IMG/VR virus record: IMGVR_UViG_3300027668_001405
Coordinates: 32,001-96,000 of that record
Origin: a virus
Strand: one strand, 5' to 3'
Length of the DNA: 64,000 nucleotides
Shown here: piece by piece, positions 1-64,000 of the stretch
Layout: every line of letters starts with the position of its first letter
Numbering within the stretch: the first letter of the stretch is position 1
The notes under the pieces: model-generated
Seen by the model: the letters and a program-made list of their open reading frames with translations, nothing else
Told to the model about the DNA's origin: nothing
Database searches by the model: none
Made by a program: the position numbers and the translations under genes

Positions 1-75
1 GTGCCTACTAAAGTAGAAAAACACCGTTTTATACAAAAACTTTCAAAATAAATCAAATAAACCAAGACTTTTCGG

Positions 76-104
76 TTGACAACCACCCTGTTTCATCGTA
101 TAAT
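76..104 (+). promoter_or_regulatory. sigma70-type (early) promoter
   Basis: TTGACA(76-81)-17 bp-TATAAT(99-104), upstream of RBS AGGAG and ATG 158. Confidence 0.85.
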
Positions 105-157
105 ATATATACAAGTTAGAAATTTAACAGTTTTATAACACGTCAGGAGACAACACT

Positions 158-2926
158 ATGAAAAAGTTACTAATTACGGCACTGCTAACAATTTGTTTAA
201 CAAGCACAGCATACGCCGCACCAGCATTTAAGAGTTACTATGATTACGCAAGTGGTCTAAACAGTGGATTACAAATTAGCTTTTCCACTTCAATGGTAAA
301 AAACTACAATCGTTCTAATAAATCTTACAAGGGTTTGATTGACAAGTATGATCACTTGTTTAGTAAGTACGGTTGGTTTCAGAACCTTAAGCTAAGGTAC
401 GCTTTCCAAGTAGAAGAAATCTCAAAGTACAATTTGCTACTTAACAAAGTTGAAGCAAAGGTTACACTAGTAAGCACAAGTTATGTTAATACTAATGGTG
501 TAATTACTACACGTGGAACTATCTCAGAAACAAGTAATACTGTAGTTGTAGAAGAAACAGTTGACAACAACGTAACAGAGTATGCAGTAGTTACTAAAAC
601 ATTCTCAACCCCAATTAAGAAACAGGCTTGGGAAAATGTTAATGCTATTACATTATATAGTGATGGAACTAAAGGTTCTACTAACACTACAAAAACAACA
701 TCAATTACAAATACTGTAGAAACAGAGACAAAGGTAGAGCGTACTGTTATACGTACATACGCATTGGTTGTTGAACCAGTTGTTGTAGTTGAAGAAGTAG
801 TTGCAGAAGTAGAAGTAGTTGAAGAAGTAGTTGAGGTTGTTGAGGTTGTTGAAGAAGACAAGCCAGTAGTCGTAGTAATTACTGAAGCAGAATATCTTGC
901 AAGAAACGATGTTACATATACAGATACTGAAACATATCGTAACGCAGTATGGGCAATGAATAGCAGAATCAATCAAACATATACAGACACAGTATTGTCT
1001 AAGCATTATGGTAATCACTTAGAAACTATTGGTGCACCGGCTGCATGGAGCAGAGGTTACACTGGTAAAGGTTCTACTATTGCTATACTTGATACTGGTA
1101 TTGATATGGACCATACGGAATTTAAAGACAGCATTAAAGGTACAAAATGTTTCACACGTAGCTGTAGGTTAGGTATTGAAACAATAGATGATCTTAACAA
1201 GTACTCACACGGAACACACGTTGCAGGTATTGCAGCCGCAAACTTAGATGGTGTAGGTACTACAGGTGTTGCTTATGATGCAGACTTGCTAATTGCAAAG
1301 ACAGCATACGATGCAGGATCATTTGACTTTACAGTTGTAGACGAAGCAATTGAATGGGCAGTTGAAAATGGTGCTGATGTAATTAATATGAGTGCTAACT
1401 ATAACTTTGATAACACATACAAGAACTCAATTACTAAGATGTCAGATGGAATGTTTATGTCAACAGACACACGTGGACGTAATGGTATTACATTTGATAA
1501 GTTTGGTTATGCAGGACTACTAGACAGTCAACATTATTATAAGAACATTGTTAACGCAATGAAAGGACACGAAGCAGTACTAGTAATGTCAGCAGGTAAC
1601 CAAGGTACAGACGTTGTTGGACAGCCAGGCTTTATTGCACTAGATGCAGAAGTTGGTGACAGGGTTTTACTTGTTGGTAACTATGATACACGTTTAGGTA
1701 AAATTGACCGTAGCAGTAACAAAGCTGGTACAATGTGTTTTGATGTTGTAGCTGGTACAAATACATGTGCAAGTGATGCACGTATTAGTGATAGGTATTT
1801 GATGGCGCCAGGACGTTATGTTGCAAGTACAGATAACAATGGAGAGTACAGAACTAACAGTGGTACGTCACAAGCGGCTCCAATGGTATCAGGTGCAGTT
1901 GCAATTGTACACCAAATGTGGCCACACATGACAGGTGCTAACTTGTCTAAGTTGTTGCTAAACACAGCCAGCAAAGATATTGTAGGCTATGATGTAAACG
2001 TACATGGACAAGGATTGCTAGACTTAAACGAAGCTACACTACCACAAGGTGCTATTGGACTTCCTACTACAGGACGAGTTACAGGTGGCAAGGTAGATGT
2101 AAGTAACAGTGGAACAATTGCAGTACAAGGTGGAAGTATCTCATCACTAACAAGTGTTATGGTTGTTGATGCATACGACAGAGACTATTACTTTGATGCT
2201 AACAGCATGGTACAAGTAAACGACACACGTACTACAAGTCCAGTGGAAGCCGCTAAGAATGGTTTTGCACCAGACTACTACATTGGTTTCTCAGGTGGAA
2301 CAGTTATCCCAACAGGTAACGGAAGTACATTCCTAAGCATTAACGAAACTAATAATAACATCAGCTTGCTACAAACATACGATAAGTTCTCATTAGGTCT
2401 TGTTAACGAATCAGACACTTACTTAGGTAACTATGCAAACAGTAGCTTAATGAAAGTAGATGGTAGTAACACAGCATACATTGGTTACAATGAAAGCATT
2501 GACATGGGAGATGGATTAAAGTTTTATGGTAGTGCAACAATTGGTGCAACAAAACTAGATGTTGATAACAGTTCAATGCTTAAGAGTGCAGACATTATGA
2601 TGTCTAACAGTGCTACACTAGGCTTCTCGCAAACTATAAACACAAGAAGTACATTTGGGTTTGTAACAAGTATGCCAGTTAGCATTACAAGTGGTAAAGC
2701 ACACTTTAACTTGCCAACTAGTGTTAGTACTAATGGAGACATTAATAGTTCTAATATGAGTAGCTCATTAGAAGCTCCTAAAAGAGAAGTAGACTTTGGA
2801 TTGTTTTATAACTACAACCCAACAGAGAATACAGCTTTTACAGCTAACATTGAACTACGTACTAACTATGCAGGAACAAGTGAAAACATGGGTACAGCAG
2901 GCGTAAGCTATAAGGTGATGTTTTAA
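158..2926 (+). CDS. S8 subtilisin-like serine protease with signal peptide, Glu/Val-rich linker and putative C-terminal beta-barrel (autotransporter-like)
   Basis: Catalytic motifs ILDTG, HGTHVAG, SAGN, SGTSQAAP; hydrophobic N-terminus; beta-strand-like C-terminal region ending YKVMF. Confidence 0.85.
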   Translation: MKKLLITALLTICLTSTAYAAPAFKSYYDYASGLNSGLQISFSTSMVKNYNRSNKSYKGLIDKYDHLFSKYGWFQNLKLRYAFQVEEISKYNLLLNKVEAKVTLVSTSYVNTNGVITTRGTISETSNTVVVEETVDNNVTEYAVVTKTFSTPIKKQAWENVNAITLYSDGTKGSTNTTKTTSITNTVETETKVERTVIRTYALVVEPVVVVEEVVAEVEVVEEVVEVVEVVEEDKPVVVVITEAEYLARNDVTYTDTETYRNAVWAMNSRINQTYTDTVLSKHYGNHLETIGAPAAWSRGYTGKGSTIAILDTGIDMDHTEFKDSIKGTKCFTRSCRLGIETIDDLNKYSHGTHVAGIAAANLDGVGTTGVAYDADLLIAKTAYDAGSFDFTVVDEAIEWAVENGADVINMSANYNFDNTYKNSITKMSDGMFMSTDTRGRNGITFDKFGYAGLLDSQHYYKNIVNAMKGHEAVLVMSAGNQGTDVVGQPGFIALDAEVGDRVLLVGNYDTRLGKIDRSSNKAGTMCFDVVAGTNTCASDARISDRYLMAPGRYVASTDNNGEYRTNSGTSQAAPMVSGAVAIVHQMWPHMTGANLSKLLLNTASKDIVGYDVNVHGQGLLDLNEATLPQGAIGLPTTGRVTGGKVDVSNSGTIAVQGGSISSLTSVMVVDAYDRDYYFDANSMVQVNDTRTTSPVEAAKNGFAPDYYIGFSGGTVIPTGNGSTFLSINETNNNISLLQTYDKFSLGLVNESDTYLGNYANSSLMKVDGSNTAYIGYNESIDMGDGLKFYGSATIGATKLDVDNSSMLKSADIMMSNSATLGFSQTINTRSTFGFVTSMPVSITSGKAHFNLPTSVSTNGDINSSNMSSSLEAPKREVDFGLFYNYNPTENTAFTANIELRTNYAGTSENMGTAGVSYKVMF
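770..880 (+). repeat. low-complexity (V/E)n coding repeat within the subtilase
   Basis: Degenerate gttgaagaagta/gttgaggtt units encoding VVVVEEVVAEVEVVEEVVEVVEVVEE; bounds approximate. Confidence 0.7.
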
Positions 2927-3498
2927 TGTCGGGAACATATAAAAGGGGCAAGCTAGAAGTAATAGCTGGCCCTATGTTCGCAGGTAAGAGTAGTGAGCTT
3001 CTAAAGAGGCTACTATTCATTGAGCATGGTGGACATAAAGTATTAGTACTAAAGCCAATTGTTGATGACAGGTATGACAGTAACTTTATAGTAACACACA
3101 ATCAATTAAAGCACCCGGCTGTAGCAGTAATTGATTTAGAACTAGTAAAAGATAATTACACAATTAAGCCTTACAACTACCACTCAGTGTTTATTGATGA
3201 AGTACAGTTTTTTGATATGAACGAAGCTATGTGGTTTGTAGAAGAAGGGTTAAGAGAAGGAGTTAACTTTGTAGTTGCAGGACTCGACCAAGACAGTCGT
3301 GGAGTTCCATTTGAGACTACAAGCAGAATGCTAGCACTCGCAGACGAGGTTGTTAAAATAAAAGCATTTTGTACTATATGTGGAATGGATGCAGGAAAGA
3401 CACAACGGTTAAAAGCAACCAGACACTCATCTAGGGTTAAAGTCGGCGGAGCAGAAACATATGAGCCTCGCTGTCACGAACATTGGGAGAGTAAATAA
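2926..3498 (+). CDS. tdk: thymidine kinase (type II)
   Basis: P-loop GPMFAGKS, Walker B IDEVQF, Zn motifs CTIC and CHEH. Confidence 0.93.
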   Translation: MSGTYKRGKLEVIAGPMFAGKSSELLKRLLFIEHGGHKVLVLKPIVDDRYDSNFIVTHNQLKHPAVAVIDLELVKDNYTIKPYNYHSVFIDEVQFFDMNEAMWFVEEGLREGVNFVVAGLDQDSRGVPFETTSRMLALADEVVKIKAFCTICGMDAGKTQRLKATRHSSRVKVGGAETYEPRCHEHWESK

Positions 3499-3689
3499 TG
3501 ACATATGCAGTAAAAGTAATGTTGTCAGTTGATGACTGGATTTACATTACAAAAAATAATAGCACACATTGTTGGGACTTAAAGCCTGAGACGTTTGCTA
3601 CAAAGAAGTTGGCATACGGATTTGCCAAACAATGGCGCCTTAGCGGAAAAGGCCAAAACGTAAAAGTGGTGAAATATAATGAAAGTTAA
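3498..3689 (+). CDS. hypothetical protein
   Basis: 63 aa ORF coupled to neighbours by overlaps. Confidence 0.6.
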   Translation: MTYAVKVMLSVDDWIYITKNNSTHCWDLKPETFATKKLAYGFAKQWRLSGKGQNVKVVKYNES

Positions 3690-4212
3690 TATAGGAAATT
3701 ATCCTAGTTGGAACAGGTTTACCAATTGGATTGGATATGAACCTAAACAGAAGATCAAAGTTCAAATAGAAAGATGGGATACGTACAGCATGGACCAAAC
3801 ACTATCACATATTATCCATCCTATGTTGATTCAGCTTAGAGATACATCACATGGTATCCCTTGGGTAGATCAAAAAGATGTACCAAAAACACTAAGGTGG
3901 ACAAAAGCAGAAGCAGTTGCTTATGAAAAACATGGAGACATGGACGACAACTTCGGGCCAAGGTGGGAGTGGATTATTAATGAAATGATCTGGGCATTCG
4001 GCCAAAAGATAACTGATGATGACAATACATTTGGAGAAGGTAATTGGGATGTGTCCTGGACAGATACTGGCAAAGGTGATGGTACTTCTGAAATGAAATA
4101 TGGACCTGATCATACTTATAAGATTGACAAGGATGCACTTACTAATCATCATGATAGAATGAGGAAAGGGTTTTTATTCTTTGGAAAATACTATGAGCAT
4201 CTTTGGGACTAG
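3679..4212 (+). CDS. conserved phage hypothetical protein
   Basis: 177 aa ORF; WDTYSMDQTLSHIIHPML segment resembles myovirus hypotheticals (recollection). Confidence 0.65.
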   Translation: MKVNIGNYPSWNRFTNWIGYEPKQKIKVQIERWDTYSMDQTLSHIIHPMLIQLRDTSHGIPWVDQKDVPKTLRWTKAEAVAYEKHGDMDDNFGPRWEWIINEMIWAFGQKITDDDNTFGEGNWDVSWTDTGKGDGTSEMKYGPDHTYKIDKDALTNHHDRMRKGFLFFGKYYEHLWD

Positions 4213-4336
4213 GTACAGGCTGTTTGTTAAATGGTATCGTAAACTCAGGGTTGACGGTTATGCTTGGTATAACTGTTTAGCTTGGGCGTGGAGTAATTCA
4301 AGAACACACAATATAGATGGGAGCTACAGACGATGA
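4193..4336 (+). CDS. small Trp/Tyr-rich peptide (47 aa), not in the ORF track
   Basis: Manual translation MSIFGTRYRLFVKWYRKLRVDGYAWYNCLAWAWSNSRTHNIDGSYRR; fills the gap; its stop overlaps the next ATG (ATGA). Confidence 0.55.
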   Translation: MSIFGTRYRLFVKWYRKLRVDGYAWYNCLAWAWSNSRTHNIDGSYRR

Positions 4337-4527
4337 ACTATACAAAAATTGATGACAAGAACTGGATTGTAGTTGTGCAGGAAGATGGAAAAACAAAAGA
4401 ACTGTTTATTGAATTTCCACCAGGCGCAATTGATCAAGCAGGATGGAGTGATGATCAAGATCTAGAATGGATTATTAATGACGATCAATCTGTTACATTA
4501 AGAAAGAAAGACAATGGAGAAACGTGA
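4333..4527 (+). CDS. AbrB/MazE-like small DNA-binding protein (putative)
   Basis: 64 aa; LFIEFPPGAIDQAGWSDDQDLEW resembles the swapped-hairpin pattern. Confidence 0.5.
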   Translation: MNYTKIDDKNWIVVVQEDGKTKELFIEFPPGAIDQAGWSDDQDLEWIINDDQSVTLRKKDNGET

Positions 4528-4870
4528 AAGCTACTATGATTTTATGGGGCGTAAACTTAGGGAAGATGAAAACAAAATGACACAACTAAATCTGTTCGTA
4601 GAAGATATTAATATATCAAACCTTGATAGGCAAACAGAACTTATGGCTATCACAGCAGAAGAATGTGGCGAACTAGTACAGTCGTGCATGAAGATAGCAA
4701 GATGGGGAGTAGATAAAAAGAAGATTGCTTCGTTACTAGAAGAAGCAGGAGATGTAGCATTGATGTTAGACTTGTTAGTAGAGAATGGATACATTACTAA
4801 CGAAGAACTAAATGCTAGGAAAACAGTAAAACGACTTAAACTAACAAAGTATTCTAATTTAATTAACTGA
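4514..4870 (+). CDS. MazG-like nucleotide pyrophosphohydrolase
   Basis: Acidic helices AEECGELVQ and LLEEAGDV (EExxE/ExxD). Confidence 0.75.
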   Translation: MEKRESYYDFMGRKLREDENKMTQLNLFVEDINISNLDRQTELMAITAEECGELVQSCMKIARWGVDKKKIASLLEEAGDVALMLDLLVENGYITNEELNARKTVKRLKLTKYSNLIN

Positions 4871-4879
4871 GAGAAATAA

Positions 4880-5626
4880 ATGAACAATAAAGAACTATAC
4901 ATGTTATGGCACGATCAGGGATTCCTTGGTACATGGCTATCGTGGTTTATTAATAGCCACAGCAACTTCGGACAATACAAAGGCAACTTTAAGCATACGC
5001 CAATTGCACAATCAAGTCGTACTACTAAAACATTTGAAGAACCTCTATACTTTAATCAATCTATTGGAACATGGAACTCTGTGCTTAGTCACAAGATACC
5101 TGCTAAGATACTTAACGAGAAGCCTAGCACGTATGATGAGCACATAGCTTGGTGTGATGCAATGGCTTGTAATAAAGACTACACAAAGCTAACTACACGC
5201 ATCTCTAACCACTTTACTCCCGAGCATGCATTAACGTATGACTTTGCATCTAGATTTAAAAAGCATGAAGTAAAAGTTACTAAGAACATTTGTATTCACG
5301 CAGGCGACTATGCAAGCATGATATCAGATAGGCTAAAAGACTTAACACACCATGACATCTATCATGCAAATCACGCACAGTTGCGTACAGAATGGATACA
5401 ACGTATTGACGATCGTAACGAACGTGTAAACTTTCCTTACCTAAGCACACTAGCACCTAATCACATTGTTGATATTAGTAGGCTTATGGGTGGAAGTAAA
5501 GTTGAGTATAGGCATTTACTAGAAGCAATAGGTGAAGAGCCACATCCCAATTGGAAATCTAAAATAGCAATGGCTAATGAAATGTTTACAAAATACCAAT
5601 GGGTGGAGCCTAATGTCATTGCATAA
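4880..5626 (+). CDS. hypothetical protein
   Basis: 248 aa ORF with RBS-like GAGA; no recognised family. Confidence 0.7.
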   Translation: MNNKELYMLWHDQGFLGTWLSWFINSHSNFGQYKGNFKHTPIAQSSRTTKTFEEPLYFNQSIGTWNSVLSHKIPAKILNEKPSTYDEHIAWCDAMACNKDYTKLTTRISNHFTPEHALTYDFASRFKKHEVKVTKNICIHAGDYASMISDRLKDLTHHDIYHANHAQLRTEWIQRIDDRNERVNFPYLSTLAPNHIVDISRLMGGSKVEYRHLLEAIGEEPHPNWKSKIAMANEMFTKYQWVEPNVIA

Positions 5627-5629
5627 ATA
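5622..5629 (+). promoter_or_regulatory. T4-like late promoter motif CATAAATA
   Basis: One mismatch to TATAAATA, 9 nt before ATG 5638; motif recurs before other genes. Confidence 0.5.
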
Positions 5630-5637
5630 ATGTAGCA

Positions 5638-6297
5638 ATGTATATATCTAACTCATTAGAAATTGAACTTACTACTAAATGCACACTAGGATGTTCAGCA
5701 TGTCCACGCAACGATCCTAAAGAGAATAGAGAAGATTGGGACGTTGGACATATTGATTTACAACTAGTGAAAAATATTATAGACCAAGACCATTACAAGT
5801 CTTTATTATTTGTAGGTTGCTATGGTGATCCAATTTATCATCCAGACTTTATAGAAATATGTCACTATGCAATTGCAAGGGAAAAGAGACTATTAATACA
5901 TACAAATGGTAGCTATAAAAAACAAAAGTGGTGGGACGAATTAGCTAAAGCTGATTGGAAGAAGTACCATAACTTTACATTTAGTGTAGATGGGTTAGAA
6001 GATACTAACGGAATATATCGTGAACGTATGCAATGGTCAAGTATAATAGCAGGTATGCAAGCAATGAGTAAAACCCGAGCTACAGTTGAATGGAAGATGT
6101 TAGTGTTTCCATATAACATACATCAAGTTCCAGAAGCACGTAGGCTAGCTGAAAGCATGGGAATAAGATTTACACCAGTAACAAGTGAACGAGGCCATGG
6201 AGCATATAAACATGAAACACCTGAAATCTTTATGTGGAAAAACAATCTAGAAGGAGAAGCCTTAGGCTTATCTGGAGTTCCAGGGTTGCCACAATGA
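5638..6297 (+). CDS. radical SAM protein (catalytic half of a split RS/SPASM pair)
   Basis: CTLGCSAC (Cx3Cx2C), GCYGDP, HTNGS, FSVDG. Confidence 0.9.
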   Translation: MYISNSLEIELTTKCTLGCSACPRNDPKENREDWDVGHIDLQLVKNIIDQDHYKSLLFVGCYGDPIYHPDFIEICHYAIAREKRLLIHTNGSYKKQKWWDELAKADWKKYHNFTFSVDGLEDTNGIYRERMQWSSIIAGMQAMSKTRATVEWKMLVFPYNIHQVPEARRLAESMGIRFTPVTSERGHGAYKHETPEIFMWKNNLEGEALGLSGVPGLPQ

Positions 6298-6617
6298 TTA
6301 GACCTAGATGTACAGAAAATGGAATGCCAATGTTTTTATCAGCAAGTAATATATTAAAGCCTTGTTGTTTTTTAAACACTACTAGGCAGTATAACTTTTT
6401 TAAAGAATGGGGCGAAGCAAGAGGATTAACAGTTGAAGCAGACTTAGATGCATCTAAGCATACAATGGAAACAATATTGTCTAGTCCTACTTGGCTAGCA
6501 TTGATTGAGAGTTTTAAACATCAAGGACAATCACCTAGTACATGTGAAAAACAGTGTGGTCCAGGATCGTACAAAAGCACAAGTGGAACTGCTAAACATA
6601 GCACTTTCAAAGAATAA
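6294..6617 (+). CDS. stand-alone SPASM/twitch-like Fe-S protein, partner of 5638..6297
   Basis: ATG 6294 overlaps the upstream TGA; PRC...KPCC...CEKQC cysteine pattern. Confidence 0.7.
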   Translation: MIRPRCTENGMPMFLSASNILKPCCFLNTTRQYNFFKEWGEARGLTVEADLDASKHTMETILSSPTWLALIESFKHQGQSPSTCEKQCGPGSYKSTSGTAKHSTFKE

Positions 6618-6635
6618 ACACTATAAGGAAATATT

Positions 6636-7391
6636 ATGAAGATAGCCGTATTCGGTTGTGGTTTCGTAGGAGGAACCGTAGCAAACTTTCTAACTGAAAC
6701 AACAGACATAGAAGTAATTAAAGTAGACCCAAAATTATATCCAGATGTAGATCCATTAGATGCTGCAATTGCCGCTGATGGAATTATTATTGCGGTACCA
6801 ACACCAAGCAACCCAGACGGAAGTTGCGACGATAGTATGATACAGCAAGTATTATCTATGTGTGATTATCGTTCAAAGATACTAATCAAAAGCACAGTAA
6901 CACCAGACTTGCTACAAAACTATGATGTTAATGTAGTATACAATCCAGAGTTCTTAAGAGAAGCACACGCAGAAGAAGACTTTAAGAATCAACATACATT
7001 TATACTAGGACATCATGATAACAACAGAGCAGATGCTTTTTGGTGGGCAGATGTGTTCCAACGTAACATAACTGAATGTGTATTTACAAACAGACGTACA
7101 GCAAGCATGATCAAATATACACACAATTCTTGGCTAGCTACTAAGGTTGCATGGTTCCATGAGCTATATGCTAACCTACCACCTGAAGTAGACTATGGCA
7201 CTATTACTAGTACCTTAGCTAGATTTGACACTATTGGTAAAACACACATGGATGCACCAAATAGTCAAGGAACACTAGGTTATAGTGGTAATTGTTTCCC
7301 AAAAGACGTAAAAGCCTTGACAAAGGAAGTAAATCATAGTATACTTAGTACTGTAAATGAGACAAATAATAAACTTAATAAAGGAGATTAG
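6636..7391 (+). CDS. UDP-glucose/GDP-mannose dehydrogenase family protein (short, no C-terminal domain)
   Basis: GCGFVG Rossmann motif, IKSTV, YNPEFLRE, catalytic GYSGNCFPKD; only 251 aa. Confidence 0.85.
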   Translation: MKIAVFGCGFVGGTVANFLTETTDIEVIKVDPKLYPDVDPLDAAIAADGIIIAVPTPSNPDGSCDDSMIQQVLSMCDYRSKILIKSTVTPDLLQNYDVNVVYNPEFLREAHAEEDFKNQHTFILGHHDNNRADAFWWADVFQRNITECVFTNRRTASMIKYTHNSWLATKVAWFHELYANLPPEVDYGTITSTLARFDTIGKTHMDAPNSQGTLGYSGNCFPKDVKALTKEVNHSILSTVNETNNKLNKGD

Positions 7392-7392
7392 C

Positions 7393-7884
7393 ATGTTCAA
7401 TATAAAAGAAGTAATGGCACTGAGTGCAGGTATTTTAATATTTTTGTTAGTAACTGGTGCGGCACAAGCAGATTCGCATTCAGCAGTGAAAGTTGACGGA
7501 TATGTCAAGCATCATTATAAAACTGTTACTACACAACAACAAACAAACAACAGGCAATGTCAAGAAGTAGACATTCCAATTTACGGCAATGACGGTGGCG
7601 AAGTTACTATACAGCAACTTTTTGGTGCTATCATTGGTGGTGTTGTAGGATCTAACGTAGGCAAAGGCAACGGCAAAACAATTGCTACTGCAACAGGCGC
7701 TGTTATTGGATCTCAAATTGGTAAAAACAACGCAACAAAGAAAAACATAATTGGTTATAAAAGACAGACAGTTTGTGAAGACAATCCGACATACAATAAT
7801 GTAACTACTCTTGTCTACTCGCATAGTACTATTAGATTTGCTGATGGTTCTGCACAGTACGACATTCGATTCAAAAAGCAGTAA
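7393..7884 (+). CDS. glycine-zipper 2TM secreted/membrane protein
   Basis: Signal peptide; GAIIGGVVGSNVGKGNGKTIATATGAVIGSQIG; RBS AGGAG before ATG 7393. Confidence 0.8.
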   Translation: MFNIKEVMALSAGILIFLLVTGAAQADSHSAVKVDGYVKHHYKTVTTQQQTNNRQCQEVDIPIYGNDGGEVTIQQLFGAIIGGVVGSNVGKGNGKTIATATGAVIGSQIGKNNATKKNIIGYKRQTVCEDNPTYNNVTTLVYSHSTIRFADGSAQYDIRFKKQ

Positions 7885-7896
7885 AGGAGCAGGACA

Positions 7897-8793
7897 TTGA
7901 AATTAAGGTATAGCGAAGCATTCTACAGTGTGCAAGGCGAAGGTAAGTTTGTAGGTGTACCAAGTGTATTTTTACGTACATTTGGTTGTAACTTTCGTTG
8001 CATGAACTTTGGATTGCCTAGGTCAGAACCAAGTAGAGCAGAGAAGCACACCGCAGGGCAACGATACAATGAAGAAGTATTGGGCCTAATCACAGAAGGT
8101 GTTCATCAAACAACAGAAAAGTTTACTGACTTACCTATTATACATACAGGGTGCGATACTTATGCAAGTATCTATCCTGAGTTTAAAGAGTATAATAAGC
8201 AAGCAGAAGTAGATGAAGTTGTTGAACACTTATTAAGTTTAACTCCCGAAGGCAAGTGGACTTGCGATAATGGTCAAGACATACACTTGATTATGACTGG
8301 TGGAGAACCCTTATTAGCTTGGCAACGAGTATACGTTGAGTTATTTAAGCACCCTAAGATGGCAGATTTAAAAAATGTTACATTTGAAACAAACACTACA
8401 CAACACTTACACGAAGACTTGTTTAAATATCTCAACGACAATGACGACATTACAGTCACTTGGAGTTGTTCCCCAAAACTTAGCGTTTCAGGAGAATCTT
8501 GGGAAGATGCTATTAAACCTAAAGTTGCTTTTGAGTATAGCCTTGTTGACAACAGCGACCTTTATCTTAAGTTTGTTGTCGCTGATCGTACTGATATTGA
8601 AGAAGCCGGTAGAGCTGTTCAAGCATATCGCGATGGTGGAGTTGAATGTCCGGTCTATCTTATGCCGATGGGCGGACGCAGTGAAGAATATAATCTCAAT
8701 GTGCAGGAAGTTGCAAATATCTGCATGGAAAAAGGCTGGAGATTTACCCCAAGATTACACATATCCCTCTTCGGAAACGCCTGGGGAACCTAA
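7897..8793 (+). CDS. queE: 7-carboxy-7-deazaguanine synthase QueE (radical SAM)
   Basis: FYSVQGEG, VFLRTFGCNFRC, GCDT, TGGEP, ETN, CSPK, RLHI; TTG start with RBS AGGA. Confidence 0.85.
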   Translation: MKLRYSEAFYSVQGEGKFVGVPSVFLRTFGCNFRCMNFGLPRSEPSRAEKHTAGQRYNEEVLGLITEGVHQTTEKFTDLPIIHTGCDTYASIYPEFKEYNKQAEVDEVVEHLLSLTPEGKWTCDNGQDIHLIMTGGEPLLAWQRVYVELFKHPKMADLKNVTFETNTTQHLHEDLFKYLNDNDDITVTWSCSPKLSVSGESWEDAIKPKVAFEYSLVDNSDLYLKFVVADRTDIEEAGRAVQAYRDGGVECPVYLMPMGGRSEEYNLNVQEVANICMEKGWRFTPRLHISLFGNAWGT

Positions 8794-8949
8794 GGATTAT
8801 GATGACTATGTATCGCACTTTGCTAAACAACGCAAGTATAAGTCTGAAGCACATAAGAAGGCTATGCAAGCCAAGTACCCAAGAGACTTGGAAGACGACT
8901 TACGTAAAGCAGGAATGTAAGCCTAACATGGTTGTATGGAATTTAAGTA

Positions 8950-9132
8950 ATGAAGGATAAAATGGATAACACAACAGAAACACAATGCGAAGATTGCCGT
9001 ATAGAAATAACGACTAAAGGTATTACAGTAGATAGCAGTGAAGGTAACTTATACTTTGAAGCTATTATATTAGTAACAGTATTAGCCGTTGTTTACATTG
9101 GCAAGAAGCTAGTAGACAAGTATATTAAATGA
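8950..9132 (+). CDS. small membrane protein
   Basis: C-terminal hydrophobic helix AIILVTVLAVVYIG. Confidence 0.55.
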   Translation: MKDKMDNTTETQCEDCRIEITTKGITVDSSEGNLYFEAIILVTVLAVVYIGKKLVDKYIK

Positions 9133-9524
9133 GTAAAATAACGGATTGGGCAGATGACTTGTCCATGCTAGAAGGCACAGAAAGACTAGTACATCTTATA
9201 GATTTAGCTAGGTTGCCTACAACATTGCCAGAAGCATTAAGAACTAAAGAGAATCTTATAGGCGGATGCATGTCTAAGATATGGGTTGATGTTGGTATAG
9301 TTGAAGAAAAGGTCAAAGTATATTATGATAGTGATGCAATGATTACAAAAGGTATTACACATGTAGTATGCGATTGCTTTTCAGATATACCAGTTGCAGA
9401 TTCAAAACAATTGAATAAAGCTAGCTTTGACAACTTAGGAGTAAAAGAACTTCTAACTTCTCAAAGACGGAATGGGCTAGGAAGTCTAATAGATACAATA
9501 ATACATAAGGTAAACAAACTATGA
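9129..9524 (+). CDS. sufE: SufE-family Fe-S sulfur acceptor
   Basis: IGGCMSKIW (conserved Cys), DSDAMITKG, LLTSQRRNGL. Confidence 0.85.
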   Translation: MSKITDWADDLSMLEGTERLVHLIDLARLPTTLPEALRTKENLIGGCMSKIWVDVGIVEEKVKVYYDSDAMITKGITHVVCDCFSDIPVADSKQLNKASFDNLGVKELLTSQRRNGLGSLIDTIIHKVNKL

Positions 9525-10615
9525 ACGAAGGAAGTTATATTTTTACAAGCGAAAGTGTCAGTGATGGGCATCCAGATAAGGTAGCAGACCAAATCTCAGA
9601 TGTACTAGTTGACGCAGGACTAAAGAACGGTGATGAGACAACACGAGTTGCCGTAGAGACACTTGTAACCACTAACCATGTTACGGTAGCGGGTGAGGTA
9701 AAAAACTTCAATGTCAGTGACGATGATGTTAAAGAGTTAATTAAGAATAAAGTCAAAGAGATTGGCTACGAACAAGATGGATTCCATTGGGATAAACTAA
9801 AAATCTATAATGAGATTCATGCACAAAGTGGAGACATTGGTTTAGGTACTAATGACTTTGGAGCAGGAGATCAGGGAATGATGTTTGGCTATGCAAGTAA
9901 TGAGAACGAAGCATTTATGCCAGCACCTATTTACTTCTCGCATAAGATTCTACAAGAACTTAAATTTATGCGTTTAGATGGATATGAGTTTTTACTACCA
10001 GATGCTAAGTCACAAATTAGTGTGCAGTACGAAGGTGGTAAGCCTAAGCGTATTGATCAAATTGTAGTATCACATCAGCACAAGGACGGATTTGTTCATA
10101 GTGTTGTAGGTCCTGTTAGGAGTGCATGTGAAAAGGTATTAGGCGATTTAATTGACAAAAATACTGTATGGCATATTAACCCAACAGGCAACTTTGTTAT
10201 TGGTGGACCAGATGGAGACACTGGTGTAACAGGACGTAAGATTATCGTAGACACATATGGTGGATTTGCACCACATGGCGGTGGAGCATTTAGTGGAAAA
10301 GATCCTACTAAGGTTGATCGTTCAGCGGCTTACATGGCACGTTGGTTAGCAAAAAATGTAATAGCAGACGATATGGCAGATTGGTGTAATATCCAATTAA
10401 GCTATGCTATTGGCGTAAAGGAACCTACTAGCATTTATGTAGATTCTAATGGACACAACAGATCAATTCAGAACTTTATTAAGAACAATGTTGACCTTAC
10501 ACCAAAGGGAATCATTGATAAGTTTGATTTGTTTAACTTTAACAAGTACAGTGCGAATTGTACATACGGACACTTTGGTGATAAGGATGTACCGTGGGAA
10601 AAAATAGGATGGTAA
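9521..10615 (+). CDS. metK: S-adenosylmethionine synthetase
   Basis: FTSESVSDGHPDK, GAGDQG, GRKIIVDTYGG, GGGAFSGKDPTKVDRS, YGHFG. Confidence 0.97.
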   Translation: MNEGSYIFTSESVSDGHPDKVADQISDVLVDAGLKNGDETTRVAVETLVTTNHVTVAGEVKNFNVSDDDVKELIKNKVKEIGYEQDGFHWDKLKIYNEIHAQSGDIGLGTNDFGAGDQGMMFGYASNENEAFMPAPIYFSHKILQELKFMRLDGYEFLLPDAKSQISVQYEGGKPKRIDQIVVSHQHKDGFVHSVVGPVRSACEKVLGDLIDKNTVWHINPTGNFVIGGPDGDTGVTGRKIIVDTYGGFAPHGGGAFSGKDPTKVDRSAAYMARWLAKNVIADDMADWCNIQLSYAIGVKEPTSIYVDSNGHNRSIQNFIKNNVDLTPKGIIDKFDLFNFNKYSANCTYGHFGDKDVPWEKIGW

Positions 10616-10617
10616 GT

Positions 10618-10935
10618 ATGGCTAAAAAAGATAAAACACTAGGTGAAAAAATAACAGGAATGTTTAAAAAAGCACCAGTTGAAAAAAAGAAAGAAGTAAG
10701 TGAAAAAGACAAAGCTACAGCAAAGGGAGAACCTTTTGTTAAAGTATTAGATATTAACTATGACAAGTCAAATCCAGGTGATGGATACTTTGAGTTGGAA
10801 TGGAATAATATCTTTGTTAAGAAGTTATTGGATGCTGGCTACAGTGGAGCAAATGAAAACGAAATCGTTGACAGTTGGTTTACAGGACTATGTAGGCAGA
10901 TATCTGAGGACCCAGGGTTTAAGGAAACAACGTAG
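10618..10935 (+). CDS. conserved phage hypothetical protein
   Basis: ORF following metK; PGDGYFELEWN segment. Confidence 0.65.
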   Translation: MAKKDKTLGEKITGMFKKAPVEKKKEVSEKDKATAKGEPFVKVLDINYDKSNPGDGYFELEWNNIFVKKLLDAGYSGANENEIVDSWFTGLCRQISEDPGFKETT

Positions 10936-10943
10936 GAATAATT

Positions 10944-11498
10944 ATGAATAAAATAGGAATGAGCGTACCAAACACAACGTGGAAAACACGTGTGCGTGAT
11001 GATAGTATCAGTGGGGACAACCCATTTAAGTGGCAAGACCTAGCAAATGTAGATGTGTTTGCTCATAAGCGTGTATTAGTATTTTCACTTCCAGGTGCAT
11101 TTACACCAACATGCTCTACGATGCAGTTGCCAGGTTTTGAAGAAAATGCAGATGCATTTTATAGTGCAGGAATTGAAGACATCTATTGTATTAGTGTTAA
11201 TGATAGTTTCGTAATGAACCGTTGGGGACAAACAGTCGTTGAGGGTGGATTACAAAACGTTAAGCTACTACCAGATGGTAACGGAGACTTTACTGCAGGC
11301 ATGGATATGTTAGTTGACAAAACGCATATTGGCTTTGGTCAGCGTTCATGGCGTTATGCAATGGTTGTGGATAAAGGAATAATTACACATTGGTTTGAAG
11401 AGCCTGGTTTTAATCAAACTGGAACTGATTCAGATCCGTATGGTGAGACTTCACCTGAGAATGTTTTAAATGCAATAACGATTGACATGCATCAATAA
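10944..11498 (+). CDS. peroxiredoxin (Prx5/AhpC-TSA type)
   Basis: FSLPGAFTPTCS, CISVNDSFVM, LLPDGNG, RSWRY. Confidence 0.92.
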   Translation: MNKIGMSVPNTTWKTRVRDDSISGDNPFKWQDLANVDVFAHKRVLVFSLPGAFTPTCSTMQLPGFEENADAFYSAGIEDIYCISVNDSFVMNRWGQTVVEGGLQNVKLLPDGNGDFTAGMDMLVDKTHIGFGQRSWRYAMVVDKGIITHWFEEPGFNQTGTDSDPYGETSPENVLNAITIDMHQ

Positions 11499-11510
11499 TT
11501 GTGTTATTAT
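11482..11510 (+). promoter_or_regulatory. sigma70-type promoter
   Basis: TTGACA-17-TATTAT upstream of the RNase H gene. Confidence 0.65.
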
Positions 11511-11537
11511 AGTGTTAATAAATTTTAGATAAGGACT

Positions 11538-12539
11538 ATGAAGATGAGTTATATTTTAGTAGATGCAGCGAATATGTTCTTTCGTGCAAGACATGTAGTA
11601 CGTGGTAGTGATATGCATACAAAAATTGGTATGAGTTATCACATTATGTTTAATAGTATTAACAAGGTGTGGCGTGAGCAAAAAGGCACACATGTTGTTT
11701 TATGTCTTGAAGGACGTAGTTGGCGTAAAGATGCATATGAACCTTATAAGCGAAATCGTAGTGTAGCACGTGCCGCACTTAACGAAACTGAGCAAGATGA
11801 GGATCGTGCATTTTGGGAAGCATTTGATGAACTAAAAGCATTCTTCGAGAAACGTACTAATGTTACAGTATTACAACACAGTGAATGTGAAGCAGATGAC
11901 TTTATTGCTAGGTGGATCCAGAATCACCCTAACGATAAGCATTGCATAGTATCAAGTGACAGCGACTTTTATCAGTTACTAGGCCCTAACGTACAACAGT
12001 ATAATGGTATTACTGGACAGCTAATTACTACAGAAGGCATCTTTGATGACCGTGGTAAGCCTGTAATGGATAAAAAAACTAAGGAACCTAAACTCCTTGG
12101 AGACCCGCAGTGGTTGTTGTTTGAGAAATGTATTCGAGGCGACACAAGTGACAACGTGTTTAGTGCATGCCCAGGTGCTCGTAAGAAAGGCACTAAGAAC
12201 AAGGTTGGTATGCAAGAAGCGTTTGCAGATAAAGAGTCTAAGGGCTATAACTGGAATAACTTTATGCTACAACGTTGGGTAGATCATGAAGGTGTTGAGC
12301 ATCGTGTACTAGAAGATTACGAACGTAACAAACACATTATTGATTTAACACAACAGCCTGATAACATTAAGGCTTCGTTAGATGAAGCTATTGTTGAACA
12401 AGTCCAAAAAGAACACAAAGGACAAGTAGGCATACACTTTATGAAGTTCTGTGGTAAATGGGATATGCAACGTATTGTAGAAAAGGCTCAAGATCATTCT
12501 ACGTATCTAAATAGGAGCTATGCTAATGCACAAACTTAG
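11538..12539 (+). CDS. rnh: T4-type RNase H / 5'-3' flap exonuclease
   Basis: ILVDAAN, EGRSWRK...YKRNR, EADD, SSDSDF, GDTSDNV. Confidence 0.88.
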   Translation: MKMSYILVDAANMFFRARHVVRGSDMHTKIGMSYHIMFNSINKVWREQKGTHVVLCLEGRSWRKDAYEPYKRNRSVARAALNETEQDEDRAFWEAFDELKAFFEKRTNVTVLQHSECEADDFIARWIQNHPNDKHCIVSSDSDFYQLLGPNVQQYNGITGQLITTEGIFDDRGKPVMDKKTKEPKLLGDPQWLLFEKCIRGDTSDNVFSACPGARKKGTKNKVGMQEAFADKESKGYNWNNFMLQRWVDHEGVEHRVLEDYERNKHIIDLTQQPDNIKASLDEAIVEQVQKEHKGQVGIHFMKFCGKWDMQRIVEKAQDHSTYLNRSYANAQT

Positions 12540-13248
12540 AGCATATGTATTTGATGTAGATGGTACACTAACACTTAGTAGAACTTTAATGGACCCAGAG
12601 TTCAAAAAGTTCTTTAAAAAGTTTGTAGAGTATCATAAAGTATATATTGTAACGGGCAGTGACTATCCTAAAACTTTAGAACAACTAGGCAAAGATACAA
12701 TGCATGCAGTAATACGTTCATACAATTGCAGTGGAAATAGTATATGGGAAAGAGGAGAGAACATCTTCAATAATCCATGGACAATTGAAGCAGATGCAAA
12801 TGCATTCTTAGAAAACGCATTACAAGAATCAAACTTTAAAATCAGAACTGGAACACACATTGAACAACGTCCTGGTATGGTAAACTTTAGTGTACTAGGC
12901 AGAGGCGCAACAACAGAACAACGTGCCGCTTATGTAGACTATGATGCTGATATGGGCGAACGTGCAGTTATTGCAACACAGTTTAATGCATTGTACGCAT
13001 CAACAGGACTTAATGCACATGTAGCAGGTGCAACAGGAATTGACATTGCTCCAATTGGTAAAGACAAAAGTCAGATACTAAAGGACTTTGACGATATGCA
13101 TGTTTATTTCTACGGAGATATGATGCAAGAAGGTGGTAACGACAGGCCACTAAAAAACGCAATCGAAGCTAGAAACAGTACACAAGATAGAACGTTTACA
13201 GTTACAGATTGGAAACATACATTTAACCTATTAAAGGAAGCATACTAA
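12520..13248 (+). CDS. HAD-IIB hydrolase, phosphomannomutase-like
   Basis: FDVDGTL, IVTGSD, IEQRPGMVNFS..GR, YGD...GGND. Confidence 0.8.
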   Translation: MLMHKLRAYVFDVDGTLTLSRTLMDPEFKKFFKKFVEYHKVYIVTGSDYPKTLEQLGKDTMHAVIRSYNCSGNSIWERGENIFNNPWTIEADANAFLENALQESNFKIRTGTHIEQRPGMVNFSVLGRGATTEQRAAYVDYDADMGERAVIATQFNALYASTGLNAHVAGATGIDIAPIGKDKSQILKDFDDMHVYFYGDMMQEGGNDRPLKNAIEARNSTQDRTFTVTDWKHTFNLLKEAY

Positions 13249-13559
13249 TGGTAATCGATACAGCAGAAGGCATCAACTTGATGACTGGCACTAAAGTAGA
13301 ACGAACTGAACTTGAACTTCAGCTTCGTGATAATATTATGGAAGTTACATTTAACAAAATTAACGGCGACAAACGTATAATGAGCTGTACATTGAGTAAG
13401 AATGTTCTACCACCAGCAACTAAGAAAGATCCTCTAACACAGGAAAAGATTCGTAAAATTAACGAAGAAGTAATGAGTGTTTGGGATACAAATGCTAATG
13501 GCTTTCGTAGTTTCCGAATGGCAAATATTGTCGAAGTTAAACAACTAAAAGCAGTATAA
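13248..13559 (+). CDS. conserved phage hypothetical protein (WYL/SH3-like)
   Basis: VTFNKINGDKRIMSCTL...WDTNANGFRSFR pattern. Confidence 0.6.
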   Translation: MVIDTAEGINLMTGTKVERTELELQLRDNIMEVTFNKINGDKRIMSCTLSKNVLPPATKKDPLTQEKIRKINEEVMSVWDTNANGFRSFRMANIVEVKQLKAV

Positions 13560-13563
13560 TTAA

Positions 13564-14034
13564 ATGGCTCATAAGATTAAAGAAATCATTACTGACAAGT
13601 ATTGGATCGTTGAAAGTCCTTATATGAAGATAGGAACTATACGTAAAATACCTGAAGGCTATGAGTTCTTTAATCAAATTGAGAACACAAAGACGCTGTT
13701 AGACACCCTACAGGGCTTCAAATCAGCTACTGTAGCGCCTACAGACACAACTACACAAATTTATAAGGGACTACCTACAAACGCAACAGAATTACACCCT
13801 GAAGAGCACCCTACGCTACCCGCATTTAAAAAGACTAAGACTGGTAAAACAGTATTTGTTGCAGGCTATTATATTTTAAAATATACTGGCATGGGCTGGC
13901 AACATGCATTTTGTCCAAAATTAGAGACAGTTGACAAATATGAGACTAGAGGCCCCTATTTCACTGAGTGGGATATGAACTTAAATCTTAAGAAAGCAAA
14001 ATCGGAACCAAAAAATGAAACATCTTCCATTTAA
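13564..14034 (+). CDS. hypothetical protein
   Basis: 156 aa co-directional ORF. Confidence 0.65.
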   Translation: MAHKIKEIITDKYWIVESPYMKIGTIRKIPEGYEFFNQIENTKTLLDTLQGFKSATVAPTDTTTQIYKGLPTNATELHPEEHPTLPAFKKTKTGKTVFVAGYYILKYTGMGWQHAFCPKLETVDKYETRGPYFTEWDMNLNLKKAKSEPKNETSSI

Positions 14035-14461
14035 TTCAATTATGTTTTTTGCGACACTCATTCTATTAGCAGTAGCATATACTAGTGGAGCAATAGCACA
14101 GACTACCGGACCAAATAGTTTACTAGACGGAGATCAATACACAGACCCAACAGTTCCAGAAGAAGAAGCCCCAGATGCTGTACCTAAGAAGAATCAAAGC
14201 CAGCAATGGATATCTGCATCACGTCCTATTATGTGTAACAGTATACCCTATATTAAAGGTTGGTTACAAGCTAAAGGACAAGTTATGATTGGCTCAGGAC
14301 ATAAACCAAAAGAGTATATGCCAAGTGATCCATTCGATGGTATTATCCTTTTAATGAACTTAGAAACAAAAGAGTATACCATGTTGTTAGTTAGTGCAGA
14401 GCATAACTTAGCTTGCATAACGGCAGCAGGTGCATCATTCACAACAGGTGGTGTCAAATAG
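14015..14461 (+). CDS. secreted hypothetical protein
   Basis: N-terminal signal peptide; two Cys. Confidence 0.6.
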   Translation: MKHLPFNSIMFFATLILLAVAYTSGAIAQTTGPNSLLDGDQYTDPTVPEEEAPDAVPKKNQSQQWISASRPIMCNSIPYIKGWLQAKGQVMIGSGHKPKEYMPSDPFDGIILLMNLETKEYTMLLVSAEHNLACITAAGASFTTGGVK

Positions 14462-14502
14462 TAAAATAATAAACCGTTAAGTCTAGTTTTATCTTCCATT
14501 TG

Positions 14503-14510
14503 TATAAATA
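14503..14510 (+). promoter_or_regulatory. T4 late promoter TATAAATA
   Basis: Exact gp55 consensus, intergenic, followed by RBS AGGAG and ATG 14536. Confidence 0.7.
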
Positions 14511-14535
14511 CAAGTAATAGGAGAAACAAATACTA

Positions 14536-14838
14536 ATGGCTAGACCAAAACCAAACATTATACTCGACCAAGTAGATAAAAGTTACAACAGTGAACAGAT
14601 TTTAGAAGCAGGCGCAATTTATGCAGTGTATTATGAGAACAAACCAATTAATTTAAGGACCATGAACACACTAGTAAACTACCCTGGGCCTAAGTATAAG
14701 AAAGTAAGTTTCTCAAACAGTGGACACGCATTTAACCTTTCAGACAGACTTAATAAAAAGTTTAATTCTGATCAGTTTAGCGTAGTAAAATTGACTCATG
14801 GCGAAACAGTTACTAGAAACTCGAAAAGTTCAAACTGA
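14536..14838 (+). CDS. conserved phage hypothetical protein
   Basis: MARPKPNIIL...GPKYKKVSFSNSGHA; strong RBS. Confidence 0.7.
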   Translation: MARPKPNIILDQVDKSYNSEQILEAGAIYAVYYENKPINLRTMNTLVNYPGPKYKKVSFSNSGHAFNLSDRLNKKFNSDQFSVVKLTHGETVTRNSKSSN

Positions 14839-15115
14839 TATAATCAAACTATTTTCAATTGATTTAGAGATTAAGGCAGTTTTTAAAAATACGCAGACCT
14901 TACGGCTAACAAAGGTAGGTCAGCGTATACTAAGTAAATCTTACGATAGTTGGGTGTTCGAGTCACCTAAGCTAAATGCAAATAATTTAATTAATTTGCT
15001 ACGTAAGATGCGATATCCCTATTATATTGATAAGGATAAACTAATCTTGTATACTGAGAAAGATGCCTTTCTCGCAAAGTTTGCAGGAGCACAAGGATGG
15101 TTAGATGGCAAATAA
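14798..15115 (+). CDS. hypothetical protein
   Basis: 105 aa overlapping ORF. Confidence 0.6.
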   Translation: MAKQLLETRKVQTDIIKLFSIDLEIKAVFKNTQTLRLTKVGQRILSKSYDSWVFESPKLNANNLINLLRKMRYPYYIDKDKLILYTEKDAFLAKFAGAQGWLDGK

Positions 15116-15314
15116 AATAGAAGGAATTGAAATTCCAGAGTTAATAAACGTACACTGTACAGACAACGATCAGACAGTTGAAGTGCAGTATATATCACAC
15201 CACAATAATATGATAAGAACAGACCTACAAGGAATCCCCTTAAACTTTAATCACTTAAAACGGAACATATACGTTGCCAATTTCAATGGCAGAGAATTTG
15301 TTATGAAACTATGA
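15105..15314 (+). CDS. hypothetical protein
   Basis: 69 aa coupled ORF. Confidence 0.55.
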   Translation: MANKIEGIEIPELINVHCTDNDQTVEVQYISHHNNMIRTDLQGIPLNFNHLKRNIYVANFNGREFVMKL

Positions 15315-15613
15315 ATCAAATAGACTTACACGGACAAACAGTACATGAAGCTTGGAAGACATTTAGCGAACATGTAGCAGACTGTTACTTCAACGACATT
15401 AAAGCAACTACAGTTATTACAGGACACGGACAAATTGGTGAAGAACTAATTGCTTGGGTACATGCTAATAAACACTGTCAACATGCCTCTAAAGGTAGAA
15501 ACACAGGTGCTTACACTGTAGCTATTAAGAAAAACAAGAAACATAAGCCTACTGTAAAAGCAAACACTACTGTAGATTTAAGTCAACTGATTAAAAAGTG
15601 GAATAATCATTGA
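15311..15613 (+). CDS. Smr/MutS2-domain protein
   Basis: IDLHGQTVHEA and VITGHG motifs. Confidence 0.75.
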   Translation: MNQIDLHGQTVHEAWKTFSEHVADCYFNDIKATTVITGHGQIGEELIAWVHANKHCQHASKGRNTGAYTVAIKKNKKHKPTVKANTTVDLSQLIKKWNNH

Positions 15614-15638
15614 CAACTAAGCAAATTTAATATACTAT
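15610..15638 (+). promoter_or_regulatory. sigma70-type promoter
   Basis: TTGACA-17-TACTAT. Confidence 0.55.
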
Positions 15639-15671
15639 GTATATAGTTTTAACCTAAAGAAGAATATTTAA

Positions 15672-16124
15672 ATGTCAGATGAGAGCTTTAGTCACTTTGT
15701 AAAACAGTTAGAAAAAATGTCAAACGAAATAAAAACAAAACCTATAAAGATAAACGCTAAAGACAATGCTAAGTGGTGGTATAAGCTAAGCCTCGAAGAC
15801 AAGCATCAAGCATTTTATGCAGTAGTTAGTACTATGCTAAAAGCAGAAACAACTTCCAGAAAGACATACAGAAACTCACTATACGAAGTTTTTAAGTTTG
15901 GCCCTGAGATGTATGATGCAGGAGTTCAATGTGGATACAAAGAACTTCATAAGATGTTAGAGAAAGATAAAACATTTGATGACGTAGACGAAATACGTAT
16001 TCAAGACAGCAACGGAATTTTTAACCTAGACCTTAGTGTAAGTGAATTTAGCTTTACTAAAGAAGATAACGGTTATGGAAGTAAGACCCTAATATTGAAA
16101 ATTAAGACAGATAAAGAGGAATAA
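15672..16124 (+). CDS. hypothetical protein
   Basis: 150 aa ORF. Confidence 0.6.
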   Translation: MSDESFSHFVKQLEKMSNEIKTKPIKINAKDNAKWWYKLSLEDKHQAFYAVVSTMLKAETTSRKTYRNSLYEVFKFGPEMYDAGVQCGYKELHKMLEKDKTFDDVDEIRIQDSNGIFNLDLSVSEFSFTKEDNGYGSKTLILKIKTDKEE

Positions 16125-16126
16125 GA

Positions 16127-16801
16127 ATGTCAGTCAAACTAGTATGCTATTCAAAAGCAACCAATCATTACAAAGAAGAAGGACTTGAAAATTTACAAGA
16201 TCTAATTGCATTTTGTGCAAAAGTTAGTAACCCATCAGCACAGATTAACCACGAAACAAGCGAGCGACTAATCAAGTATTTGATTAAACATCAACATTGG
16301 TCACCTCTGGAAATGGTTAATGCTACACTAGAAATTAAAACTACACGTGATATTGCACACCAAATTGTACGACATCGTAGTTTTGCTTTCCAAGAGTTTA
16401 GCCAGCGTTATGCTGATCCAGAAGCACAAGGTGATATGTTTGAATACAGCGAAGCACGTTTGCAAGATCCAAAGAACAGGCAGAACAGTATTGAAACTGA
16501 TGATGTAGCATTACAGGTTTGGTGGGACTCACAACAAAAGTTTATTGCAGAAGCTGCAAAAGTTATCTATGACAATGCTATTGAAAAAGGTATTGCTAAA
16601 GAGCAAGCACGTAAAGTATTGCCAGAAGGACTTACTAAGACTACATTGTACATGCAAGGTAGTATCCGTAGTTGGGTACACTATATTGAATTGCGTGGTA
16701 GTAATGGAACACAAAAAGAACACATGGAAATCGCAATGGCATGTGCTAAAGTAATCGCAGGTATATTTCCACTTGCAGGTGAGTTAACTAATGAGAGTTA
16801 A
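16127..16801 (+). CDS. thyX: FAD-dependent thymidylate synthase
   Basis: HWSPLE, RHRSFAFQEFSQRY, EQARKVLP, TQKEH. Confidence 0.95.
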   Translation: MSVKLVCYSKATNHYKEEGLENLQDLIAFCAKVSNPSAQINHETSERLIKYLIKHQHWSPLEMVNATLEIKTTRDIAHQIVRHRSFAFQEFSQRYADPEAQGDMFEYSEARLQDPKNRQNSIETDDVALQVWWDSQQKFIAEAAKVIYDNAIEKGIAKEQARKVLPEGLTKTTLYMQGSIRSWVHYIELRGSNGTQKEHMEIAMACAKVIAGIFPLAGELTNES

Positions 16802-17525
16802 TAAAAAGATTACAGCAGACTTAGCTAACTTTATTAAGATGCGTTACAATATTAGTGTAACAGACTATGCAGAAAAGTATCCTGAGATGTTTAAATCATT
16901 TATGCGTATGCAGTACTGGCTAGATGAAGCTACGCTAGCTAGGTATTTTGGTCCTAACGATAATGCAGAAGAAGAAGGAACCTATTGGGTTCAGCAGTTG
17001 AAATGGGACACACGCAGAACAGGCAAGGAGTTACTTGCTAAACTTACTAAGAGCAACCCAGCAAAGATTATTGATGTAGGTTGCGGTGATAACGAATGGA
17101 AACAATACTTTGGCGACAAGCTAATTGGCATTGATCCTTTCAACGAAAATGCTGATTTTATAATTGGTGTAAATGAATATGCACCCGAACACTTAAACAA
17201 GTATGATGTTGCACTAGCATTAGGTAGCATTAACTTTGGCGATCAAACAGAAATTGAACGTCAAATTGGTAATGTAGTGCATATGGTTAAGCCGGGTGGA
17301 AAGATATACTGGCGTATGAATCCTGGCATTACACATGATAACCCACAAGCACAATGGGTTGACTTCTTTCCTTGGTCAGAGGAATATATTAAAGACATTG
17401 CTAGCAGATGTAATTGTATAGTAAACGAAATATCATGGGATCATACCGAAGTAGATGTAGACGTCAGATGGGGAAACCGCTTGTATAGCGAGTGGACTTT
17501 AGACGACAAATACAACACAGTCTAA
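16791..17525 (+). CDS. class I SAM-dependent methyltransferase-like protein
   Basis: IIDVGCG motif I, GIDP, YDVALALGSINF, VKPGG. Confidence 0.75.
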   Translation: MRVNKKITADLANFIKMRYNISVTDYAEKYPEMFKSFMRMQYWLDEATLARYFGPNDNAEEEGTYWVQQLKWDTRRTGKELLAKLTKSNPAKIIDVGCGDNEWKQYFGDKLIGIDPFNENADFIIGVNEYAPEHLNKYDVALALGSINFGDQTEIERQIGNVVHMVKPGGKIYWRMNPGITHDNPQAQWVDFFPWSEEYIKDIASRCNCIVNEISWDHTEVDVDVRWGNRLYSEWTLDDKYNTV

Positions 17526-17527
17526 TA

Positions 17528-17535
17528 GATAAATA
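17528..17535 (+). promoter_or_regulatory. late promoter motif GATAAATA
   Basis: Intergenic, upstream of the HtrA gene. Confidence 0.5.
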
Positions 17536-17593
17536 CATATAGGGTCGGCCCTCAAATAATGAGTTAAAAGATACCTATAAGGAAGAGAAATCT

Positions 17594-18904
17594 ATGCATT
17601 TAGACAACGGTATCATTAAAGATTCAATTACGATAATTAAAAAAGCAACTAACTCAACATACAATTTCTTTTGTATCCCACGAGTAAAAACGATTGCTAT
17701 AATAACATTCGCAGTACTATTAAGCACAACAATTAATTCGTATATGCGACCAATCCAACAAAAACTACACGATGGAATCAATTTCGTTTATGAATATAAC
17801 GAACCAATCGGTGAAGCAATATACGAAGTTAATGGGTTCTTATTTAATGGTAAGAGTTTTGATGCTGAACGTATTGCTAAACGTGTAATATATGATTCGT
17901 ATAGTTCAGTTGTAATAGTTACAGTAGCGTCTAAAGATAAAACAGCAAACAAAGGTATGGCTGGACGAGGCACTGGATTCTTTATTGAAGTAACAGATGA
18001 CTACGCACTTATTGCTACCAACCATCACGTAGTAGATGGGCATATCAACGACAAAACATTTGAGATTTCAATTGGAACATCTACAGAAATGTGGACTTAT
18101 GATGTTGAACTTATTGGCTATGACCAAGTAGCAGATGTTGCAGTTCTAAAAATTCTTAAAAAAGACAACGAAGATTGGAAAGCACTTGAGTGGTCAACAC
18201 AAGACTCTATTAGTGTAGGCGATCCTGTTGTAGTTATTGGACACGGTATGAGTATGCCTTGGACAAGTACACAAGGACATGTTGTTTACAAGGATAGATT
18301 TGGTGCAAGACCATATTCATTAATGCTACAAGTTGACGCAGTTATTAACCAGGGCAACAGTGGTGGACCAGTTATTGATACTAACGGCAAGGTTGTTGGT
18401 ATAGCACAAAGCATTTACAGCCCAGGTAGAAAGATTCCAGGTTGGGATGGTATTGGAATGGCAGTACCTGTAAGACAAGCAAAGCGAGCAATTGAATACA
18501 TTATTAGTCCACTATATATCTCTAAAGGATTTGTACCTTATGCAGAGTTTCCTTTTATGCTAGGAACATTTACACTAGATGAAGTTAAAGATGTTGCACG
18601 TGATGATAGAAGATTTGCATACATTAATTACCCAGAGATAAAAGAAGATGGAACACTTGTACCTAAAACAGTAGGTGAGAAGTCAGGATTCTTACAGGGC
18701 GATATTATAACAAAGATTAATGATATTGATGTATACTCAAGCTTCTATGTATTAAGAGAAACAATATATGCATTTCCAGGTGATATATGGACTGTTACAT
18801 TTACACGTGATGGCGAAGTAATGACTAAGGATATTGCACTAAGTGAAATGGACCATGATAAACTTGTTAAATCTTTAAAGCGTCGAGCTACTGGTGGTAA
18901 GTGA
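17594..18904 (+). CDS. HtrA/DegP-family serine protease with N-terminal membrane anchor and PDZ domain
   Basis: GTGF, TNHHV, DVAVLK, INQGNSGGP, GDIITKIND. Confidence 0.9.
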   Translation: MHLDNGIIKDSITIIKKATNSTYNFFCIPRVKTIAIITFAVLLSTTINSYMRPIQQKLHDGINFVYEYNEPIGEAIYEVNGFLFNGKSFDAERIAKRVIYDSYSSVVIVTVASKDKTANKGMAGRGTGFFIEVTDDYALIATNHHVVDGHINDKTFEISIGTSTEMWTYDVELIGYDQVADVAVLKILKKDNEDWKALEWSTQDSISVGDPVVVIGHGMSMPWTSTQGHVVYKDRFGARPYSLMLQVDAVINQGNSGGPVIDTNGKVVGIAQSIYSPGRKIPGWDGIGMAVPVRQAKRAIEYIISPLYISKGFVPYAEFPFMLGTFTLDEVKDVARDDRRFAYINYPEIKEDGTLVPKTVGEKSGFLQGDIITKINDIDVYSSFYVLRETIYAFPGDIWTVTFTRDGEVMTKDIALSEMDHDKLVKSLKRRATGGK

Positions 18905-19119
18905 AGCCTAAGACACACTACGATTTACTAACACACAGACATGCTCCTATCAAATGCTTTACTTGGTTCCCTAAACGTATGACAAGTGGCAAATTAGTGC
19001 TTGTTGGCACATATTACCAAGTAGTTACGAACATCAGAAGTGCAGATCCACGTCATTTGTGGATAGATAGCGAATTCTATACAGAAGCAGAGCTATTCCT
19101 TATAAAACTATCAAAATAA
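18901..19119 (+). CDS. hypothetical protein
   Basis: 72 aa, GTG start overlapping the upstream stop. Confidence 0.5.
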   Translation: MKPKTHYDLLTHRHAPIKCFTWFPKRMTSGKLVLVGTYYQVVTNIRSADPRHLWIDSEFYTEAELFLIKLSK

Positions 19120-19153
19120 ACCAAAATAAACCAAATTAATTGCAATTTACCGG

Positions 19154-19182
19154 TTGACAAGTAAGACGTCTTGCCGTATAAT
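19154..19182 (+). promoter_or_regulatory. sigma70-type early promoter
   Basis: TTGACA-17-TATAAT with A-rich upstream tract (CAAAATAAAC x2). Confidence 0.85.
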
Positions 19183-19217
19183 TAGTATATAAGTTAAACA
19201 AAAGAAGGAAAGATAAA

Positions 19218-19397
19218 ATGATTAGATTAGTACTTGCGTTTTTATGTTTTATTTTAGCAGTTGGTTGCATTGACGGTCCTAGCGGATATGAGTCAGATTG
19301 GTGGGCTGGTTGTTTTGGATTTATGTTTACTGGTATTGCGTTGTTCCTATGGGCACTACGTGATGGAAAAGTAGCAGAACTTAACGAGATTAAATAA
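19218..19397 (+). CDS. small two-helix membrane protein (59 aa), not in the ORF track
   Basis: Manual translation MIRLVLAFLCFILAVGCIDGPSGYESDWWAGCFGFMFTGIALFLWALRDGKVAELNEIK; RBS AAGGA; directly after a promoter. Confidence 0.7.
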   Translation: MIRLVLAFLCFILAVGCIDGPSGYESDWWAGCFGFMFTGIALFLWALRDGKVAELNEIK

Positions 19398-19400
19398 AGG

Positions 19401-19429
19401 TTGACAAGTAAGGCTTCTTGCCTTACAAT
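19401..19429 (+). promoter_or_regulatory. sigma70-type early promoter
   Basis: TTGACA-17-TACAAT; spacer nearly identical to that of the 19154 promoter (agtaag..tcttgcc). Confidence 0.8.
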
Positions 19430-19485
19430 AGTATTATATGCCAAAAAAGAAAACTATTTCAAACTTTGAAGAAGGAAAAAAAGAT

Positions 19486-20610
19486 ATGAAAACTGCAGCA
19501 TCAGAATCGCGTACTGTGAAAATTAGTGAAGCTACTACACTTATTACACGTGCATTTAAAAAGAAGCGTCCTGTGTTTTTGTGGGGTCCTCCAGGAATTG
19601 GTAAATCCGAACTAGTGCAAACTATTGGTGACAGTGGTGCTCTTGGCAATACACTTGTTATTGATATGCGTCTTGCATTATTTGAGCCAACTGACTTACG
19701 TGGGTATCCTGTACCTAATATGGAAACAGGTGTTATGCAATGGCTTCCGCCAGCAGACTTGCCAAGCAAGGAACTAGCGGCAAAGTACGATACAGTAATT
19801 GTATTCCTAGACGAGATGAACTCAGCGGCACCAAGTGTGCAGGCAGCGGGTTATCAATTAATTTTAAATCGACGTATTGGACAGTATGTACTTCCAGATA
19901 ACGTTGTAATGATTGCCGCAGGTAATCGTGAGACAGACAAAGGTGTTACTTATCGTATGCCTAAGCCACTTGAGAATCGTTTTGTACACTTTGAATTACG
20001 TGTAGATTTCCAAGATTGGTTAAACTGGGCAGTACACAATAACGTTGACGCAGACGTAGTTGGTTACTTGTCATTTGCTAAAGGCGATCTTTATAACTTT
20101 GATCCACAATCAAGTTCACGTGGATTTGCTACGCCTCGAGCTTGGACGTTTACATCAGAACTTATTGATGATGCAGATGATCTAAGTGATTCATTACAGA
20201 CTGACTTAGTTGCAGGTTGTGTTGGAGAAGGTATTGCTGTTAAGTTTATGGCACACCGTAAGATTGCAGGCGACCTTCCTATTCCAGAAGATGTACTTGA
20301 TGGTAAGGTTAAAACTATCAAAACTAACGAAGTGTCAGCAATGTATGCAATGGCAACTAGCTTGTGTTATGAGCTACGTGATCGACATATTGCTGGTGAG
20401 AAAGCTGGTGCAGATTCTAAAGAGATGGAAAAGTATCACAAGAGCTTCTCAAACTTTATTGGGTTTATGATGGACACAATGGAAACTGAGATGGTTGTTA
20501 TGGCATCCAGGATTGCAATGCAACAGTATAAGCTAGTACCTAAGCAAAAGAAAATTGAACGCTTTGATGAATATTTTGGACGTTATGGTCGACTCGTACT
20601 TGACGCCTAA
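19486..20610 (+). CDS. MoxR-family AAA+ ATPase
   Basis: GPPGIGKS, DLRG, VFLDEMN, AAGNR, LENRF, TPRAW; start chosen after RBS GAAGGA (alternative ATG 19438). Confidence 0.88.
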   Translation: MKTAASESRTVKISEATTLITRAFKKKRPVFLWGPPGIGKSELVQTIGDSGALGNTLVIDMRLALFEPTDLRGYPVPNMETGVMQWLPPADLPSKELAAKYDTVIVFLDEMNSAAPSVQAAGYQLILNRRIGQYVLPDNVVMIAAGNRETDKGVTYRMPKPLENRFVHFELRVDFQDWLNWAVHNNVDADVVGYLSFAKGDLYNFDPQSSSRGFATPRAWTFTSELIDDADDLSDSLQTDLVAGCVGEGIAVKFMAHRKIAGDLPIPEDVLDGKVKTIKTNEVSAMYAMATSLCYELRDRHIAGEKAGADSKEMEKYHKSFSNFIGFMMDTMETEMVVMASRIAMQQYKLVPKQKKIERFDEYFGRYGRLVLDA

Positions 20611-20611
20611 G

Positions 20612-20926
20612 TTGGAAGAGGGGGAGACAGTTAATCTCTCCCTTTACAATCCACGCCAAAGGACTAACATTCGATTGTATGGACTTAAATGCAAAGATTG
20701 GACCCCTTTAGATATATTTGATTACAAGCACAAATGGTTAGCAGAGGAACATGAGGAACTACGCATTGACCCAGATAGACTTACACAAGCCGCTAAATGG
20801 TGTAAAACAAATCTCTTCCACCAAGACTTTACTATTAACAAATTTGCTTCACCAGACGACAGTCATATGATTTTGTTTAAAAACAGTGCAGAAGCTATGC
20901 TATTTAGACTCAGTATTAATGGTTGA
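20612..20926 (+). CDS. hypothetical protein (start uncertain)
   Basis: Part of ORF 20555..20926; TTG at 20612 is in frame. Confidence 0.5.
   Translation: MEEGETVNLSLYNPRQRTNIRLYGLKCKDWTPLDIFDYKHKWLAEEHEELRIDPDRLTQAAKWCKTNLFHQDFTINKFASPDDSHMILFKNSAEAMLFRLSING
20619..20646 (+). terminator. hairpin after the MoxR gene, possible terminator
   Basis: AGGGGGAGA-cagttaa-TCTCTCCCT stem; short U tract; may lie inside the next ORF. Confidence 0.35.
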
Positions 20927-20951
20927 CAATAGGTATTGTTTATCGTATAAT
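20923..20951 (+). promoter_or_regulatory. sigma70-type early promoter
   Basis: TTGACA-17-TATAAT, then RBS AGGAG. Confidence 0.85.
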
Positions 20952-20984
20952 GTATATAATAGTTAGAAATTAGGAGTTTTATTA

Positions 20985-22163
20985 ATGTTAAAAACTGCAG
21001 AAGAAAGAATTACACAGTCTAGAGTTAGACTTTTACTAACAAAACCTTTCTTTGGTCAACTAGCTGTACGTTTAAAACTAGAAGATGCAAGTGACTGGAT
21101 CCCTACTGCCGCAACAGACGGTCGTAGATTTATGTTTAACAGAGGTTTTGTAGATAGTCTTACAGATGAGATGCTAGACTTTCTAGTTGGACATGAAGTA
21201 TTACATTGTGTATTTGATCACATGGAATCTAGAGGCGAACGAGATGCACAGCTATATAATGCTGCCGCAGACTATAACATTAACATGACATTAGTAGAGC
21301 AGAATATTGGAGCTCCAATTACAGAAGATAAACTAGGCGGCGGAAAGATATGCTTAGATTGGAAATACACTGGTTGGAATAGCTATGAGATATATGATGA
21401 CTTGAAGGCGAATAACGAAGATGCTAAAGGCATGGACGTTCACTTAGAAGATGGCGTAGATGGAGAAGGCAACGCAGTTGCAGATCCTAATGCAGGAAGC
21501 CCAATGTCAGAAGAAGAAAAGAAGCAACTCTCAGATGAGATTAAGCAAGCTACAATACAAGCGGCACAGAGTGCAGGACAAGGTGTTCCAGATGCTGTTA
21601 AACGTTTAATCAATGAGCTTATTGCTCCTAAGATGGACTGGCGTGATGTGCTAGCTACTAACATTGAAAGTTCAATTAAAGCAGACTTTACATTTATGCG
21701 TCCTAGTAAGCGTTCAGGAGAAGTTATATTTCCAGGCATGGACAGAGACGAATGTTTAGACATTGCAGTTGGACTTGATACATCAGGTAGTATTAGTCAA
21801 GTTATGTTACGTGACTTCCTAAGTGAAGTACAAGGCATTATGGATCAATACGCTCAGTACAAAGTACACATTTTCCAATTTGATACAGGTGTGTATGGTG
21901 CAGAAGAATTTACAAGTGATGATGGTCGTACAATGCAAGACTATGAATTAAAAGGTGGCGGTGGAACAGACTTTGATGTTATCTTTAATTACTTAGAGCA
22001 GTATGATATTGATCCGGACCAGTTGGTTATATTCACAGATGGATATCCATGGGGTTCATGGGGCAACCCAGACTACTGTGATACATTATTTTGTATCCAC
22101 AGCGACAAACAAAAACGTATAGAAGCGCCATTTGGTGTAACAGTACACTATGAGGCAGCATAA
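20985..22163 (+). CDS. metallopeptidase-like plus VWA-domain protein (DUF2201-like), MoxR partner
   Basis: TAATDG, HEVLH zincin motif, MIDAS DTSGS, GGGGTDF, IFTDG. Confidence 0.85.
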   Translation: MLKTAEERITQSRVRLLLTKPFFGQLAVRLKLEDASDWIPTAATDGRRFMFNRGFVDSLTDEMLDFLVGHEVLHCVFDHMESRGERDAQLYNAAADYNINMTLVEQNIGAPITEDKLGGGKICLDWKYTGWNSYEIYDDLKANNEDAKGMDVHLEDGVDGEGNAVADPNAGSPMSEEEKKQLSDEIKQATIQAAQSAGQGVPDAVKRLINELIAPKMDWRDVLATNIESSIKADFTFMRPSKRSGEVIFPGMDRDECLDIAVGLDTSGSISQVMLRDFLSEVQGIMDQYAQYKVHIFQFDTGVYGAEEFTSDDGRTMQDYELKGGGGTDFDVIFNYLEQYDIDPDQLVIFTDGYPWGSWGNPDYCDTLFCIHSDKQKRIEAPFGVTVHYEAA

Positions 22164-22164
22164 T

Positions 22165-22479
22165 ATGGAAACAAAAACTAAAAATAAAATTCGTGTAGTA
22201 AACAATGGCGGAAGCCTAAGTGAAACAGACCTGACGTTAATCGCAGGAACAGATTTAGTAATGCAGATGATGCGTAATCGCATTGTCGTTGTTACTAATA
22301 ACAATGATATAGACTGGACAACCCTTATGGATGATATTCCAGGCTTGTATCATATTAGACCTTTAGATAAGTCTAAGCAAATATACCAGTTATGGTTTGA
22401 GTTTCAGTCTGACATAGACCAATTCAATAAAAACTTATATGTCAGTAAATTAAGCAACACTGCCCACGAAGCGGCATAA
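22165..22479 (+). CDS. hypothetical protein
   Basis: Co-directional ORF. Confidence 0.6.
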   Translation: METKTKNKIRVVNNGGSLSETDLTLIAGTDLVMQMMRNRIVVVTNNNDIDWTTLMDDIPGLYHIRPLDKSKQIYQLWFEFQSDIDQFNKNLYVSKLSNTAHEAA

Positions 22480-22482
22480 ATA
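22475..22482 (+). promoter_or_regulatory. late promoter motif CATAAATA
   Basis: At a gene end, before RBS AGGAG and ATG 22523. Confidence 0.5.
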
Positions 22483-22522
22483 AACATAGTAGTTAATTAA
22501 ATCTACATAGGAGAATAATACA

Positions 22523-22756
22523 ATGAGTGAAGAAAATAATACCCCAATAGAAGGCGATGTTCAATTATCAATCCAAGACATCGTTCTTGCGGCAAACATT
22601 ATTGACCTTGGTATGCAACGTGGCGCTTATAAAGCGGCTGAAGCTACACAAGTAGGAAAATGTTTTGAGAAACTGGTAACGTTTATCAAAGCTAACACGC
22701 CGGACACGGCAACAACAGAAGCACCAGCTGAAGAAGCTGAGGCTCCAAAGGAGTAA
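22523..22756 (+). CDS. hypothetical protein
   Basis: 77 aa, strong RBS. Confidence 0.7.
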   Translation: MSEENNTPIEGDVQLSIQDIVLAANIIDLGMQRGAYKAAEATQVGKCFEKLVTFIKANTPDTATTEAPAEEAEAPKE

Positions 22757-22758
22757 AT

Positions 22759-23472
22759 ATGAGAAATACAAAACACGTTGGTAAACTGTCCAACACAGGA
22801 AAGCGTATCGTAGTAGTTTTTAGAGAGCTACCCGATGATGCAAACAGTTGTTTAGTAGTTGATACAGATGCACTTCCAGATTGGATGCAAGATAATGTAT
22901 TAAATGCAGTAGATAGCCCAGGTGCTCAAGCATCTGCTAACTTCTACGAGTATGCAGAACGTACGGTTCTCACAGACGGCAGTAACATGTTGCAAACTTT
23001 GCACAAGACTGGACGTTTAATGAAGCAACCAACTTCTAACGTAATGATGACACCTAATAACGATGTAGCTGTAGGGCTTGCCGAGATTAATGAGTTAGTA
23101 CGTAAAGAAGGTGGACCAGCTGTAGTGATTCCAGATGAAACAGAAGCGGTGCTTCCTGGGAAGGATACAGTTGATTTAATGACACCAGCTGAACGTAGAG
23201 TTGCAATTAATGAAGGACGTTTGGACCCGACTATGGATCCTAACTACACTGCTCCTAAAGGTGCACCTGCATTACAGGCCAGTGGTGATGAGATGCTTGA
23301 CGATACTGCTATGGCAAAGAACTTGCTAGCACAAGCTAAAGGCTTTGAAGAAGAAGCTAAAAGTTTGAAAGCACAGGCTTATGATATGGTACCAGGTTTA
23401 AAGCCAGGTCCAAAAAAGCCAGTCAAGGCAACGGCAACTAAAGCTGATGCAAAAGATACTGTAAAAGTATAA
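22759..23472 (+). CDS. conserved phage hypothetical protein
   Basis: 237 aa, RBS AGGAG. Confidence 0.7.
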   Translation: MRNTKHVGKLSNTGKRIVVVFRELPDDANSCLVVDTDALPDWMQDNVLNAVDSPGAQASANFYEYAERTVLTDGSNMLQTLHKTGRLMKQPTSNVMMTPNNDVAVGLAEINELVRKEGGPAVVIPDETEAVLPGKDTVDLMTPAERRVAINEGRLDPTMDPNYTAPKGAPALQASGDEMLDDTAMAKNLLAQAKGFEEEAKSLKAQAYDMVPGLKPGPKKPVKATATKADAKDTVKV

Positions 23473-23494
23473 TTCATCTTTAAGGACGACAACA

Positions 23495-23788
23495 ATGGCG
23501 ATTGAACGGAAAGACAGATCCTTCGATCTGATCTTTGACCAGGTATCTATGGATCATGTTCCTGCTGAATATATCAGAGAAATTATGGTTGACTTAGGTA
23601 CTGGTGAAAGAATAACACTAACTAAAGATGACTTGTTGCTGATTAAGAACAAATCAGCTGATGACATTATATCTGCATTAAGTGTAGATAACATGTCTAA
23701 TATTAGTTTGAAGCTAGACTATGAAGCAATTAAGTCAGATGTGTTACGTGGAGTAACAGGCTTCTTAGGAAAGCATTTTGACGAATAG
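23495..23788 (+). CDS. hypothetical protein
   Basis: 97 aa, RBS AGGA. Confidence 0.65.
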   Translation: MAIERKDRSFDLIFDQVSMDHVPAEYIREIMVDLGTGERITLTKDDLLLIKNKSADDIISALSVDNMSNISLKLDYEAIKSDVLRGVTGFLGKHFDE

Positions 23789-24467
23789 TAACAATATTTG
23801 GATGTGTGGCATCCCCGGTAGTAGATGGAGCGGAATTGATATACAGATCCGCTCCGTGCTATCGTGCGATCGTTCAGATGAAACACGAGCTAGAACCTTT
23901 TACCATAGAGCATATAACCCCTCGGACAGCAATAACGGACATCGTGGCTCTTATTGGGGACCCGGTATGGGCTGTGGAGAGGACTGGACTGATTTCAATC
24001 ATTTAACAAAAGATAAGATTGAGACTGATATACATAACGTTTTTAACGGAGATGGATATCGAGTTATAAAGAACCATTTCTTAGCTCGTCACTTTAATTT
24101 AGATTACATTTGGAATAACTTTCCAGGTGATAAAATAGTACTCATTTATAGAGAACCTCAAAAGAGTTTTGCATGGTGGAGTGAAGTAATGGATTTTAGT
24201 GATCATCACTACCCAAACTACACGCCAGGATACACAGACTACAACACTATGCGTGAGCTACTTTGGAAAGAGAGTGCAAAAATTACAGACTTTGCACTAC
24301 AAAAAGGAATACAGTTTAAACCATACAATGTATCAGAATTTAAACATTGGAATGGATACGATATTGATATAGCTTCGGAGTATGAGATGATAAATATTAC
24401 TAAGCACAATGATGTATATATTGCATCAGTAACAATACCGGAAAAACTAAATGCAGTCCCCCTTTAA
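23778..24467 (+). CDS. hypothetical protein, possibly sulfotransferase/P-loop-like fold
   Basis: N-terminal MCGIPGSRWSG, later VIKNH and IVLIYR resemble the sulfotransferase layout; weak. Confidence 0.45.
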   Translation: MTNSNNIWMCGIPGSRWSGIDIQIRSVLSCDRSDETRARTFYHRAYNPSDSNNGHRGSYWGPGMGCGEDWTDFNHLTKDKIETDIHNVFNGDGYRVIKNHFLARHFNLDYIWNNFPGDKIVLIYREPQKSFAWWSEVMDFSDHHYPNYTPGYTDYNTMRELLWKESAKITDFALQKGIQFKPYNVSEFKHWNGYDIDIASEYEMINITKHNDVYIASVTIPEKLNAVPL

Positions 24468-25155
24468 AACACCATACCATTTTGATAAGTTTAAAACTGA
24501 TCACGAAGGCGAATATTCTAAGAGTATTGGCGTGTTTCAAGGTGATTGGGCTGATGAGATTGTGCATGCAAGAAGCAAGGCTATGGACGAACAGAAATAC
24601 AATACACAACGATACGAACATGCTGCCAATGCTAAGAGCGAGAATCATACAGAAGAAGATAAAGAAAACACAGATGGTAAGCCTTCTGCAATGATGTTCC
24701 GCAAGATAAATTTTGATAAATACCCAGGAGAATTTCCACTATTCCAAAAGATAGTGGAGCATCTAAAGTTTGATACAAGTAAGAAACTGACATGTAAATT
24801 TAATGATCAATATCCAAATGATCAGCTTATGTGGCACATAGACAACTTGCCCGGTAACCCACGTAAGGAACGTGTAATTGACAATCCAGAGTTTAACTAC
24901 GCTAATGACAATAAGATACGTTTTTTAATTACGATGGAAGATTGGGAACCAGGACAGATAATACAGTTTGGTAACAGAATATATACTCAATGGAAAGCAG
25001 GTACTGCTTTTACTTGGGAATGGAGTACGCTACCACACTTAACATGGAACGGCAGTTGGACCAAACGTCCATGTCTACAACTAACAGGAACTGCAACGCC
25101 AGATACATGGAATATTGTAAATGAAGGCAATGCAGAAACAACCTATAAAATTTAA
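24451..25155 (+). CDS. 2OG-Fe(II)/cupin-type oxygenase-like protein
   Basis: WHIDN (HxD), DWEPGQ, LPHLTWN (distal His), RPCLQLTG. Confidence 0.7.
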   Translation: MQSPFKTPYHFDKFKTDHEGEYSKSIGVFQGDWADEIVHARSKAMDEQKYNTQRYEHAANAKSENHTEEDKENTDGKPSAMMFRKINFDKYPGEFPLFQKIVEHLKFDTSKKLTCKFNDQYPNDQLMWHIDNLPGNPRKERVIDNPEFNYANDNKIRFLITMEDWEPGQIIQFGNRIYTQWKAGTAFTWEWSTLPHLTWNGSWTKRPCLQLTGTATPDTWNIVNEGNAETTYKI

Positions 25156-25167
25156 AGGATAATAATT

Positions 25168-26592
25168 ATGGCAGAAAACAAGTTACCCTCGGATACGTTT
25201 TGTATACTACCGTGGATACATTTAAGCACAAGACCAGACGGAAGTATGCGTGTGTGTTGTACAGCTAATGCAAGTGCAGTAGGAGCAACAAATGATAAAG
25301 TACATGGCGGTCGAGTTGGAATTGTAAAAACAGATGATGGTAAACCTGCTAACTTAAACAACAGTGATTTGAATAGTGCGTGGAACAATAGTTACATGCG
25401 TGGCGTTAGACAACAAATGATGGCTGGTGAACAACCACCTAGTTGTGTAAAATGTTATAAAGAAGAAGCGGCTGGACACAGGTCTAAAAGACAGTGGGAA
25501 ACAGACTATTGGATTAAAGACGGTATCGACGTTGAAGATTTAATAAGGGAAACTTACGAAGATGGAAGTACTGATTCTAAACTACGCTATATTGATATCC
25601 GTATGGGGACGAAATGCCAGTTGGGGTGCGTTATGTGTAGCCCACATGACTCTTCAGGCTGGGTAAAAGATTGGAACAAACTATATCCACAAATTACAAA
25701 TGAATCCTTAAAAGAAACTATGAATTGGGATGCTAAAGGTAAGACCTTTGGTGCAAACTATAACTGGCACAAAAACAACCCAACGTTTTGGGATCAGTTT
25801 TATGCACAGATTCCTTATATCAGACAACTATACTTTGCTGGTGGTGAATCAACAGTTATTGAAGAACATTATTCAATCCTATCTAAAGTTATTGAGATGG
25901 GTTACGCACATCAAATTGAAGTGCGTTATAACAGTAATGGTATTGAACTACCAGATCGTTTGCTAGAGCTATGGACACACTTTGAAAAGGTACGTTTCCA
26001 TTACAGTATTGACAGCATTGGTCCAATGAATGATTATATTCGTTATCCAAGTGAATGGTCACATCAGCTAGCAATGTTTGAACGCCTAGATCAAAAGACA
26101 AGTAACAACGTAGAAATTACAATTGCGTGTGCAGTTAATGCACTTAACATTCATTACATTCCAGACTTCCTTAAATGGAAACTTCAGGATAGCGGACTTA
26201 AGAAAACAAATATGTGGCCTTTTGGAGCAGGTGGTATTAACTATCACTTTGTATACTGGCCCGGACATTTGAATGTTAAGATATTGCCAGATGAATTCCT
26301 AGACAAAACAGAAGCCAAGTATGAAGAATTTATTCAATGGTGGAAAGAGAATTGGGAGCTAGGTGTTCCAAGTTGGCATAAGGGTAAAGTAGACTATCAG
26401 AAATGGGAAGATGCTAGTTATGGTATCAAACGTTTACGTGGTATGATTAGCTTTGCTCGTAGTGAAGATTGGACACGCCGACTACCCGAGTTTAGAGAGT
26501 ATATAAACAAGTTAGATGAATTGCGTGGAACAGACTTCCGTGCAACATTCCCAGACATGGCTTACTTGCTTGATGAACCGGATGACACCTGA
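25168..26592 (+). CDS. radical SAM protein with N-terminal twitch/SPASM-like domain
   Basis: FCILPW..VCC..CVKC; CQLGCVMC; AGGE; SNG. Confidence 0.9.
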   Translation: MAENKLPSDTFCILPWIHLSTRPDGSMRVCCTANASAVGATNDKVHGGRVGIVKTDDGKPANLNNSDLNSAWNNSYMRGVRQQMMAGEQPPSCVKCYKEEAAGHRSKRQWETDYWIKDGIDVEDLIRETYEDGSTDSKLRYIDIRMGTKCQLGCVMCSPHDSSGWVKDWNKLYPQITNESLKETMNWDAKGKTFGANYNWHKNNPTFWDQFYAQIPYIRQLYFAGGESTVIEEHYSILSKVIEMGYAHQIEVRYNSNGIELPDRLLELWTHFEKVRFHYSIDSIGPMNDYIRYPSEWSHQLAMFERLDQKTSNNVEITIACAVNALNIHYIPDFLKWKLQDSGLKKTNMWPFGAGGINYHFVYWPGHLNVKILPDEFLDKTEAKYEEFIQWWKENWELGVPSWHKGKVDYQKWEDASYGIKRLRGMISFARSEDWTRRLPEFREYINKLDELRGTDFRATFPDMAYLLDEPDDT

Positions 26593-26788
26593 GGTTCGTA
26601 AAGAGGCCCATCGACGTTTTTGGATGATCAAGGGCCACTTAGCCTGTAAGGATTGGGACGATGATGCATTATACAAAATGCACGAAAGTTACTTGAAGCG
26701 TTTATGGGGTAATGAAGAAGCATACCTTTGGGAAGAAGGTTTTGAAGAAGCATACTTTAAGTTAACAAATGAACAACCATCAAACTAA
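26573..26788 (+). CDS. small aromatic/acidic protein (about 71 aa)
   Basis: In-frame ATG 26573 of ORF 26516..26788; overlaps both flanking RS genes. Confidence 0.6.
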   Translation: MNRMTPEVRKEAHRRFWMIKGHLACKDWDDDALYKMHESYLKRLWGNEEAYLWEEGFEEAYFKLTNEQPSN

Positions 26789-27980
26789 TACAGACACACA
26801 TTGCACACTGCCTTGGAGTGGTGCGGCAGTTGATGCTGGTGGCAGGGTTGTACCTTGTTGTAGATGGATGGGACCACATGGTGACTTAGACAATGCTCCT
26901 AAAATAGCTAATGGATTAGAAAACGCAAGGAACAGTAAGTTCTTTGAAACAGTACGACAAAGTATGTTAGATGGAAAACGTATTAATGGATGTAAGAAAT
27001 GTTGGGAAGAAGAAGATTTCTTTGGTCCTGAACATCAACAGCGTTGGTTACGTTTACAGCACAATCATAACATACAGGCACTGTCAGTTAATGGAGTAGC
27101 AAACATGACTACCACTGCTCCTACAAAGCTACGGTACCTAGAAACAGGTATAAGCAACCTATGTAACTTTGCTTGTGTAATGTGCAACTCTGCAACCAGC
27201 AGTACGATACACAATATAACAGTCAAAGGCAAAATGCCTAAGAGCTTCCATCAAAACAATAGCGTAATAGATTCAGACTTATCAGAGCTACAATATTTGA
27301 AATTTGTAGGTGGTGAGCCCATGATGGAACGCAAGCATGATGAATTATTAGAAAAGGTTGTTGCATTAAACAATAACCCAACATCACTAGAATTAGAGTA
27401 CCATACTAATGCAAGTATATTTCCAAGCGAGCGTGTAACTACTGCATGGAAGAAAGTAAAATCAGTAAGGATTATATTTAGTTTAGACGGTGTGTATGAG
27501 AAATCTAAACTACAGCGTCCAGGTAGATACAAATGGCAAGATGTAGAAGATACAGTACATAAATATGTACAGCTAGCAGACAAAGTTAATATTATATTCT
27601 CAAGCAATACAGTGTTGACAGCATTGAATGTTGGGCAAGTAATAGATATACTTGAATGGTTATACTCGAGAATAGGACACAAACAACTTGGGTGGTTTAA
27701 TGTACATAAACTGTTTAATGAAAGGTTTAAGTATATAGACCTACGTAATATAAGTCAAGAGAAGAAAACTATTATAAGAAAAGAGTTAACAGATTGGGCG
27801 GCAACAGGTCACCCAGCACTAGACACTCCGCTGAAATCAGTGTATAATGAGACTATAGAAGCACTAGATACACCACCTAGTGGTACATTGACTCTTAGTA
27901 GAGAGTTAATATTAGAAAAGCATTTCCAAAATGATATATGGAAGTACTTCAAAGAAGAATTAAAGGACCTAGAAATATAA
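26769..27980 (+). CDS. radical SAM protein with N-terminal twitch/SPASM-like domain
   Basis: HCTLPW..PCC..CKKC; CNFACVMC; GGEP; HTNA. Confidence 0.9.
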   Translation: MNNHQTNTDTHCTLPWSGAAVDAGGRVVPCCRWMGPHGDLDNAPKIANGLENARNSKFFETVRQSMLDGKRINGCKKCWEEEDFFGPEHQQRWLRLQHNHNIQALSVNGVANMTTTAPTKLRYLETGISNLCNFACVMCNSATSSTIHNITVKGKMPKSFHQNNSVIDSDLSELQYLKFVGGEPMMERKHDELLEKVVALNNNPTSLELEYHTNASIFPSERVTTAWKKVKSVRIIFSLDGVYEKSKLQRPGRYKWQDVEDTVHKYVQLADKVNIIFSSNTVLTALNVGQVIDILEWLYSRIGHKQLGWFNVHKLFNERFKYIDLRNISQEKKTIIRKELTDWAATGHPALDTPLKSVYNETIEALDTPPSGTLTLSRELILEKHFQNDIWKYFKEELKDLEI

Positions 27981-28516
27981 TGAAATACATTTTAGTAGCT
28001 CTAAAAGCAGAATTGCCAGAGCATAATTTAGACCCTACATCATACAAAGTATGGTATACTGGTGTTGGTAAAGTAAATGCATCTATATGGGCAACACTTG
28101 CATGCATACAAAAAGACTGTGAAGCAGTTATTAACTACGGAACAGCAGGTGCATTTAATAGTGAACTAGCAGAACAGTTACTACACATTGGTACAGTAAA
28201 GCAACGTGACATGGATACAAGGCCACAAGCAGAACTAGGTGTTACTCCGTTTGAAGACAGTGGATTTGAAGGTGACATTAAACTTAGTAATAGTGCATAT
28301 ACATGTAGCACTGGTGATAACTTTGTAACAGAGGTTCCAGAATTAGAAAGTGATTGTGTTGATATGGAAGCATATGCAATTGCTAAAGTATGTAAGCACT
28401 TCCAAAAGAATTGCATAGTTTACAAATATATTAGTGACCTAGCAGATTCAGATGCTGCGGCAACGTGGGTAGAGAATCAACACAAAGGAGCAGATGCTTT
28501 TATAGCAATGACCTAG
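27980..28516 (+). CDS. mtnN: MTA/SAH nucleosidase (PNP_UDP_1 family)
   Basis: TGVGKVNA, INYGTAG, TGDNFV, VDMEAYAIA, ISD. Confidence 0.85.
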   Translation: MKYILVALKAELPEHNLDPTSYKVWYTGVGKVNASIWATLACIQKDCEAVINYGTAGAFNSELAEQLLHIGTVKQRDMDTRPQAELGVTPFEDSGFEGDIKLSNSAYTCSTGDNFVTEVPELESDCVDMEAYAIAKVCKHFQKNCIVYKYISDLADSDAAATWVENQHKGADAFIAMT

Positions 28517-28517
28517 T

Positions 28518-29774
28518 ATGAGTGGATTTTGTTCATTACCTTTTGTACAGTACAGCACATATAACGGAGGCCGTTATAGACTTTGTTGTATGGCTAAAGA
28601 ACCAACTACACTTGTTAACCAAGAAGAGTTGGGTATTAATGGTACATGGAATCACGACTATATTAAAGATGTAAGACGTAGAATGACTGCCGGTGAGAAG
28701 TTATCCGAGTGCAGTGAATGCCATCACTTAGAACGTAATGGAATAATGAGTTCACGTCAATGGGAAAACAAAGTATGGGCAGATGTAATTGATGGAATCG
28801 TAGCAGACGCAAGTGCTAATGATTGGGAAGTTGATCAGCCATTACAGTTTGACTTTAGATTAGGAAACCTATGTAACCTACAGTGTCAGATGTGTAACAA
28901 AGAAGCATCACACTTGGTAAGCGTAGAACGTGCGGCAATGATTAAACGTGGACTAGGAGCTGACCACCCAGATTGGGAAGGACAGATTGCAAGCAAGAAA
29001 GAAGCACTTCTGCAACCTGGAATTGATTGGGTAGACTTTAAAGCCATGTTACCATATGCTCGTAAGATAAAACTAATAGGTGGCGAACCTACAGTAGCAA
29101 CAGATATGTTTAAGCTACTAGATATTGCAACAGAAAGCGGACACGCAGAACACATTGAATTAAGCTTCTACACAAATATTACAAACATGCAAGACAAGTG
29201 GCTAGCTCAGTTAGCTAAGTTTGAGAAAGTCATTGTTAACTGTTCACTAGAAGGAATGGGCGACATGAATGACTATTTGCGTCCACCTAGTAAATGGGCT
29301 AGTGTGTGGAAGAACTTTGATAAATTAGTACAGTTTGCTGATACTAAACCGGGTAAGCGTATTAAGGTACGGGTTACTACAGTAAACCAAATGACTAATG
29401 CATTGCACATAGTTCCTTTTTGGAAGTTTATGCATGATTACCAGATGACTAGTAATAGAGGCATTGGAATGAGTACCAATCAGCTAGTGGAGCCTGCTTA
29501 CTACAGCATGGCACATGCACCTGAATGGTTGAAAGAACAACAACGTGAACAGATTTTGGAATTTCTTAAGTCCATTGACAACAGCCCTCACTTTGAGCAA
29601 TATGAAGAACCACTCATGGAAGTGGTTAACTTTAGTCTTGATAGTGAGCACAAGTTTGATGCTAACATCATGCAACAATATGTCAAGGTCACCGAAAACT
29701 ACGACAGATTCAGAGGACACATGGTTACCAAAGTGTCTCCCGAATTTGAACGAATTAAAAAAGACTCCGAGTGA
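28518..29774 (+). CDS. radical SAM protein with N-terminal twitch/SPASM-like domain
   Basis: FCSLPF..LCC..CSEC; CNLQCQMC; GGEP; YTN. Confidence 0.9.
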   Translation: MSGFCSLPFVQYSTYNGGRYRLCCMAKEPTTLVNQEELGINGTWNHDYIKDVRRRMTAGEKLSECSECHHLERNGIMSSRQWENKVWADVIDGIVADASANDWEVDQPLQFDFRLGNLCNLQCQMCNKEASHLVSVERAAMIKRGLGADHPDWEGQIASKKEALLQPGIDWVDFKAMLPYARKIKLIGGEPTVATDMFKLLDIATESGHAEHIELSFYTNITNMQDKWLAQLAKFEKVIVNCSLEGMGDMNDYLRPPSKWASVWKNFDKLVQFADTKPGKRIKVRVTTVNQMTNALHIVPFWKFMHDYQMTSNRGIGMSTNQLVEPAYYSMAHAPEWLKEQQREQILEFLKSIDNSPHFEQYEEPLMEVVNFSLDSEHKFDANIMQQYVKVTENYDRFRGHMVTKVSPEFERIKKDSE

Positions 29775-29810
29775 TTACTCTTGGACATGTAAATGGAGAG
29801 TTAGATTCTA

Positions 29811-31019
29811 ATGAACTTTGGTTTTAAAAGTTATAACAGTTGGGACCCACTAAAGAAAGTATTGTTGGGTAGTACACTACCTGAGGGCTTCTTTGCAGAT
29901 TTCCCAGACCCTAAAGTAGCAGATGCTATGACTACAGTTAACGAGGAAACTCGTGAAGACTTAAACAACTTGCAATCAGTATTTGAGAGCAAGGGCATTG
30001 AAGTACATAGGATGCCAGAAGCATGTGTATTAAAGAATAGAAGGTTTAACAGTGTAGCTGAATTTATAGACATGCATGGATATATTCCTAAACCTTTTAA
30101 TGCACCAAGAGATGACCAAATCATTTTTGGAGAGCATATGATTACAGGAACATCAAATCCTGTACATAGAATATTCCATGGTACTAGAGAAGATACATTT
30201 AACATATTTGATAAAAAAGCACCCTGGGCAGGCTGTGATGATTTAATTGATATTGCAGATCCCAATCAAGAACTAAACATAATTGAAGCAGTTGGCAAAC
30301 CTAACTTTACAATGAGTTGGCCTAGTATTATGAGAGCAGGCAAGGACATTATAATTGATATACATGATTTTAATGGACCTACTAGACAGCTAGCTGAAAA
30401 CTGGGTAGACCGTTTTAATGAGAAGTTTGGTTATAAGTTTAGAATTAATACAACTACAATGGGTGGACACACTGACGCAGTAATGGCACTTGTTAAACCT
30501 GGGCTTATAATAAGTCATGTTAATGTAAACAAGTATGAAGAAACATTTCCAGGTTGGGATGTAATTAAAATAGATAGAACACACAACGATCATACAGTAG
30601 CTTGGAACGAATTCCGTATCTCAGAAAAAGATAAATGGAGAGGTAACAAACTAAATCCAGTAGCAGATTATTGGATTGCAGGACAAGAACACAACGTAGC
30701 ATTGAATAAATTTATTGACTTATACATGCACCCTAGCGTTGGCAGTTGTTTTGAAACAAACTTTGATGTAAACTGTGTAAGCATAGACGCTAATACAGTA
30801 GTTGCAAGTGGACCTAGTAAAGTGTTAGAAGATAAGCTAGGCAAGCACAACGTAGATGTAATTACGTCTAACATGAGGCACAGATTCTTTTGGGATGGTG
30901 GCTTACATTGTGCTACAGTTGATTTATACCGTGAAGGCGAGATGGAAGATTACTTTCCTGAACGCAGTGCAGGAGTTGATTTTGGTAAAGTGTGGGGCAA
31001 TAACGAAACACGCCGGTAA
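29811..31019 (+). CDS. amidinotransferase (AGAT/StrB1-like pentein fold)
   Basis: SWDPLKKV, APRDD, GGHTD, DGGLHCAT (Asp-His-Cys triad). Confidence 0.85.
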   Translation: MNFGFKSYNSWDPLKKVLLGSTLPEGFFADFPDPKVADAMTTVNEETREDLNNLQSVFESKGIEVHRMPEACVLKNRRFNSVAEFIDMHGYIPKPFNAPRDDQIIFGEHMITGTSNPVHRIFHGTREDTFNIFDKKAPWAGCDDLIDIADPNQELNIIEAVGKPNFTMSWPSIMRAGKDIIIDIHDFNGPTRQLAENWVDRFNEKFGYKFRINTTTMGGHTDAVMALVKPGLIISHVNVNKYEETFPGWDVIKIDRTHNDHTVAWNEFRISEKDKWRGNKLNPVADYWIAGQEHNVALNKFIDLYMHPSVGSCFETNFDVNCVSIDANTVVASGPSKVLEDKLGKHNVDVITSNMRHRFFWDGGLHCATVDLYREGEMEDYFPERSAGVDFGKVWGNNETRR

Positions 31020-31027
31020 ATTAATTG

Positions 31028-31035
31028 CATAAATA
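31028..31035 (+). promoter_or_regulatory. late promoter motif CATAAATA
   Basis: Intergenic inside the RS cluster, before RBS AAGGA. Confidence 0.5.
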
Positions 31036-31066
31036 TAATTATCAACGCATATAATAAAGGAAAACA

Positions 31067-31945
31067 ATGACTCGCATAGCTAAAGATATTACAGCAGGCA
31101 AGGACTTCATAGTCCATGTATTCGATGCATCTGAAGTTGACGTCAACGACAATTATAGATTATACGAAGCGTTTGAAAGTGGATGGCCTGTAGTTATTAA
31201 GAACTATAAAATAGAAGGACTTGATTACGATTACTATGATAATTTACCAGACTGGAATATTACAGATAACAAATGGGTAATGCCCTGGTACAATAGTCAT
31301 ATTAAGGCTCGTGACAGACTACGTAACGAGCGTGACTGGAGTGAAGATGAAATAGATTTGTTCCATAAAAAGCACAAACAATCAAACAAGGCATGGACTG
31401 ATAGTTTCGATAATATGTTTCCACAGTATAACACGACTGAGAAAATGCTCAGTCACAGGTACAATACATTAGTAGAGAACAAACTACACTTAGACGAGCT
31501 GGACGAACAGCATACTGGTAATGAACAGCAAATGCGTATGTTTGTACAGCTAGATAAAAAACGTCCTAGAGTATTATCATTTGGTCCTGACTTGGAAAAA
31601 ATGTACAATGATTACAAAGATGAGTTTAACTTGGGTGAGATTGACAAAAGCAATACACACAAATTTATAACTGAGATGCGTGATCGTTGTGTATGGAACG
31701 ACAAGGCTTGGGACCAGTTTCATCACCCACTACATTACATAACGTTTGATCCAGGTGACATTTGGTTCTTTAATGCACAATGGATTACACATCAAATTGT
31801 GTTTGGTACTAAGCTACAATGCTTTGAATGTGATATTCAAAACGATAGCTTACTACACCCAGAGTGGGCAATGAAGCAAAGAATACAAACTTTAGATAAC
31901 AACGACAATTCAGCATGGGGCGGTACTACCGTCAGCATGGAATAA
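31067..31945 (+). CDS. Fe(II)/2OG oxygenase, Kdo hydroxylase (KdoO)-like
   Basis: SHRY..NKLHLD, MRMFVQLD..PRV, FDPGDIWF..HQIVFG match the KdoO-family layout (recollection). Confidence 0.6.
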   Translation: MTRIAKDITAGKDFIVHVFDASEVDVNDNYRLYEAFESGWPVVIKNYKIEGLDYDYYDNLPDWNITDNKWVMPWYNSHIKARDRLRNERDWSEDEIDLFHKKHKQSNKAWTDSFDNMFPQYNTTEKMLSHRYNTLVENKLHLDELDEQHTGNEQQMRMFVQLDKKRPRVLSFGPDLEKMYNDYKDEFNLGEIDKSNTHKFITEMRDRCVWNDKAWDQFHHPLHYITFDPGDIWFFNAQWITHQIVFGTKLQCFECDIQNDSLLHPEWAMKQRIQTLDNNDNSAWGGTTVSME

Positions 31946-31957
31946 CAAGGAATAATA

Positions 31958-33025
31958 ATGAATAAACCAGTAAACGCATGGAGCGAGTTTCAACCATTAC
32001 GAAAAGTAATGCTTGGTGCTCCATTTCCACCTGAAACATTTGATTGGCATAAGGACGAAGAAACTCGTCGTGTAATGCGACAGATTTTTGAAGAAACAGC
32101 AGAGGACATAGAAGTGCTGTCGGGGATATTAAAGGACAAAGGCATCGAAGTGGTGCGTCCTAAGAATATATTTACAATCACAGGTGAAGAGCAGATTCAA
32201 TTACCTTGGATGCATTGCGGATTTCCAAATCATCCGTTAATGCCTAGGGATACGTTAATGCCTTATGGCAATACAATATTTGAACTGTTTACAGGTAGCG
32301 ATAATCGCTACTTTGAGAATCTGGCCTACTACGATCATTGTTCGCAATGGTTTAGAGAAGGTGCAGGTTGGGTTAGTATGCCAGGAGTACTAGTAGAAAG
32401 TGGTAAGAAGTACGACCACTTTGTTAAAAACAATCGAGTACTATATCATGCGGCTAACATGATTAAGTGCGGAAGTCACGTTTTGTTTAGCCAACCCTAT
32501 GAGGGAGACAACAAACGTGGCAGAGGTACGGAGCTGGGCCGTGAATGGATTCAACGTGAAATAAAGTTGCGATATCCTAATACCAAATTTTTGGACATTC
32601 CAGTAGGAGGACATATCGATGGCAAAATAGCACTACTAAAACCTGGCGTACTAATGACTTGGAATAAGAACTGGGTTCCAGAAGAAATGAAACACTGGCA
32701 CATTATAGAAGTGGCTGATGAATTTGATATGCCACAGGATTTTCAACAAACTCGTAAACAACGTTTCCATAAAGATTATGTAAGCAAGTGGCTTAGTCAT
32801 TGGGTAGGTTGCCCAGACGAAAGTGTGTTTGACGTAAACGTATTATCACTAGATGAAAATACAGTTATATGCACAGGTAAAAATGAGGCCGCTTTTGCTG
32901 AGATGGAAGCACATGGTATCGAACCAATTTACTGGAACTTTAGACACCAGTATTTTTGGGACGGTGGCATACATTGTTTAACAAGTGATATTGTTCGAGA
33001 AGGCGAGTGTGAGGACTATATCTAA
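31958..33025 (+). CDS. amidinotransferase (AGAT/StrB1-like), second paralog
   Basis: SEFQPLRKV, MPRD, GGHIDG, DGGIHCLT. Confidence 0.87.
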   Translation: MNKPVNAWSEFQPLRKVMLGAPFPPETFDWHKDEETRRVMRQIFEETAEDIEVLSGILKDKGIEVVRPKNIFTITGEEQIQLPWMHCGFPNHPLMPRDTLMPYGNTIFELFTGSDNRYFENLAYYDHCSQWFREGAGWVSMPGVLVESGKKYDHFVKNNRVLYHAANMIKCGSHVLFSQPYEGDNKRGRGTELGREWIQREIKLRYPNTKFLDIPVGGHIDGKIALLKPGVLMTWNKNWVPEEMKHWHIIEVADEFDMPQDFQQTRKQRFHKDYVSKWLSHWVGCPDESVFDVNVLSLDENTVICTGKNEAAFAEMEAHGIEPIYWNFRHQYFWDGGIHCLTSDIVREGECEDYI

Positions 33026-34072
33026 ATGCATTGGGCCAGACAAGTACATAATTTACAATTAGATATTTCTAGTCATTGTAATGCGGCTTGTGGTGCTTGT
33101 GTACGAAATAAAGATGGAGGAATAACAGAACCTCAACTAAGTCTAGATAATTTTGATGTTGCGTTATGGAAGCGTTTAGCATCAGAAGACACACGTGGCT
33201 GGTATGTAACTAAATTAACATTGAATGGTAATTGGGGTGATCCAATGATGCATCCAGATTTGATTGAGATGTTAGAAATATGGAATTATCATCACCCAGA
33301 ATCTTCGTTGTTTATTGCAACAAATGGAAGTATGCGAAGCAAACAGTTTTGGTTAGATCTTGCTAGAGTTTCTAGACAGTTTCCAAATTCTAAAGTTGAC
33401 TTTGCAGTTGATGGGTTAGCGGATACACATCATTTATATAGAAGAAAAACTATATTCTCTAAGCTAATAGAAAACATAAAACATTTTACAAGTGCCCAAG
33501 GCAATGCATGTATGATGATGACTGTGTTCAAACATAATCAACATCAAATTGAAGATGTAAGAGCATTAGCCGAAGAAACAAAGTGTAGGACATTTGTAGC
33601 AAGACGCAGTCACAGTGACGACATGCACATTAAAACTGATACTGAAGACTACACAATGTATGCTGGAGATACTAAGCAGTACAAGCAACAAACAAGATTT
33701 GATCAAGGTTGGAACAATAGTGATATCCGTGATGCTAGTGTGTATGGTCAAATTAACGAGCAATTTGATACACTATATGAATTTGCAGAGGATAGCAAGT
33801 GTCCTTGGTATAAGGATCAAGAAATACAAATAGACCCTTGGGGTGTTGTATGGCCTTGTTGTCATATAAGTCTACTAGGCGTAGATTTGGATAAACATAC
33901 ATTGACAGATTCAGCAGATAATAGTATAATAGAAGCTAGGAAGTCTAATAACTTGCACAACTATAGTCTGACTGAAGTACTATATAACGAATGGTTCTCA
34001 ACTACTGTACCGAATGCAGTAGAGAATGCATCGTGGCAGATATGTAGAAATAATTGCGGAGTATGTAAATAA
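33026..34072 (+). CDS. radical SAM protein with C-terminal SPASM/twitch domain
   Basis: CNAACGAC, GNWGDP, ATNGS; KCP..WPCC..CRNNC. Confidence 0.9.
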   Translation: MHWARQVHNLQLDISSHCNAACGACVRNKDGGITEPQLSLDNFDVALWKRLASEDTRGWYVTKLTLNGNWGDPMMHPDLIEMLEIWNYHHPESSLFIATNGSMRSKQFWLDLARVSRQFPNSKVDFAVDGLADTHHLYRRKTIFSKLIENIKHFTSAQGNACMMMTVFKHNQHQIEDVRALAEETKCRTFVARRSHSDDMHIKTDTEDYTMYAGDTKQYKQQTRFDQGWNNSDIRDASVYGQINEQFDTLYEFAEDSKCPWYKDQEIQIDPWGVVWPCCHISLLGVDLDKHTLTDSADNSIIEARKSNNLHNYSLTEVLYNEWFSTTVPNAVENASWQICRNNCGVCK

Positions 34073-35325
34073 TGTATAACAACCCAATGTTAAATGATTC
34101 AAGATATCCAACGTGCTTGGCACCTTGGAATGCTCTTACGATCAAATGGGGTGGAGCAGTACTTCCTGATATTATATACAATGGCAAGTTTGGAAACATT
34201 ACAAGACAAACGCTACCAGAGATATTAAACAGTGACGAAGCAGTTGCATTACGTAAGTCGCATGCAAGTAGAATTATTCCACCTGCGTGTTTAGCATGTA
34301 CTAAGAAAGAGAAAAGTGGTAAGAGTCGTAGAATGTATTTCTGGGACAAACTAGATGTAGATGTTAAAAAGGGCAGTATTAAAAATACAGCTAACAGTAA
34401 GCCAGACATACGTTACTTAGATTTTACTATCAGTAATAAATGTAACCTAGCATGTATACATTGTAATCCATTTGTAAGTACAGGCTGGACTAAAGATGGT
34501 AAAAAGTTAAATAAAGAAAAGCCGGACTATTGGGAACAATCACCTATTGGTTATCATGGCGTTGAAGATATGACGTTTTTGGATAACTTGTTTGCTGACC
34601 CTGAATACTTTCGTAACCTACAATGGGTTGCGTTAAGAGGAGGAGAGCCATTGTATGACGAGAGTTGTAAAGCAATCCTACAATGGTTTATTGACCAAGG
34701 GCTAGCTAAGAACATTATGCTAGATATCAGTACAAATGCTACAGTGTTTGACAATGACTTCCAAGAGATATTTAAGCACTTTAAACACATTGAGCTACTT
34801 ATTAGTATTGAAGCAGTAGACGAACTGTACAGCGTTGTACGTGGAGGTAAGACTACCTCATTTGAGCAACTAGAAGATAACATTGAAAAGTTTTATACAT
34901 ACGATAACATTGAAGTTGTGTTTGCCGTTACAGTAATGATTACAAATATATTTGGATTAGATAAAGTATGGAATTGGTTTAAAGAAAAGCATATGCACAG
35001 AGCTAGTATTAGCATGAGCAATGTTGTAGTTAACCCAGCCTATCTTAATATTGCATATATGCCAGATGTACTAAAATGGATTATGCATGACAAGTTACTA
35101 CAGATACCAGATCAAAGTATTTGGCCTAAGGGTAGCTATCATTCAGATGAGATACATTATCAAACTGGTATCCATGCTATACGTGATGGATTGCAAGTTG
35201 AAGTAGATGAAGAACTACAAGAAAAGCAATGGAGTCATTTTGTTAAATATACTAAAGACCTTGATAGATTACGAGGCACAGATACATTTAAATTAATTAA
35301 GGAATTAGCTTTATACAATGAATAA
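34072..35325 (+). CDS. radical SAM protein with a degenerate N-terminal twitch domain
   Basis: TCLAPW..LPDII (no CC)..CLAC; CNLACIHC; GGEP; STNA. Confidence 0.88.
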   Translation: MYNNPMLNDSRYPTCLAPWNALTIKWGGAVLPDIIYNGKFGNITRQTLPEILNSDEAVALRKSHASRIIPPACLACTKKEKSGKSRRMYFWDKLDVDVKKGSIKNTANSKPDIRYLDFTISNKCNLACIHCNPFVSTGWTKDGKKLNKEKPDYWEQSPIGYHGVEDMTFLDNLFADPEYFRNLQWVALRGGEPLYDESCKAILQWFIDQGLAKNIMLDISTNATVFDNDFQEIFKHFKHIELLISIEAVDELYSVVRGGKTTSFEQLEDNIEKFYTYDNIEVVFAVTVMITNIFGLDKVWNWFKEKHMHRASISMSNVVVNPAYLNIAYMPDVLKWIMHDKLLQIPDQSIWPKGSYHSDEIHYQTGIHAIRDGLQVEVDEELQEKQWSHFVKYTKDLDRLRGTDTFKLIKELALYNE

Positions 35326-36265
35326 AATACAATATGGCACAATGGATAAGCCATTATCAATTAATAATCCAGACTTTACAAAAACAGGAAACAGTGTATG
35401 GAATCAACAGTACATGGAATACCTGACAGAAAATTACTTTCCTAATATTGATCCTGCTACACTGCCACAAGAACAAGATACATTCTTAGCAAACTATCCA
35501 AAATGGATTGCTAGTAGTAAGCTGAACAAGTTCAAAGGACTAGATGCATTTAAGCACAGGTTTGTTAGCTTAGGTGTAACACAGGCACTTGACTATTGGC
35601 ACTATTGGTGTCAAGCTAATGGATATAACTTAAAAGTATATAGAGGTGAGTACCCGTACAATAGAGATGCACAAATTAATAACCCAATGGAATGGGGAGA
35701 TAGCATTGATGACATTCCACTACAAAAAGGTGACGCAGTAATAGTAAGTGTTCCGTTTAGTGGTACAGGTAAAAAACCAGAGCATTGGCAAAAACTAATT
35801 AATACATGCAACGACCTTGACATTCCAGTGTTTGTTGATTGTGCATGGTTTGGTACATGTTTTGGTATTGAAATAAACTTAAATGAAGAATGCATTAAGA
35901 TGGTTGCATTTAGTACTACCAAAGGATTAAGTTGTGGAAACTGGCGCAGTGGAATTACTTTCAGTAGAGAAAATAAAGGAAGCCTGGCAGTACAAACAGA
36001 ATGGTATCATGGGATACATCTTAACTTAGCTATTGCTAATAGTTTAATGAAGGAATTTAGTCCTGACACTATTGCAAAGAAATACAAAGAAGCACACGTA
36101 GCAGTATGTGAGCATTATGGGTTTGAAACAACAAATACAGTACACATTGGTATAGCACCCGCAGGCCCAGATTGGGATGCGTATCATAGAGATGGTACTT
36201 ACAATAGAATTAATATTGCTAAAGCAATAAAGCGTTACAAAAACAAAGGCAACTTTTATGAGTGA
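35318..36265 (+). CDS. PLP-dependent fold-type I enzyme (aminotransferase-like)
   Basis: VFVDCAW (PLP Asp), FSTTKGL (Schiff-base Lys), R.G. Confidence 0.7.
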   Translation: MNKIQYGTMDKPLSINNPDFTKTGNSVWNQQYMEYLTENYFPNIDPATLPQEQDTFLANYPKWIASSKLNKFKGLDAFKHRFVSLGVTQALDYWHYWCQANGYNLKVYRGEYPYNRDAQINNPMEWGDSIDDIPLQKGDAVIVSVPFSGTGKKPEHWQKLINTCNDLDIPVFVDCAWFGTCFGIEINLNEECIKMVAFSTTKGLSCGNWRSGITFSRENKGSLAVQTEWYHGIHLNLAIANSLMKEFSPDTIAKKYKEAHVAVCEHYGFETTNTVHIGIAPAGPDWDAYHRDGTYNRINIAKAIKRYKNKGNFYE

Positions 36266-36710
36266 TAAACCTATTAATATTACTACATCTAGATCTAATG
36301 ATTTTCCGATAAGAGCTAATTATATGTTTGACAACATTGGCCCAGGAAATTGTGAAGATATTATTTGGCAAAATGTAGTAGATACAGTAGGCGAAATTGA
36401 ACAGAATGAAATTGGTGTAGGTGTAACTCAAAGTTATCAGTACACAAAATTACATGACAAACCAATTATTTTAACAAAATGGCAAGGTATGAAAACAGCT
36501 AATGGACCCGAGTTTAGAATTGGATTAGGAAAAGGCATACCAGGTAGTAAACAAACTCCACCTATAATGTCTGGAAACTTTAAAACGGGTGTTCAAGTTA
36601 ATAGTACACTATCAATACAATCAGTTAAACTAGGCAGTAGACAAGGTAAGTTTTGTATTCAAACAGATGGTAAATGGTATGCTATTCAAATAGGAGATCA
36701 AGTTGAATAA
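36258..36710 (+). CDS. hypothetical protein
   Basis: 150 aa coupled ORF. Confidence 0.65.
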   Translation: MSDKPINITTSRSNDFPIRANYMFDNIGPGNCEDIIWQNVVDTVGEIEQNEIGVGVTQSYQYTKLHDKPIILTKWQGMKTANGPEFRIGLGKGIPGSKQTPPIMSGNFKTGVQVNSTLSIQSVKLGSRQGKFCIQTDGKWYAIQIGDQVE

Positions 36711-37836
36711 ACTACCTGACAATGCATGTGCATATCCTTTTAAGGCAAGTATGTTGATGCATGGTCAACCGGCAACACCTTGTTGCAGATTTCATACTAG
36801 GTTTCTTAAAGGCAATGGGTTTACTGAAATACGTGAAACAATGATGCGTAATGAATGGCATCCAGGATGTTACAAATGTAAGTCAGATGAAGAAGTTAAA
36901 GGTAGCAGTATGAGAACTGAAGCTGACGAATTCTTTGATGACTTTGATGACGTAGTACGTTTAGAGTACTTAGAAATAACTGTAGGCAGACTTTGTAATT
37001 TAGCATGTCTAAGTTGTGGTAGTGATTTTAGTACTACATGGGATAAAGATGAACTTGCATTAGGCATTAGTTCACCAGAGAAGATTAGCAAATTAAAAGA
37101 AGTACAGGAATACGATTTAGATAACATGGACCTAGATAATTTAAAACATATTAAGTTTATAAAAGTAACTGGTGGAGAACCGTTCTTGCATAAGCAGTTT
37201 TTAAATTTACTAACTAGACTAGCAGACAGTGGATTAGCTAAACAAATAGACATAGAAATATTTACAAATTGTACATACTATCCAGAGAAGAAGCTAGAGC
37301 TTGATAGCTTACTAGCGTTCAAACTAATACACATAAGTCCTAGTATTGATGGATATGGAACTACAAACGACCTCTTAAGATACCCTTCTAAGTGGAATAA
37401 AATTGAGGCAACACTTGACAAGTGGATAGAGCTAAAAGTAGCTACAGGACGCTTACACATAGCCACAGCCACCACTGTAAGCGTTATTAACGCCCCACAG
37501 CTACATGAGTTCATACATTGGGCGAGAATACATAAAGGAATAGATGTCGTGTTACAGACGGTATTTGAGCCACATTATTTAAGCGTAGAGCATTGGCCAA
37601 ATTGGTTCAAGCGTACACTAAAGTTAACAATTGATCAACAGTACACAGGCTTTAATAAGAACGCAGGTAAGTTTAAAGCTAGTCATAAACTATTAAAACA
37701 GTTATGTGAAACAAATACTACAACAGATAAGAGTGTACAATACGTAATAGAATTAAAGAAGATGCTGTCACATAGAGGGCAAGATATTAACATGGCACCT
37801 AAGTTTGCTAAGATATTGGAGTATCATGAAAGATAA
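36703..37836 (+). CDS. radical SAM protein with N-terminal twitch/SPASM-like domain
   Basis: ACAYPF..PCC..CYKC; CNLACLSC; GGEP; FTN; TTG start. Confidence 0.88.
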   Translation: MNKLPDNACAYPFKASMLMHGQPATPCCRFHTRFLKGNGFTEIRETMMRNEWHPGCYKCKSDEEVKGSSMRTEADEFFDDFDDVVRLEYLEITVGRLCNLACLSCGSDFSTTWDKDELALGISSPEKISKLKEVQEYDLDNMDLDNLKHIKFIKVTGGEPFLHKQFLNLLTRLADSGLAKQIDIEIFTNCTYYPEKKLELDSLLAFKLIHISPSIDGYGTTNDLLRYPSKWNKIEATLDKWIELKVATGRLHIATATTVSVINAPQLHEFIHWARIHKGIDVVLQTVFEPHYLSVEHWPNWFKRTLKLTIDQQYTGFNKNAGKFKASHKLLKQLCETNTTTDKSVQYVIELKKMLSHRGQDINMAPKFAKILEYHER

Positions 37837-39061
37837 TAAAGAATTAAAAAAGAGTGAGACATTCTGTATGTTACCATTTATGCATATATATGGAACAGCA
37901 GGTGGCGACTTAGTGCCGTGCTGTGAAGCACAGGAAACTCCATTAAACAACCCAGGCGAGACAGCTCTAGAAAGTTGGAACAACGACAACTACAAAGAAC
38001 TAAGACGTGCTTTATCAAATGACGAAAGACCAGATCGCTGTGAAGTGTGCTGGCACAATGAGGACAGTGGAGTAGTAAGCAATCGCAAGCAATGGGAAGA
38101 CGACAATTGGGAAACGTTTTCTAATGAGATAGAAGTTAATGACGATTGGAGTGTTAACAATTCACCTAAGTGGGTGGAACTAAAAGTAAGTAATTTTTGC
38201 AACCTAAAATGTATTATGTGCAGTACGCATAGTAGTTACAAGCGTGTTAAAGACTTAGACATTATAAGCAAGTACACAGCAGATGGATATGAAACTAGAC
38301 TTTTACGCCCAACTACTTTATTTGCAAGTTTAAATGAATGGCCCGAGTTATGGGAAAATGTTCATACACTACAATTTACAGGTGGAGAACCAATTATTAA
38401 CCAAGAGCATTATGACTTGCTTGAAGGGATACCTAAAGACATACGAAAGAATATAAAGTTACGTTACGCTACAAACCTAAGCATGATTAAGTTTAAGAAA
38501 TATGACTTAGTAGAAATATGGAACGAGTTTGCCGCTGTAAATATTAAAGTAAGCATGGACGGCATCGAAGACGTGTACAATTATATTAGACAAGATGGTG
38601 ATTGGGATACAGTATATGCTAACATGCTAGTACTGAGCAGTGAACCTACAATTAATTTAGCAGTAGGCATTACAGTACAATCACATAACGTATTTCATAT
38701 GCCAGAGTTTTATGACTTCTGGGCAGACAATATAGTTAAGCTAGATTTTATTACAGCTAACGTATTACACACACCTAAGTATTTAAGTCCAGCACTTTGG
38801 CCTGCTAACGTTAGGAAGCCTATAGTTGATAAGTTAAAAGAAGCATTGCCCAGACACCCAGAAATGAGAAAGTTTATTACTTACATGTTAAGAAATAAAC
38901 CAAATGCATTGAACTATTCAAAGATGCGTAAGTATACCAGAGATTTAGAAGCACGATATCCTAAAGAAATTACATTAAAAAGTATGCTTAAAAAGTATCT
39001 TAAAATAAAACTAGAAGGCATGGACATAGTTGATGAGAGGTTGAAGAATGAAAAAAGGTGA
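37826..39061 (+). CDS. radical SAM protein with N-terminal twitch/SPASM-like domain
   Basis: FCMLPF..PCC..CEVC; CNLKCIMC; GGEP; ATN. Confidence 0.9.
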   Translation: MKDNKELKKSETFCMLPFMHIYGTAGGDLVPCCEAQETPLNNPGETALESWNNDNYKELRRALSNDERPDRCEVCWHNEDSGVVSNRKQWEDDNWETFSNEIEVNDDWSVNNSPKWVELKVSNFCNLKCIMCSTHSSYKRVKDLDIISKYTADGYETRLLRPTTLFASLNEWPELWENVHTLQFTGGEPIINQEHYDLLEGIPKDIRKNIKLRYATNLSMIKFKKYDLVEIWNEFAAVNIKVSMDGIEDVYNYIRQDGDWDTVYANMLVLSSEPTINLAVGITVQSHNVFHMPEFYDFWADNIVKLDFITANVLHTPKYLSPALWPANVRKPIVDKLKEALPRHPEMRKFITYMLRNKPNALNYSKMRKYTRDLEARYPKEITLKSMLKKYLKIKLEGMDIVDERLKNEKR

Positions 39062-40334
39062 AAAGGATTGGGACTATCAATTTGTAAGTGATTGCGAAAT
39101 TGTGAATGTCTTTATTCCTAAGAATACTCACCTATCAGGTCACGAAGAATTAAAACAAAAGCTATTGTTATTACAGCAAGTTGAGTGTGATAATCACTTG
39201 ACATCAAGCATAGTTAACCTGTATAATACAAGTAGTATTGAGTGGATTGAACACGTTAGAAAAATGGGACACAAGTATGTTGCATTTTGGTTTGATGGCT
39301 GCTGGCCTAAATCAGATGGCATTGAAAAGAAAATACTAACATACATTAATAGACTTGAGAAGAAAGATTGGGTAACCGCAGTGCATCCAAAGTACTTGGA
39401 TAGTTTAATGTTATTGAACATTGACGAGTTTATTGCTTGGCCTGCTAAAGCACCTAACTTTGGAACATACGCATTTTGGGCAGAGAATTGGATTAGTGAT
39501 TGTACTGTAGAGTTAAGCAAAACTATAGAAAGAAACATTGTAGTTGGTGCTCCACAATCAGACCCACAGAACTTTTTAAATGGATTAATGGATAAGAAGT
39601 ATACAGACCACACAATATCCAGAGGCGCTAGAGTTATTATTAAACGTAAGAATATACCTAGCAGTCCTATATACTTTGTTAACACAGAACGCAGTAGCCC
39701 AACAGTAGCAGATGCAATAAAACACACAGTATTCAAGCAGTATGTAGGCGCAGTGGCTGGTTTTAAGCTTCTATACTACGCTTACACGTACGGTATTGAT
39801 ATAGACAGCACTAAGTTCGTCTGGTATGATTTCGACGCAAACAGCGTACAATTTAAGCGTGACACTATTAAAAATTGGGATGGAAATGACTATCCTACAT
39901 GGGTTAAGGAATGGGTACACGCACATCCAGAAGCAAATGCAGAATTACTAAAACACGTTGATAAAGAATGGTTAAATATAGTAAAGCAATTCGGCGGAAA
40001 GCAACAGTGGTTAGACTTCTGGGTTCAAGTACAGATGTGTGAACATGAGTTTCTTACTGTTGACTTAGTTAATAATCACAAGGAAATAACAGACAGATTA
40101 GTTAATGGTGCAAGTACATTCTTTTGGAGCAGTAACATATACAGCTATGTATTGCTAAAAGTAATAAGCAAACCATTTACATTAGAACGCAGTTTTGCAG
40201 AGTTAATCACAAGGCTACAACAAATAGAAACATGTTGGTTCTCAGGCACTGATCCCAATGACAACGATTTAACATGTGATGTTAAATGGATTCTAGGATA
40301 CAGTACTAATGACAGCATAGGAACAGGAATATGA
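39048..40334 (+). CDS. hypothetical protein, paralog of 40331..41713
   Basis: Shared VNTE, WYDF and WDGNDY segments. Confidence 0.7.
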   Translation: MKKGEKDWDYQFVSDCEIVNVFIPKNTHLSGHEELKQKLLLLQQVECDNHLTSSIVNLYNTSSIEWIEHVRKMGHKYVAFWFDGCWPKSDGIEKKILTYINRLEKKDWVTAVHPKYLDSLMLLNIDEFIAWPAKAPNFGTYAFWAENWISDCTVELSKTIERNIVVGAPQSDPQNFLNGLMDKKYTDHTISRGARVIIKRKNIPSSPIYFVNTERSSPTVADAIKHTVFKQYVGAVAGFKLLYYAYTYGIDIDSTKFVWYDFDANSVQFKRDTIKNWDGNDYPTWVKEWVHAHPEANAELLKHVDKEWLNIVKQFGGKQQWLDFWVQVQMCEHEFLTVDLVNNHKEITDRLVNGASTFFWSSNIYSYVLLKVISKPFTLERSFAELITRLQQIETCWFSGTDPNDNDLTCDVKWILGYSTNDSIGTGI

Positions 40335-41713
40335 AATTAAACGTAAGAGACAATAAAGAGATATGCCACATAACACTAGATGAGCTTGTATGCCCAGAAC
40401 TAGATAGTGCATCTAATGATTACATATCAGTACTAAAGCATGTTACAAATATTAGTATTGTTAACACTGGAAATTCGTCATACATAATTAATGCAAAGCA
40501 AGAGCATCTAAATGATATATTTGCAGATTTAAAATCATTTGGATACAGGCTAGCAGTACTATGGGCAGAAGGAAATATGATTGATGAAGATTTAGATGCT
40601 GATTTAATTACGTGTGCAAATGAATGGGACGACAGTGAATGGGCAACAGCAGGTCATATACTTGATAGAAAGAATAACATGTATCCTACGTTTCATAATC
40701 AATGTGTAGTAATTAATTTAAAGACTGCAACGTACCTTAATCCAAAAGGCATAGTAAATGACTATGTAGCATCAAGTGAACATATGCATGATGACTACAC
40801 TCCAACCTGGATTAAAGGAGTATCAGATAGAATACCAAACAGCAGTGTAGAAAGCTATAATGTGTTTGACATGCTAATGAGAATGTCAATTAATAACGAA
40901 CAGCTAATATACAACTTGCCATTTAATGTACGAAAGAAAAAGATATGTGTGTACCCTGAAGATGATATACAATGGGCACAAGAAGCTATCTTTGAAGATT
41001 ACAGTAAGTTAACTGAACAACAAGCAATGGCTAAAATTTACGACATTCGAGATAACTATCCAGATAAGAAACCTTTGTTTGATTTTAAGGTAATGGAGCA
41101 TGCAGTTGTATACATAACTAATACAGAAGATGTACCACCGAGAAAGGACAGCCAAATAAACGTAGGTGTGTTTCCATGTAGTGGAATACATCAATTTAAG
41201 CATATTGCAAATAACATTAATACAATGGAAAAAGTAATATGGGCAGACTTTAGTACATACGCAATTAATTGGATGACAATAGTTGTAAATGAATGGAACG
41301 GTCAAGACTTTACTAAGTTCTACAAGGACAACATACACAGAATTAATTTTGCTGGCAATGCAGAATTTGACGAAGATTTAGTAGTACAGTTTTACGAAAG
41401 TTTTGCTGACAATGAATGGCTTGCAGTGTGGCATAAAATACAAAGTTTAGATCACGTGTTTCTAAAAGTCAATCTAATAGAACAATACGATATGGTGTTA
41501 CACCATATACCAAAGAATAAGAACGTATTACTGCAATGTAGTAACATATGGTTATACGAAGAAAATTACATTAACCGTGGATTCAAAGCCACCCACGCAG
41601 TACTTGATTATATTAAGCTAGCGTTAGATAAGTCCAACAAAGTTATATTTGTGGGCGATGCTAATGGTACGTTTTATGATTTAACAAACATAGGGAGAAA
41701 CAAATGGATATAG
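40331..41713 (+). CDS. hypothetical protein, paralog of 39048..40334
   Basis: Shared TNTE, WADF and WNGQDF segments. Confidence 0.7.
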   Translation: MKLNVRDNKEICHITLDELVCPELDSASNDYISVLKHVTNISIVNTGNSSYIINAKQEHLNDIFADLKSFGYRLAVLWAEGNMIDEDLDADLITCANEWDDSEWATAGHILDRKNNMYPTFHNQCVVINLKTATYLNPKGIVNDYVASSEHMHDDYTPTWIKGVSDRIPNSSVESYNVFDMLMRMSINNEQLIYNLPFNVRKKKICVYPEDDIQWAQEAIFEDYSKLTEQQAMAKIYDIRDNYPDKKPLFDFKVMEHAVVYITNTEDVPPRKDSQINVGVFPCSGIHQFKHIANNINTMEKVIWADFSTYAINWMTIVVNEWNGQDFTKFYKDNIHRINFAGNAEFDEDLVVQFYESFADNEWLAVWHKIQSLDHVFLKVNLIEQYDMVLHHIPKNKNVLLQCSNIWLYEENYINRGFKATHAVLDYIKLALDKSNKVIFVGDANGTFYDLTNIGRNKWI

Positions 41714-42564
41714 TACCAATGCCAGAAGCAAAGTCAATTGAGGAAATTGAACAAGAACAACATCATCATCAAGAGTTCCTTGATAAACGTAAGATACTTG
41801 AATACAAACATCATTTGTATCCTGAAGTAAACAAGCGTTGTAAAGACTTTATACAAAAATGGGGCGACAGTACAAAAGAACCTACTCGAGCAGATACAGA
41901 GCATGCACAAGGTCGCTTAGAAGAAGATTTTGAAGATGCCAATACAATTATTGATAATACTAGGCTACCTTGGGTACCAGTAAACATTTCAGTACCATGG
42001 AAGGACATTTGGTTAGAAGCTAGGCACTTGTTATACACCGAGTGCTTTACACCACACAGAACTGACGGCAGTGCAGGTTGGCTTAGTTTATGTATACATG
42101 GCATGTCGTCTGTGCATACAAACTGTGCAGAAGATTATAACTTGCCAGACGAAGCAGAAGAAGAATTAAGCGAATGGACAGACATAGCAAAGTTCTGCCC
42201 AATTACAGTTGAGTGGATGAAAGATGCAATGTTGTATGAGCAGTTTACTCGTGTAAGATTTATGTGTGTATTACCGGGTGGCTGGATTGAGCCTCACCGA
42301 GACACAGACAAAGTAGCTGGATTAGGTGCAACTAATGTTGCTATCAACAATCCAGATGGATGTAGACTAATTATGGAACAATATGGCGAGCTACCATTTA
42401 CACCTGGATCTGTTTTTAAAATAAATACTGGATATAATCATATGGTATATAATGATAGTAACGAGCCACGTTTTCATATGATATTTGACGGTCGACCAGA
42501 TGACACGTTTAAAAGGAAAGTAAACACTCAATATAATTGGATGTTCGACAAAAAGAAGAAATAA
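41704..42564 (+). CDS. aspartyl/asparaginyl beta-hydroxylase-like 2OG-Fe(II) oxygenase
   Basis: RVRFM..PGGWIEPHRD (HxD), HMVYNDSNEPRFHMI. Confidence 0.8.
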   Translation: MDIVPMPEAKSIEEIEQEQHHHQEFLDKRKILEYKHHLYPEVNKRCKDFIQKWGDSTKEPTRADTEHAQGRLEEDFEDANTIIDNTRLPWVPVNISVPWKDIWLEARHLLYTECFTPHRTDGSAGWLSLCIHGMSSVHTNCAEDYNLPDEAEEELSEWTDIAKFCPITVEWMKDAMLYEQFTRVRFMCVLPGGWIEPHRDTDKVAGLGATNVAINNPDGCRLIMEQYGELPFTPGSVFKINTGYNHMVYNDSNEPRFHMIFDGRPDDTFKRKVNTQYNWMFDKKKK

Positions 42565-42566
42565 TT

Positions 42567-43619
42567 ATGCCAAAGTGTTTAATGTTTAAAAATGGTGTTA
42601 CAATAGGACCGATCGGAAACGTTCGTCCTTGTTGTATGTACATGAATGACGACATTGAACAACGTTATAATGAAGATGGGTGGCGAGAAAAGTTTGACGA
42701 ACTATACGAACAAAGTCTAACTAAATGGCTGCCTAACTGTTATGAATGTAAAGCAGAAGAAGACCGAGGTGGCAACAGTCTACGCATGGATGCTAACAAA
42801 TGGTTTGACGGTAAAGAAGGAATTCAATATTGGGATTTAAAATTGCACAACACATGTAATCTTACGTGTGTAATGTGTAATCCAATAAGCAGTAGCAAAT
42901 GGCAGAAGCTAGTAAATGAGAATCCTGAAGAAGATTTCTTACGTGTTGTTAAAAGCGAAGCAAAGATTAAAACAGGGTGGCATAAAGATATACTTCCATT
43001 AATGATGGAACAGCTATATGACACTAAGTATTTAAAGTTTACAGGCGGAGAGCCTTTCTTAATACCACATGTAAGAAAGATTATTAAACGTTTGTATGAA
43101 GAAGAAGTATCACCAGCAGTACGACTAAGTATTATTACAAACGGCACAGTTCCAATTGATGCTGAAATGCTTAAAATGTTACTAACGTTTAAAGACGTAG
43201 TATTCCTAGTAAGCATAGATGGAATAGAAGAACGCTTTGAGTATATAAGACAAGGCGCTAACTGGAAAGAAGTAGAACAGAACCTAAAGACATTTAAGGA
43301 AATTGAGGTGAATAATAACAACTTCCACCTCAACATAAATTACTTGCCTATGTCAATAAATGCCGCACAAAACGAATCAGCAACAGAATGGGCTAAGAAG
43401 TTAAAAATTAACCTTAGTAAGAGTGTTGAAATATATAGGCCAAAGTATTTGACATATGCCAGTTTAAGTGTTAAACTAAGGGATAGATATAATATAACCT
43501 CAGTACATGAGTATGACGAGGAGCAATATAACCAATTATTAAAACATATGGCTATAAAAGATAAGTTACTAGGCACCGACTTTAAGAGTGCTTGCCCGGA
43601 GTTCTTTGAAGATGAGTAA
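42567..43619 (+). CDS. radical SAM protein with N-terminal twitch/SPASM-like domain
   Basis: KCLMF..RPCC..CYEC; CNLTCVMC; GGEP; ITNG. Confidence 0.9.
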   Translation: MPKCLMFKNGVTIGPIGNVRPCCMYMNDDIEQRYNEDGWREKFDELYEQSLTKWLPNCYECKAEEDRGGNSLRMDANKWFDGKEGIQYWDLKLHNTCNLTCVMCNPISSSKWQKLVNENPEEDFLRVVKSEAKIKTGWHKDILPLMMEQLYDTKYLKFTGGEPFLIPHVRKIIKRLYEEEVSPAVRLSIITNGTVPIDAEMLKMLLTFKDVVFLVSIDGIEERFEYIRQGANWKEVEQNLKTFKEIEVNNNNFHLNINYLPMSINAAQNESATEWAKKLKINLSKSVEIYRPKYLTYASLSVKLRDRYNITSVHEYDEEQYNQLLKHMAIKDKLLGTDFKSACPEFFEDE

Positions 43620-44838
43620 AAAATTACCCAGCGATACTTTTTGTGTATTGCCATTTATGCATGCCGCAGTTAATCCTGGTGGTGGCTTTCGTGTTTGTTG
43701 TAACAGCAATCCAGCTAACAACAAGGTACTAAGAGATGACGGAAGTGGTAAAGCATATAGAATATTCAAAGACGACATTAACGAAATGTGGAACAGTCAA
43801 TGGCTACAAAAGATTCGTAAGGAATTTATTGCAGGCGAACGTCCTGAAACTTGCCAGAGATGTTTCCGTGAAGAAGATGCAGGCATACGTAGTCCACGTG
43901 CAGGTTATAATGAAAAGTGGTACAAGGAAGATGTTAAAGTAGCAGAAGTAATTCCATTAGACATACGTTATGTAGATCTACGTTTGGGTAACTTGTGCAA
44001 CTTGAAGTGTCGTATGTGTAATCCATGGAGCTCTAGCATGTGGGTAAAGGATTGGAACAAAGTTACTGGAACAGCAGAGCTTACACCAAACGAACCACTA
44101 AGCAAATCAGACCTTGAGTTTATGGAAGTAATGCAGGAATGGCCAGACCGTAAACAAACTGGTGTTAACTTTGTAGAGATTGCAAGCACTATAGAAGAAA
44201 TATATTTAACAGGTGGAGAGCCTACTTTAGCTATATCGCAGTATGCATTATTTGACTATTGTATTGAGAATGATTTAGCCAGCAATATTAAACTAAAATA
44301 CAATACTAACCTAACAAACATTCCACAGAAAATGATTGACTATTGGAGTCACTTCAAAGGTGTGCAACTTAATTGTAGTATTGATGCAACAGGTGCCAGA
44401 GACAGGTACGTTAGGTATCCAAGTAGTTGGATGAAAATAGAACAAACATTTGATAAGCTATTAGCACTACCTAATGTAGGTATTCAAGTGCATTGTACAG
44501 TACAAGTATTAAATATGTGTGCTATGAGTGAATTGTTTGATTGGACTAGAAGCAAAGGTATACCAGACAAAGATATATACTTAAACATTCTTAATCATCC
44601 TGAGATGTACAATATTCGTACACTACCTACAGACTTAAAACAACTAGCAGAACAACGTTTACAGAATTATTTAGACATTCCAAAAGTTGCAGACTGCATT
44701 AAGTATATGTGGGCTGAAGATTGGTATGATAAGCGTTGGCAAGAGTTTATTGACTTTAACAATAAGACAGATCAACTACAGAAAGGTAACCTACTTGAGG
44801 TGTGTCCAGAATTTACTAATTATATTGACCATAAATAG
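43612..44838 (+). CDS. radical SAM protein with N-terminal twitch/SPASM-like domain
   Basis: FCVLPF..VCC..CQRC; CNLKCRMC; GGEP; NTN. Confidence 0.9.
   Translation: MSKKLPSDTFCVLPFMHAAVNPGGGFRVCCNSNPANNKVLRDDGSGKAYRIFKDDINEMWNSQWLQKIRKEFIAGERPETCQRCFREEDAGIRSPRAGYNEKWYKEDVKVAEVIPLDIRYVDLRLGNLCNLKCRMCNPWSSSMWVKDWNKVTGTAELTPNEPLSKSDLEFMEVMQEWPDRKQTGVNFVEIASTIEEIYLTGGEPTLAISQYALFDYCIENDLASNIKLKYNTNLTNIPQKMIDYWSHFKGVQLNCSIDATGARDRYVRYPSSWMKIEQTFDKLLALPNVGIQVHCTVQVLNMCAMSELFDWTRSKGIPDKDIYLNILNHPEMYNIRTLPTDLKQLAEQRLQNYLDIPKVADCIKYMWAEDWYDKRWQEFIDFNNKTDQLQKGNLLEVCPEFTNYIDHK
44830..44837 (+). promoter_or_regulatory. late promoter motif CATAAATA
   Basis: At a gene end, before RBS AGGGGAG of the nitroreductase. 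Confidence 0.5.
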
Positions 44839-44856
44839 TAGAAAGGGGAGAACAAC

Positions 44857-45537
44857 ATGGAATATTTAGATATATTAAAAAATAGAAGTACTACGTTCAG
44901 CTGGACAACCGAGATGATTCCAGATGATGTGCTACTTGAAGTATGTGAAGAAGTACATTTATATTGCCCAAGTAAGAATAAGAAAATACCTTATGTAGTT
45001 CATATAGTTGAAAATACAGAGCAAGAACAACGCAAAACAATACACTTAGCTTGTCATCGAAATACTGATAAATCTACAGCAGAAGATGGCGGCAATCCAC
45101 AAGTATTAGCTCCTACCCTAATAGCATTTGTTAAACGTGAGGTTGAAGAAGCAGAAACAAGATACCAAACAATTGAGAAACGTGACGAACTAGGTACTGC
45201 TAATACAGACAATATTGAAATTGGAATGGTTGCAGTAACATTTTTAAATGCACTTACTAGACGAGGATGGGATACAGGATTATGTCAATGTATAAGAGAC
45301 AGAGACGGACTTGGAGCCTTGTTAGGTTTAGGCGGCCCAATAGATTTGTTTATTGGAGTAGGTAGACGAGAGTTAGAATCTACTGAAGGTGCTGTAACAG
45401 AAAAAGTATTTGATGAATTTCATTGGCCAGCTTATAGAGATCCAAGAGATGACTTAATGAAGAAAATTCCATATCCGTATGGAATGAATCCGTATCCAAA
45501 ACCGGAATTCAATGACGTATATAAAATTAAAAAGTAA
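44857..45537 (+). CDS. nitroreductase-family flavoprotein
   Basis: LKNRSTTFSW, CPSKN, QVLAP, GWDTGLC. Confidence 0.7.
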   Translation: MEYLDILKNRSTTFSWTTEMIPDDVLLEVCEEVHLYCPSKNKKIPYVVHIVENTEQEQRKTIHLACHRNTDKSTAEDGGNPQVLAPTLIAFVKREVEEAETRYQTIEKRDELGTANTDNIEIGMVAVTFLNALTRRGWDTGLCQCIRDRDGLGALLGLGGPIDLFIGVGRRELESTEGAVTEKVFDEFHWPAYRDPRDDLMKKIPYPYGMNPYPKPEFNDVYKIKK

Positions 45538-45546
45538 AGACACACT

Positions 45547-46110
45547 ATGAGAATAATTGCAACAGGAAACCCTAACTTTGGCGTAGCAAGTGCTATCGCT
45601 GAACGATGGCCAGAAACTACATTTGTTAATAGAACAGATTGGGGCTACGATTTATGCCAAGATGGATACAAAAAGAAGCTAGCAGAAAAGACTCTTAACT
45701 ATGACGTCTTTATTAACTGTTCCGCACTATGGCAGTACCACCAAACTCTCCTACTAGATGTAGTCTATAAAAACGCTTTAAAGAACCGTAAACGACTACA
45801 TATAGTTAGTTTAGGTAGCACTACTGACCGGGCCACTAAAGGCTCTGATTGGCACTATCAGCAAGAAAAGAAAGCGTTACGTAGTACAAGCAACGCATTG
45901 GGCTTAAAAAGCATATGGGCAGGCGGTCCTAAGGTAAGTTATGTTACATTTGGAACACTTGAGAACAATGCACACAAGCACCCAGGTAGAGCTGTAATGC
46001 AACTAAGTGAAGCAGTAGATATGATTGAATATGTAATTAGTCTTCCAGATCATTTAAACCTAAATGAAATAAGCATGGACCCAATACAAACAGAGTGGCC
46101 GAATGTCTGA
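45547..46110 (+). CDS. short SDR-like oxidoreductase
   Basis: IIATG..GVASAI, DVFINCS, IVSLGS, YxxxK (YQQEK), LNEI. Confidence 0.7.
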   Translation: MRIIATGNPNFGVASAIAERWPETTFVNRTDWGYDLCQDGYKKKLAEKTLNYDVFINCSALWQYHQTLLLDVVYKNALKNRKRLHIVSLGSTTDRATKGSDWHYQQEKKALRSTSNALGLKSIWAGGPKVSYVTFGTLENNAHKHPGRAVMQLSEAVDMIEYVISLPDHLNLNEISMDPIQTEWPNV

Positions 46111-47281
46111 AGATAAAATGTGCTACATGCCTTGGCACGGAATTACGCTGAGTGCTAATGGCGATATTAAACCTTGTTGTCAATTTAGTAACAAAGGACG
46201 TAGACCTAATACTGAACACGACACTATTATGGAAAACTTTAATAGTGAACGTATGCAAGAATTACGTGGACAGTTTCTAATAGGTGAACAACCTAAAGCA
46301 TGTAACAGTTGTTGGGAGAGAGAAGACTTAGTAGGCAAGAGTAGACGCTTATGGTTCAATGAAAAGTTTATGAAAGACGACGAAGCTTTTCAACAAGGAT
46401 ACAACCCGTCAGACCTAGTAGTACCTAATCCTAAATTATATCAAGCAGATATTAACTTGTCAAACGTATGCAATTTGAAGTGTCGTATGTGTGGAAGTTG
46501 GGCCAGTAACAGTTGGTTCAAAGAAGAAATAGCACTAGCAAAAATAGACAAACGTTATGAGAAGAATGAACGTGTTGTTCCAATACAACAATACGACTTA
46601 GAAGATTTACGCAATATGCTACCTCACTTGAAAGAAGTCAAACGTATAGACTTCAAGGGTGGCGAGCCTATGATGGCAAAGCATCACAATCAATTCCTGC
46701 AATGGCTTATTGAAGAAGATATGACAGACATAGAATTGTTTTACACTACCAACGGAACAGTACAGAATCCTAAAATTATGGACTTGCTCAAACACTTCAA
46801 ACGTGTTAGTATATGTTTTAGTATAGAAGGTACTGGAGATTTATATAGATACATCAGAGGCGGTAGGTATGACATAGAAGGTTTTGAAAAATGCGTAGCA
46901 GTTTACGACAAATTAGAAAACGTACAAATTATGTTTAATGTAACATTACAGAACTATAACGTATTCAACTTGCCTGAACTACATGAGTTTTTACACGATT
47001 TAGAAGATAAATATAACAGAGTAAGTGCTAAACATAGTTTTGGTACAATCTGTAATAAACCTGCTTACCTAAGCCCAATTAATTTACCAGACGATTTACG
47101 TGATCAAGCAGTTGAGCGTTTATCATTATATGAAGATTTCGACCAATTGGTAAAGAGTATGAATAAGCGTGTATTCGACCCAGAACTATGGGAAGTGTTT
47201 ATTAACTTTACTAACGACCTAGACAAAATGCGAGGAGACAGTGTGTTAAAATCTGTGCCTGAGCTAAAGGATCATTTTTAA
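46103..47281 (+). CDS. radical SAM protein with N-terminal twitch/SPASM-like domain
   Basis: MCYMPW..PCC..CNSC; CNLKCRMC; GGEP; TTNG. Confidence 0.9.
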   Translation: MSEDKMCYMPWHGITLSANGDIKPCCQFSNKGRRPNTEHDTIMENFNSERMQELRGQFLIGEQPKACNSCWEREDLVGKSRRLWFNEKFMKDDEAFQQGYNPSDLVVPNPKLYQADINLSNVCNLKCRMCGSWASNSWFKEEIALAKIDKRYEKNERVVPIQQYDLEDLRNMLPHLKEVKRIDFKGGEPMMAKHHNQFLQWLIEEDMTDIELFYTTNGTVQNPKIMDLLKHFKRVSICFSIEGTGDLYRYIRGGRYDIEGFEKCVAVYDKLENVQIMFNVTLQNYNVFNLPELHEFLHDLEDKYNRVSAKHSFGTICNKPAYLSPINLPDDLRDQAVERLSLYEDFDQLVKSMNKRVFDPELWEVFINFTNDLDKMRGDSVLKSVPELKDHF

Positions 47282-48000
47282 TGCTAGTAGGAATTGAAGA
47301 CAACCATGCACCCAAAGACGAGTTACTTCGAGTAGAATGGAACTTAGGCAAACGTTGTAACTATAACTGTAGCTACTGTGGTAACGAACTACATAACAAG
47401 ACAAGCGACCATATGAATTGGGAAGTGTACACAGCTACAATTGATAAAATTGTTGCGGCAGCTAATGGCAAGAAGATTAAAATTAGTTTTACAGGTGGGG
47501 AACCATTTGTACATCCACAATTTATTGATATGATGAAGTATGCTAAAGAGAATGGCGTATACAGATTAAGTGTAACTACCAACGGAAGTCCACCACCAAA
47601 GATATATAAGAAAGCATTGCCGTACTTGCATTACGTAGTAATAAGCTACCACTTTGAATTTGCTTACCACGACAAAGTTATTAATAACATTGTAGGCATG
47701 TGGTCAGACATTCAAGAGTATCGCAAGCAAGATCAGTGGAAAGGTATGCACGTACACATTATGGCACTACCTGGAAAGCTAGCACAATGGCAAGAGATTA
47801 TAACAGAATTAAAAGACTGTGGAGTTGAATATACAATACGTAAAATTAGACCACGTGTTAACATGGCTCGAACAGGCTGGAACAAACCACATCAAGATGG
47901 AATGTTAGGGCAACACCCTACTCACGAAGAAACCGAGAAGTATGCAGGACAATATTATAGTCCGGAAGAAGAGGAATGGCTTACTGCCCAAAATGCTTAA
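47281..48000 (+). CDS. radical SAM core only (lacks the C-terminal SPASM domain)
   Basis: WNLGKRCNYNCSYC, FTGGEP, TTNGS; paralog of 51875..53062 but about 155 aa shorter. Confidence 0.88.
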   Translation: MLVGIEDNHAPKDELLRVEWNLGKRCNYNCSYCGNELHNKTSDHMNWEVYTATIDKIVAAANGKKIKISFTGGEPFVHPQFIDMMKYAKENGVYRLSVTTNGSPPPKIYKKALPYLHYVVISYHFEFAYHDKVINNIVGMWSDIQEYRKQDQWKGMHVHIMALPGKLAQWQEIITELKDCGVEYTIRKIRPRVNMARTGWNKPHQDGMLGQHPTHEETEKYAGQYYSPEEEEWLTAQNA

Positions 48001-48619
48001 TCAATCAGATGACAAATTGGAAATTGAACTAACTAGCAAGTGTGCATTACAATGCCCAGCTTGTGCAAGAGTGACACAATCTGATATGAAACAAGAATGG
48101 GATGCAGGACATTTAAGCAAAGAATTATTATTTAGAATATGTGACACTACAAACTTTCATAGATATCAATTTGTAGGTTGTTACGGAGATCCTATATACC
48201 ATCCTGACTTTTTGGAAATATGTAAATATTTTATGGCAGCAGGTAAGAAGATACTAGTGCATACAAATGGTAGTGCAAAGCCAGAAAAGTTTTGGAAGGA
48301 AGCAGCAGACATAGTTTGGAAAGGATGTATATTTACATTCAGCGTTGATGGACTAGAAGATACTAACCACATATATCGTAAGGGTTCTAAGTGGAAGCAA
48401 ATATTAACAGCAATGAAATATATGGCTAGTATACCTAGAGAAAACAGACCAACATTAGAATGGAAGTTTTTAGTATTCCCATACAATAAGCATCAAATAG
48501 AAGAAGCACGTACACTAGCAAACGAGCTAGGGTTTACAAAGTTTGAAGCATGGGATAGTTATAGAAATGCTAATTCTTATAACGTACCAGCAGAGGAGCT
48601 TCATAACTATGTTTCATAA
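47993..48619 (+). CDS. radical SAM protein (split pair, paralog of 5638..6297)
   Basis: CALQCPAC, GCYGDPIYHPDF, HTNGS, FSVDGLEDTN. Confidence 0.9.
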   Translation: MLNQSDDKLEIELTSKCALQCPACARVTQSDMKQEWDAGHLSKELLFRICDTTNFHRYQFVGCYGDPIYHPDFLEICKYFMAAGKKILVHTNGSAKPEKFWKEAADIVWKGCIFTFSVDGLEDTNHIYRKGSKWKQILTAMKYMASIPRENRPTLEWKFLVFPYNKHQIEEARTLANELGFTKFEAWDSYRNANSYNVPAEELHNYVS

Positions 48620-48938
48620 GAATTTAGATCCTCAGTGTAGAAAAGAGAACATGCAGGAAAAGAATAATATTCAGCTTAGTGCTACTGGTTATTTAAAACC
48701 TTGTTGTTTTTATGGTACAAGCATTAACTGGAAACAGCTAATGACATGGGCAGACAATCGAGGACTTGATATAGAGAATTTGAATATTACTAAACATAGT
48801 GTAGAGAAGATATATAACTCTCCATTATGGGCAAACATGTTGCTAGGACAAGTTACAGGCGACTTACCAACTCCATGTTGGGACCTGTGCAGAGTTAATA
48901 GCACAAATAAAATAGATGTAAAAAAACATGCAAAATAG
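48609..48938 (+). CDS. stand-alone SPASM/twitch-like protein (paralog of 6294..6617)
   Basis: PQC..LSATGYLKPCCF..PCWDLC. Confidence 0.72.
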   Translation: MFHKNLDPQCRKENMQEKNNIQLSATGYLKPCCFYGTSINWKQLMTWADNRGLDIENLNITKHSVEKIYNSPLWANMLLGQVTGDLPTPCWDLCRVNSTNKIDVKKHAK

Positions 48939-50235
48939 AGACCACGAACAACTAGCAATAAAGGAAGCTAAGGCCTGGTTACTCGAGCCTGGTAATAACT
49001 TCTGTGCTATGCCGTTTATACATATGGCAATTGAAGCCACTGGCGACATACGTCCATGTTGCATGGGCAAGCCTTTAGAAGGAATGAGTATAATAGGTAG
49101 TACAGTTGCAGAACAGTTCAGGTCTCCAATAAGAGAAGAGTTTGTAGAAAAATTTAGAAACAATTCAAAGCCAGCTGAGTGTTCAGCGTGTTGGAAAGAT
49201 CCTTTTATTAGAGCAAAGTTTTCAACCTCACCTGGAGCATTATCATCTACAATAAATTTTATGAACACTGGATCTATTGAGAAAGAACTAATATGGTTAG
49301 AGATTAAGCCGGGCAATAGATGTAATTTAAAGTGCAGGATATGTGGAGTACACAACAGTAGTGCATGGGCAAAAGATGCTAACTCATTACGCAATTTTAA
49401 ATTTGGCGAGAATGTTCCTTTTAAAGAAAGTGAAGCATTCCAAGTAACACAAGCTGGCGAGTGGATTGAAGATGAAAACTTCTGGACTCAACTGTCTGGA
49501 TTTGAGTCTATTGAGTTTTTACATTTTATGGGCGGAGAACCTTTTATGGTACCTGAACATTTTCAAATGCTAGAACACCTGGTTGCAATGCCACACTTGG
49601 ATACATCAAGAATAACGTTAGCTTACAATACAAATGGCACATATTTTCCTAGCGAAGAGAACTTAGAACTATATAAGAATTTTAAGAAAGTACATATGTC
49701 ACTAAGTATAGACGACTTTGGACCTAGATTTGAATATCAACGTAAACTAGCTGAATGGGACCAAGTAAAAGAGAACCTTAGAAAGTTTGCTTTATTAGGA
49801 GAAGATGATAAGTTCTTTGTTAATCTAGATCCTACTGTAAGTAACTATAACATATTTTACATGGCAGAGATTTGGGACGAGTTCACTAAACTTGGCTTTA
49901 GGTTTCAAAGAGGTGGATTGAATCATTTTGTATTTACTGGTCCAGATGCAATTATTAATATTCCAGTTGAGATGAAGAAAATAATAACTGATAAATATGA
50001 GTATGCACGTACAAATACAGGACTTGTTGAAGCCTATACAGTGTCAGCAATAGATTACATGAATAGTCAAAGACCAAATCCTGAAGCTTGGAGTGACTTC
50101 ATAAATAAAACTATGCACTTGGACAGTATCAGAAAAGAATCGTTTGAACAGACGTTTCCAGAGATGCATGCACTAATAAAGGGTACAGATGGTTTTAAGA
50201 GACAGATGGCTATAATGGAATCCATGAATGAATAA
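48928..50235 (+). CDS. radical SAM protein with N-terminal twitch/SPASM-like domain
   Basis: FCAMPF..PCC..CSAC; CNLKCRIC; GGEP; NTNG. Confidence 0.9.
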   Translation: MQNRDHEQLAIKEAKAWLLEPGNNFCAMPFIHMAIEATGDIRPCCMGKPLEGMSIIGSTVAEQFRSPIREEFVEKFRNNSKPAECSACWKDPFIRAKFSTSPGALSSTINFMNTGSIEKELIWLEIKPGNRCNLKCRICGVHNSSAWAKDANSLRNFKFGENVPFKESEAFQVTQAGEWIEDENFWTQLSGFESIEFLHFMGGEPFMVPEHFQMLEHLVAMPHLDTSRITLAYNTNGTYFPSEENLELYKNFKKVHMSLSIDDFGPRFEYQRKLAEWDQVKENLRKFALLGEDDKFFVNLDPTVSNYNIFYMAEIWDEFTKLGFRFQRGGLNHFVFTGPDAIINIPVEMKKIITDKYEYARTNTGLVEAYTVSAIDYMNSQRPNPEAWSDFINKTMHLDSIRKESFEQTFPEMHALIKGTDGFKRQMAIMESMNE

Positions 50236-50590
50236 TTTTAAAAACTTAATCAAGCACTATGATGATAAACCGTCTGAAGAGGATAACGCAAACAATGTTA
50301 TGGCTCGTGATGAGAATGATTTCCGTGGATGGGAATGTTGGGCAGGAGTACAAAACATTACTATTAGTAATACGGGAGATGTGTACAGAGCAATATGTAA
50401 AGTGGGTGGTAAACTTGGAAACATTTATGATGGATTTGAGATGCCCCAAGAAACAATTATATGTAATAAGCCTAGATGTATTTGTTCAGCAGATGTGCAG
50501 TTATCTAAAGCGTTACCAGAGCACGTACATAAATTAAGAATAGGCAATGAATCAAACCAATTAAACTTTGATGACATATATAGATCATGA
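50228..50590 (+). CDS. stand-alone SPASM-like domain, probable detached C-terminus of 47281..48000
   Basis: FRGWECWAG..AIC..LGNI..ICNKPRCICSAD aligns with the C-terminus of 51875..53062. Confidence 0.75.
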   Translation: MNNFKNLIKHYDDKPSEEDNANNVMARDENDFRGWECWAGVQNITISNTGDVYRAICKVGGKLGNIYDGFEMPQETIICNKPRCICSADVQLSKALPEHVHKLRIGNESNQLNFDDIYRS

Positions 50591-51885
50591 ACAATTATAA
50601 CAAATTTAAAGAACGAGCAATAGGCAAGCTACATGGGATGCCAGTAGACAAAGAAACATTTTGTCCACTACCATTTGTACATGTTAGCACAATGCCACAT
50701 GGTGAAGTTAAACTATGTTGTAGAGCTCAACCACCTAAGAACGGAACAAACCCTAACGTTAAGAATCCTGAGTTTAATCTTAAAGATTATTGGCACAGTG
50801 AATATATGAATGAGGTGCGTGATGACTTAATATTAGGTGTAAAGAATTCACAGTGTAGTAATTGCTGGAAGATGGAAGACAACGAAATTGTTAGTTTACG
50901 TATGAATAGAATTACTGACTTAATGGACAACGATACATACAAACAGAATATAAACAAGTACCTAGTAGAACGTGAAGTAGATTTTAGTATTCCACTAATT
51001 GAACTTAAACTAAGCAACGTGTGCAACTTTAAGTGTCGCATGTGTTGGCCAAAGGATAGTTCAAAGTGGGTAACAGACTGGGATAAAGTTTCTAAATTTT
51101 ACAGTGAAGGCGACCAGCGTTACATAGAAGAGATTGTAGATAGCAACGGCCTACGTAAATCTAGGGTAATGAATTTATATGAGAAGGATAAAGACTTTGT
51201 TGATCAATTACTTGAATTGATGTCAACAGTTGAAGAAATAGAATTTGCCGGAGGCGAACCATTAATGGATCCAATACATTATCGTGTATTAAACAACATA
51301 CCAAATCCTGAGAATGTTACACTAAAATACAGCACAAACCTAAGCATTATGAAGATGGGCAAAAACAACGTAATTGACTTGTGGAAGAAGTTCAAGAGCA
51401 TTAAACTTACAATTAGCATAGATGGATATAAAGATCTTAATGCTAAAATTAGACGTGGTGCTGACTGGGACCTACTAAAGCATAACATTGCACTTGTTAA
51501 AGAGCATTGTCCTAACATAGATGTAATCAAAGGATCAACATGTATTAGCGGTATGAACGCAGAAGACTTGGGCAAAACAGCTGAAGCTATTGTGTTTGAA
51601 TTAGGTATACATTGGCACACAAGTCGTGTACAATGGCCCGATTTTTTACATGCTAACGTATTAAGCCCTGTACAACTAAAACGCGGTATTGATAGCTTAC
51701 AGACGCTCTTAGACACCCTGCCGGGGCGTGATAACGTACCCAGACAGTTTATGATGGAAACACATATTAAAGGTGCAATGAGCTGGTTAGAGTCATGTAT
51801 AGAGAAAAACGAACACCACAACAAATACACAAAATTTACTGAATTTAATGCAAAAATAACGGAGATGGATACAAATGGAAAATAA
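50587..51885 (+). CDS. radical SAM protein with N-terminal twitch/SPASM-like domain
   Basis: FCPLPF..LCC..CSNC; CNFKCRMC; GGEP; STN. Confidence 0.9.
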   Translation: MNNYNKFKERAIGKLHGMPVDKETFCPLPFVHVSTMPHGEVKLCCRAQPPKNGTNPNVKNPEFNLKDYWHSEYMNEVRDDLILGVKNSQCSNCWKMEDNEIVSLRMNRITDLMDNDTYKQNINKYLVEREVDFSIPLIELKLSNVCNFKCRMCWPKDSSKWVTDWDKVSKFYSEGDQRYIEEIVDSNGLRKSRVMNLYEKDKDFVDQLLELMSTVEEIEFAGGEPLMDPIHYRVLNNIPNPENVTLKYSTNLSIMKMGKNNVIDLWKKFKSIKLTISIDGYKDLNAKIRRGADWDLLKHNIALVKEHCPNIDVIKGSTCISGMNAEDLGKTAEAIVFELGIHWHTSRVQWPDFLHANVLSPVQLKRGIDSLQTLLDTLPGRDNVPRQFMMETHIKGAMSWLESCIEKNEHHNKYTKFTEFNAKITEMDTNGK

Positions 51886-53062
51886 AGAAGACTTGAAATG
51901 GAGCGAATATGACTTTACTAAAACACCATACGATAAGTTGGTGCGTGTGGGTCAGCGTAATATTCTGTACCGCGACATGTTTACTGTTAGTTGGTTGCTT
52001 GGCCGTTTTTGCAACTATAATTGTAGCTACTGTTGGCCTTACGCTAGGAGTGGTAAAAAAGATCACAGACCTACTGAACTAAATTTAAAGACTATTGATG
52101 AGATTAAACGTCAAGCACGTGAACGTGGATTTAATAGTTTCCACTTTAGTCTAAGTGGAGGCGAACCAACTTTCCATCCAGGCTACTTAGACATGTTAAA
52201 GCATCTAAGTGATGATGCACATAACACAAACTATACAAGTGTACACATGACATCAAATTGTAGTCGTAATATGAAATGGTTTAAGACATATTGTGAATAC
52301 GCAAGTAAATTCCATCGTGCAAGTATTACAGCTAGTTTGCATACTGAACATGTTAACACACCTGAGAAGATGCAAGACTTGGCAGAGAAATTAATCATGT
52401 GTCAAGAACATGATGTACAGGTAACTATTAACATGGTTATGGTTCCTGATCTATTCCAAGAATATTATGATAATGCATTATTTTATCATAACCAAGGAAT
52501 TAACGTTACGCTAAAACCTCAATCAGATCCAACAGCAAGTAAAATTGTAGATGGTTACACACCTGAGATGTTAGCTAAGTTGCACAACGGTATGCCACAA
52601 CGTAGTTACACAGAAGCTAAAGCACAACATAAGCAGTTAGTGGTTAGACCTAAGCCTACATTTAAAATTGATAAAGACGATCATTATCGTAAGCAAACAG
52701 CGGCAGTGCCGTGGAATATGCAAGTAGAATTTAGAGACGATAAAGGTGATCCATATTACATGGACCAAGCAGAACGTTTTAATGCGTTTAACTTTAATAA
52801 GTTTAAAGGGTGGGAATGTAGTAGTGGATATCGTAGTATTATTATCCGTGAACCTGATGGAAGTGTGAAGCGTAGTTATAGCTGTCACGATCAACCTCTA
52901 GGTAACATTGAAACAGGATTTAAGTTGTTTGATGGACCTAAGGTGTGTACAACAGATTCATGTGTTAGTAGTGCAGATAGTAAAATCCCCAAACGAGCGC
53001 CGGGGACTAAGTTGCCTTTATGGCCAGGTGATAAAACATATGAGCATGGAACGTTTGACTAA
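51875..53062 (+). CDS. radical SAM protein with C-terminal SPASM-like domain
   Basis: WLLGRFCNYNCSYC, SGGEP, TSN; FKGWECSSG..SC..LGNI..CTTDSCVSSAD. Confidence 0.9.
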   Translation: MENKEDLKWSEYDFTKTPYDKLVRVGQRNILYRDMFTVSWLLGRFCNYNCSYCWPYARSGKKDHRPTELNLKTIDEIKRQARERGFNSFHFSLSGGEPTFHPGYLDMLKHLSDDAHNTNYTSVHMTSNCSRNMKWFKTYCEYASKFHRASITASLHTEHVNTPEKMQDLAEKLIMCQEHDVQVTINMVMVPDLFQEYYDNALFYHNQGINVTLKPQSDPTASKIVDGYTPEMLAKLHNGMPQRSYTEAKAQHKQLVVRPKPTFKIDKDDHYRKQTAAVPWNMQVEFRDDKGDPYYMDQAERFNAFNFNKFKGWECSSGYRSIIIREPDGSVKRSYSCHDQPLGNIETGFKLFDGPKVCTTDSCVSSADSKIPKRAPGTKLPLWPGDKTYEHGTFD

Positions 53063-53063
53063 G

Positions 53064-53534
53064 CTATTTTATGTTAGCCCACTTCTTTTCTGAACAGCCT
53101 TCTTTCTGTGCCCAACGAATAAACAATCCACACTCTCTACCATTAGCTTCAATCTCCCAAGGCAGATCCCAATAGTCTGTGGCATCACTAATCATTTGAT
53201 CTTTCCACTTCCAATACTTTGCTTTACTGGCCTGTGTGTTTGAGTGTACGTAGTCAGTCATCTCTCTACGAGCATACTGTTTAACATGTACCATTTCGTG
53301 TGCAACAGTTTCTAGCATTGTACGCAAGCCTACAGTATGATCAACTTCAATAAAGAAGTCTCTATCTGTCTCACGCAAACAATATCCGTTTGCATCACCT
53401 TTTAGTTTTGTTAGTTTAACCTCTATTCTAAGACTTGCCATACGTGGCATTAATTTCTTTATGCAATAATTAACCATAGAACGAGCATACTCACGTTGGC
53501 GAGTCTTGCCTCCTATAATTTCAATATCATTCAT
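53064..53534 (-). CDS. zincin-like metalloprotease-domain protein
   Basis: VAHEMVHVKQY (HExxH), YWDLPWEIEA. Confidence 0.7.
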   Translation of the reverse strand: MNDIEIIGGKTRQREYARSMVNYCIKKLMPRMASLRIEVKLTKLKGDANGYCLRETDRDFFIEVDHTVGLRTMLETVAHEMVHVKQYARREMTDYVHSNTQASKAKYWKWKDQMISDATDYWDLPWEIEANGRECGLFIRWAQKEGCSEKKWANIK

Positions 53535-53538
53535 AATA

Positions 53539-53754
53539 TTATCTTTCTAATACACAAAACGAACCAAAGTGCTTATCAAAAACACTTACTAAATTTTCAT
53601 AATCCCCTGACATCATTTCTTTTGTAATTAATGCGCCGTCCATATTAAGTTGTCTAGCAAAGTTGCTAGCATGAGCCATCATATTAAACGCATTACCTTC
53701 AGGGCCTGTTAAGTCAATAACTACCTCAGTAACTGGTTGCTTTTCTCTAATCAT
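53539..53754 (-). CDS. conserved phage hypothetical protein
   Basis: IDLTGPEGNAF...GDYENL. Confidence 0.6.
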   Translation of the reverse strand: MIREKQPVTEVVIDLTGPEGNAFNMMAHASNFARQLNMDGALITKEMMSGDYENLVSVFDKHFGSFCVLER

Positions 53755-54113
53755 TTGCTAATTCCTAAAAAGTCTGTTTTCAACACTTCCAATTGATTAA
53801 TTGAATCAGGGTACTTTGTAAGCAAATCTACTGGATCAAGTTTATCTGCCATCTCTTCAAACGATTGATAAAAAGCTTCTGGTGTTTCAAACTTATCACC
53901 AACTGCCATAAAACAATCAGCATCAACATAGTTCCAATTAATAGCTCCATCTTCGTCTATGTTCTCAGAATTAGCAATAGCTTTTATCATAGTTGTTTCC
54001 AACATATCTTGTTGCTTCAATGTGTTCCAAAGACTTTCAGGAATAACTTGGTAGCCCATAATTGTTTTTGCGTTACAGTATTCTGCGTAAGTATTATATT
54101 TGCTTGCTATCAT
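53751..54113 (-). CDS. hypothetical protein
   Basis: First gene after the early promoter; RBS AAGGA. Confidence 0.65.
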   Translation of the reverse strand: MIASKYNTYAEYCNAKTIMGYQVIPESLWNTLKQQDMLETTMIKAIANSENIDEDGAINWNYVDADCFMAVGDKFETPEAFYQSFEEMADKLDPVDLLTKYPDSINQLEVLKTDFLGISK

Positions 54114-54148
54114 TTTGTAGTTCCTTGCTTTGTTTAACTTATACTACT

Positions 54149-54177
54149 ATTATAGCAAGAACTCTTGGTACTGTCAA
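54149..54177 (-). promoter_or_regulatory. sigma70-type early promoter
   Basis: Reverse-strand TTGACA-17-TATAAT. Confidence 0.85.
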
Positions 54178-54244
54178 CCTTTTTATTCATTAAAAAACCC
54201 TGTAAAAACAAGGCTTTATAATTTATTTTGATTTAATTTTAAAT

Positions 54245-54751
54245 TTATCTAACTATTTGGTTGATTATTCCCTGATCTACGCCATTAGCCTTCAGTTCTT
54301 TTTCCTTAGGAGGCAATGCAAAACGTTTAATCCTGTCAAACGTAAACTCATCATTGCTTATTAGGCCACCCTTTTGCTCTTCTTTAACTTTAAACTGGCC
54401 TTCCATTGGAGTACCTTCTTCTGCCTTCTGCTTCATGCCTTGCATCTTCTTTGCATTCTCTTTTGTGTATGGCATTCTGTAATACGTTGGTCTAGGTTCG
54501 TCAGCATGCCTAACCAAAAAGTAAATGTTGGGCTTTTGTACTTCTGCCCATAACACTGTTACTTCACCTTTTGGTAGTGCATCAACTGGCGTACCTTGTA
54601 GTACATATATCGAATAGCCTGTAAATATACTGCTCACTAATACAAGTGGGATTAAAAAGAACGTAATAACGTTATTCTTTCCAGTTTGTATAATAGCATA
54701 TATAGCAACCACTGCTAACATGAACAGTAAAATTGTAGCTAGGTAAATCAT
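54245..54751 (-). CDS. membrane protein (two N-terminal TM helices)
   Basis: MIYLATILLFMLAVVAIYAII..; ATG at 54751. Confidence 0.65.
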   Translation of the reverse strand: MIYLATILLFMLAVVAIYAIIQTGKNNVITFFLIPLVLVSSIFTGYSIYVLQGTPVDALPKGEVTVLWAEVQKPNIYFLVRHADEPRPTYYRMPYTKENAKKMQGMKQKAEEGTPMEGQFKVKEEQKGGLISNDEFTFDRIKRFALPPKEKELKANGVDQGIINQIVR

Positions 54752-54851
54752 TATATACCTTTCAGTTTCGTAAAGCCTGAAAATGAACGACATTTTGCTG
54801 CCTGAGATCTTTGAAAACGATTCAATCCTCTAGCTAAAAATATATCTTGTA

Positions 54852-55934
54852 TCATTGGGTTTCCTCCTGTTTAAGTGGATGTGCAGGATCTACATTTAAG
54901 TATTTCCCCCACTCTGCATAGTAATGACGCATACCAACTTCATCGTGTATAGTATTGTTTTCGTGTCTACCATGTAGTATGTTTCTTCGTTCTGTTCCTG
55001 GTGCCATTGCTACACCCTGTCCTGTTACTCCTAGCAAATCTTCATGTAAGTTACGACCAAATGGACCCCATATAGAGTTATGATCATTTACACGTTGCTT
55101 TCGTTCTTCTGGAGTATCTTTTAATAATCCGTATCCACGGAATTCAATTAATACGCTGTTTGGTCCTAGTGGAGTAATACTATCACTACGATACGCACTA
55201 CCACGTAGGTTAAAATTGTAACCTGGAAACAAGTCTACCATGTACCACTGATTTGGTGGAACACCTGGAAAGCTCAATGCTCCTCTATCTGCGGCTCCTT
55301 CAAACTTATCATACTGCACTTCAAAGCTACCAACATTAACATGCCCGTTGTCAAACCCTGTACATGCACGAGCAAAGTACTCAGGAGTGAATCCGGTAAT
55401 TCTATTAAAGTAATGCATGTAATCGTGATAGAACTCACTGTTAGTATCATGCCATAGTTTATAGTTTGTAGGTATAATTGCTTTATGATAATGGAACACT
55501 TCTAGTTCCTCTGTATCAATAGCTGTATCAATACAATCAAATGCACCGTCTGTCCATTCTTCAACACTCATACTTGGTTCAGGATTTAGTGTTGTCCATA
55601 CCATGCCTCCGTGTTTTACTTCACAAGGTAATTCCTTTGCACCAACAAGATTAGCCCAGGTTGTAATACCTGCTACGCCACGTATGTTACCAGGATTAAT
55701 ATATGATTTAATATGGTCACCGTGATTTACTATGACTATGTTTTGAAATGCAATCTGTGATGTTCTATAGCTACCTATTTCTTTTATTTCACTTTTATGT
55801 ATAATTGGGATCCATACTTTAGCAAAGATTTCTTTAATCTCTTCTTCGTATATTTCTTGACTGCTGTAGCACTCGCTACTAATATATTCAACTGTTGGTT
55901 CTTCTAACCAATTTTTATGATTACGGGCTGGCAT
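54852..55934 (-). CDS. ring-hydroxylating oxygenase alpha-subunit homolog lacking the Rieske ligands
   Basis: EIFAKVW..HKSE, NYKLWHDTNSEFYHDYMH, LFPGYN, LHED; no CxH/CxxH. Confidence 0.75.
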   Translation of the reverse strand: MPARNHKNWLEEPTVEYISSECYSSQEIYEEEIKEIFAKVWIPIIHKSEIKEIGSYRTSQIAFQNIVIVNHGDHIKSYINPGNIRGVAGITTWANLVGAKELPCEVKHGGMVWTTLNPEPSMSVEEWTDGAFDCIDTAIDTEELEVFHYHKAIIPTNYKLWHDTNSEFYHDYMHYFNRITGFTPEYFARACTGFDNGHVNVGSFEVQYDKFEGAADRGALSFPGVPPNQWYMVDLFPGYNFNLRGSAYRSDSITPLGPNSVLIEFRGYGLLKDTPEERKQRVNDHNSIWGPFGRNLHEDLLGVTGQGVAMAPGTERRNILHGRHENNTIHDEVGMRHYYAEWGKYLNVDPAHPLKQEETQ

Positions 55935-55965
55935 AATTAATCTCCTATGCGTTATCCTTCTTCAA

Positions 55966-55973
55966 TATTTATC
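55966..55973 (-). promoter_or_regulatory. late promoter motif GATAAATA
   Basis: Reverse strand, upstream of the oxygenase gene. Confidence 0.45.
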
Positions 55974-55974
55974 A

Positions 55975-56574
55975 TTATGGCATTGCTCCACCATTTGGAA
56001 CAACATTTTTAAAGTGCTGGAATATTTCTGTAACAAATCCTTCTGCATCTATCGTAAACGCAGGCAATCTATTAATTTCTCGCTTTCTAGTTATAACACC
56101 TGATATGCTGTATACTTCTCTATAAGGGTTAACCTTTAGTACAGTAACAGTATAGTCAACTGGCTCTGGTCCACGCTTGGAATATCCATGCACTGATACA
56201 AAATAGTCGCCTGGTATAATACCTCTAATAGTTGCTGTTTCTCTATTAGACTTTACGACTAGTGTTACTCCGTCAACAACAATCCTATCGTTGGCATGTC
56301 CTAGATCATCTCTGTCTAGGTGTACAGGAGTATTTTCTCTATTACTAAATCCTACAGGGTGGTCTTCATCACGTGCAACCCATAAGTCCATGTCATCTGT
56401 CAGTTCTTTGTTCCATTCTAAGATGATAACAAATTCTGCCTTATTGGGTATGTCAGCTTTTTTGCTTATGGGATTGATTAGCAGAAATGCTATTACAAAT
56501 AATAGCACAAAGCCAATCAGAACATTGAATAGCAGGTCCACAAAGGACAAATTAGAATGAAATCTTCTAGCCAT
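55975..56574 (-). CDS. single-TM protein with ExbD/TolR/MotB-like anchor
   Basis: SFVDLLFNVLIGF (intramembrane Asp); soluble domain with DMDLWV..DRDDLG. Confidence 0.6.
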   Translation of the reverse strand: MARRFHSNLSFVDLLFNVLIGFVLLFVIAFLLINPISKKADIPNKAEFVIILEWNKELTDDMDLWVARDEDHPVGFSNRENTPVHLDRDDLGHANDRIVVDGVTLVVKSNRETATIRGIIPGDYFVSVHGYSKRGPEPVDYTVTVLKVNPYREVYSISGVITRKREINRLPAFTIDAEGFVTEIFQHFKNVVPNGGAMP

Positions 56575-57007
56575 GCTCTTCTTCTTGCATTACTATTTGT
56601 ACCTTAACAAACAAGCTAGCAACAAGTCCACACAATGTAGTTAACAATGCTGTACTCATACCACTTGCCATGTCTGTGATAACTTGTTTCATACTATCAA
56701 CATTACTTGGGTCAATGTTAGCAAAACTACTTCCTAGCATTAGCATGAAACCTATTACAGTTCCTACCATGCCTATAGTCATGCACGACTCTGCCATAAA
56801 GAACGGCAGATCTAAATTAATTTTTTGTTTGAAATTACGGTAACCTACTATCAGTGTAGCTGTTGCCCATATGGTTATGATTACAAAGCTCAACTTGGTT
56901 ACATCATTGTCTATAAGAAATTGGATAGCATCAAAATATACTGCTATACCTACGGCGATTGCTTGCACAACTGCAATTAACCACCAGATTAAAAACGTTC
57001 TATTCAT
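56567..57007 (-). CDS. MotA/TolQ/ExbB proton-channel family protein
   Basis: GMVGTVIGFM and GMSTALLTTLCGL TM motifs. Confidence 0.75.
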   Translation of the reverse strand: MNRTFLIWWLIAVVQAIAVGIAVYFDAIQFLIDNDVTKLSFVIITIWATATLIVGYRNFKQKINLDLPFFMAESCMTIGMVGTVIGFMLMLGSSFANIDPSNVDSMKQVITDMASGMSTALLTTLCGLVASLFVKVQIVMQEEEHG

Positions 57008-57026
57008 CTTAGTCCCTCTATATTAT

Positions 57027-57305
57027 TTACCTAATATTATTAGATAAACGCATCAGCATAGCCTGCTTTTCATCAAGCAGTAAGTACACTTTCATTGGTG
57101 TATCATCTGAAATACAACAACGTTCTAACTCACTCCATATTTCTGTAACAGTACCAATAGCGGCCTTGCTGTTACCTACGAAGAAAATCTTCTGGTCTTG
57201 ATACTCTTTTACTACTTGCTTTATATAGGCGGGAGTGCCCGTCAGTTTAAAAGATATTAAATTACCCATGTGTTCCGGACCATTTTCAATAGTCAGTTTC
57301 ATCAC
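57027..57305 (-). CDS. hypothetical protein
   Basis: 92 aa ORF. Confidence 0.55.
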   Translation of the reverse strand: MMKLTIENGPEHMGNLISFKLTGTPAYIKQVVKEYQDQKIFFVGNSKAAIGTVTEIWSELERCCISDDTPMKVYLLLDEKQAMLMRLSNNIR

Positions 57306-58212
57306 ATAATACCTTCGCTAAGAATTTGCTATTAGTAATTAGTTTCAATCTTGTAAACTCATCTGCACAGACAAAGGTATCATAAAACGTATTATACAGT
57401 TCTATGTTAGGTTGGATATGTAGTTTTTGTTCACATATGTATTTATAATAATCCTTACTAGTATCCTTGTTTAGAAGTTTATCCATGTATATTATGTCGT
57501 CTTGTATCTCAACTACATCACTAATGTCTTCATCATCAATATTGAATTTAAATTCTTTAACCCATTTCTTTGTGACAATTTTATTCATAGAAGCTAGGCC
57601 TCTAACAATTGCCATCTCTGCAAGTGATACTGGCTTCTCGTCTAGCCATAGTTTAGTATCTTCTAATGGACCATCAATTTGTTCAGCTATTTTAGTTAGC
57701 ACTGTGTCGTAGCTAATATCTTCATCTACTGATCCAAGATCAAATACACGCTTTAGTTTGTTTATATTACTTGCACATATTACGTTCGTACTTCCATAAT
57801 TAAAACGCTTGTTCCAATCCCAAATATATAATGCACCAGTTTGTCTTACTAAAAACTTAGGTTGATCATCTGGTAGGTTTATGTTGTACGTGCTGTGTGG
57901 TAATACAAATTTAAAATGACTGTCGAGTAAAGGTAGATCTTCTATGTCAGTACAAGGCTTTAAGGCCTTATTTAATAGTCCAATGTGATCTGGTGCCAGC
58001 TCTAGAGCTTTAAGGTTTTTGTGAATGTTGCTAGGGCCAATTACATCTTCCCCATCTTCATTTTTAAAATAGGTTTGTTTATTCCACATGTCATCTAAAC
58101 TCTGTGGAAACGCACCCATGTCATGAGAGTAGGTCAGCAAGTGATCTAATACACTTGACTGCCCACACGCATTTCTATGATTTATGTTTACTAGAAGATT
58201 ATTTATTGCCAT
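57286..58212 (-). CDS. hypothetical protein
   Basis: About 308 aa; ATG 58212 overlaps the clamp loader stop region. Confidence 0.65.
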   Translation of the reverse strand: MAINNLLVNINHRNACGQSSVLDHLLTYSHDMGAFPQSLDDMWNKQTYFKNEDGEDVIGPSNIHKNLKALELAPDHIGLLNKALKPCTDIEDLPLLDSHFKFVLPHSTYNINLPDDQPKFLVRQTGALYIWDWNKRFNYGSTNVICASNINKLKRVFDLGSVDEDISYDTVLTKIAEQIDGPLEDTKLWLDEKPVSLAEMAIVRGLASMNKIVTKKWVKEFKFNIDDEDISDVVEIQDDIIYMDKLLNKDTSKDYYKYICEQKLHIQPNIELYNTFYDTFVCADEFTRLKLITNSKFLAKVLCDETDY

Positions 58213-59131
58213 TAAGTGTTCTACTGATTTCAATCAATGTAGCACTTAGGTTAATCTCTGGATCGGCTACCTGTGTATGCTTAATCATGCCTTCGCGAAT
58301 TGCAAGTACACAACTATCATATGTGAAGTCGTCATGTGTATATAAATCCAAGTTCTTGTATAGCCAAGTAAAGATGTCATTGTATTCATCTGCCCTTGCA
58401 CTGCCTACAATAAGTTTACGTGCATCTTGTATCTTACCTGCTCTAAACAGTTCTACCATGTTAACACGCCACTCGCTTGTACTTCCACCATCTTCTGGTA
58501 GTAGTAGCTTGTTATCAACAATAGTCATTTGCACTGTGTTAATAGTTTTACGCAAGTCTGGATAGTTTGCACGAACCATTGCATCTAATGTTTCTAAGTC
58601 AAAGTCAACTTTATTGTCTGCAAGTATTTCAGCAACCCGTACTGTAAAGTCTGTTTGGTCTAATGATTCAATGTGGAATCCTTGACACCTACTGTGTAAT
58701 GCAGGAATAATCATGTTAGGATAGTTACACGTTAAAATAAATCGTACACTGTGATGATACTGTTCCATAACTCCACGCAATGCCGCTTGACCTTCTGGAC
58801 TAATATGATCAGCCTCATCAAGTAGAATAACTTTAAAGTCACCCCATGGCATAGTTTCACTAAACGCTGAAATCTTCTTACGAATCATTTCAACACCATT
58901 GTCTCGACTAGCGTTAATGTAAAGTACATCTGCTGGTTCTAGGCCCAACTCTTTAATTAGTACTTTAGCTAGTGTAGTTTTACCTGTGCCAGGACTACCA
59001 CTAAACAATAGATGAGGAATGCCTTTATCGTCAATCCAGTTTTGCACTTGCTTACGCTGTGCTTCATCTTTAAATACGTACTCTTTTACATTGTCTGGTC
59101 GATACTTTTCAACCCATAAATCTCTAGCCAT
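58199..59131 (-). CDS. sliding clamp loader subunit (RFC small / T4 gp44-like)
   Basis: LWVEKYRP, GSPGTGKTT, INAS, LLDEAD, HSRC, DLRKTIN. Confidence 0.92.
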   Translation of the reverse strand: MARDLWVEKYRPDNVKEYVFKDEAQRKQVQNWIDDKGIPHLLFSGSPGTGKTTLAKVLIKELGLEPADVLYINASRDNGVEMIRKKISAFSETMPWGDFKVILLDEADHISPEGQAALRGVMEQYHHSVRFILTCNYPNMIIPALHSRCQGFHIESLDQTDFTVRVAEILADNKVDFDLETLDAMVRANYPDLRKTINTVQMTIVDNKLLLPEDGGSTSEWRVNMVELFRAGKIQDARKLIVGSARADEYNDIFTWLYKNLDLYTHDDFTYDSCVLAIREGMIKHTQVADPEINLSATLIEISRTLNGNK

Positions 59132-59133
59132 CT

Positions 59134-59295
59134 TTAATCAATCTCCATTAGTTTTTCGTCTTCATCATCATAAGGTACCTCAGGGTTTAAATCCTGTACT
59201 TCTTGTTGTGTATAACAGCTTGGGTCTTTAATACCGTACTTGTTCATCATACCAAGTGCCCATGTAGACACGTCATCTCTAGTTTTAAAAGTCAT
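59134..59295 (-). CDS. small hypothetical protein (53 aa), not in the ORF track
   Basis: Manual translation MTFKTRDDVSTWALG..EKLMEID; RBS GAGG; follows a promoter. Confidence 0.6.
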   Translation of the reverse strand: MTFKTRDDVSTWALGMMNKYGIKDPSCYTQQEVQDLNPEVPYDDEDEKLMEID

Positions 59296-59324
59296 GTTAC
59301 CTCTATGTTTCATTGTTATAGTTT

Positions 59325-59353
59325 ATTATACAGTAATATGACACTAAAGTCAA
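59325..59353 (-). promoter_or_regulatory. sigma70-type promoter
   Basis: Reverse-strand TTGACT-17-TATAAT. Confidence 0.75.
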
Positions 59354-59505
59354 TCACTGATAATTTTGGTTTCCCAATTCTCAGCACAATCTTCTGCATA
59401 TCTTTTACTATGACCTTGACAGTCACGTATATGAACAAGTTTGCCTTCTTCATCATACATCTCTACAATGTATGATTTTACTTCTTTAACTATCGCTTTT
59501 CTCAT
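59350..59505 (-). CDS. small hypothetical protein (51 aa), not in the ORF track
   Basis: Manual translation MRKAIVKEVKSYIVEMYDEEGK..ENWETKIISD. Confidence 0.55.
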   Translation of the reverse strand: MRKAIVKEVKSYIVEMYDEEGKLVHIRDCQGHSKRYAEDCAENWETKIISD

Positions 59506-59722
59506 TTTGTTTGATCCGTTCTTGAATCAGCACATGTTGTTCTTCAATTAGTTTACGTTGTCGTTCTAATTCAAGGTACTGTTCTTCGATGTCATCTAAA
59601 CGTTGTTTCTTAATATCCGGAAATTGCAATACATTATCATCCATCCATTTAGACTTGAAAACTTTATCTGTCATCTTGCTTATCTTTCTTTGCTGGAAAT
59701 TGTGAAGGGAATGCTCTTTCAA
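59486..59722 (-). CDS. hypothetical coiled-coil protein
   Basis: NVLQFPDIK..; likely starts at the internal Met. Confidence 0.5.
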   Translation of the reverse strand: MKEHSLHNFQQRKISKMTDKVFKSKWMDDNVLQFPDIKKQRLDDIEEQYLELERQRKLIEEQHVLIQERIKQNEKSDS

Positions 59723-59906
59723 GCATATCTGCGATCATTATGATCAATACAGTCGCCCAACCTAATGGACCTGCTACAAACAAGTAAGTAAACATTTGCC
59801 AATTCTTTGCTTCCTTACCTACATGTTTCTTTGCGTACATAATTATACACATAAACCAAACTATTGCAACTATTATACATAGTAGCATCATTGCATATTT
59901 TTCCAT
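59664..59906 (-). CDS. small membrane protein
   Basis: Two hydrophobic segments. Confidence 0.55.
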   Translation of the reverse strand: MEKYAMMLLCIIVAIVWFMCIIMYAKKHVGKEAKNWQMFTYLFVAGPLGWATVLIIMIADMLERAFPSQFPAKKDKQDDR

Positions 59907-59907
59907 T

Positions 59908-60117
59908 TTACCACCATCCTAATGTTCTACCGTTGCCGGCTATAATTGCCATACAAGTTGCAACGTGTAGTACTATCCAAAATGTTCTAAACGCTAGTGC
60001 CTTTTTAACATCACTTTGGAGAATAGGCAAAAATTCTGGCTTGTCCTCGTCTGTAATCCCAATTGGCATACCTACTGTTCTAGCCCATACTTTTAAGAAT
60101 CTTCGTTGCCCACTCAT
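59908..60117 (-). CDS. small membrane protein
   Basis: WARTVGMPIG..RTFWIVLHV. Confidence 0.55.
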   Translation of the reverse strand: MSGQRRFLKVWARTVGMPIGITDEDKPEFLPILQSDVKKALAFRTFWIVLHVATCMAIIAGNGRTLGWW

Positions 60118-61064
60118 TAAATCTTATGTGTAAACAAACTGCTTACACTTTCTTCATTACTTACTCTTCGAATTGCTTCACCAAACATAGTTGATACACT
60201 TACTACTCGTGTTTTCTTACAATTGCTTGGACAGCTAAATTCAATACTATCTGTAATAACAAGTTCTTCAAGAGCACTGTCTTCTACTTTCTGACATGCT
60301 TTATTAGTCAGTACACCGTGTGTGATATAAGCTCGTACACTTAATGCACCTGCGTCCATAATTGCTTGTGCGGCATTACATAACGTTCCACCACTATCAA
60401 TAATGTCGTCTACTAGAATAGCATGTTGTCCTTCAACAACACCAATCAACCCCATAACTTCACTCTCACCAGCTCGTGGTCGACGTTTGTCTACAATAGC
60501 AATATCACCACCAAACATATCTGCAAATTTACGAGCTCGTACTGTACCGCCTGCATCAGGACTTACAAATACTGTACCAGCACTAGTGTCTACATTATAT
60601 TTAATATCTTTTGCGAATGCAATGCGTGATGTTAAATCATCAACAGGAATATCAAAGAAGCCCTGTATCTGTCCTGCGTGTAAATCCATTGTAAGGATTC
60701 TATCTGCACCGGATTCAGTAATTAGGTTTGCTACTAGTTTTGCTGTAATAGGTGTGCGACTTGCACTTTTACGATCTTGTCGAGCGTAACCAAAGTAAGG
60801 GATAACTGCTGTGATACGTCTAGCACTGCTACGTTTAGCGGCGTCTATCATTATCATTAGTTCCATTAGGTTGTCGTTAACAGGTGTACTTGTTGATTGT
60901 ATGATGAAAACATCCTCGCCTCTAATGTTTTCGTTAAACTCAACACTAGTCTCGCCGTCTGGAAAAGACTTAATTTCAGCTGGTACAAGTGTCGCAAAAC
61001 AATGGTCCGCAATTTTGGTTGCCATTTCAATGTTACTGTTGCCTGCGATTATTTTCATCTTCAT
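60117..61064 (-). CDS. prs: ribose-phosphate pyrophosphokinase
   Basis: [43 protein letters not shown]. Confidence 0.96.
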
Positions 61065-61103
61065 TCAGTTCCCATTCTCTTTGATTGTTTGTAAGTTATG
61101 TAT

Positions 61104-61132
61104 ATTATAGTATACTTTAGGATGCTTGTCAA
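61104..61132 (-). promoter_or_regulatory. sigma70-type promoter for prs
   Basis: Reverse-strand TTGACA-17-TATAAT. Confidence 0.8.
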
Positions 61133-61153
61133 TAGCTATTTCAAACTATTTGG

Positions 61154-61189
61154 AAAAAAAGCTACAGCAAACAGGCCGCCTGCTGTAGC
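61154..61189 (-). terminator. intrinsic terminator after the clpP-like gene
   Basis: 9-bp stem GCTACAGCA/TGCTGTAGC followed by a 7-T tract on the minus strand. Confidence 0.8.
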
Positions 61190-61199
61190 CAATAATTAA

Positions 61200-61841
61200 C
61201 TAGTAAGTGTCAACTATTTTATCTGCGATACCGTGTTTTACCGCTTCTTCTGCACTTAACCATACATCTTCTGCAGGTAGTAAGATTTCTCTGATTTTCT
61301 TTTCAGGTAATCCTGTGCAACGTTTATAGTGTTCTATCATACGTGCTGTTGATAGTTCAAACTCTTTAACACGTGCAAATAGTTCGTGTTCTTTACCTAC
61401 TGAACCCCAACTATATTGGTGTGATAAGATACTTGTATTTCGTGTTAAAATACGTCTACCCTTTTCGCCTGCCATAAATGCAAGCACTCCACATGATGCA
61501 ATCATTCCTAAGCCAACTGTCTTAATTGGTATAGCTGATCCTTTCATAGTATCAATCATACCAAAAGCGGCATGTACTGATCCTCCAGGACTGTTAATAA
61601 TCAGTGTTAGTTCATTAGGACGCTCACTATCTGGTAGTAAGTTTTTCTCAATAATCCATTGAACTACGGGTTTTGTTGTTTCGTAAGTAAACCCATCTGC
61701 AAAGTAGTATACACCTGCATCCCACATCATTTGTCCAGGTTGCTTTGGTTGTCCTAATGGTGCTGGCTTTGCGCCTGCTGGACCACCTTCTAGGGCATCG
61801 CCCATTTGTGCAATTGCACTTTGTAATTTATCAAAATCCAT
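61200..61841 (-). CDS. clpP: ClpP-like serine protease subunit
   Basis: INSPGGSV, GMIASCG (Ser), SHQ (His), DVWLSAEEAVKHGIAD. Confidence 0.88.
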   Translation of the reverse strand: MDFDKLQSAIAQMGDALEGGPAGAKPAPLGQPKQPGQMMWDAGVYYFADGFTYETTKPVVQWIIEKNLLPDSERPNELTLIINSPGGSVHAAFGMIDTMKGSAIPIKTVGLGMIASCGVLAFMAGEKGRRILTRNTSILSHQYSWGSVGKEHELFARVKEFELSTARMIEHYKRCTGLPEKKIREILLPAEDVWLSAEEAVKHGIADKIVDTY

Positions 61842-61897
61842 TTATATTCCTTGTTTAATTTTAAAGTTGTTTACGACTTATCTCGTCGCCTTAATTG

Positions 61898-62275
61898 TTA
61901 ACCTACTGCGACACGACTAGTGTCATCTGATGGTCGTTTACGTACTGACTTTGGAAGTATTGCAATTGTATTATCTTCCATTGGGTTAGTGTCATTTACT
62001 GCTAGGCACTCGTCGTTGTCAATTAGATAAAGTTTTAAATCTTCGTTAATCTTTAGTCCATTACTCCAACGTCCATGTGCAACCATGACGTACTCACCTT
62101 CTTTAATAAAGTCAATTTCTGACCCAACACTGTATACCTTAAACCAACGTGGTCTAACTGCATTCTCAGTAGCATCTTTTTCTGTAAGTATAATGCCACC
62201 TTGTGTTGTTATTGTTTGATCTGGCTTATCAATCATCTCTGCCAAAATCTTATTTTTTGTTGCTTTAACTATCAT
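61898..62275 (-). CDS. GroES-like co-chaperonin
   Basis: TTQGGIIL mobile loop, VYSVG, KEGEYV. Confidence 0.7.
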   Translation of the reverse strand: MIVKATKNKILAEMIDKPDQTITTQGGIILTEKDATENAVRPRWFKVYSVGSEIDFIKEGEYVMVAHGRWSNGLKINEDLKLYLIDNDECLAVNDTNPMEDNTIAILPKSVRKRPSDDTSRVAVG

Positions 62276-62278
62276 TGT

Positions 62279-62650
62279 TTACTCCGTTTCAATGTCTTCC
62301 ATTGTTCCATCACTGTACTCAACCTCAAAATACTGACTTCCGTTATCTCTGGTTCTTGCAGTACGTGATACTTCTGTTACTTTCGTAGCAGTCTTCTTAG
62401 CAGGTTTGTCTACGGGCGTAGTGTCTGTCTCTGGCGCCTGTATACTTACTGGTTCTGTTACACCTGGCACTGTCTTGTCATAGTACTTATTAGCAATATC
62501 TTCTCTTGATATTTCTACGTTGTTTCTATTATCAATAATGTCGCCACGTGCATTCATGTTCAAGTTGCTTACTGCCCTTGTGTTTTCATGTTTTGCCGCC
62601 AATGCTGCCATATCTAGCACTTGGCCTTTAGCTGTTTTTACTCTTTTCAT
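62279..62650 (-). CDS. hypothetical protein
   Basis: MNARGDIID segment; acidic C-terminus. Confidence 0.6.
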   Translation of the reverse strand: MKRVKTAKGQVLDMAALAAKHENTRAVSNLNMNARGDIIDNRNNVEISREDIANKYYDKTVPGVTEPVSIQAPETDTTPVDKPAKKTATKVTEVSRTARTRDNGSQYFEVEYSDGTMEDIETE

Positions 62651-63153
62651 TTTAAGAACTCCTTGATATCAAGTTTATATTTTATGCTATCTATGCGATG
62701 CACACCTAGCAAGTACAGGCAGTAACTAGCTACACTACTACCTCTTCCCACGCCTAGTACTATGTCATTTTTATCACAAGTATCAACTAGGTATTTTAGG
62801 AATTTTAACACAATTACCATGCCTCTGTTTTCATATTCAAGAAGCTCGGTATATACTCTGTCACGTTGCTGTGCTGTAGTACAACGTTCCATTAACATCT
62901 CATTTATATTTATGTTCAAATATTCGTCGGGCATATTCCATTTACGCAAACATTCCTCAACATATGTATCACTGTTATCTTCGTAGTCTGCATTAACCAA
63001 TTCATCTAGGTCAAATGTTTCACACCACTCGTTATAAGTGTTAATTGGTGCAACATCGTCCATAATAACGTTATTTACATTACTACCGCTTAGCCAGCCG
63101 TCAACAATGTCCTGTTCGGAAATAACGTATTGCTTATTTTTGTTCATATGCAT
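62647..63153 (-). CDS. DNA polymerase III alpha (DnaE) fragment
   Basis: RVYTEL..LGVGRGSSVASYCLYLLGVHRID..Y.L matches the DnaE GRGS palm segment; no catalytic DxD. Confidence 0.75.
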   Translation of the reverse strand: MHMNKNKQYVISEQDIVDGWLSGSNVNNVIMDDVAPINTYNEWCETFDLDELVNADYEDNSDTYVEECLRKWNMPDEYLNININEMLMERCTTAQQRDRVYTELLEYENRGMVIVLKFLKYLVDTCDKNDIVLGVGRGSSVASYCLYLLGVHRIDSIKYKLDIKEFLK

Positions 63154-63159
63154 CCTACT

Positions 63160-63188
63160 ATTATATTACTTTTTGGCATAAAAGTCAA
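63160..63188 (-). promoter_or_regulatory. sigma70-type promoter
   Basis: Reverse-strand TTGACT-17-TATAAT; ATG 6 nt after the -10 box. Confidence 0.7.
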
Positions 63189-63471
63189 GCATTTCTTTAA
63201 TTGATTCTGCCTCTGGTATTTCTTCTGGTAGTATAACTTCGCCAATTTCTAGCACTGATCCATCTATTTTATCATTTTTCATCATAGCTGTTTGCACGAT
63301 CTGGTTCTTGTGATCTCTAATTAAGTCAATAAACAAATTAATTTGATCTAACATCTCACCACTCATCTGTGCTTTGGCAGCGGCTAGTACCTTCTTAAGC
63401 ATTTGCTTTTCAAATTCAATAGTCTCTTCCATTGTAAGTGTTTCAAGTGCTTTATCTTTGTAATTAATCAT
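63166..63471 (-). CDS. hypothetical protein
   Basis: 101 aa helical ORF. Confidence 0.6.
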   Translation of the reverse strand: MINYKDKALETLTMEETIEFEKQMLKKVLAAAKAQMSGEMLDQINLFIDLIRDHKNQIVQTAMMKNDKIDGSVLEIGEVILPEEIPEAESIKEMLDFYAKK

Positions 63472-63914
63472 CTCATCATGTCCACTCGTTTTTGGTGTCT
63501 TCCACCTTCGAACTTTGTAGTAAAGAATGTTTTAATTATGGACTTAGCTTTTTGTAAACTAGTAAAATCAGCACCCAAGCATAATACATTTGCATCATTG
63601 TGCTTACGTGCCATTTCAGCTTCTTTTTCTGTTCTACAAACTACTGCTCTTACGCCCGGTACTCTGTTAGCTGTAATTGAAACTCCATAACCTGACCCAC
63701 AAATTAAAATACCTACATTTGATGCTTTACTAGATATTTCAATAGCTAGCTTGTTTGCAATTATAGGGTAATCTGTTTTAACTTCTGTGTGTGGTCCAAC
63801 ATCGTAGAACACAGAGATATCAAAAGTAAGATCTTTATCAATTGGAGTTAACCATTTTGATAATTGGTCTTTAAATTCATAACCTCTATGGTCTGAAGCA
63901 ATGCACAAATCCAT
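63468..63914 (-). CDS. rpiB: ribose-5-phosphate isomerase B family
   Basis: ASDHRG, DYP, LICGSGYG, ARKHNDANVL, FEGGRH..R. Confidence 0.93.
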   Translation of the reverse strand: MDLCIASDHRGYEFKDQLSKWLTPIDKDLTFDISVFYDVGPHTEVKTDYPIIANKLAIEISSKASNVGILICGSGYGVSITANRVPGVRAVVCRTEKEAEMARKHNDANVLCLGADFTSLQKAKSIIKTFFTTKFEGGRHQKRVDMMR

Positions 63915-64000
63915 CTAGATATCTCCGTCCTGACGGTTTTCACTATAGTATGCATCAAAGTCACCACCTGGGTAACGTGCTTTAAGTTTGTCAATGTTCA

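Follow-up and report, generated by a model that had tools for sequence, protein, structure and literature searches.

Layout and origin of the cluster

From our analysis of the window, i.e., the whole 64,000-nucleotide stretch of virus record IMGVR_UViG_3300027668_001405, 31 ORFs (g01 to g31), all on the + strand, were found to occupy 29 kb between positions 23778 and 53062. About 20 of the 29 ORF junctions are overlapping and the widest gap is 176 nt, which bears out the contiguous, co-directional and mostly overlapping layout described in an earlier note on this DNA. Thirty of the 31 ORFs are credible; the exception is g04 (26516..26788), a doubtful 90-aa ORF that overlaps g03 and g05, sits in the cluster's sole sizeable gap, has no family match and is not conserved in relatives. 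The earlier note had allowed for a bacterial island or a misassembly. The family B DNA polymerase in the virus record is nearest to those of Rak2/121Q/Atu_ph07-type jumbo phages (45-47% identity), and the source is best explained as an uncultured marine jumbo myovirus, with the cluster as one operon-like supercluster. As a second, independent 27-kb contig covers 26053-45167 with 24 differences and further independent marine contigs match the stretch, we accept the assembly; the cluster is not misassembled.

Radical-SAM enzymes

The CX3CX2C motif is present in exactly 15 cluster ORFs, followed downstream by GGEP in 12 and by G..GDP in two; the 15 radical-SAM cores noted earlier hold for the cysteine motif, but g03 has neither exact GGEP nor exact G..GDP. 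At the Pfam Radical_SAM gathering cut-off (29.5 bits), 12 ORFs score at or above the threshold and g03 (28.3 bits) and g15 (28.2 bits) just under, and the match of g07 spans only part of the core. The N_Twi paralogs were assigned by NCBIfam NF033640 (N_Twi_rSAM) and not by the Pfam model. Eleven of the 15 ORFs belong to this family, all above its cut-off: g03 (25168..26592; 418 bits), g05 (26769..27980; 212 bits), g07 (28518..29774; 294 bits), g12 (34072..35325; 250 bits), g15 (36703..37836; 221 bits), g16 (37805..39061; 310 bits), g20 (42537..43619; 191.5 bits), g21 (43588..44838; 379 bits), g24 (46103..47281; 314 bits), g28 (48928..50235; 272 bits) and g30 (50587..51885; 297 bits). In this family, which numbers some 8,300 clusters at 50% identity, the radical-SAM barrel is preceded by a BtrN-like one-cluster twitch domain; the only profile match of this N-terminal domain is the BtrN twitch domain, where all four cysteines of the cluster align, and in the Cys listing the twitch domain of g12 is without the CC pair. 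As to the possibility, raised in the earlier note, that the paralogs fall into one characterised housekeeping family, 11 do share one family, but an uncharacterised one.

Judged by their sequences, the 11 phage paralogs are old and mutually divergent, and nine pair with their own Bdellovibrionota chromosomal orthologs with support of 95-100. The best conserved is g03, which forms one orthogroup with bacterial copies; its counterparts show 81-90% identity in close phages, 64% in a distant phage group and 52-55% in loci L031 and L040, whereas g05 is 49% identical or missing in close relatives and appears to be fast-evolving or replaced there. Bdellovibrionia copies group with g07 (L025:5115-6344; support 95) and g28 (support 99), and g15 groups with Bdellovibrionota copies. 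The ortholog of g12 (orthogroup support 95) follows the amidinotransferase in bacteria as in the phage, and those of g16 (support 99; 36-37% identity) adjoin g13 orthologs. Orthologs of g21 (support 100) are 43-52% identical across phages and Bdellovibrionota, those of g24 are 43-44% identical in Bdellovibrionia, and that of g30 (support 98; 38% identity) follows the g25/g29 pair in L025. Comparison of the g24 AlphaFold model (pLDDT 83.5, pTM 0.85) with solved structures found no close relative.

The four remaining radical-SAM enzymes are g11, g25, g26 and g31, two of which are split into a core and a separate Cys-domain subunit. g11 (33026..34072; Radical_SAM 33 bits) carries an extra C-terminal Cys motif in the ordinary order, radical-SAM and then auxiliary domain; its top NCBIfam matches (W-cofactor maturase, ScmF, SkfB) are all far under cut-off, and its family is found in 17 bacterial loci. 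g26 (47942..48619; 41 bits) is a g11-type core, 28% identical to g11, with no auxiliary domain of its own. It adjoins g27 (48543..48938), a stand-alone SPASM/twitch-like Cys domain, both here and in L029, and a single protein (P0327) joins N_Twi, g26 and g27; from this adjacency and fusion, g27 is likely the partner of g26. g31 (51875..53062; 53 bits) has a viperin/MoaA-like core (nearest profile viperin, 3.8e-9) and a C-terminal 4-Cys domain with invariant C315, C337, C358 and C363. It is the most conserved gene of the system (57-77% identity across phage, MAG and Bdellovibrionota loci) and accounts for 4,717 metagenomic clusters at 90% identity; none was found in deposited phages. The two halves of a g31-type enzyme are encoded separately by g25 (47281..48000; 56 bits; 37% identical to the g31 N-terminus) and g29 (50228..50590; 36% identical to g31 residues 288-376; invariant C37, C57, C79, C84 and C86), whose orthologs are directly consecutive in five bacterial loci. 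Modelling predicts that g25 and g29 are partners, with an ipSAE of 0.83 (best control 0.00), a mark that 58 of 80 solved complexes attained, as did 2 of 110 mismatched pairs; runs had at least 80% of contacts in common and a partner pLDDT of at least 81. This pass is expected, because both are halves of a split gene. The earlier count of two stand-alone SPASM-like domains is accordingly retained for g27, with a marginal Pfam SPASM match (21.8 bits; cut-off 21.5), but rejected for g29, which is homologous to the g31 C-terminal 4-Cys domain.

Accessory genes

Both predicted amidinotransferases were recovered: g10 (31958..33025) by PDB profile matches to HsvA (8.8e-26), StrB1 (1.3e-18), SxtG (2.2e-18) and also AGAT, and g08 (29811..31019) by paralogy (25% identical over 390 aa) and by retention of the invariant H219, D221 and H339-C340 (g10 numbering). 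Orthologs of g10 occur in Bdellovibrionota clusters (45% identity), and g08 is missing from some close relatives. A PLP enzyme, a nitroreductase and a nucleosidase are likewise upheld. The first, g13 (35318..36265; Aminotran_1_2 25.5 bits, above cut-off), is a short, aminotransferase-like fold-type-I enzyme with invariant S199-x-x-K202 and D174, and its bacterial orthologs (42-45% identical) adjoin the amidinotransferase. g22 (44857..45537) is a nitroreductase-fold flavoenzyme (PF00881 24.3 bits; cut-off 23.5). g06 (27938..28516; PNP_UDP_1 57 bits) is an MTA/SAH (5'-deoxyadenosine)-type nucleosidase, scoring 84.6 bits, under cut-off, against NF004168; it probably clears the radical-SAM by-product, and its ortholog adjoins the cluster in L040 (43% identity). 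The SDR assignment of g23 (45547..46110), a small Rossmann-like protein with orthologs in seven bacterial or MAG loci (34-45% identical), was not confirmed (SDR matches at E ~0.01 only). Support genes outside the cluster include a SAM synthetase (MetK; 9521..10615, + strand; three MetK Pfam domains, 108-192 bits), and the phage also encodes IscA and IscS.

Three non-haem Fe oxygenases had been proposed, two of which stand. g19 (41704..42564; 42.6 bits) belongs to the Asp/Arg beta-hydroxylase family (PF05118) of Fe/2OG dioxygenases, and g09 (31067..31945) is a KdoO-like Fe(II)/2-oxoglutarate dioxygenase whose language-model neighbours are Kdo-hydroxylase clusters (0.96), whose sole PDB profile match is KdoO (E 0.18) and which has an invariant H141-x-D143...H242; this likeness fails the Pfam HMM. 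Orthologs of g09 occur in six bacterial loci, and the homolog lies on the opposite strand in relatives. The third, g02 (24451..25155; 234 aa), has an HxD...H pattern seen by eye but no similarity to g09 or g19, and is phage-lineage-specific with no Pfam/NCBIfam match.

In the AlphaFold model of g17 (39048..40334; pLDDT 81.5), residues 13-203 adopt a GT-A-like fold (GT-A transferases at Z 9-10) and residues 204-414 a class I SAM-methyltransferase-like fold (6ulo at Z 12, PNMT/CheR at ~9); both g17 and its paralog g18 (40331..41713; 22% identical) are predicted to combine these domains. The family invariants N212, T213, E214, G238, D261 and G279 all lie in the second domain; the family alignment has no invariant residues in the GT-A domain. 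In bacteria, the family is fused to a hydroxylase in proteins of 678-740 aa, and g19 orthologs are in some cases free and in others fused to g17/18-like domains. The earlier statement that no glycosyltransferase is obvious was therefore too strong, although a canonical GT2 is indeed absent from the cluster.

Two further proteins have no family match: g14 (36258..36710; 150 aa), found in few close phages only, and g01 (23778..24467; 229 aa; Pfam/NCBIfam), whose place in the system is uncertain because only close phage relatives (L003-L014) carry homologs. As for nearby sugar genes, the UDP-sugar dehydrogenase is a short UDP-glucose dehydrogenase N-domain ORF outside the cluster (6636-7391), but the reported PMM was not confirmed, as no PGM/PMM-family gene was found.

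Conservation in phages and Bdellovibrionota

The co-occurrence called for in related phages was observed, with the cluster syntenic in 21 viral contigs and 11-18 N_Twi copies in each related phage record. By sequence comparison, the system is not phage-specific: chromosomes of predatory Bdellovibrionota carry the amidinotransferase, the PLP enzyme, KdoO-like and Asp/Arg-hydroxylase-like dioxygenases, the GT-A+methyltransferase-like didomain protein, and g31-type radical-SAM enzymes both split and fused. As Bdellovibrio-like predators carry the same gene set, the tailoring pathway is large and widespread. In 73 bacterial loci with N_Twi arrays, the co-occurring families match the accessory families of the phage, sub-blocks are conserved (g16-g13-g10-g12-g19-g17/18 and g24-g25-g29-g30), and besides P0327 there are fusions of g29 with N_Twi and of g17/18 with two N_Twi units. 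Synteny, orthologs, sub-blocks, fusions and the complex model together indicate that the cluster is one system and not a heap of genes. Bacterial neighbours are mostly without any family match; others include GT2, GT28, TylF, RmlD, PP-loop amidotransferase-like and B12 radical-SAM genes, and a NodU/CmcH carbamoyltransferase, which the phage also encodes outside the cluster.

Possible pathway and substrate

A multi-step tailoring line in a virus, as suggested earlier, is supported by the jumbo-phage-type polymerase and by conservation in related phages. Amino/guanidino-sugar logic is the best-fitting reading of its twitch radical-SAM enzymes, PLP enzyme, amidinotransferase and KdoO-like gene. 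We tentatively propose, at somewhat less than an even chance, a modular radical tailoring line whose product would be of amino/guanidino sugar type and heavily modified, be it a glycan, a glycolipid or a small molecule. The auxiliary domain, taken by itself, points by analogy to BtrN-like chemistry for the N_Twi enzymes. In the steps that we propose, twitch radical-SAM enzymes would oxidise secondary alcohols in the manner of BtrN, along with further C-H chemistry; the PLP enzyme would convert ketone to amine, the amidinotransferases amines to guanidines; the KdoO-like and LpxO/Asp-hydroxylase-like dioxygenases would hydroxylate, and the didomain proteins would attach sugars, methyl groups or both. 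Synthesis would take place in the infected cell, and the product would serve either as decoration on a phage or cell-surface structure or as a free metabolite.

The substrate would be a carbohydrate-type scaffold (a glycan/glycolipid sugar, sugar nucleotide or cyclitol-like small molecule), because a StrB1/HsvA-type amidinotransferase adjoins a PLP enzyme and twitch radical-SAM enzymes, g09 is KdoO-like, g17 has a GT-A-like fold in a family that is hydroxylase-fused in bacteria, and bacterial neighbours include sugar genes. A Paenibacillus family member, moreover, lies in an ACP/KS/GT2/ABC small-molecule cluster and not in a peptide cluster. Protein maturation, or a lipid or DNA target, may nevertheless apply. 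Against the carbohydrate-type reading, the peptide maturases SkfB, CteB and SuiB are among the structural neighbours found for the N_Twi model, together with BlsE, DesII and MoaA, and proteins and lipid A are further substrates of PF05118 enzymes. In addition, the Z-scores behind the GT-A and methyltransferase calls are middling (9-12), g09 has the Pfam failure described above, and sugar-related bacterial neighbours are few (4 GT2 among 135). A gene for sugar-nucleotide synthesis, a cyclitol synthase, a canonical glycosyltransferase (GT2) and an exporter are all absent from the cluster.

In essence, 29 kb of a giant marine phage genome are given over to 15 radical-SAM enzymes and predicted amine-, guanidino-, hydroxyl- and methyl/sugar-adding enzymes. 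The system is undescribed only in part, since NF033640 is uncharacterised but already catalogued by NCBI, and Nishimura et al. (2017) noted 12 radical-SAM genes in the genome of a marine phage. What sets the N_Twi enzymes apart from the usual arrangement is their domain order, in which the twitch domain stands before the radical-SAM barrel and not behind it.

Gene organization, assembly, and viral origin of the cluster

The 31 ORFs of the cluster (g01 to g31) fill the plus strand of the window from 23778 to 53062, with about 20 of the 29 junctions overlapping and a widest gap of 176 nt. Because g04, the ORF that sits in this gap, overlaps both of its neighbours and is unconserved in relatives, we discounted it and count 30 credible genes. 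The CX3CX2C motif is present in exactly 15 ORFs, followed by GGEP in 12 and by G..GDP in two, while g03 carries neither of these exact motifs. Pfam Radical_SAM matches back the same 15 (21 such matches were found in the whole record), and the earlier note's count of 15 radical-SAM cores among 31 co-directional genes is thereby confirmed.

The assembly is sound. Between 98 and 99% of the sampled words of 31958-39061 are present in 15 marine metagenome runs, and an independent 27-kb contig matches 26053-45167 with 24 differences, so that misassembly, named in the earlier note as a circumstance that would undo the finding, can be set aside. Contigs from two marine RNA libraries cover 30 of 30 and 27 of 30 bins, most of 25168-45167, which hints at expression of the cluster, such libraries being able to hold DNA as well. 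The record is 137,797 bp long, with a CheckV completeness estimate of about 40%, and it is evidently viral; it encodes a family B DNA polymerase (phrog_262) with 45-47% identity to those of Rak2/121Q/GAP32/Atu_ph07-type jumbo phages.

A family of radical-SAM enzymes with an N-terminal twitch domain

Eleven of the 15 radical-SAM proteins (g03, g05, g07, g12, g15, g16, g20, g21, g24, g28, and g30) belong to the N_Twi_rSAM family (N_Twi; NF033640), in which a BtrN-like twitch domain precedes the barrel. Their mutual identity is 21-30%, and all 11 cover the full model with scores of 191.5-418.5 bits, the curated cut-off of this whole-protein HMM being 170 bits. The whole record holds 15 copies, four of them outside the cluster and the window, all on the minus strand and over the family cut-off, namely a single gene at G000:C1:118178-119317 (whole-record coordinates) and three tandem genes at G000:C1:132722-136549. 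The copies at 133902 and 135395 are each other's nearest relatives, the sole recent duplication seen.

Pfam SPASM-type matches lie at residues ~7-97 of the 11 paralogs, before the Radical_SAM matches, and the N-terminal pattern C-x17-CC-x27-60-CxxC is found in 10 of them, g12 being without the CC pair. When the N-domain profile was compared with the PDB, only BtrN was matched (E 5.3e-6). Because the cysteines of this domain align to all four ligands of the BtrN auxiliary cluster, we read the architecture as that of a twitch enzyme with permuted domains, predicted to bind a single auxiliary [4Fe-4S] cluster. The CX2CX5CX3C pattern of seven-Cys SPASM domains, which hold two auxiliary clusters, occurs in no cluster ORF, and the four to five cysteines would suit the single auxiliary cluster of a twitch domain. 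The AlphaFold model of g24 (pLDDT 83.5, pTM 0.85) matches generic radical-SAM enzymes only (SkfB, BlsE, GDGT-MAS, CteB, viperin, DesII, and MoaA), all at a TM of ~0.38. No solved NF033640 structure was found in the PDB search, and no functional study of NF033640, of phage radical-SAM arrays, or of Bdellovibrio radical-SAM clusters was found in the literature searched. It had been considered that the paralogs might fall into one characterised housekeeping family; the 11 do share a family, one that is catalogued yet uncharacterised in function.

Accessory enzymes of the cluster

The gene g10 encodes an amidinotransferase of the guanidino-group modifying enzyme superfamily, for which HsvA (9e-26), StrB1, SxtG, and AGAT were matched at 1e-12 to 9e-26, and g08 is its paralog. 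Residues H219, D221, and H339-C340, which we take to be catalytic from what is known of AGAT and StrB1, are invariant in 28 members of the family, g08 among them. A short PLP enzyme of fold type I, its SxxK lysine invariant, is encoded by g13, an MTA/SAH-type nucleosidase by g06, a nitroreductase-fold protein by g22, and a small Rossmann-like protein with weak SDR matches by g23. Whereas g19 is a PF05118 dioxygenase, g09 is probably KdoO-like: its language-model neighbours are KdoO-like (score 0.96), the sole PDB match of its profile is KdoO (E 0.18, weak), and its H141, D143, and H242, invariant in 11 homologs, align with KdoO at its LHVD and H regions. A six-frame search of the record with PF11004 (KdoO) returned nothing at E <= 0.1. 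We rejected g02 as a third oxygenase, as it has no similarity to g09 or g19; two of the three Fe oxygenase-like genes proposed at first are borne out.

For g17 and g18, sequence searches were empty. The model of g17 (pLDDT 81.5) has a GT-A-like fold at residues 13-203 (Z 9-10 against SpsA, GfsA, Mimivirus R699, and STIV A197) and a class I methyltransferase-like fold at residues 204-414 (Z 12 against 6ulo, about 9 against PNMT/CheR), and all family-invariant residues are in this second domain, with none in the GT-A-like domain, where GT-A glycosyltransferases have a conserved DxD-type metal/nucleotide site. We regard g17 and g18 as predicted GT-A-like plus methyltransferase-like didomain proteins, with middling structural scores. 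The earlier remark that no glycosyltransferase was obvious stands for the GT2 family, as a PF00535 search of the record gave no match, but goes too far in view of the predicted GT-A-like domain of g17.

The remaining radical-SAM proteins include g11 and g26, which have related cores, and the latter is adjoined by g27, a marginal stand-alone SPASM domain. Both g11 and g31 carry C-terminal Cys domains; that of g31 has four invariant cysteines and follows a core that is viperin/MoaA-like by family profile. The two halves of g31 are matched by g25 (N-terminal) and g29 (C-terminal), whose orthologs lie side by side in five bacterial loci, the stop of one overlapping the start of the next. A complex model of g25 and g29 reached an ipSAE of 0.83, against 0.00 for the best control, with runs sharing at least 80% of contacts and a partner pLDDT of at least 81; 58 of 80 solved complexes attain the ipSAE mark, as do two of 110 mismatched pairs. 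This pass is to be expected, since the two proteins are halves of a split gene. Family searches assigned no function to g01, g02, and g14, PDB searches (single-sequence and profile) gave no match for g18, g13, and g19 and likewise none for the single g31 sequence, and 12 accessory genes had no match in NCBIfam.

Distribution of the system in phages and Bdellovibrionota

Using g10 and an ortholog alignment as queries, we retrieved related loci and found the cluster to be syntenic in 21 IMG/VR contigs, with a g10 identity of 77-91% in one group and 49% in a second, which retains g03, g10, g12, g13, g21, and g31. The conserved co-occurrence in related phages that the earlier note had asked for is borne out by this synteny. 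The close relatives are uneven, with g03 at 90% identity, g05 at 49% or absent, g18 at 43-47%, and g08 missing in some. The oxygenase gene g09 (31067-31945) is co-directional here and lies on the minus strand, at ~9080-9900, in all the close relatives examined (loci L003-L014). Five related records carry 11-18 N_Twi copies each. Among isolates, the family is found in KVP40-like Vibrio phages (two copies), in K566/K567 (five copies), and in Ralstonia phage RsoM2USA. The Vibrio phage K566 locus (OZ196521.1, 160041-171009) is a compact block of N_Twi and unknown genes, with NAD salvage genes and a lipid A acyltransferase gene annotated as PagP in its vicinity. The N_Twi profile retrieves 8,284 clusters at 50% identity (E <= 1e-30), and g31 is represented by 4,717 metagenome clusters at 90% identity, with no match in 50,697 deposited phage genomes.

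On the cellular side, searches with g24 orthologs led overwhelmingly to Bdellovibrionota, contigs of 0.9-3 Mb included, and single genomes of this phylum carry up to 20 N_Twi copies in arrays. The family is present in 45 of 201 sampled Bdellovibrionota genomes (about a fifth) and in none of 14 control genomes. Across 73 bacterial loci, the N_Twi arrays are accompanied by the same families as in the phage cluster, namely the g25/g29/g31 family (20 loci), the g11/g26 family (17), the g18/g19 family (13), the g13 family (nine), the g23 family (seven), and the g08/g10 and g09 families (six each). Gene order is also kept between phage and bacteria, in g16-g13-g10-g12-g19-g17/18-g19, in g24-g25-g29-g30, and in g21 with g26 and g27. 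When 79 N_Twi proteins were placed in one tree, the 15 copies of the phage record needed 14 label changes and nine paralogs paired with Bdellovibrionota orthologs at a support of 95-100, which argues that the paralogs are old, functionally distinct subfamilies that travelled together between phage and bacterium, and not recent duplicates. Arrays that are 52-74% identical to the phage genes were also seen in a 1.27-Mb sequence labelled Candidatus Parcubacteria (L031) and in MAG contigs labelled Gammaproteobacteria (L040) and Crocinitomicaceae (L035); the latter two may be phage contigs misbinned into MAGs.

Fusion proteins in metagenomes join g29 with N_Twi, N_Twi with g26 and g27, the g17/18 module with two N_Twi units, and N_Twi with N_Twi. 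Many of the ~800-aa metagenomic proteins P0246-P0272 consist of two tandem N_Twi_rSAM units, and another fused protein, P0319, adds only TPR repeats to N_Twi. In bacteria, the hydroxylase is fused to the g17/18 module.

Support functions and surrounding phage genes

A complete SAM synthetase gene, metK, lies on the plus strand at 9521-10615, 13 kb upstream of the cluster, and fits a heavy demand for SAM. Just past the window end, the minus strand carries genes for an A-type Fe-S carrier (G000:C1:96420-96728; PF01521, 39 bits) and a cysteine desulfurase (G000:C1:98360-99445; PF00266, 279 bits). Taken with the nucleosidase g06, these genes suggest that the phage supplies SAM, clears 5'-deoxyadenosine-type by-products, and builds clusters for a predicted two dozen Fe-S enzymes. 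Also outside the window, on the plus strand, a NodU/CmcH-type carbamoyltransferase (phrog_1601) and two unknown genes are located at G000:C1:4009-5517 and 17255-18971. Because homologs of these three genes (f15, f13, and f11) flank N_Twi arrays in bacterial loci, with the carbamoyltransferase adjoining the arrays in five of them, the system appears to be spread over several sites of the phage genome.

Directly upstream of the cluster, a MoxR-like AAA+ ATPase (AAA_5; 19438-20610) and then a DUF2201 metallopeptidase/VWA protein (20985-22163) are encoded on the plus strand. AAA_5 is the commonest Pfam family among the bacterial neighbours (five of 135). We considered this AAA+/VWA pair and the small genes near it as members of the shared system and rejected them, their synteny being limited to close phages. 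Farther upstream on the same strand are an S8 subtilase of 922 aa (158-2926) and a trypsin-like protease with a PDZ domain (17594-18904). The UDP-sugar dehydrogenase of the earlier note does match the UDP-glucose/GDP-mannose dehydrogenase N-terminal domain, but its 251-aa ORF (6636-7391, plus strand) is too short for the full enzyme, and the phosphomannomutase claimed alongside it found no backing, as a search of the record with PF02878 (PGM/PMM) gave no match. Downstream of the cluster, the minus strand encodes a ring-hydroxylating dioxygenase alpha-subunit-like protein (54852-55934; 22.9 bits, narrowly short of the cut-off) and a complete PRPP synthetase (60117-61064).

Possible products of the proposed tailoring line

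The reading we favour is a modular tailoring line with a sugar-type product, be it a glycan, a glycolipid, or a small molecule, and we would put it a little short of an even chance. In characterized pathways, BtrN converts a secondary alcohol to a ketone, which is then transaminated, and the resulting amine is amidinated by StrB1 in streptidine biosynthesis. Such a sequence is proposed here because the conserved block pairs g12 and g16 with g13 and g10. By analogy with BtrN, the twitch radical-SAM enzymes g12 and g16 would oxidize a secondary alcohol to a ketone, the PLP enzyme g13 would turn the ketone into an amine, and g10 would amidinate this amine as StrB1 does. The KdoO-like and PF05118 dioxygenases and the GT-A/methyltransferase didomain proteins suit a carbohydrate-type scaffold, as do the NodU/CmcH carbamoyltransferase, found in the phage and beside the arrays in five bacterial loci, and the sporadic bacterial neighbours GT2, GT28, TylF, RmlD, PP-loop, and B12 radical-SAM. 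A distant Paenibacillus member of the family lies within an ACP/ketosynthase/SDR/GT2/PPTase/ABC cluster, and the family is therefore untied from peptides. Against a sugar-type product weigh the absence from the 31 ORFs, by Pfam, of sugar-nucleotide or cyclitol synthesis genes, canonical glycosyltransferases, and exporters, the middling structural scores, and the mostly dark neighbourhood, as most bacterial cluster neighbours have no Pfam match. Tentatively, and with the balance leaning somewhat to the other side, the N_Twi arrays could represent an unrecognised biosynthetic class, a line of at least twelve dedicated radical tailoring enzymes, common to marine jumbo phages and predatory (perhaps episymbiotic) bacteria, which would make a new, heavily modified glycan, glycolipid, or metabolite for attacking or attaching to cells.

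The radical-SAM enzymes, hydroxylases, and transferases may instead modify proteins of the phage (virion or effector) or of the host, in the way of RiPP maturases or of HxsB/HxsC, which mature the HxsA effector, with the substrate gene elsewhere in the genome. SPASM/twitch radical-SAM enzymes are typical peptide maturases, and SkfB, CteB, and SuiB are near the N_Twi model or profile; PF05118 hydroxylases act on protein Asp/Asn, and the family is present as g19; the combination of a hydroxylase with a GT-A domain recalls the collagen lysyl hydroxylase/glycosyltransferase LH3, which is among the fold matches. Weak, sub-threshold HxsB/HxsC matches and the two proteases upstream also speak for protein maturation, but the upstream genes are kept in close phages only and not with the system. 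We consider protein maturation unlikely, since the cluster has no precursor-like small gene, PqqD/RRE match, or CX2CX5CX3C motif, no HxS-repeat ORF (in six frames) or poly-Ser-tailed ORF occurs in the 138-kb record, which is about 40% of the genome, peptide pathways seldom include amidinotransferase, carbamoyltransferase, KdoO-like, or PLP enzymes, and the cluster of the Paenibacillus member is non-peptide. That same cluster, with its ACP, ketosynthase, SDR, and GT2 genes, could be read in favour of lipids, that is, of acyl chains or Kdo-lipid A-type glycolipids of the infected cell or predator being remodelled so that the envelope changes, for instance as a barrier against superinfection. Kdo2-lipid A is acted on both by KdoO, the characterised relative of g09, and by LpxO, of one PF05118 branch, the tetraether lipid synthase Tes/GDGT-MAS is among the N_Twi core matches, and in Vibrio phage K566 the PagP-annotated gene is two genes from the N_Twi cluster. 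Every one of these links is a distant family resemblance, however, and lipid remodelling is improbable given that the phage cluster has no lipid A, Kdo, or fatty-acid synthesis genes, that no predicted membrane enzymes were recognised, and that lipid A chemistry is not known to involve amidinotransferase or PLP steps.

Another possibility is that the genes are a set of independent enzymes with separate targets, as in host take-over or conflict, that are merely kept together. Close relatives vary, with g05, g08, g11, and g18 replaced or highly diverged and g09 inverted; further copies are scattered in the genome; the family is huge and diverse, as its number of clusters attests; and its carriers are predators and viruses. 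Still, sub-blocks and gene order are kept between phage and bacteria, fusion proteins link different components, the same accessory families recur together in many loci, and the genes are co-directional and tightly overlapping, which leaves such independence quite improbable. The least credible reading, for which we see very little chance, is that the pathway yields a nucleotide analogue, or else an altered base or nucleotide destined for phage DNA. The nearest matches to the cores of g31 and g25 are viperin and MoaA, whose substrates are CTP and GTP, the combination of radical-SAM and PLP enzymes reportedly occurs in phage thymidine hypermodification, and a PRPP synthetase gene is at hand downstream. 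The viperin/MoaA likeness is confined to the common radical-SAM core, though, and nothing like a DNA transglycosylase, kinase, or glycosylase was recognised among the cluster genes; in general Pfam scans of the 31 ORFs, DpdA/TGT, 5-hmdU kinase, and aGPT-Pplase were all absent. The reading is unlikely above all because the gene set occurs in Bdellovibrionota chromosomes, at up to 20 copies per genome, which is ill-suited to the modification of virus DNA.

Significance

The finding of a radical-SAM-rich tailoring cluster is real and important, although it is not a first sighting. No reaction is known for the N_Twi family, although it comprises about 8,300 clusters (at 50% identity) and has expanded to 11-20 genomic copies in phages of the ocean and in roughly one in five of the Bdellovibrionota sampled. 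The partner that is conserved best, g31, abounds in metagenomes and is absent from deposited phages. The system has a cost for the phage, which carries genes of its own for SAM synthetase, the by-product nucleosidase, and Fe-S assembly. The identity of the product would reveal new radical enzymology and a trait common to the viruses and the bacterial predators of marine bacteria. The cultured Vibrio phages KVP40 (two copies) and K566 (five copies) are an experimental entry point, and the K566 block is a possible model.

Comparison with known systems

The 11 paralogs resemble the NF033640 model over its full length, with an N-terminal C-x17-CC...CxxC followed by CX3CX2C and GGEP. NF033640 is a catalogue entry only, whose definition does not include divergent arrays of 11-20 members or a fixed accessory set. 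BtrN, the 2-deoxy-scyllo-inosamine dehydrogenase of the butirosin pathway, is the type twitch enzyme; its auxiliary domain is homologous to that of N_Twi, and by analogy the g13 and g10 neighbours are compatible with an oxidation-transamination-amidination logic. The N_Twi twitch domain, however, precedes the radical-SAM core whereas that of BtrN comes after it, and the cores are not specifically related. The domain order of BtrN holds for canonical SPASM/twitch enzymes in general (BtrN, anSME, and RiPP maturases), in which the auxiliary domain is C-terminal. Because the domain order is reversed, the 11 paralogs stand outside these enzymes while probably working like them. Unlike butirosin-type clusters, the phage cluster has no 2-deoxystreptamine/inositol-forming enzyme or aminoglycoside glycosyltransferase, and by Pfam the DOI/inositol-phosphate synthase, glycosyltransferase, and resistance/export families of aminoglycoside/aminocyclitol clusters are absent from the 31 ORFs. 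With respect to RiPP clusters, these ORFs have no PqqD-type Pfam match and the only small gap ORF is the unconserved g04, in a record covering ~40% of the genome.

In the HXS antiphage system, HxsA is matured by the radical-SAM proteins HxsB/HxsC (PMC13128918). The likeness would be that of paired radical-SAM proteins maturing a protein effector, and some cluster genes match HxsB/HxsC weakly (E 1e-4 to 1e-5, far under the cut-offs); HXS differs in having no amidinotransferase, PLP, or dioxygenase partners. A viral precedent is TARA_ERS488813_N000010, an environmental genome of a T4-like marine virus, 183 kb in length, in which 12 radical-SAM genes are accompanied by genes for glutaredoxin, PaaD, and an A-type Fe-S carrier (Nishimura et al., 2017; PMC5332604). 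The radical-SAM genes were counted there as Fe-S-related auxiliary genes, with the family, pathway, and bacterial counterpart unnamed (Nishimura et al., 2017; PMC5332604). That genome shares with our record the presence of many radical-SAM genes alongside Fe-S helpers, which are IscA and IscS here. The Bdellovibrionota clusters (e.g., loci L025/L029, a 916-kb contig), uncharacterised like the phage cluster, additionally hold B12 radical-SAM and PP-loop enzymes, GT2s, carbamoyltransferases, and hydroxylase-g17/18 fusions. They share with the phage the N_Twi orthogroups, g10, g13, g09, g19, g17/18, g23, g25 with g29, g26 with g27, g11, and g31, at identities of 34-64% and with the order of the sub-blocks in common.

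Follow-up and report, generated by a model that had tools for sequence, protein, structure and literature searches.

Phage-borne groups of radical SAM genes that include an amidinotransferase gene have been described previously. Campylobacter phages CP220 and CPt10 carry radical SAM genes and a 'putative glycine amidinotransferase' in an exchangeable module with no known function (Timms et al. 2010, PMC2853527). In CP220 this homologue lies among the radical SAM genes together with two nucleotide-diphospho-sugar-transferase-like genes (PMC2853527), and in cyanophage S-SCSM2R an amidinotransferase homologue adjoins kdsA/kdsB, 2OG oxygenases and many glycosyltransferases (PMC12801897); both neighbourhoods hint at a sugar. 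Literature searches returned no work on the function of pentein amidinotransferases from phages. The streptidine pathway, in which such an enzyme (StrB1) acts, consists of a dehydrogenase, the StsC aminotransferase, a kinase and StrB1, and is run twice.

The locus described here lies in a window of 64,000 nucleotides (positions 32,001 to 96,000 of IMG/VR record IMGVR_UViG_3300027668_001405) from a fragment of a marine jumbo phage. Its three ORFs lie precisely at the predicted coordinates, are all on the + strand and each possess their own RBS-like purine tract: P0001 (29811..31019, 402 aa), P0002 (31067..31945, 292 aa) and P0003 (31958..33025, 355 aa). The order P0001-P0002-P0003 was reproduced by contigs from two DNA sequencing runs, one contig spanning all three genes. 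Contigs from RNA libraries also cover the three genes, and one of them spans the P0001/P0002 junction; they were not considered as proof of expression, because DNA carry-over is possible. One RNA-library contig shows a gap of 315 nt inside P0002 (31393 to 31709, with a short side of 27 nt), which is probably an assembly artefact. A megablast comparison of a 20-kb part of the cluster with GenBank phages gave no match, and NCBIfam and PHROGs assigned no function to P0001, P0002 or P0003 (the sole PHROGs result being the unnamed phrog_25854).

P0003 aligns over nearly its full length with amidinotransferases of solved structure (HsvA, 5wpi, E 9e-26; StrB1, 1bwd, 1e-18; SxtG, 6u1r, 2e-18; AGAT, 1e-13). 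The matches of P0001 to the same enzymes are weaker, ranging from 5e-5 to 1e-2 (SxtG 5e-5, AGAT 1e-4, StrB1 1e-4), and the two phage proteins align with each other from end to end (25% identity, E 9e-34). In Pfam, P0003 reached 15.9 bits against PF02274, below the cut-off of 22.8, and P0001 had no match. Judged by this homology, P0001 and P0003 belong to the AGAT/StrB1/HsvA/SxtG family of pentein-fold amidinotransferases. Three motifs are invariant across 30-35 homologues: PRD (P0001 99-101, P0003 96-98), GGHxD (218-222 and 217-221, respectively) and GG(L/I)HC (363-367 and 336-340). The putative nucleophile is C367 in P0001 and C340 in P0003, which follow H366 and H339, respectively, and both cysteines are invariant in the alignments, as are the residues presumed to provide the catalytic His and the guanidino-binding Asp (H220/D222 with D101, after R100, in P0001; H219/D221 with D98, after R97, in P0003). 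By analogy with the solved enzymes, both proteins would be expected to form a covalent Cys-amidino intermediate and to transfer the amidino group from arginine by a ping-pong mechanism. We assume that both are active and that they catalyse transfer rather than hydrolysis.

One catalytic position, not mentioned in the original prediction, departs from the solved enzymes. The canonical triad Asp, found in the FDAAD/FDAAN motif of HsvA, StrB1 and SxtG, is replaced in HMMER alignments by His164 in P0003 (YHAAN) and by Ser169 in P0001 (MSWPS). This Asp reportedly pairs with the catalytic His and corresponds to Asp254 in the numbering of human AGAT. In the alignment, members of the P0003 clade typically have His at this position, and D, E, T, S, G or A are found in the wider family of P0001. 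The replacement of the triad Asp by His across an entire conserved clade constitutes a small, testable question of pentein enzymology.

For P0002, no direct Pfam match was obtained, and its assignment comes from structure prediction and remote homologues. The best Foldseek match of the AlphaFold model (pLDDT 83) was KdoO (E 1.2e-9, TM 0.57), and VIA-align superimposed the two with Z 18.5 and an rmsd of 4.2 over 245 of 292 residues, the next fold scoring Z 11.4. Four of ten remote profile hits of the P0002 family exceeded the 25-bit cut-off for PF11004 (Kdo_hydroxy), with 50.6 (P0383), 45.7 (P0390), 39 (P0373) and 25.1 bits (P0364). Across 31 homologues H141-x-D143 and H242 do not vary; they would be the equivalents of the KdoO iron ligands. 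P0002 is thus predicted to be a KdoO-family Fe(II)/2-oxoglutarate dioxygenase. Neither kdsA nor kdsB was found in the 138-kb fragment, an absence that says little because the fragment is rated as about 40% complete by CheckV and the T4 gp23 families, searched as a control, gave no match there either. These results agree with the original prediction for the three genes, which had placed two amidinotransferases around a KdoO-like oxygenase and described the former as divergent pentein enzymes with intact motifs: the ORFs, the family matches, the mutual identity and motif conservation of the two enzymes, and the fold, remote PF11004 hits and HxD...H triad of the middle gene all confirmed it.

The three genes are embedded in a co-directional cluster (25168..53062, + strand) that contains about 16 radical SAM genes, mostly of NCBIfam family NF033640 (N_Twi_rSAM, twitch domain-containing radical SAM protein), as well as a nitroreductase-like gene and an Asp/Asn-hydroxylase-like gene (41704-42564). 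NF033640 is a named family without an assigned reaction that is expanded in Bdellovibrionia, and literature searches for it returned nothing. Eight of ten scanned radical SAM genes of the window (w25168, w26769, w28518, w34072, w36703, w37805, w43588 and w46103) scored 213-419 bits against this model, for a cut-off of 170. Upstream of P0001, an MTA/SAH-type nucleosidase (27938..28516, + strand), which likely disposes of the 5'-deoxyadenosine produced by radical SAM enzymes, is followed by the N-twitch radical SAM gene w28518 (28518..29774, + strand). Downstream of P0003 are found, all on the + strand, a radical SAM gene lacking the N-terminal twitch domain (33026..34072; 42-53% identity in close relatives, duplicated in some of them), the N-terminal-twitch radical SAM gene w34072 (34072..35325; 250 bits against NF033640) and w35318 (35318..36265), which encodes a short fold-type-I PLP enzyme. 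The latter resembles class I/II aminotransferases and has an invariant Schiff-base lysine (Lys202) and an invariant Asp174; its structural matches, at Z of about 20, are all of class I/II type, with no DegT-type enzyme among the matches listed. Sequence searches of w35318 and two radical SAM proteins against the PDB gave no useful match, and w39048 fell only into uncharacterised viral clusters in the ESM Atlas.

Gene neighbourhoods were compared among loci related to this region. P0003, w34072 and w35318 are kept together in phage relatives (77-91% identity), in a second phage group (49%) and in loci from MAGs of Bdellovibrionales and Pseudobdellovibrionaceae (37-46%), one of which is on a 916-kb contig. 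A KdoO-like gene adjoins P0003 in all close relatives and also in three of the Bdellovibrionia loci. The conserved module therefore consists of P0003, w34072 and w35318, usually with a KdoO-like gene, and occurs in marine phages and in Bdellovibrionia chromosomes. The oxygenase gene differs in orientation: in each of the 14 informative close relatives it is encoded on the other strand, so that co-transcription of P0002 and P0003 is not a conserved feature, and inverted repeats that would explain the switch were not found on either side of P0002. In a sample of 151 Bdellovibrionia genomes, 46 carry the N-twitch radical SAM family and there are three P0003 hits, each inside an N-twitch radical SAM cluster; amidination is thus an optional tailoring step.

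P0001 is distributed differently. Its homologue is absent from 7 of the 14 informative close relatives, from the phage group at 49% identity and from all Bdellovibrionia loci. A quick tree places P0001 and P0003 in deeply separated clades, that of P0001 comprising more than 1300 homologues (the P0003 family numbers roughly 150 proteins), which are also found outside radical SAM clusters, as on a phage-like contig where the homologue lies beside ribonucleotide reductase and tail-fibre-like genes. P0001 is an accessory gene in a variable cassette slot whose upstream edge is w28518, and not a fixed pathway step. The doubly guanidinylated, streptidine-like product proposed in the original prediction is consequently unsupported as a conserved feature, since the presence of P0001 is variable. 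The proposal that the PLP enzyme supplies the acceptor amine fared better: this enzyme is a conserved partner of P0003, which makes its amine a reasonable acceptor, but among the matches listed it is class I/II-like rather than StsC/DegT-like. A suggested link to 7-deazaguanine chemistry via QueE found no support, the module being present in bacterial chromosomes with no deazaguanine gene among the scanned neighbours.

We consider it about an even chance (probability of roughly 0.5) that the module is a tailoring branch that oxidises, transaminates and amidinates a sugar-like scaffold, with P0003 as the resident amidinotransferase and P0001 as a strain-specific extra. A radical SAM or Fe/2OG enzyme would oxidise a C-H or C-OH of the substrate to a carbonyl, which the PLP enzyme w35318 would transaminate to a primary amine. 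Cys340 of P0003 would then accept the amidino group of L-arginine, forming an isothiourea and releasing ornithine, and P0003 would hand the group on to this amine to give a guanidino group. P0002 may hydroxylate the same scaffold. P0001, from its different and much larger phage-associated clade, could carry out an additional, strain-specific amidination or have a separate free amine as its target. The scaffold would most likely be a sugar or sugar-acid small molecule, or a glycan precursor, this substrate class being the weakest step of the scheme. The nearest fold of P0002, KdoO at the Z score given above, hints at a sugar; no glycosyltransferase was found within the cluster in this window, which counts against one, as does the resemblance of the PLP enzyme to amino-acid rather than sugar aminotransferases among the matches listed. 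A broader version of the scheme is doubtful: marine jumbo phages and Bdellovibrio-like predators would share a previously undescribed pathway that guanidinylates a sugar-type scaffold by means of N-twitch radical SAM enzymes, a minimal PLP aminotransferase of class I and an amidinotransferase with an atypical Cys-His centre, in which His replaces the triad Asp. In the present phage lineage, P0001 would lead to a doubly guanidinylated, strongly cationic product on the virion, on the envelope of the host or on packaged DNA.

The cluster could instead mature a ribosomal peptide or a protein of the virion or cell, side-chain amines of Lys/Orn or Dap type being converted to homoarginine- or arginine-like residues while the Asp/Asn-hydroxylase-like and KdoO-like oxygenases hydroxylate residues. 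Of the named relatives of the twitch/SPASM radical SAM proteins, the nearest are indeed mostly peptide maturases (with weak scores), genes of the Asp/Asn beta-hydroxylase family are found in both the phage and the bacterial clusters, and the window has subtilase, trypsin-like and DUF2201 peptidase genes further upstream. These proteases are, however, outside the gene set common with the bacterial loci, no small, conserved ORF resembling a precursor, with a core that is repeated or rich in Cys/Lys, is conspicuous among the short ORFs, and a peptide would be an unusual substrate for a class-I aminotransferase. To our knowledge there is no precedent for a peptide-directed pentein amidinotransferase, and none was found in the literature; peptide tailoring is considered as unlikely. 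A slightly lower likelihood is given to independent metabolism, in which P0001, and possibly P0003, would use arginine to form a free guanidino product, such as guanidinoacetate, homoarginine or an amidinated polyamine, with no link to the radical SAM chemistry. For P0001 this agrees with its dispensability in relatives, the size of its clade and its occurrence on a contig without the radical SAM cluster. For P0003 the best solved match is HsvA, which is said in the paper on its structure to amidinate polyamines, but among the bacteria searched P0003 is found in N-twitch radical SAM clusters only (3/3), and its two neighbours stay the same across identities from 91% to 37%.

Hydrolysis would fit the replacement of the canonical triad Asp in both proteins, and pentein hydrolases and transferases share the Cys/His/Asp core that binds guanidino groups; the sole Pfam signal, moreover, is a sub-threshold match to a model named ADI. 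All significant matches to solved structures are nevertheless full-length matches to amidinotransferases, with no hydrolase among them, and it is improbable that P0001 and P0003 are deiminases or amidinohydrolases that, like ADI, DDAH or agmatine deiminase, act on a guanidino substrate. More improbable still is a role in DNA or nucleotide hypermodification, where an amino-bearing modified base in phage DNA (a preQ1-like 7-deazaguanine or an aminoalkyl pyrimidine) would be guanidinylated. Thymidine hypermodification involves radical SAM and PLP enzymes, and a modified guanine reportedly occurs in Campylobacter phages that carry the radical SAM/amidinotransferase module. In Bdellovibrionia, on the other hand, the module is chromosomal and lies beside kinase and hydroxylase genes, and no transglycosylase was detected among the scanned neighbours. 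The known archaeosine-type enzymes also belong to other families (references in PMC10516641).

Radical-SAM-rich islands are among the largest unexplained enzyme-gene blocks of marine phages, and the amidinotransferase is one of the few cluster members with a predictable reaction (+42.02 Da from arginine), so that mass spectrometry or the feeding of labelled arginine offers a practical way to the product. Because Bdellovibrionia chromosomes carry the module too, a bench system may be within reach, provided that a carrier strain can be grown.

The preferred reading, a tailoring branch built around P0003, can be set against the described systems as follows. With HsvA (5wpi), StrB1 (1bwd), SxtG (6u1r) and AGAT (1jdw), P0001 and P0003 have in common full-length homology, the PRD Asp, the HxD His/Asp and the HC nucleophile; they differ by an identity of about 25% or less, by the missing triad Asp and by a conserved helical insertion before the FDVN strand, to which the P0001 clade adds another insertion and a conserved C-terminal tail. 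KdoO (the Kdo 3-hydroxylase of LPS; 5y9i/5yka; PF11004) is the best structural match of P0002, which has a putative HxD...H iron triad as well, but identity is only 15-18% and no Kdo or lipid A genes are nearby; the substrate need not be Kdo. The streptidine pathway follows the logic proposed here, in which oxidation, transamination and amidination convert a hydroxyl to a guanidino group, whereas in the phage the second amidinotransferase is only variably present among relatives, the PLP matches listed are not of StsC/DegT type and no inositol or kinase genes were identified. In CP220/CPt10, the amidinotransferase is only about 24% identical, glycosyltransferase-like genes are present that are not found here, no KdoO-like gene is annotated, and the CP220 radical SAM proteins seem, from the lengths annotated and a Cys-rich feature at the C-terminus, to be shorter and of a type other than N-twitch; what these phages and the present one have in common is that several radical SAM genes form a block together with a pentein amidinotransferase.

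The three genes lie exactly at the positions of the original prediction, all on the + strand: P0001 (29811-31019, 402 aa), P0002 (31067-31945, 292 aa) and P0003 (31958-33025, 355 aa). This gene order was reproduced by contigs from two DNA runs, one of which spans all three genes, and P0001-P0003 were also covered by contigs from two RNA libraries, for which DNA carry-over is a possible source. P0003 gave full-length matches to the solved amidinotransferases HsvA, StrB1, SxtG and AGAT (E 9e-26 to 1e-13), matches of P0001 to the same four were weak, and the two proteins aligned with each other end to end (25% identity, E 9e-34); neither reached the threshold of Pfam PF02274. The PRD Arg/Asp, the HxD His/Asp, one Asn, two more His, the nucleophilic Cys and a subsequent Asp and Arg were invariant across alignments of 30-35 homologues, so that the amidinotransferase motifs named beforehand are real and conserved. 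At the level of sequence, both proteins are thus established members of the family, with the predicted residues for covalent catalysis intact.

A departure that had been overlooked concerns the triad Asp (canonical FDAAD/FDAAN). According to the alignments, this position is occupied by His164 in P0003, a residue typical of its entire clade including the bacterial members, and by Ser169 in P0001, with D, E, T, S, G or A across the wider P0001 family. A quick ML tree separated P0001 from P0003 at its deepest split, which had full support; the side of P0003 also holds three homologues with a canonical FDAAN-type Asp and without the insertion. The P0001 clade comprises more than 1,300 matches, and its conserved C-terminal tail (30960-31019, YFPER...FG..WGN.E.RR) is absent in P0003 and in the canonical amidinotransferases.

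P0002 had no Pfam match, and its predicted model (pLDDT 83) placed the Kdo hydroxylase KdoO far ahead of every other fold (Foldseek E 1e-9, TM 0.57; VIA-align Z 18.5, next fold 11.4). Its profile search returned 112 representative clusters, with 4 of the 10 scanned passing Pfam Kdo_hydroxy, and H141-x-D143 and H242 were invariant in the homologues; the designation as a KdoO-like oxygenase was therefore correct for both family and fold. Comparison of 31067-31945 with related loci L001-L013, L018 and L020 showed that each of the 14 close phage relatives covering the region has a homologue immediately upstream of P0003, on the opposite strand (divergent), while in this genome, unlike its relatives, P0002 is co-directional with the cluster. 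Inverted repeats flanking P0002 were looked for and not found. One RNA-library contig joins the two ends of 31393-31709, skipping 315 nt of P0002; its shorter side spans 27 nt, and the join is probably an artefact.

The IMG/VR record measures 137.8 kb with a completeness of ~40% (CheckV) and is therefore a fragment of a jumbo phage; viral contigs carrying relatives reach 256 kb, and many marine metagenome runs contain nearly identical sequence. Genes from 25168 to 53062 all run in one direction and include ~16 radical SAM genes, of which 8 of the 10 scanned passed the cut-off (170 bits) of NF033640, the NCBIfam "twitch domain-containing radical SAM protein" family, whose auxiliary-cluster domain is N-terminal. 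An MTA/SAH-type nucleosidase gene inside the cluster (27938-28516) and a SAM synthetase gene upstream of it (9521-10615) are consistent with phage-encoded support of heavy radical SAM turnover, with predicted roles that would fit 5'-deoxyadenosine removal and SAM supply, respectively.

P0001 homologues were found in 7 of the 14 close phage relatives (41-86% identity, with varying copy number and position), and none was found in a second phage group (P0003 49% identical) or in nine Bdellovibrionales/Pseudobdellovibrionaceae MAG loci (P0003 37-46% identical), one of them on a 916-kb contig. The slot from the radical SAM gene w28518 to the KdoO-like gene (28518-31945), compared with L004, L008, L010 and L011, consists of variable cassettes containing, depending on the relative, 0, 1 or 2 P0001-like genes, a nitroreductase-like gene, a small radical SAM gene or an unassigned 470-aa ORF. 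The proposal of two amidinotransferases that flank the oxygenase and give a doubly guanidinylated product thus holds for its gene families and is weakened by this conservation and context.

The linkage of P0003 with a radical SAM enzyme, a PLP aminotransferase-like enzyme and the KdoO-like dioxygenase is conserved. The PLP gene w35318 (35318-36265) was kept beside P0003 in 8/8 bacterial loci long enough to judge and the N-twitch radical SAM gene w34072 in 6/8; the 49% phage group keeps both. Bacterial loci also carry homologues of w37805, w43588, w39048/w40331 and the Asp/Asn-hydroxylase-like w41704, and three of them a KdoO-like gene. NF033640 was present in 46 of 151 sampled Bdellovibrionia genomes (cut-off passed in 0/14 control genomes), and a P0003 query detected homologues in 3 of the 151, every one inside an N-twitch radical SAM cluster. 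The Bdellovibrionia MAG G001, behind locus L026, has 19 NF033640 genes, 13 of them within ~30 kb around its P0003 homologue (contig C1, ~745-775 kb).

L036, a phage-like contig binned as a Legionellales MAG, carries a P0001-clade gene without the radical SAM cluster, near genes for both ribonucleotide reductase subunits, a tail-fibre-like protein (Mtd_N plus pectate-lyase-like domain) and a Rieske-type oxygenase; the contig resembles phage DNA that was assigned to a bacterial MAG at binning. A gene resembling the alpha subunit of Rieske-type ring-hydroxylating oxygenases recurs close to amidinotransferase genes in two phage settings that are unrelated to each other (54852-55934, - strand, and L036 15536-16678).

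The PLP partner w35318 (315 aa) has an invariant FS(T/L)(T/S)KGL lysine and VDxAxxG aspartate, and its predicted model (pLDDT 86) matched class I/II fold-type-I PLP enzymes at Z ~20, including aminotransferases, C-S lyases and ACC synthases, with no single best match. The enzyme is aminotransferase-like, with no clear sign that it belongs to the sugar (DegT/StsC) type. The module would oxidise, transaminate and then amidinate its substrate, P0003 moving the arginine amidino group via Cys340 onto the amine formed by the PLP enzyme. Our favoured guess for the substrate is a sugar or sugar-acid scaffold, because the nearest fold of P0002 is Kdo hydroxylase and because twitch-domain enzymes such as BtrN take small carbohydrate-like molecules. 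It is also favoured because distant phage amidinotransferase homologues adjoin sugar-related genes, namely kdsA/kdsB, 2OG oxygenases and glycosyltransferases in cyanophage S-SCSM2R (PMC12801897) and sugar-transferase-like genes in Campylobacter phage CP220. The alternatives to be weighed against this reading of the module are, in order, peptide tailoring, synthesis of a free guanidino metabolite (especially by P0001), hydrolase activity of the amidinotransferase-family proteins, and DNA modification. The suggested link to 7-deazaguanine gains nothing from conservation, because the module occurs in bacterial chromosomes and no deazaguanine gene was seen among its scanned neighbours there.

Exchangeable blocks with five radical SAM genes and a putative glycine amidinotransferase were described in Campylobacter phages (Timms et al. 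2010, PMC2853527), Nishimura et al. (2017, PMC5332604) reported a T4-like marine genome containing 12 radical SAM genes, and a 2025 cyanophage paper grouped amidinotransferase, PLP enzyme and radical SAM as "antibiotic synthesis genes" (PMC12801897). The literature search found no experimental test of module function, and the present form is a variant of an already recognised, uncharacterised module. What is new here is the second, accessory amidinotransferase, the co-oriented KdoO-like gene and the apparent lack, judged from alignments, of the canonical triad Asp in both amidinotransferase clades.

Follow-up and report, generated by a model that had tools for sequence, protein, structure and literature searches.

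Two coupled genes of a putative two-polypeptide radical SAM enzyme around a polymorphic gene slot in marine phage-like contigs

The window, i.e. the whole stretch of DNA that was analysed, comprises 64,000 nucleotides of a viral record (IMG/VR IMGVR_UViG_3300027668_001405, positions 32,001 to 96,000). Two of its genes, Nh and Ch, lie in different frames 2227 nt apart and are, by alignments and trees that include their fused orthologs, two parts of one ancestral gene. Their products are probably separate subunits of a radical SAM enzyme which most relatives make as a single chain. A probability of roughly 0.78 was assigned to this explanation as a whole, which covers common origin, assembly in trans, a split that came first and a slot between the halves that was filled later. 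Between the halves lies a gene slot that is polymorphic among relatives and in the window is occupied by three further genes.

Layout of the locus and its fused relatives

The genes of the locus are as follows.

Gene A, 46103..47281, + strand: N-terminal-twitch radical SAM gene; conserved neighbour upstream of Nh
Nh, 47281..48000, + strand: putative core subunit of 239 aa; radical SAM core
B, 47993..48619, + strand: core-only radical SAM gene; first occupant of the slot
B', approximately 48609..48938, + strand: free-standing twitch/SPASM-like ORF (+1 frame) that overlaps the end of B
C, 48928..50235, + strand: N-terminal-twitch radical SAM gene of full length; last of the slot genes
Ch, 50228..50590, + strand: putative small subunit of 120 aa; Cys-rich twitch-like domain
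Gene D, 50587..51885, + strand: N-terminal-twitch radical SAM gene; conserved neighbour downstream of Ch
Par, 51875..53062, + strand: intact paralog; core and C-terminal Cys domain in one chain

Every junction in the locus is a stop/start overlap, being TAATG between A and Nh, ATGCTTAA between Nh and B, and an overlap of 8 nt between C and Ch. The order A-Nh-(slot)-Ch-D was common to all relatives examined, and both flanking genes matched the NCBIfam model NF033640 (gene A at 314 bits against a cut-off of 170, gene D at 297 bits). The sequence-only reading had described both halves as open, with coupled starts, and had placed three radical SAM-related genes between them. This description held, as the ORFs and their overlapping stop/start junctions are present and B, B' and C match radical SAM/SPASM families. 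The split arrangement is not an assembly artefact; positions 47276-50344 are spanned by one DNA contig from another run with no differences. At least 98% of the sampled words were contained in 15 DNA runs from 15 studies, among which the source sample may be included.

Nh has the features of the radical SAM superfamily, namely a CxxxCxxC motif (CNYNCSYC; C26, C30 and C33), a GGE-type SAM motif (FTGGEPF) and a score of 56.3 bits against PF04055 (Pfam gathering cut-off 29.5). It is not a member of NF033640, against which it reached 44 bits over the core part only (cut-off 170). The cluster and SAM motifs were invariant in 12 of 12 orthologs, and the chain terminates within the inter-domain linker. 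Homologs of at least 41% identity were all 226-256 aa in length, save for a few fragments of 135-212 aa.

The cysteines of Ch are C37, C57, C79, C84 and C86. Across the stand-alone homologs (33 clusters) C37, C57, C79 and C86 were invariant and C84 was at least 90% conserved, and the Cys pattern of the corresponding domain of the fused proteins is retained. Ch matched no Pfam family at E values up to 0.01, the SPASM family PF13186 included, and had no match in PHROGs; against NF038073 (STM4011 family radical SAM) it yielded 21.9 bits over profile positions 195-254, below the cut-off of 200. The SPASM/twitch criteria were those of Grell, Goldman and Drennan (2015) together with Pfam PF13186. 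From the conserved cysteines and the modelled fold of a fused relative, we infer that Ch may bind an auxiliary cluster.

The sequence-only reading had proposed, as a check, a search for orthologs with fused genes. Single ORFs of 297-348 aa with an Nh-like and a Ch-like part were found on approximately 65 viral contigs (63 fused loci from one search alone, with others giving more), for example at L013:5959-6858; the two parts are not always separate and unlinked. On alignment of the junction to these orthologs no residue was missing or extra, and the break lay in the inter-domain linker. In the tree of the N-terminal part, the split cores and the fused T1 proteins formed a starred clade (98), with Par in a separate starred clade. 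In the tree of the C-terminal part, Ch fell with the T1 C-terminal domains, with Par and T2 on long branches. The identity of Ch to the fused T1 C-termini was 41-50%, versus 24-39% to other paralogs. The nearest relatives were the same for Nh and Ch, and P0104, a fused protein, lay at the base of the near-monophyletic split clade. Ch did not group with another radical SAM core; it fell with the C-terminal domains of those proteins that group with Nh by their N-terminal parts.

The resemblance of both halves to Par, from which the split had been proposed, was reproduced: Nh matched residues 34-115 of Par (37% identity, E 3e-16) and Ch residues 288-376 (36% identity, E 2e-13). Par is not the nearest intact relative, belonging in the tree to a separate paralog clade, and it scored below the cut-offs of both NF038073 (35.6 bits, cut-off 200) and NF033640 (46 bits over the core part only, cut-off 170). 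Alignment of intermediate Nh proteins against IMG/VR added no new split contigs, only further fused ones, and an annotated phage collection gave no matches by DNA or protein.

Constraint, linkage and predicted assembly of the two products

Strong purifying selection was found on both halves, with dN/dS values of 0.04-0.14 (0.05-0.14 for Nh and 0.04-0.10 for Ch) at dS values of 0.7-1.9. Over 69 loci, identity to the window for Nh was correlated with that for Ch (r = 0.96). Nh lay upstream of Ch in all loci with enough upstream DNA, the sole exception being L225, where a partial C gene is preceded by approximately 2.5 kb that matched neither Nh nor the other query genes.

Structure prediction of the two halves together, a check that had been proposed from the sequence, yielded 0.87 for Nh with Ch, against 0.00 for the best of three controls. 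Among solved complexes, 58 of 80 attain the pass mark; among mismatched pairs, 2 of 110 do. These counts apply only approximately to predictions made with our own alignments. Contacts agreed by at least 77% between runs, the pLDDT of the partner was at least 81, and residues 17-21 of Nh were predicted to pair with residues 43-48 of Ch. The pass may reflect only a resemblance to solved single-chain SPASM/twitch structures, a resemblance that is expected of the halves of a split gene. Taken with its controls, the prediction supports binding between Nh and Ch.

A model of a fused ortholog (pLDDT 84.6) matched CteB (5why), SkfB (6efn), anSME (4k37), BlsE (7vob) and BtrN (4m7t) over approximately 270-320 alignment columns, with Foldseek E values of 1e-9 to 8e-6 and TM-scores of 0.43-0.61 at a sequence identity of just 13-19%. 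In the model, a C-terminal Cys-rich domain follows the core with a fold as in these solved SPASM/twitch enzymes, all of which share with the fused ortholog the succession of a CxxxCxxC core and a C-terminal Cys domain. They are single-chain proteins, whereas the auxiliary domain in the window is a separate polypeptide. Searched as a profile against solved structures, the fused-ortholog alignment gave generic core matches only.

The earlier proposal that the halves reassemble in trans is the best-supported reading, given the constraint, the kept linkage and the complex prediction. The pieces would assemble non-covalently after translation, the CxxxCxxC motif of Nh holding the SAM-cleaving [4Fe-4S] cluster and the conserved cysteines of Ch providing an auxiliary cluster, with Ch probably contributing a beta-strand alongside strand 1 of the core.

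These phages carry many core-only radical SAM genes, the B family exceeding 100 clusters of roughly 205-245 aa, and two free twitch ORFs, B' and Ch, occur within one 3-kb stretch. It could thus be argued that the halves no longer cooperate, Nh being a self-sufficient core-only enzyme and Ch either an independent Fe-S protein or an accessory shared with other cores, and that their correlated divergence is what is expected of any linked genes. We consider this improbable. The linkage, order and strand of Nh and Ch are constant whatever the slot contains, the complex prediction exceeds its controls and Ch has preserved the cysteines of the fused domain; as to other cores, B is missing in 35 of 57 haplotypes and C has its own twitch domain. 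Virtually no credence is given to the view that the insertion destroyed the gene and left two decaying pieces, with its function covered by Par or other paralogs. An intact Par does lie 1.3 kb downstream, but 57 distinct haplotypes have both ORFs intact, at identities to the window as low as 45% (Nh) and 56% (Ch), and the low dN/dS values and invariant Cys and SAM motifs already contradict it.

A single chain might instead be restored through RNA (an intron or trans-splicing), through split inteins, through ribosomal bypass, or by a programmed removal of the insert from the DNA. Mending of phage genes in pieces by introns, split inteins and translational bypass is described (PMC2677866; PMC2988022). 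Such restoration is nevertheless very unlikely here. No Rfam match was found within 46500-51500 at E values up to 1, the junction alignment leaves no space for intein halves, and the insert consists of three constrained genes with no recombinase or endonuclease, separating halves in different frames. RNA-library contigs (two libraries, two studies) were collinear over Nh/B and C/Ch/D with no joints, and the excised form was absent from DNA contigs. The RNA check used contigs, in which rare forms can be missed, and RNA libraries may contain DNA; stretches lacking RNA-library contig cover were left out of the evidence. For a group I or II intron, then, there was neither an Rfam match nor spliced RNA in the collinear RNA-library contigs, the latter being weak evidence as contigs rather than reads were compared. 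An A-run precedes the ATGA in adjacent relatives, where slippage would be possible in principle; such a -1 frameshift site would have no bearing on the window, in which the halves are 2.2 kb apart.

Contents and origin of the slot

In the relatives the slot is empty, or is occupied by B and B', by C, or by either C or B and B' together with a non-radical-SAM gene; in the window it holds B, B' and C. Among 57 distinct haplotypes, 16 were empty, 18 carried B, 19 carried C and 4 carried B and C, and at least 11 changes of content are required on the tree. Stop/start coupling was retained in every slot state. The sequence-only reading had assumed that a three-gene insertion split the gene. This is contradicted by split forms with adjacent, coupled halves, which are common: stop and start overlap in the 16 empty haplotypes and in the most basal split lineages, the halves being adjacent in L271-L274; junctions of adjacent forms read ATGA or TAAcATG. 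Adjacent forms also occurred nested among relatives of the window at 86-90% identity.

C matched NF033640 at 272 bits (NCBIfam cut-off 170), and its copies were 48-83% identical among relatives whose halves were 74-94% identical. B matched PF04055 (Pfam, E 3e-10) and was found in some relatives only; a pattern scan with B alone gave no matches. The shuffling of radical SAM cassettes suggested earlier is borne out in that slot content varies among relatives, but the content is not restricted to such cassettes, the extra slot genes of some relatives being non-radical-SAM. B and B' within the slot are themselves a core and a free twitch ORF. B' barely passes PF13186 (SPASM; 21.8 bits, cut-off 21.5), the overlapping two-ORF layout recurs in L008 and L010, and B' is likely to partner B.

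A 9-bp direct repeat had been pointed out at the junctions.

Left copy of CTTAATCAA, 47996..48004, + strand: chance match
Right copy of CTTAATCAA, 50245..50253, + strand: chance match

Both copies are present, but the window is expected to contain 1.12 by chance, and two or more copies occurred in 26 of 100 shuffles. The repeat was absent from the equivalent junctions of relatives. An insertion scar is ruled out by the shuffles and by this absence.

Comparison of the contigs indicates that the split is old and widespread across a deep clade of marine phage-like contigs. It would have come first, a linker frameshift being the simplest cause, and the slot would have been filled afterwards. Related phages would now swap the slot contents by homologous recombination, both in the conserved halves and in genes adjoining them. 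The ancestral slot state was taken from the adjacent basal lineages and parsimony rather than from a rooted reconstruction, a concatenated tree rooted with P0104 and P0107 being unreliable with its long outgroup branches. Several deep clades have B in the slot, with an identity that declines along with that of the flanks; the order may therefore have been the other one, an old insertion of B and B' followed by repeated precise losses.

Known systems and significance

The nrdA gene of Aeromonas phage Aeh1 is split into nrdA-a and nrdA-b by the homing endonuclease gene mobE (Crona et al. 2010, PMC3045599). There too a foreign gene separates the two ORFs of a phage enzyme gene, and function is attained through non-covalent assembly of two polypeptides without RNA or protein splicing, the assembly that we propose here. 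Unlike Aeh1, the window has no homing endonuclease gene in the gap, where all three genes gave Pfam and NCBIfam matches to radical SAM/SPASM families alone, and the slot occupants of the window and its relatives are radical SAM or uncharacterised genes. The break lies at a domain linker, whereas that of Aeh1 is in the active site, and the halves show no evident insertion-derived tails. Furthermore, the slot is polymorphic (empty, one-, two- or three-gene), and the split is probably older than the insert.

The fractured genes with split inteins reported in 2009 (PMC2677866) likewise come from environmental phage DNA, with same-strand halves around an inserted free-standing gene. In contrast to those, no intein halves were found at the Nh/Ch break, both ends of which lie within the linker with no extra segments on alignment to the fused orthologs; there is no endonuclease, and the enzyme is not one of DNA metabolism. 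GeoRSP, in which a radical SAM/SPASM protein (TIGR04303) is accompanied by a separate SPASM-domain protein (TIGR04304), is a precedent by NCBIfam name only; Nh and Ch are not members, and gene A gave only a weak match to TIGR04304. Among the papers searched, none described a split radical SAM/twitch enzyme in phages. The locus would be a further form of the known phage 'genes in pieces', with a split between radical SAM core and twitch domain and a polymorphic slot.

Nh and Ch would represent a natural two-polypeptide form of the normally single-chain SPASM/twitch radical SAM enzymes. As fused, split-adjacent and split-interrupted versions can be compared, the contribution of the auxiliary-cluster domain is directly testable. 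For the annotation of marine viral contigs, the locus is a warning that 'core-only' radical SAM genes of approximately 240 aa and unannotated Cys-rich ORFs of approximately 110 aa can pair, even when non-adjacent. At this locus a break within a gene has turned into a stable site with precise bounds, at which genes are gained, lost and exchanged, with no homing endonucleases, introns or inteins found. It is conceivable, if doubtful, that the slot is a selected cassette site and that the free twitch subunits Ch and B' are exchangeable Fe-S modules for more than one core. If so, a gene between the coupled subunits would be expressed in step with Nh and Ch, and phages would re-tool a radical SAM pathway by slot swaps through recombination in the conserved halves.

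Genome setting and the divided gene

The window comprises bases 32001-96000 of its parent IMG/VR virus record (137.8 kb, CheckV completeness approximately 40%), on which phage-type replication and protease genes are present. It contains a dense array of approximately 17 radical SAM genes, the majority of type NF033640, in which the twitch domain lies N-terminal to the core. Genes of PNP/UDP-type phosphorylase or nucleosidase, aminotransferase-fold, Asp/Arg-hydroxylase-type and nitroreductase-fold are interleaved. Twelve radical SAM genes have been reported in a T4-like marine viral genome (PMC5332604). The features are:

25168-53062, plus strand: dense radical SAM gene array, mostly NCBIfam NF033640
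47281-48000, plus strand: Nh, N-terminal half, 239 aa, radical SAM core with CNYNCSYC and FTGGEPF
47993-48938 together with B', plus strand: B, core-only radical SAM, 208 aa
47993-48938 together with B, plus strand: B', free SPASM/twitch-like ORF, approximately 109 aa
Between B' and Ch, plus strand: C, full NF033640 member
50228-50590, plus strand: Ch, C-terminal half, 120 aa

Stop and start codons overlap at every junction in the window from A, the gene 5' of Nh, through Ch. By BLASTP against Par, the intact paralog at 51875-53062, Nh matched residues 34-115 (37% identity, E 3e-16) and Ch, which had no Pfam match, residues 288-376 (36%, E 2e-13). Together with the fused orthologs described below, these matches confirm the sequence-only reading that a radical SAM gene is split here. 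The 9-bp direct repeat to which that reading drew attention at the junctions exists, yet at chance level: two copies were present in the window against 1.12 expected, at least two occurred in 26 of 100 shuffles, and the repeat was absent at the corresponding junctions of relatives.

Common origin and age of the halves

Viral contigs were scanned with Nh and then searched by tblastn with the two halves. Fused orthologs (T1) were found at 63 loci, each with a single open frame of 297-348 aa that joins an Nh-like part (28-50% identity) to a Ch-like one (41-50%); further fused forms were found beyond these. In the family alignment both the end of Nh and the start of Ch fall inside the linker, just past a conserved YYS-EE helix, and alignment of the junction to fused members revealed a clean break with zero residues missing and zero added. 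The N-part tree united the split cores with T1 in a starred clade (98) and placed Par-type proteins in a separate starred clade. The C-part tree, built on fewer columns and less well resolved, placed Ch among T1 C-termini, with Par and a third paralog type on long branches. Since both trees place it apart, Par is a paralog rather than the nearest intact relative; neither tree bore out a better pairing of Ch with another core. On these comparisons Nh and Ch are two halves of one gene.

Pairwise dN/dS (Nh 0.05-0.14, Ch 0.04-0.10; dS 0.7-1.9) indicates that both are functional genes. Identities of Nh and Ch to the window were correlated across 69 loci (r = 0.96), and Nh lay 5' of Ch on the same strand at all loci with enough upstream DNA except L225. 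On that single metagenome contig, a partial C gene and Ch are preceded by approximately 2.5 kb (bases 1-2530) without a match to any query gene, Nh included; rearrangement or contig chimerism may be the cause.

In a large protein collection, stand-alone Ch proteins formed 33 clusters (107-133 aa) with C37, C57, C79 and C86 invariant. Homologs of Nh at 41% identity or above were all core-only (226-256 aa, plus a few shorter fragments), and those at 40% or below mostly fused (295-379 aa). Split forms constitute one large clade of the N-part tree, with fused protein P0104 (368 aa) at its base. The junction of P0104 reads LNKKSTKVANFKNI, where adjacent split forms have LNKKK-stop and MTSKVTNW; a frameshift in the linker would fit as the origin of the split. 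Two other core-only proteins, P0108 (234 aa) and P0119 (254 aa), are nested in a fused clade and end at the same linker position as the split cores; each may have split independently at this spot, or they may reflect frameshift errors.

Gene content between the halves

Viral contigs exhibited four states of the slot between Nh and Ch: empty, C, B+B' and B+B'+C. Scanning metagenomes with the Ch alignment yielded 57 distinct Nh+Ch haplotypes, of which 16 were empty, 18 carried B(+B'), 19 C and 4 B+B'+C. An unrelated gene of 233-253 aa additionally occupies some C or B+B' slots (L208:5247-6008, 253 aa; L254:5318-6019, 233 aa), so that slot content extends beyond radical SAM genes. At least 11 changes of content were required on the concatenated-halves tree, with at least six changes of the empty state on starred branches alone, and the claim that gene content shuffles here was upheld. 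Forms with an empty slot (L217, L221 and L223), whose junctions are ATGA or include a few spacer bases, fall within a set of relatives that share 86-90% identity with the window. Because slot genes diverge far more among relatives (C 48-83% identity, B 61-79%) than the halves do (Nh 81-93%, Ch 74-94%), the data suggest allele replacement, most simply via recombination in conserved flanks.

B and B' overlap in different frames, and L008 and L010 share this layout. Cores of the B type (roughly 205-245 aa) fall into more than 100 clusters; among the matches is a 328-aa protein, encoded on a 2.6-Mb contig, in which the SPASM and radical SAM Pfam domains are both present. B with B' appears to be another two-piece radical SAM enzyme, located within the first.

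In the most basal split lineages with genomic context (L271-L274, contigs labelled Bdellovibrionia MAGs, with L275 and L276 as neighbouring fused forms) the halves are all adjacent, in the order A-Nh-Ch. Such adjacency favours splitting first and filling later but falls short of proof: the concatenated-halves tree has long outgroup branches and a poorly placed root, and B occupies the slot of several deep clades, its identity tracking that of the flanks. The three-gene content of the window is clearly a recent, minority state. Three genes do lie between the halves as had been described, and the basal lineages speak, short of proof, against their insertion having made the split. The original interpretation stands in part: common origin and varying content hold.

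The A-Nh-Ch block of L271-L276 lies on contigs labelled Bdellovibrionia or Bdellovibrionales MAGs, with D, the gene 3' of Ch, downstream in L272 and L273. These labels may hint at the host. L272 is on a contig of 916,837 bases, too long for a phage, possible explanations being a prophage, mis-binning and an array of cellular origin.

Route to the product and known split genes

An Rfam scan of 46500-51500 gave no family match, alignment to the fused orthologs showed that intein halves would not fit at the break, and B, B' and C encode no endonuclease or recombinase. RNA-library contigs (two libraries, two studies) were collinear over Nh/B (47870-48017) and C/Ch/D (49718-51000) with no joints seen, and a single DNA contig spans 47276-50344; as this evidence comes from contigs, rare forms may have been missed, and the RNA libraries may carry some DNA. 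Assembly of two polypeptides would be the remaining route. Given alignments of Nh and Ch, complex prediction returned a score of 0.87, and the best of three controls reached 0.00; contact agreement between runs was at least 77%, and partner pLDDT at least 81. Of 80 solved complexes 58 attained this mark, as did 2 of 110 mismatched pairs, counts that hold only roughly because self-built alignments were used. Contacts of least error joined Nh residues 17-21 (core strand 1) to Ch residues 43-48; Grell, Goldman and Drennan (2015) reportedly described SPASM/twitch domains extending the core sheet in solved enzymes by this same pairing mode. As Nh and Ch derive from one split gene, this result may stem from their resemblance to single-chain structures already solved. 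The AlphaFold model of a fused ortholog (pLDDT 84.6, pTM 0.84) matched CteB, SkfB, anSME, BlsE, EpeE, viperins and BtrN over approximately 270-320 alignment columns. Reassembly of the halves in trans, as proposed, has the best support of the routes considered.

At the Nh/Ch junction of adjacent-split L099-L109 and L265-L270, ATGA is preceded by a purine-rich tract consisting mostly of A, with six or seven uninterrupted A residues in several, and Ch is in the -1 frame relative to Nh; because of this, these phages could in principle make some fused product by low-level -1 slippage.

The closest known case is nrdA of phage Aeh1, which mobE divides and whose two polypeptides reassemble (PMC3045599); also close are the 'fractured genes', which carry split inteins and an endonuclease (PMC2677866). 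Unlike these, Nh/Ch lacks a mobile endonuclease, intron or intein, breaks at a domain boundary, and has a polymorphic slot occupied by ordinary pathway-type genes. No description of a split radical SAM/twitch enzyme was found in the literature searched. Nh/Ch represents a phage case of 'genes in pieces'.
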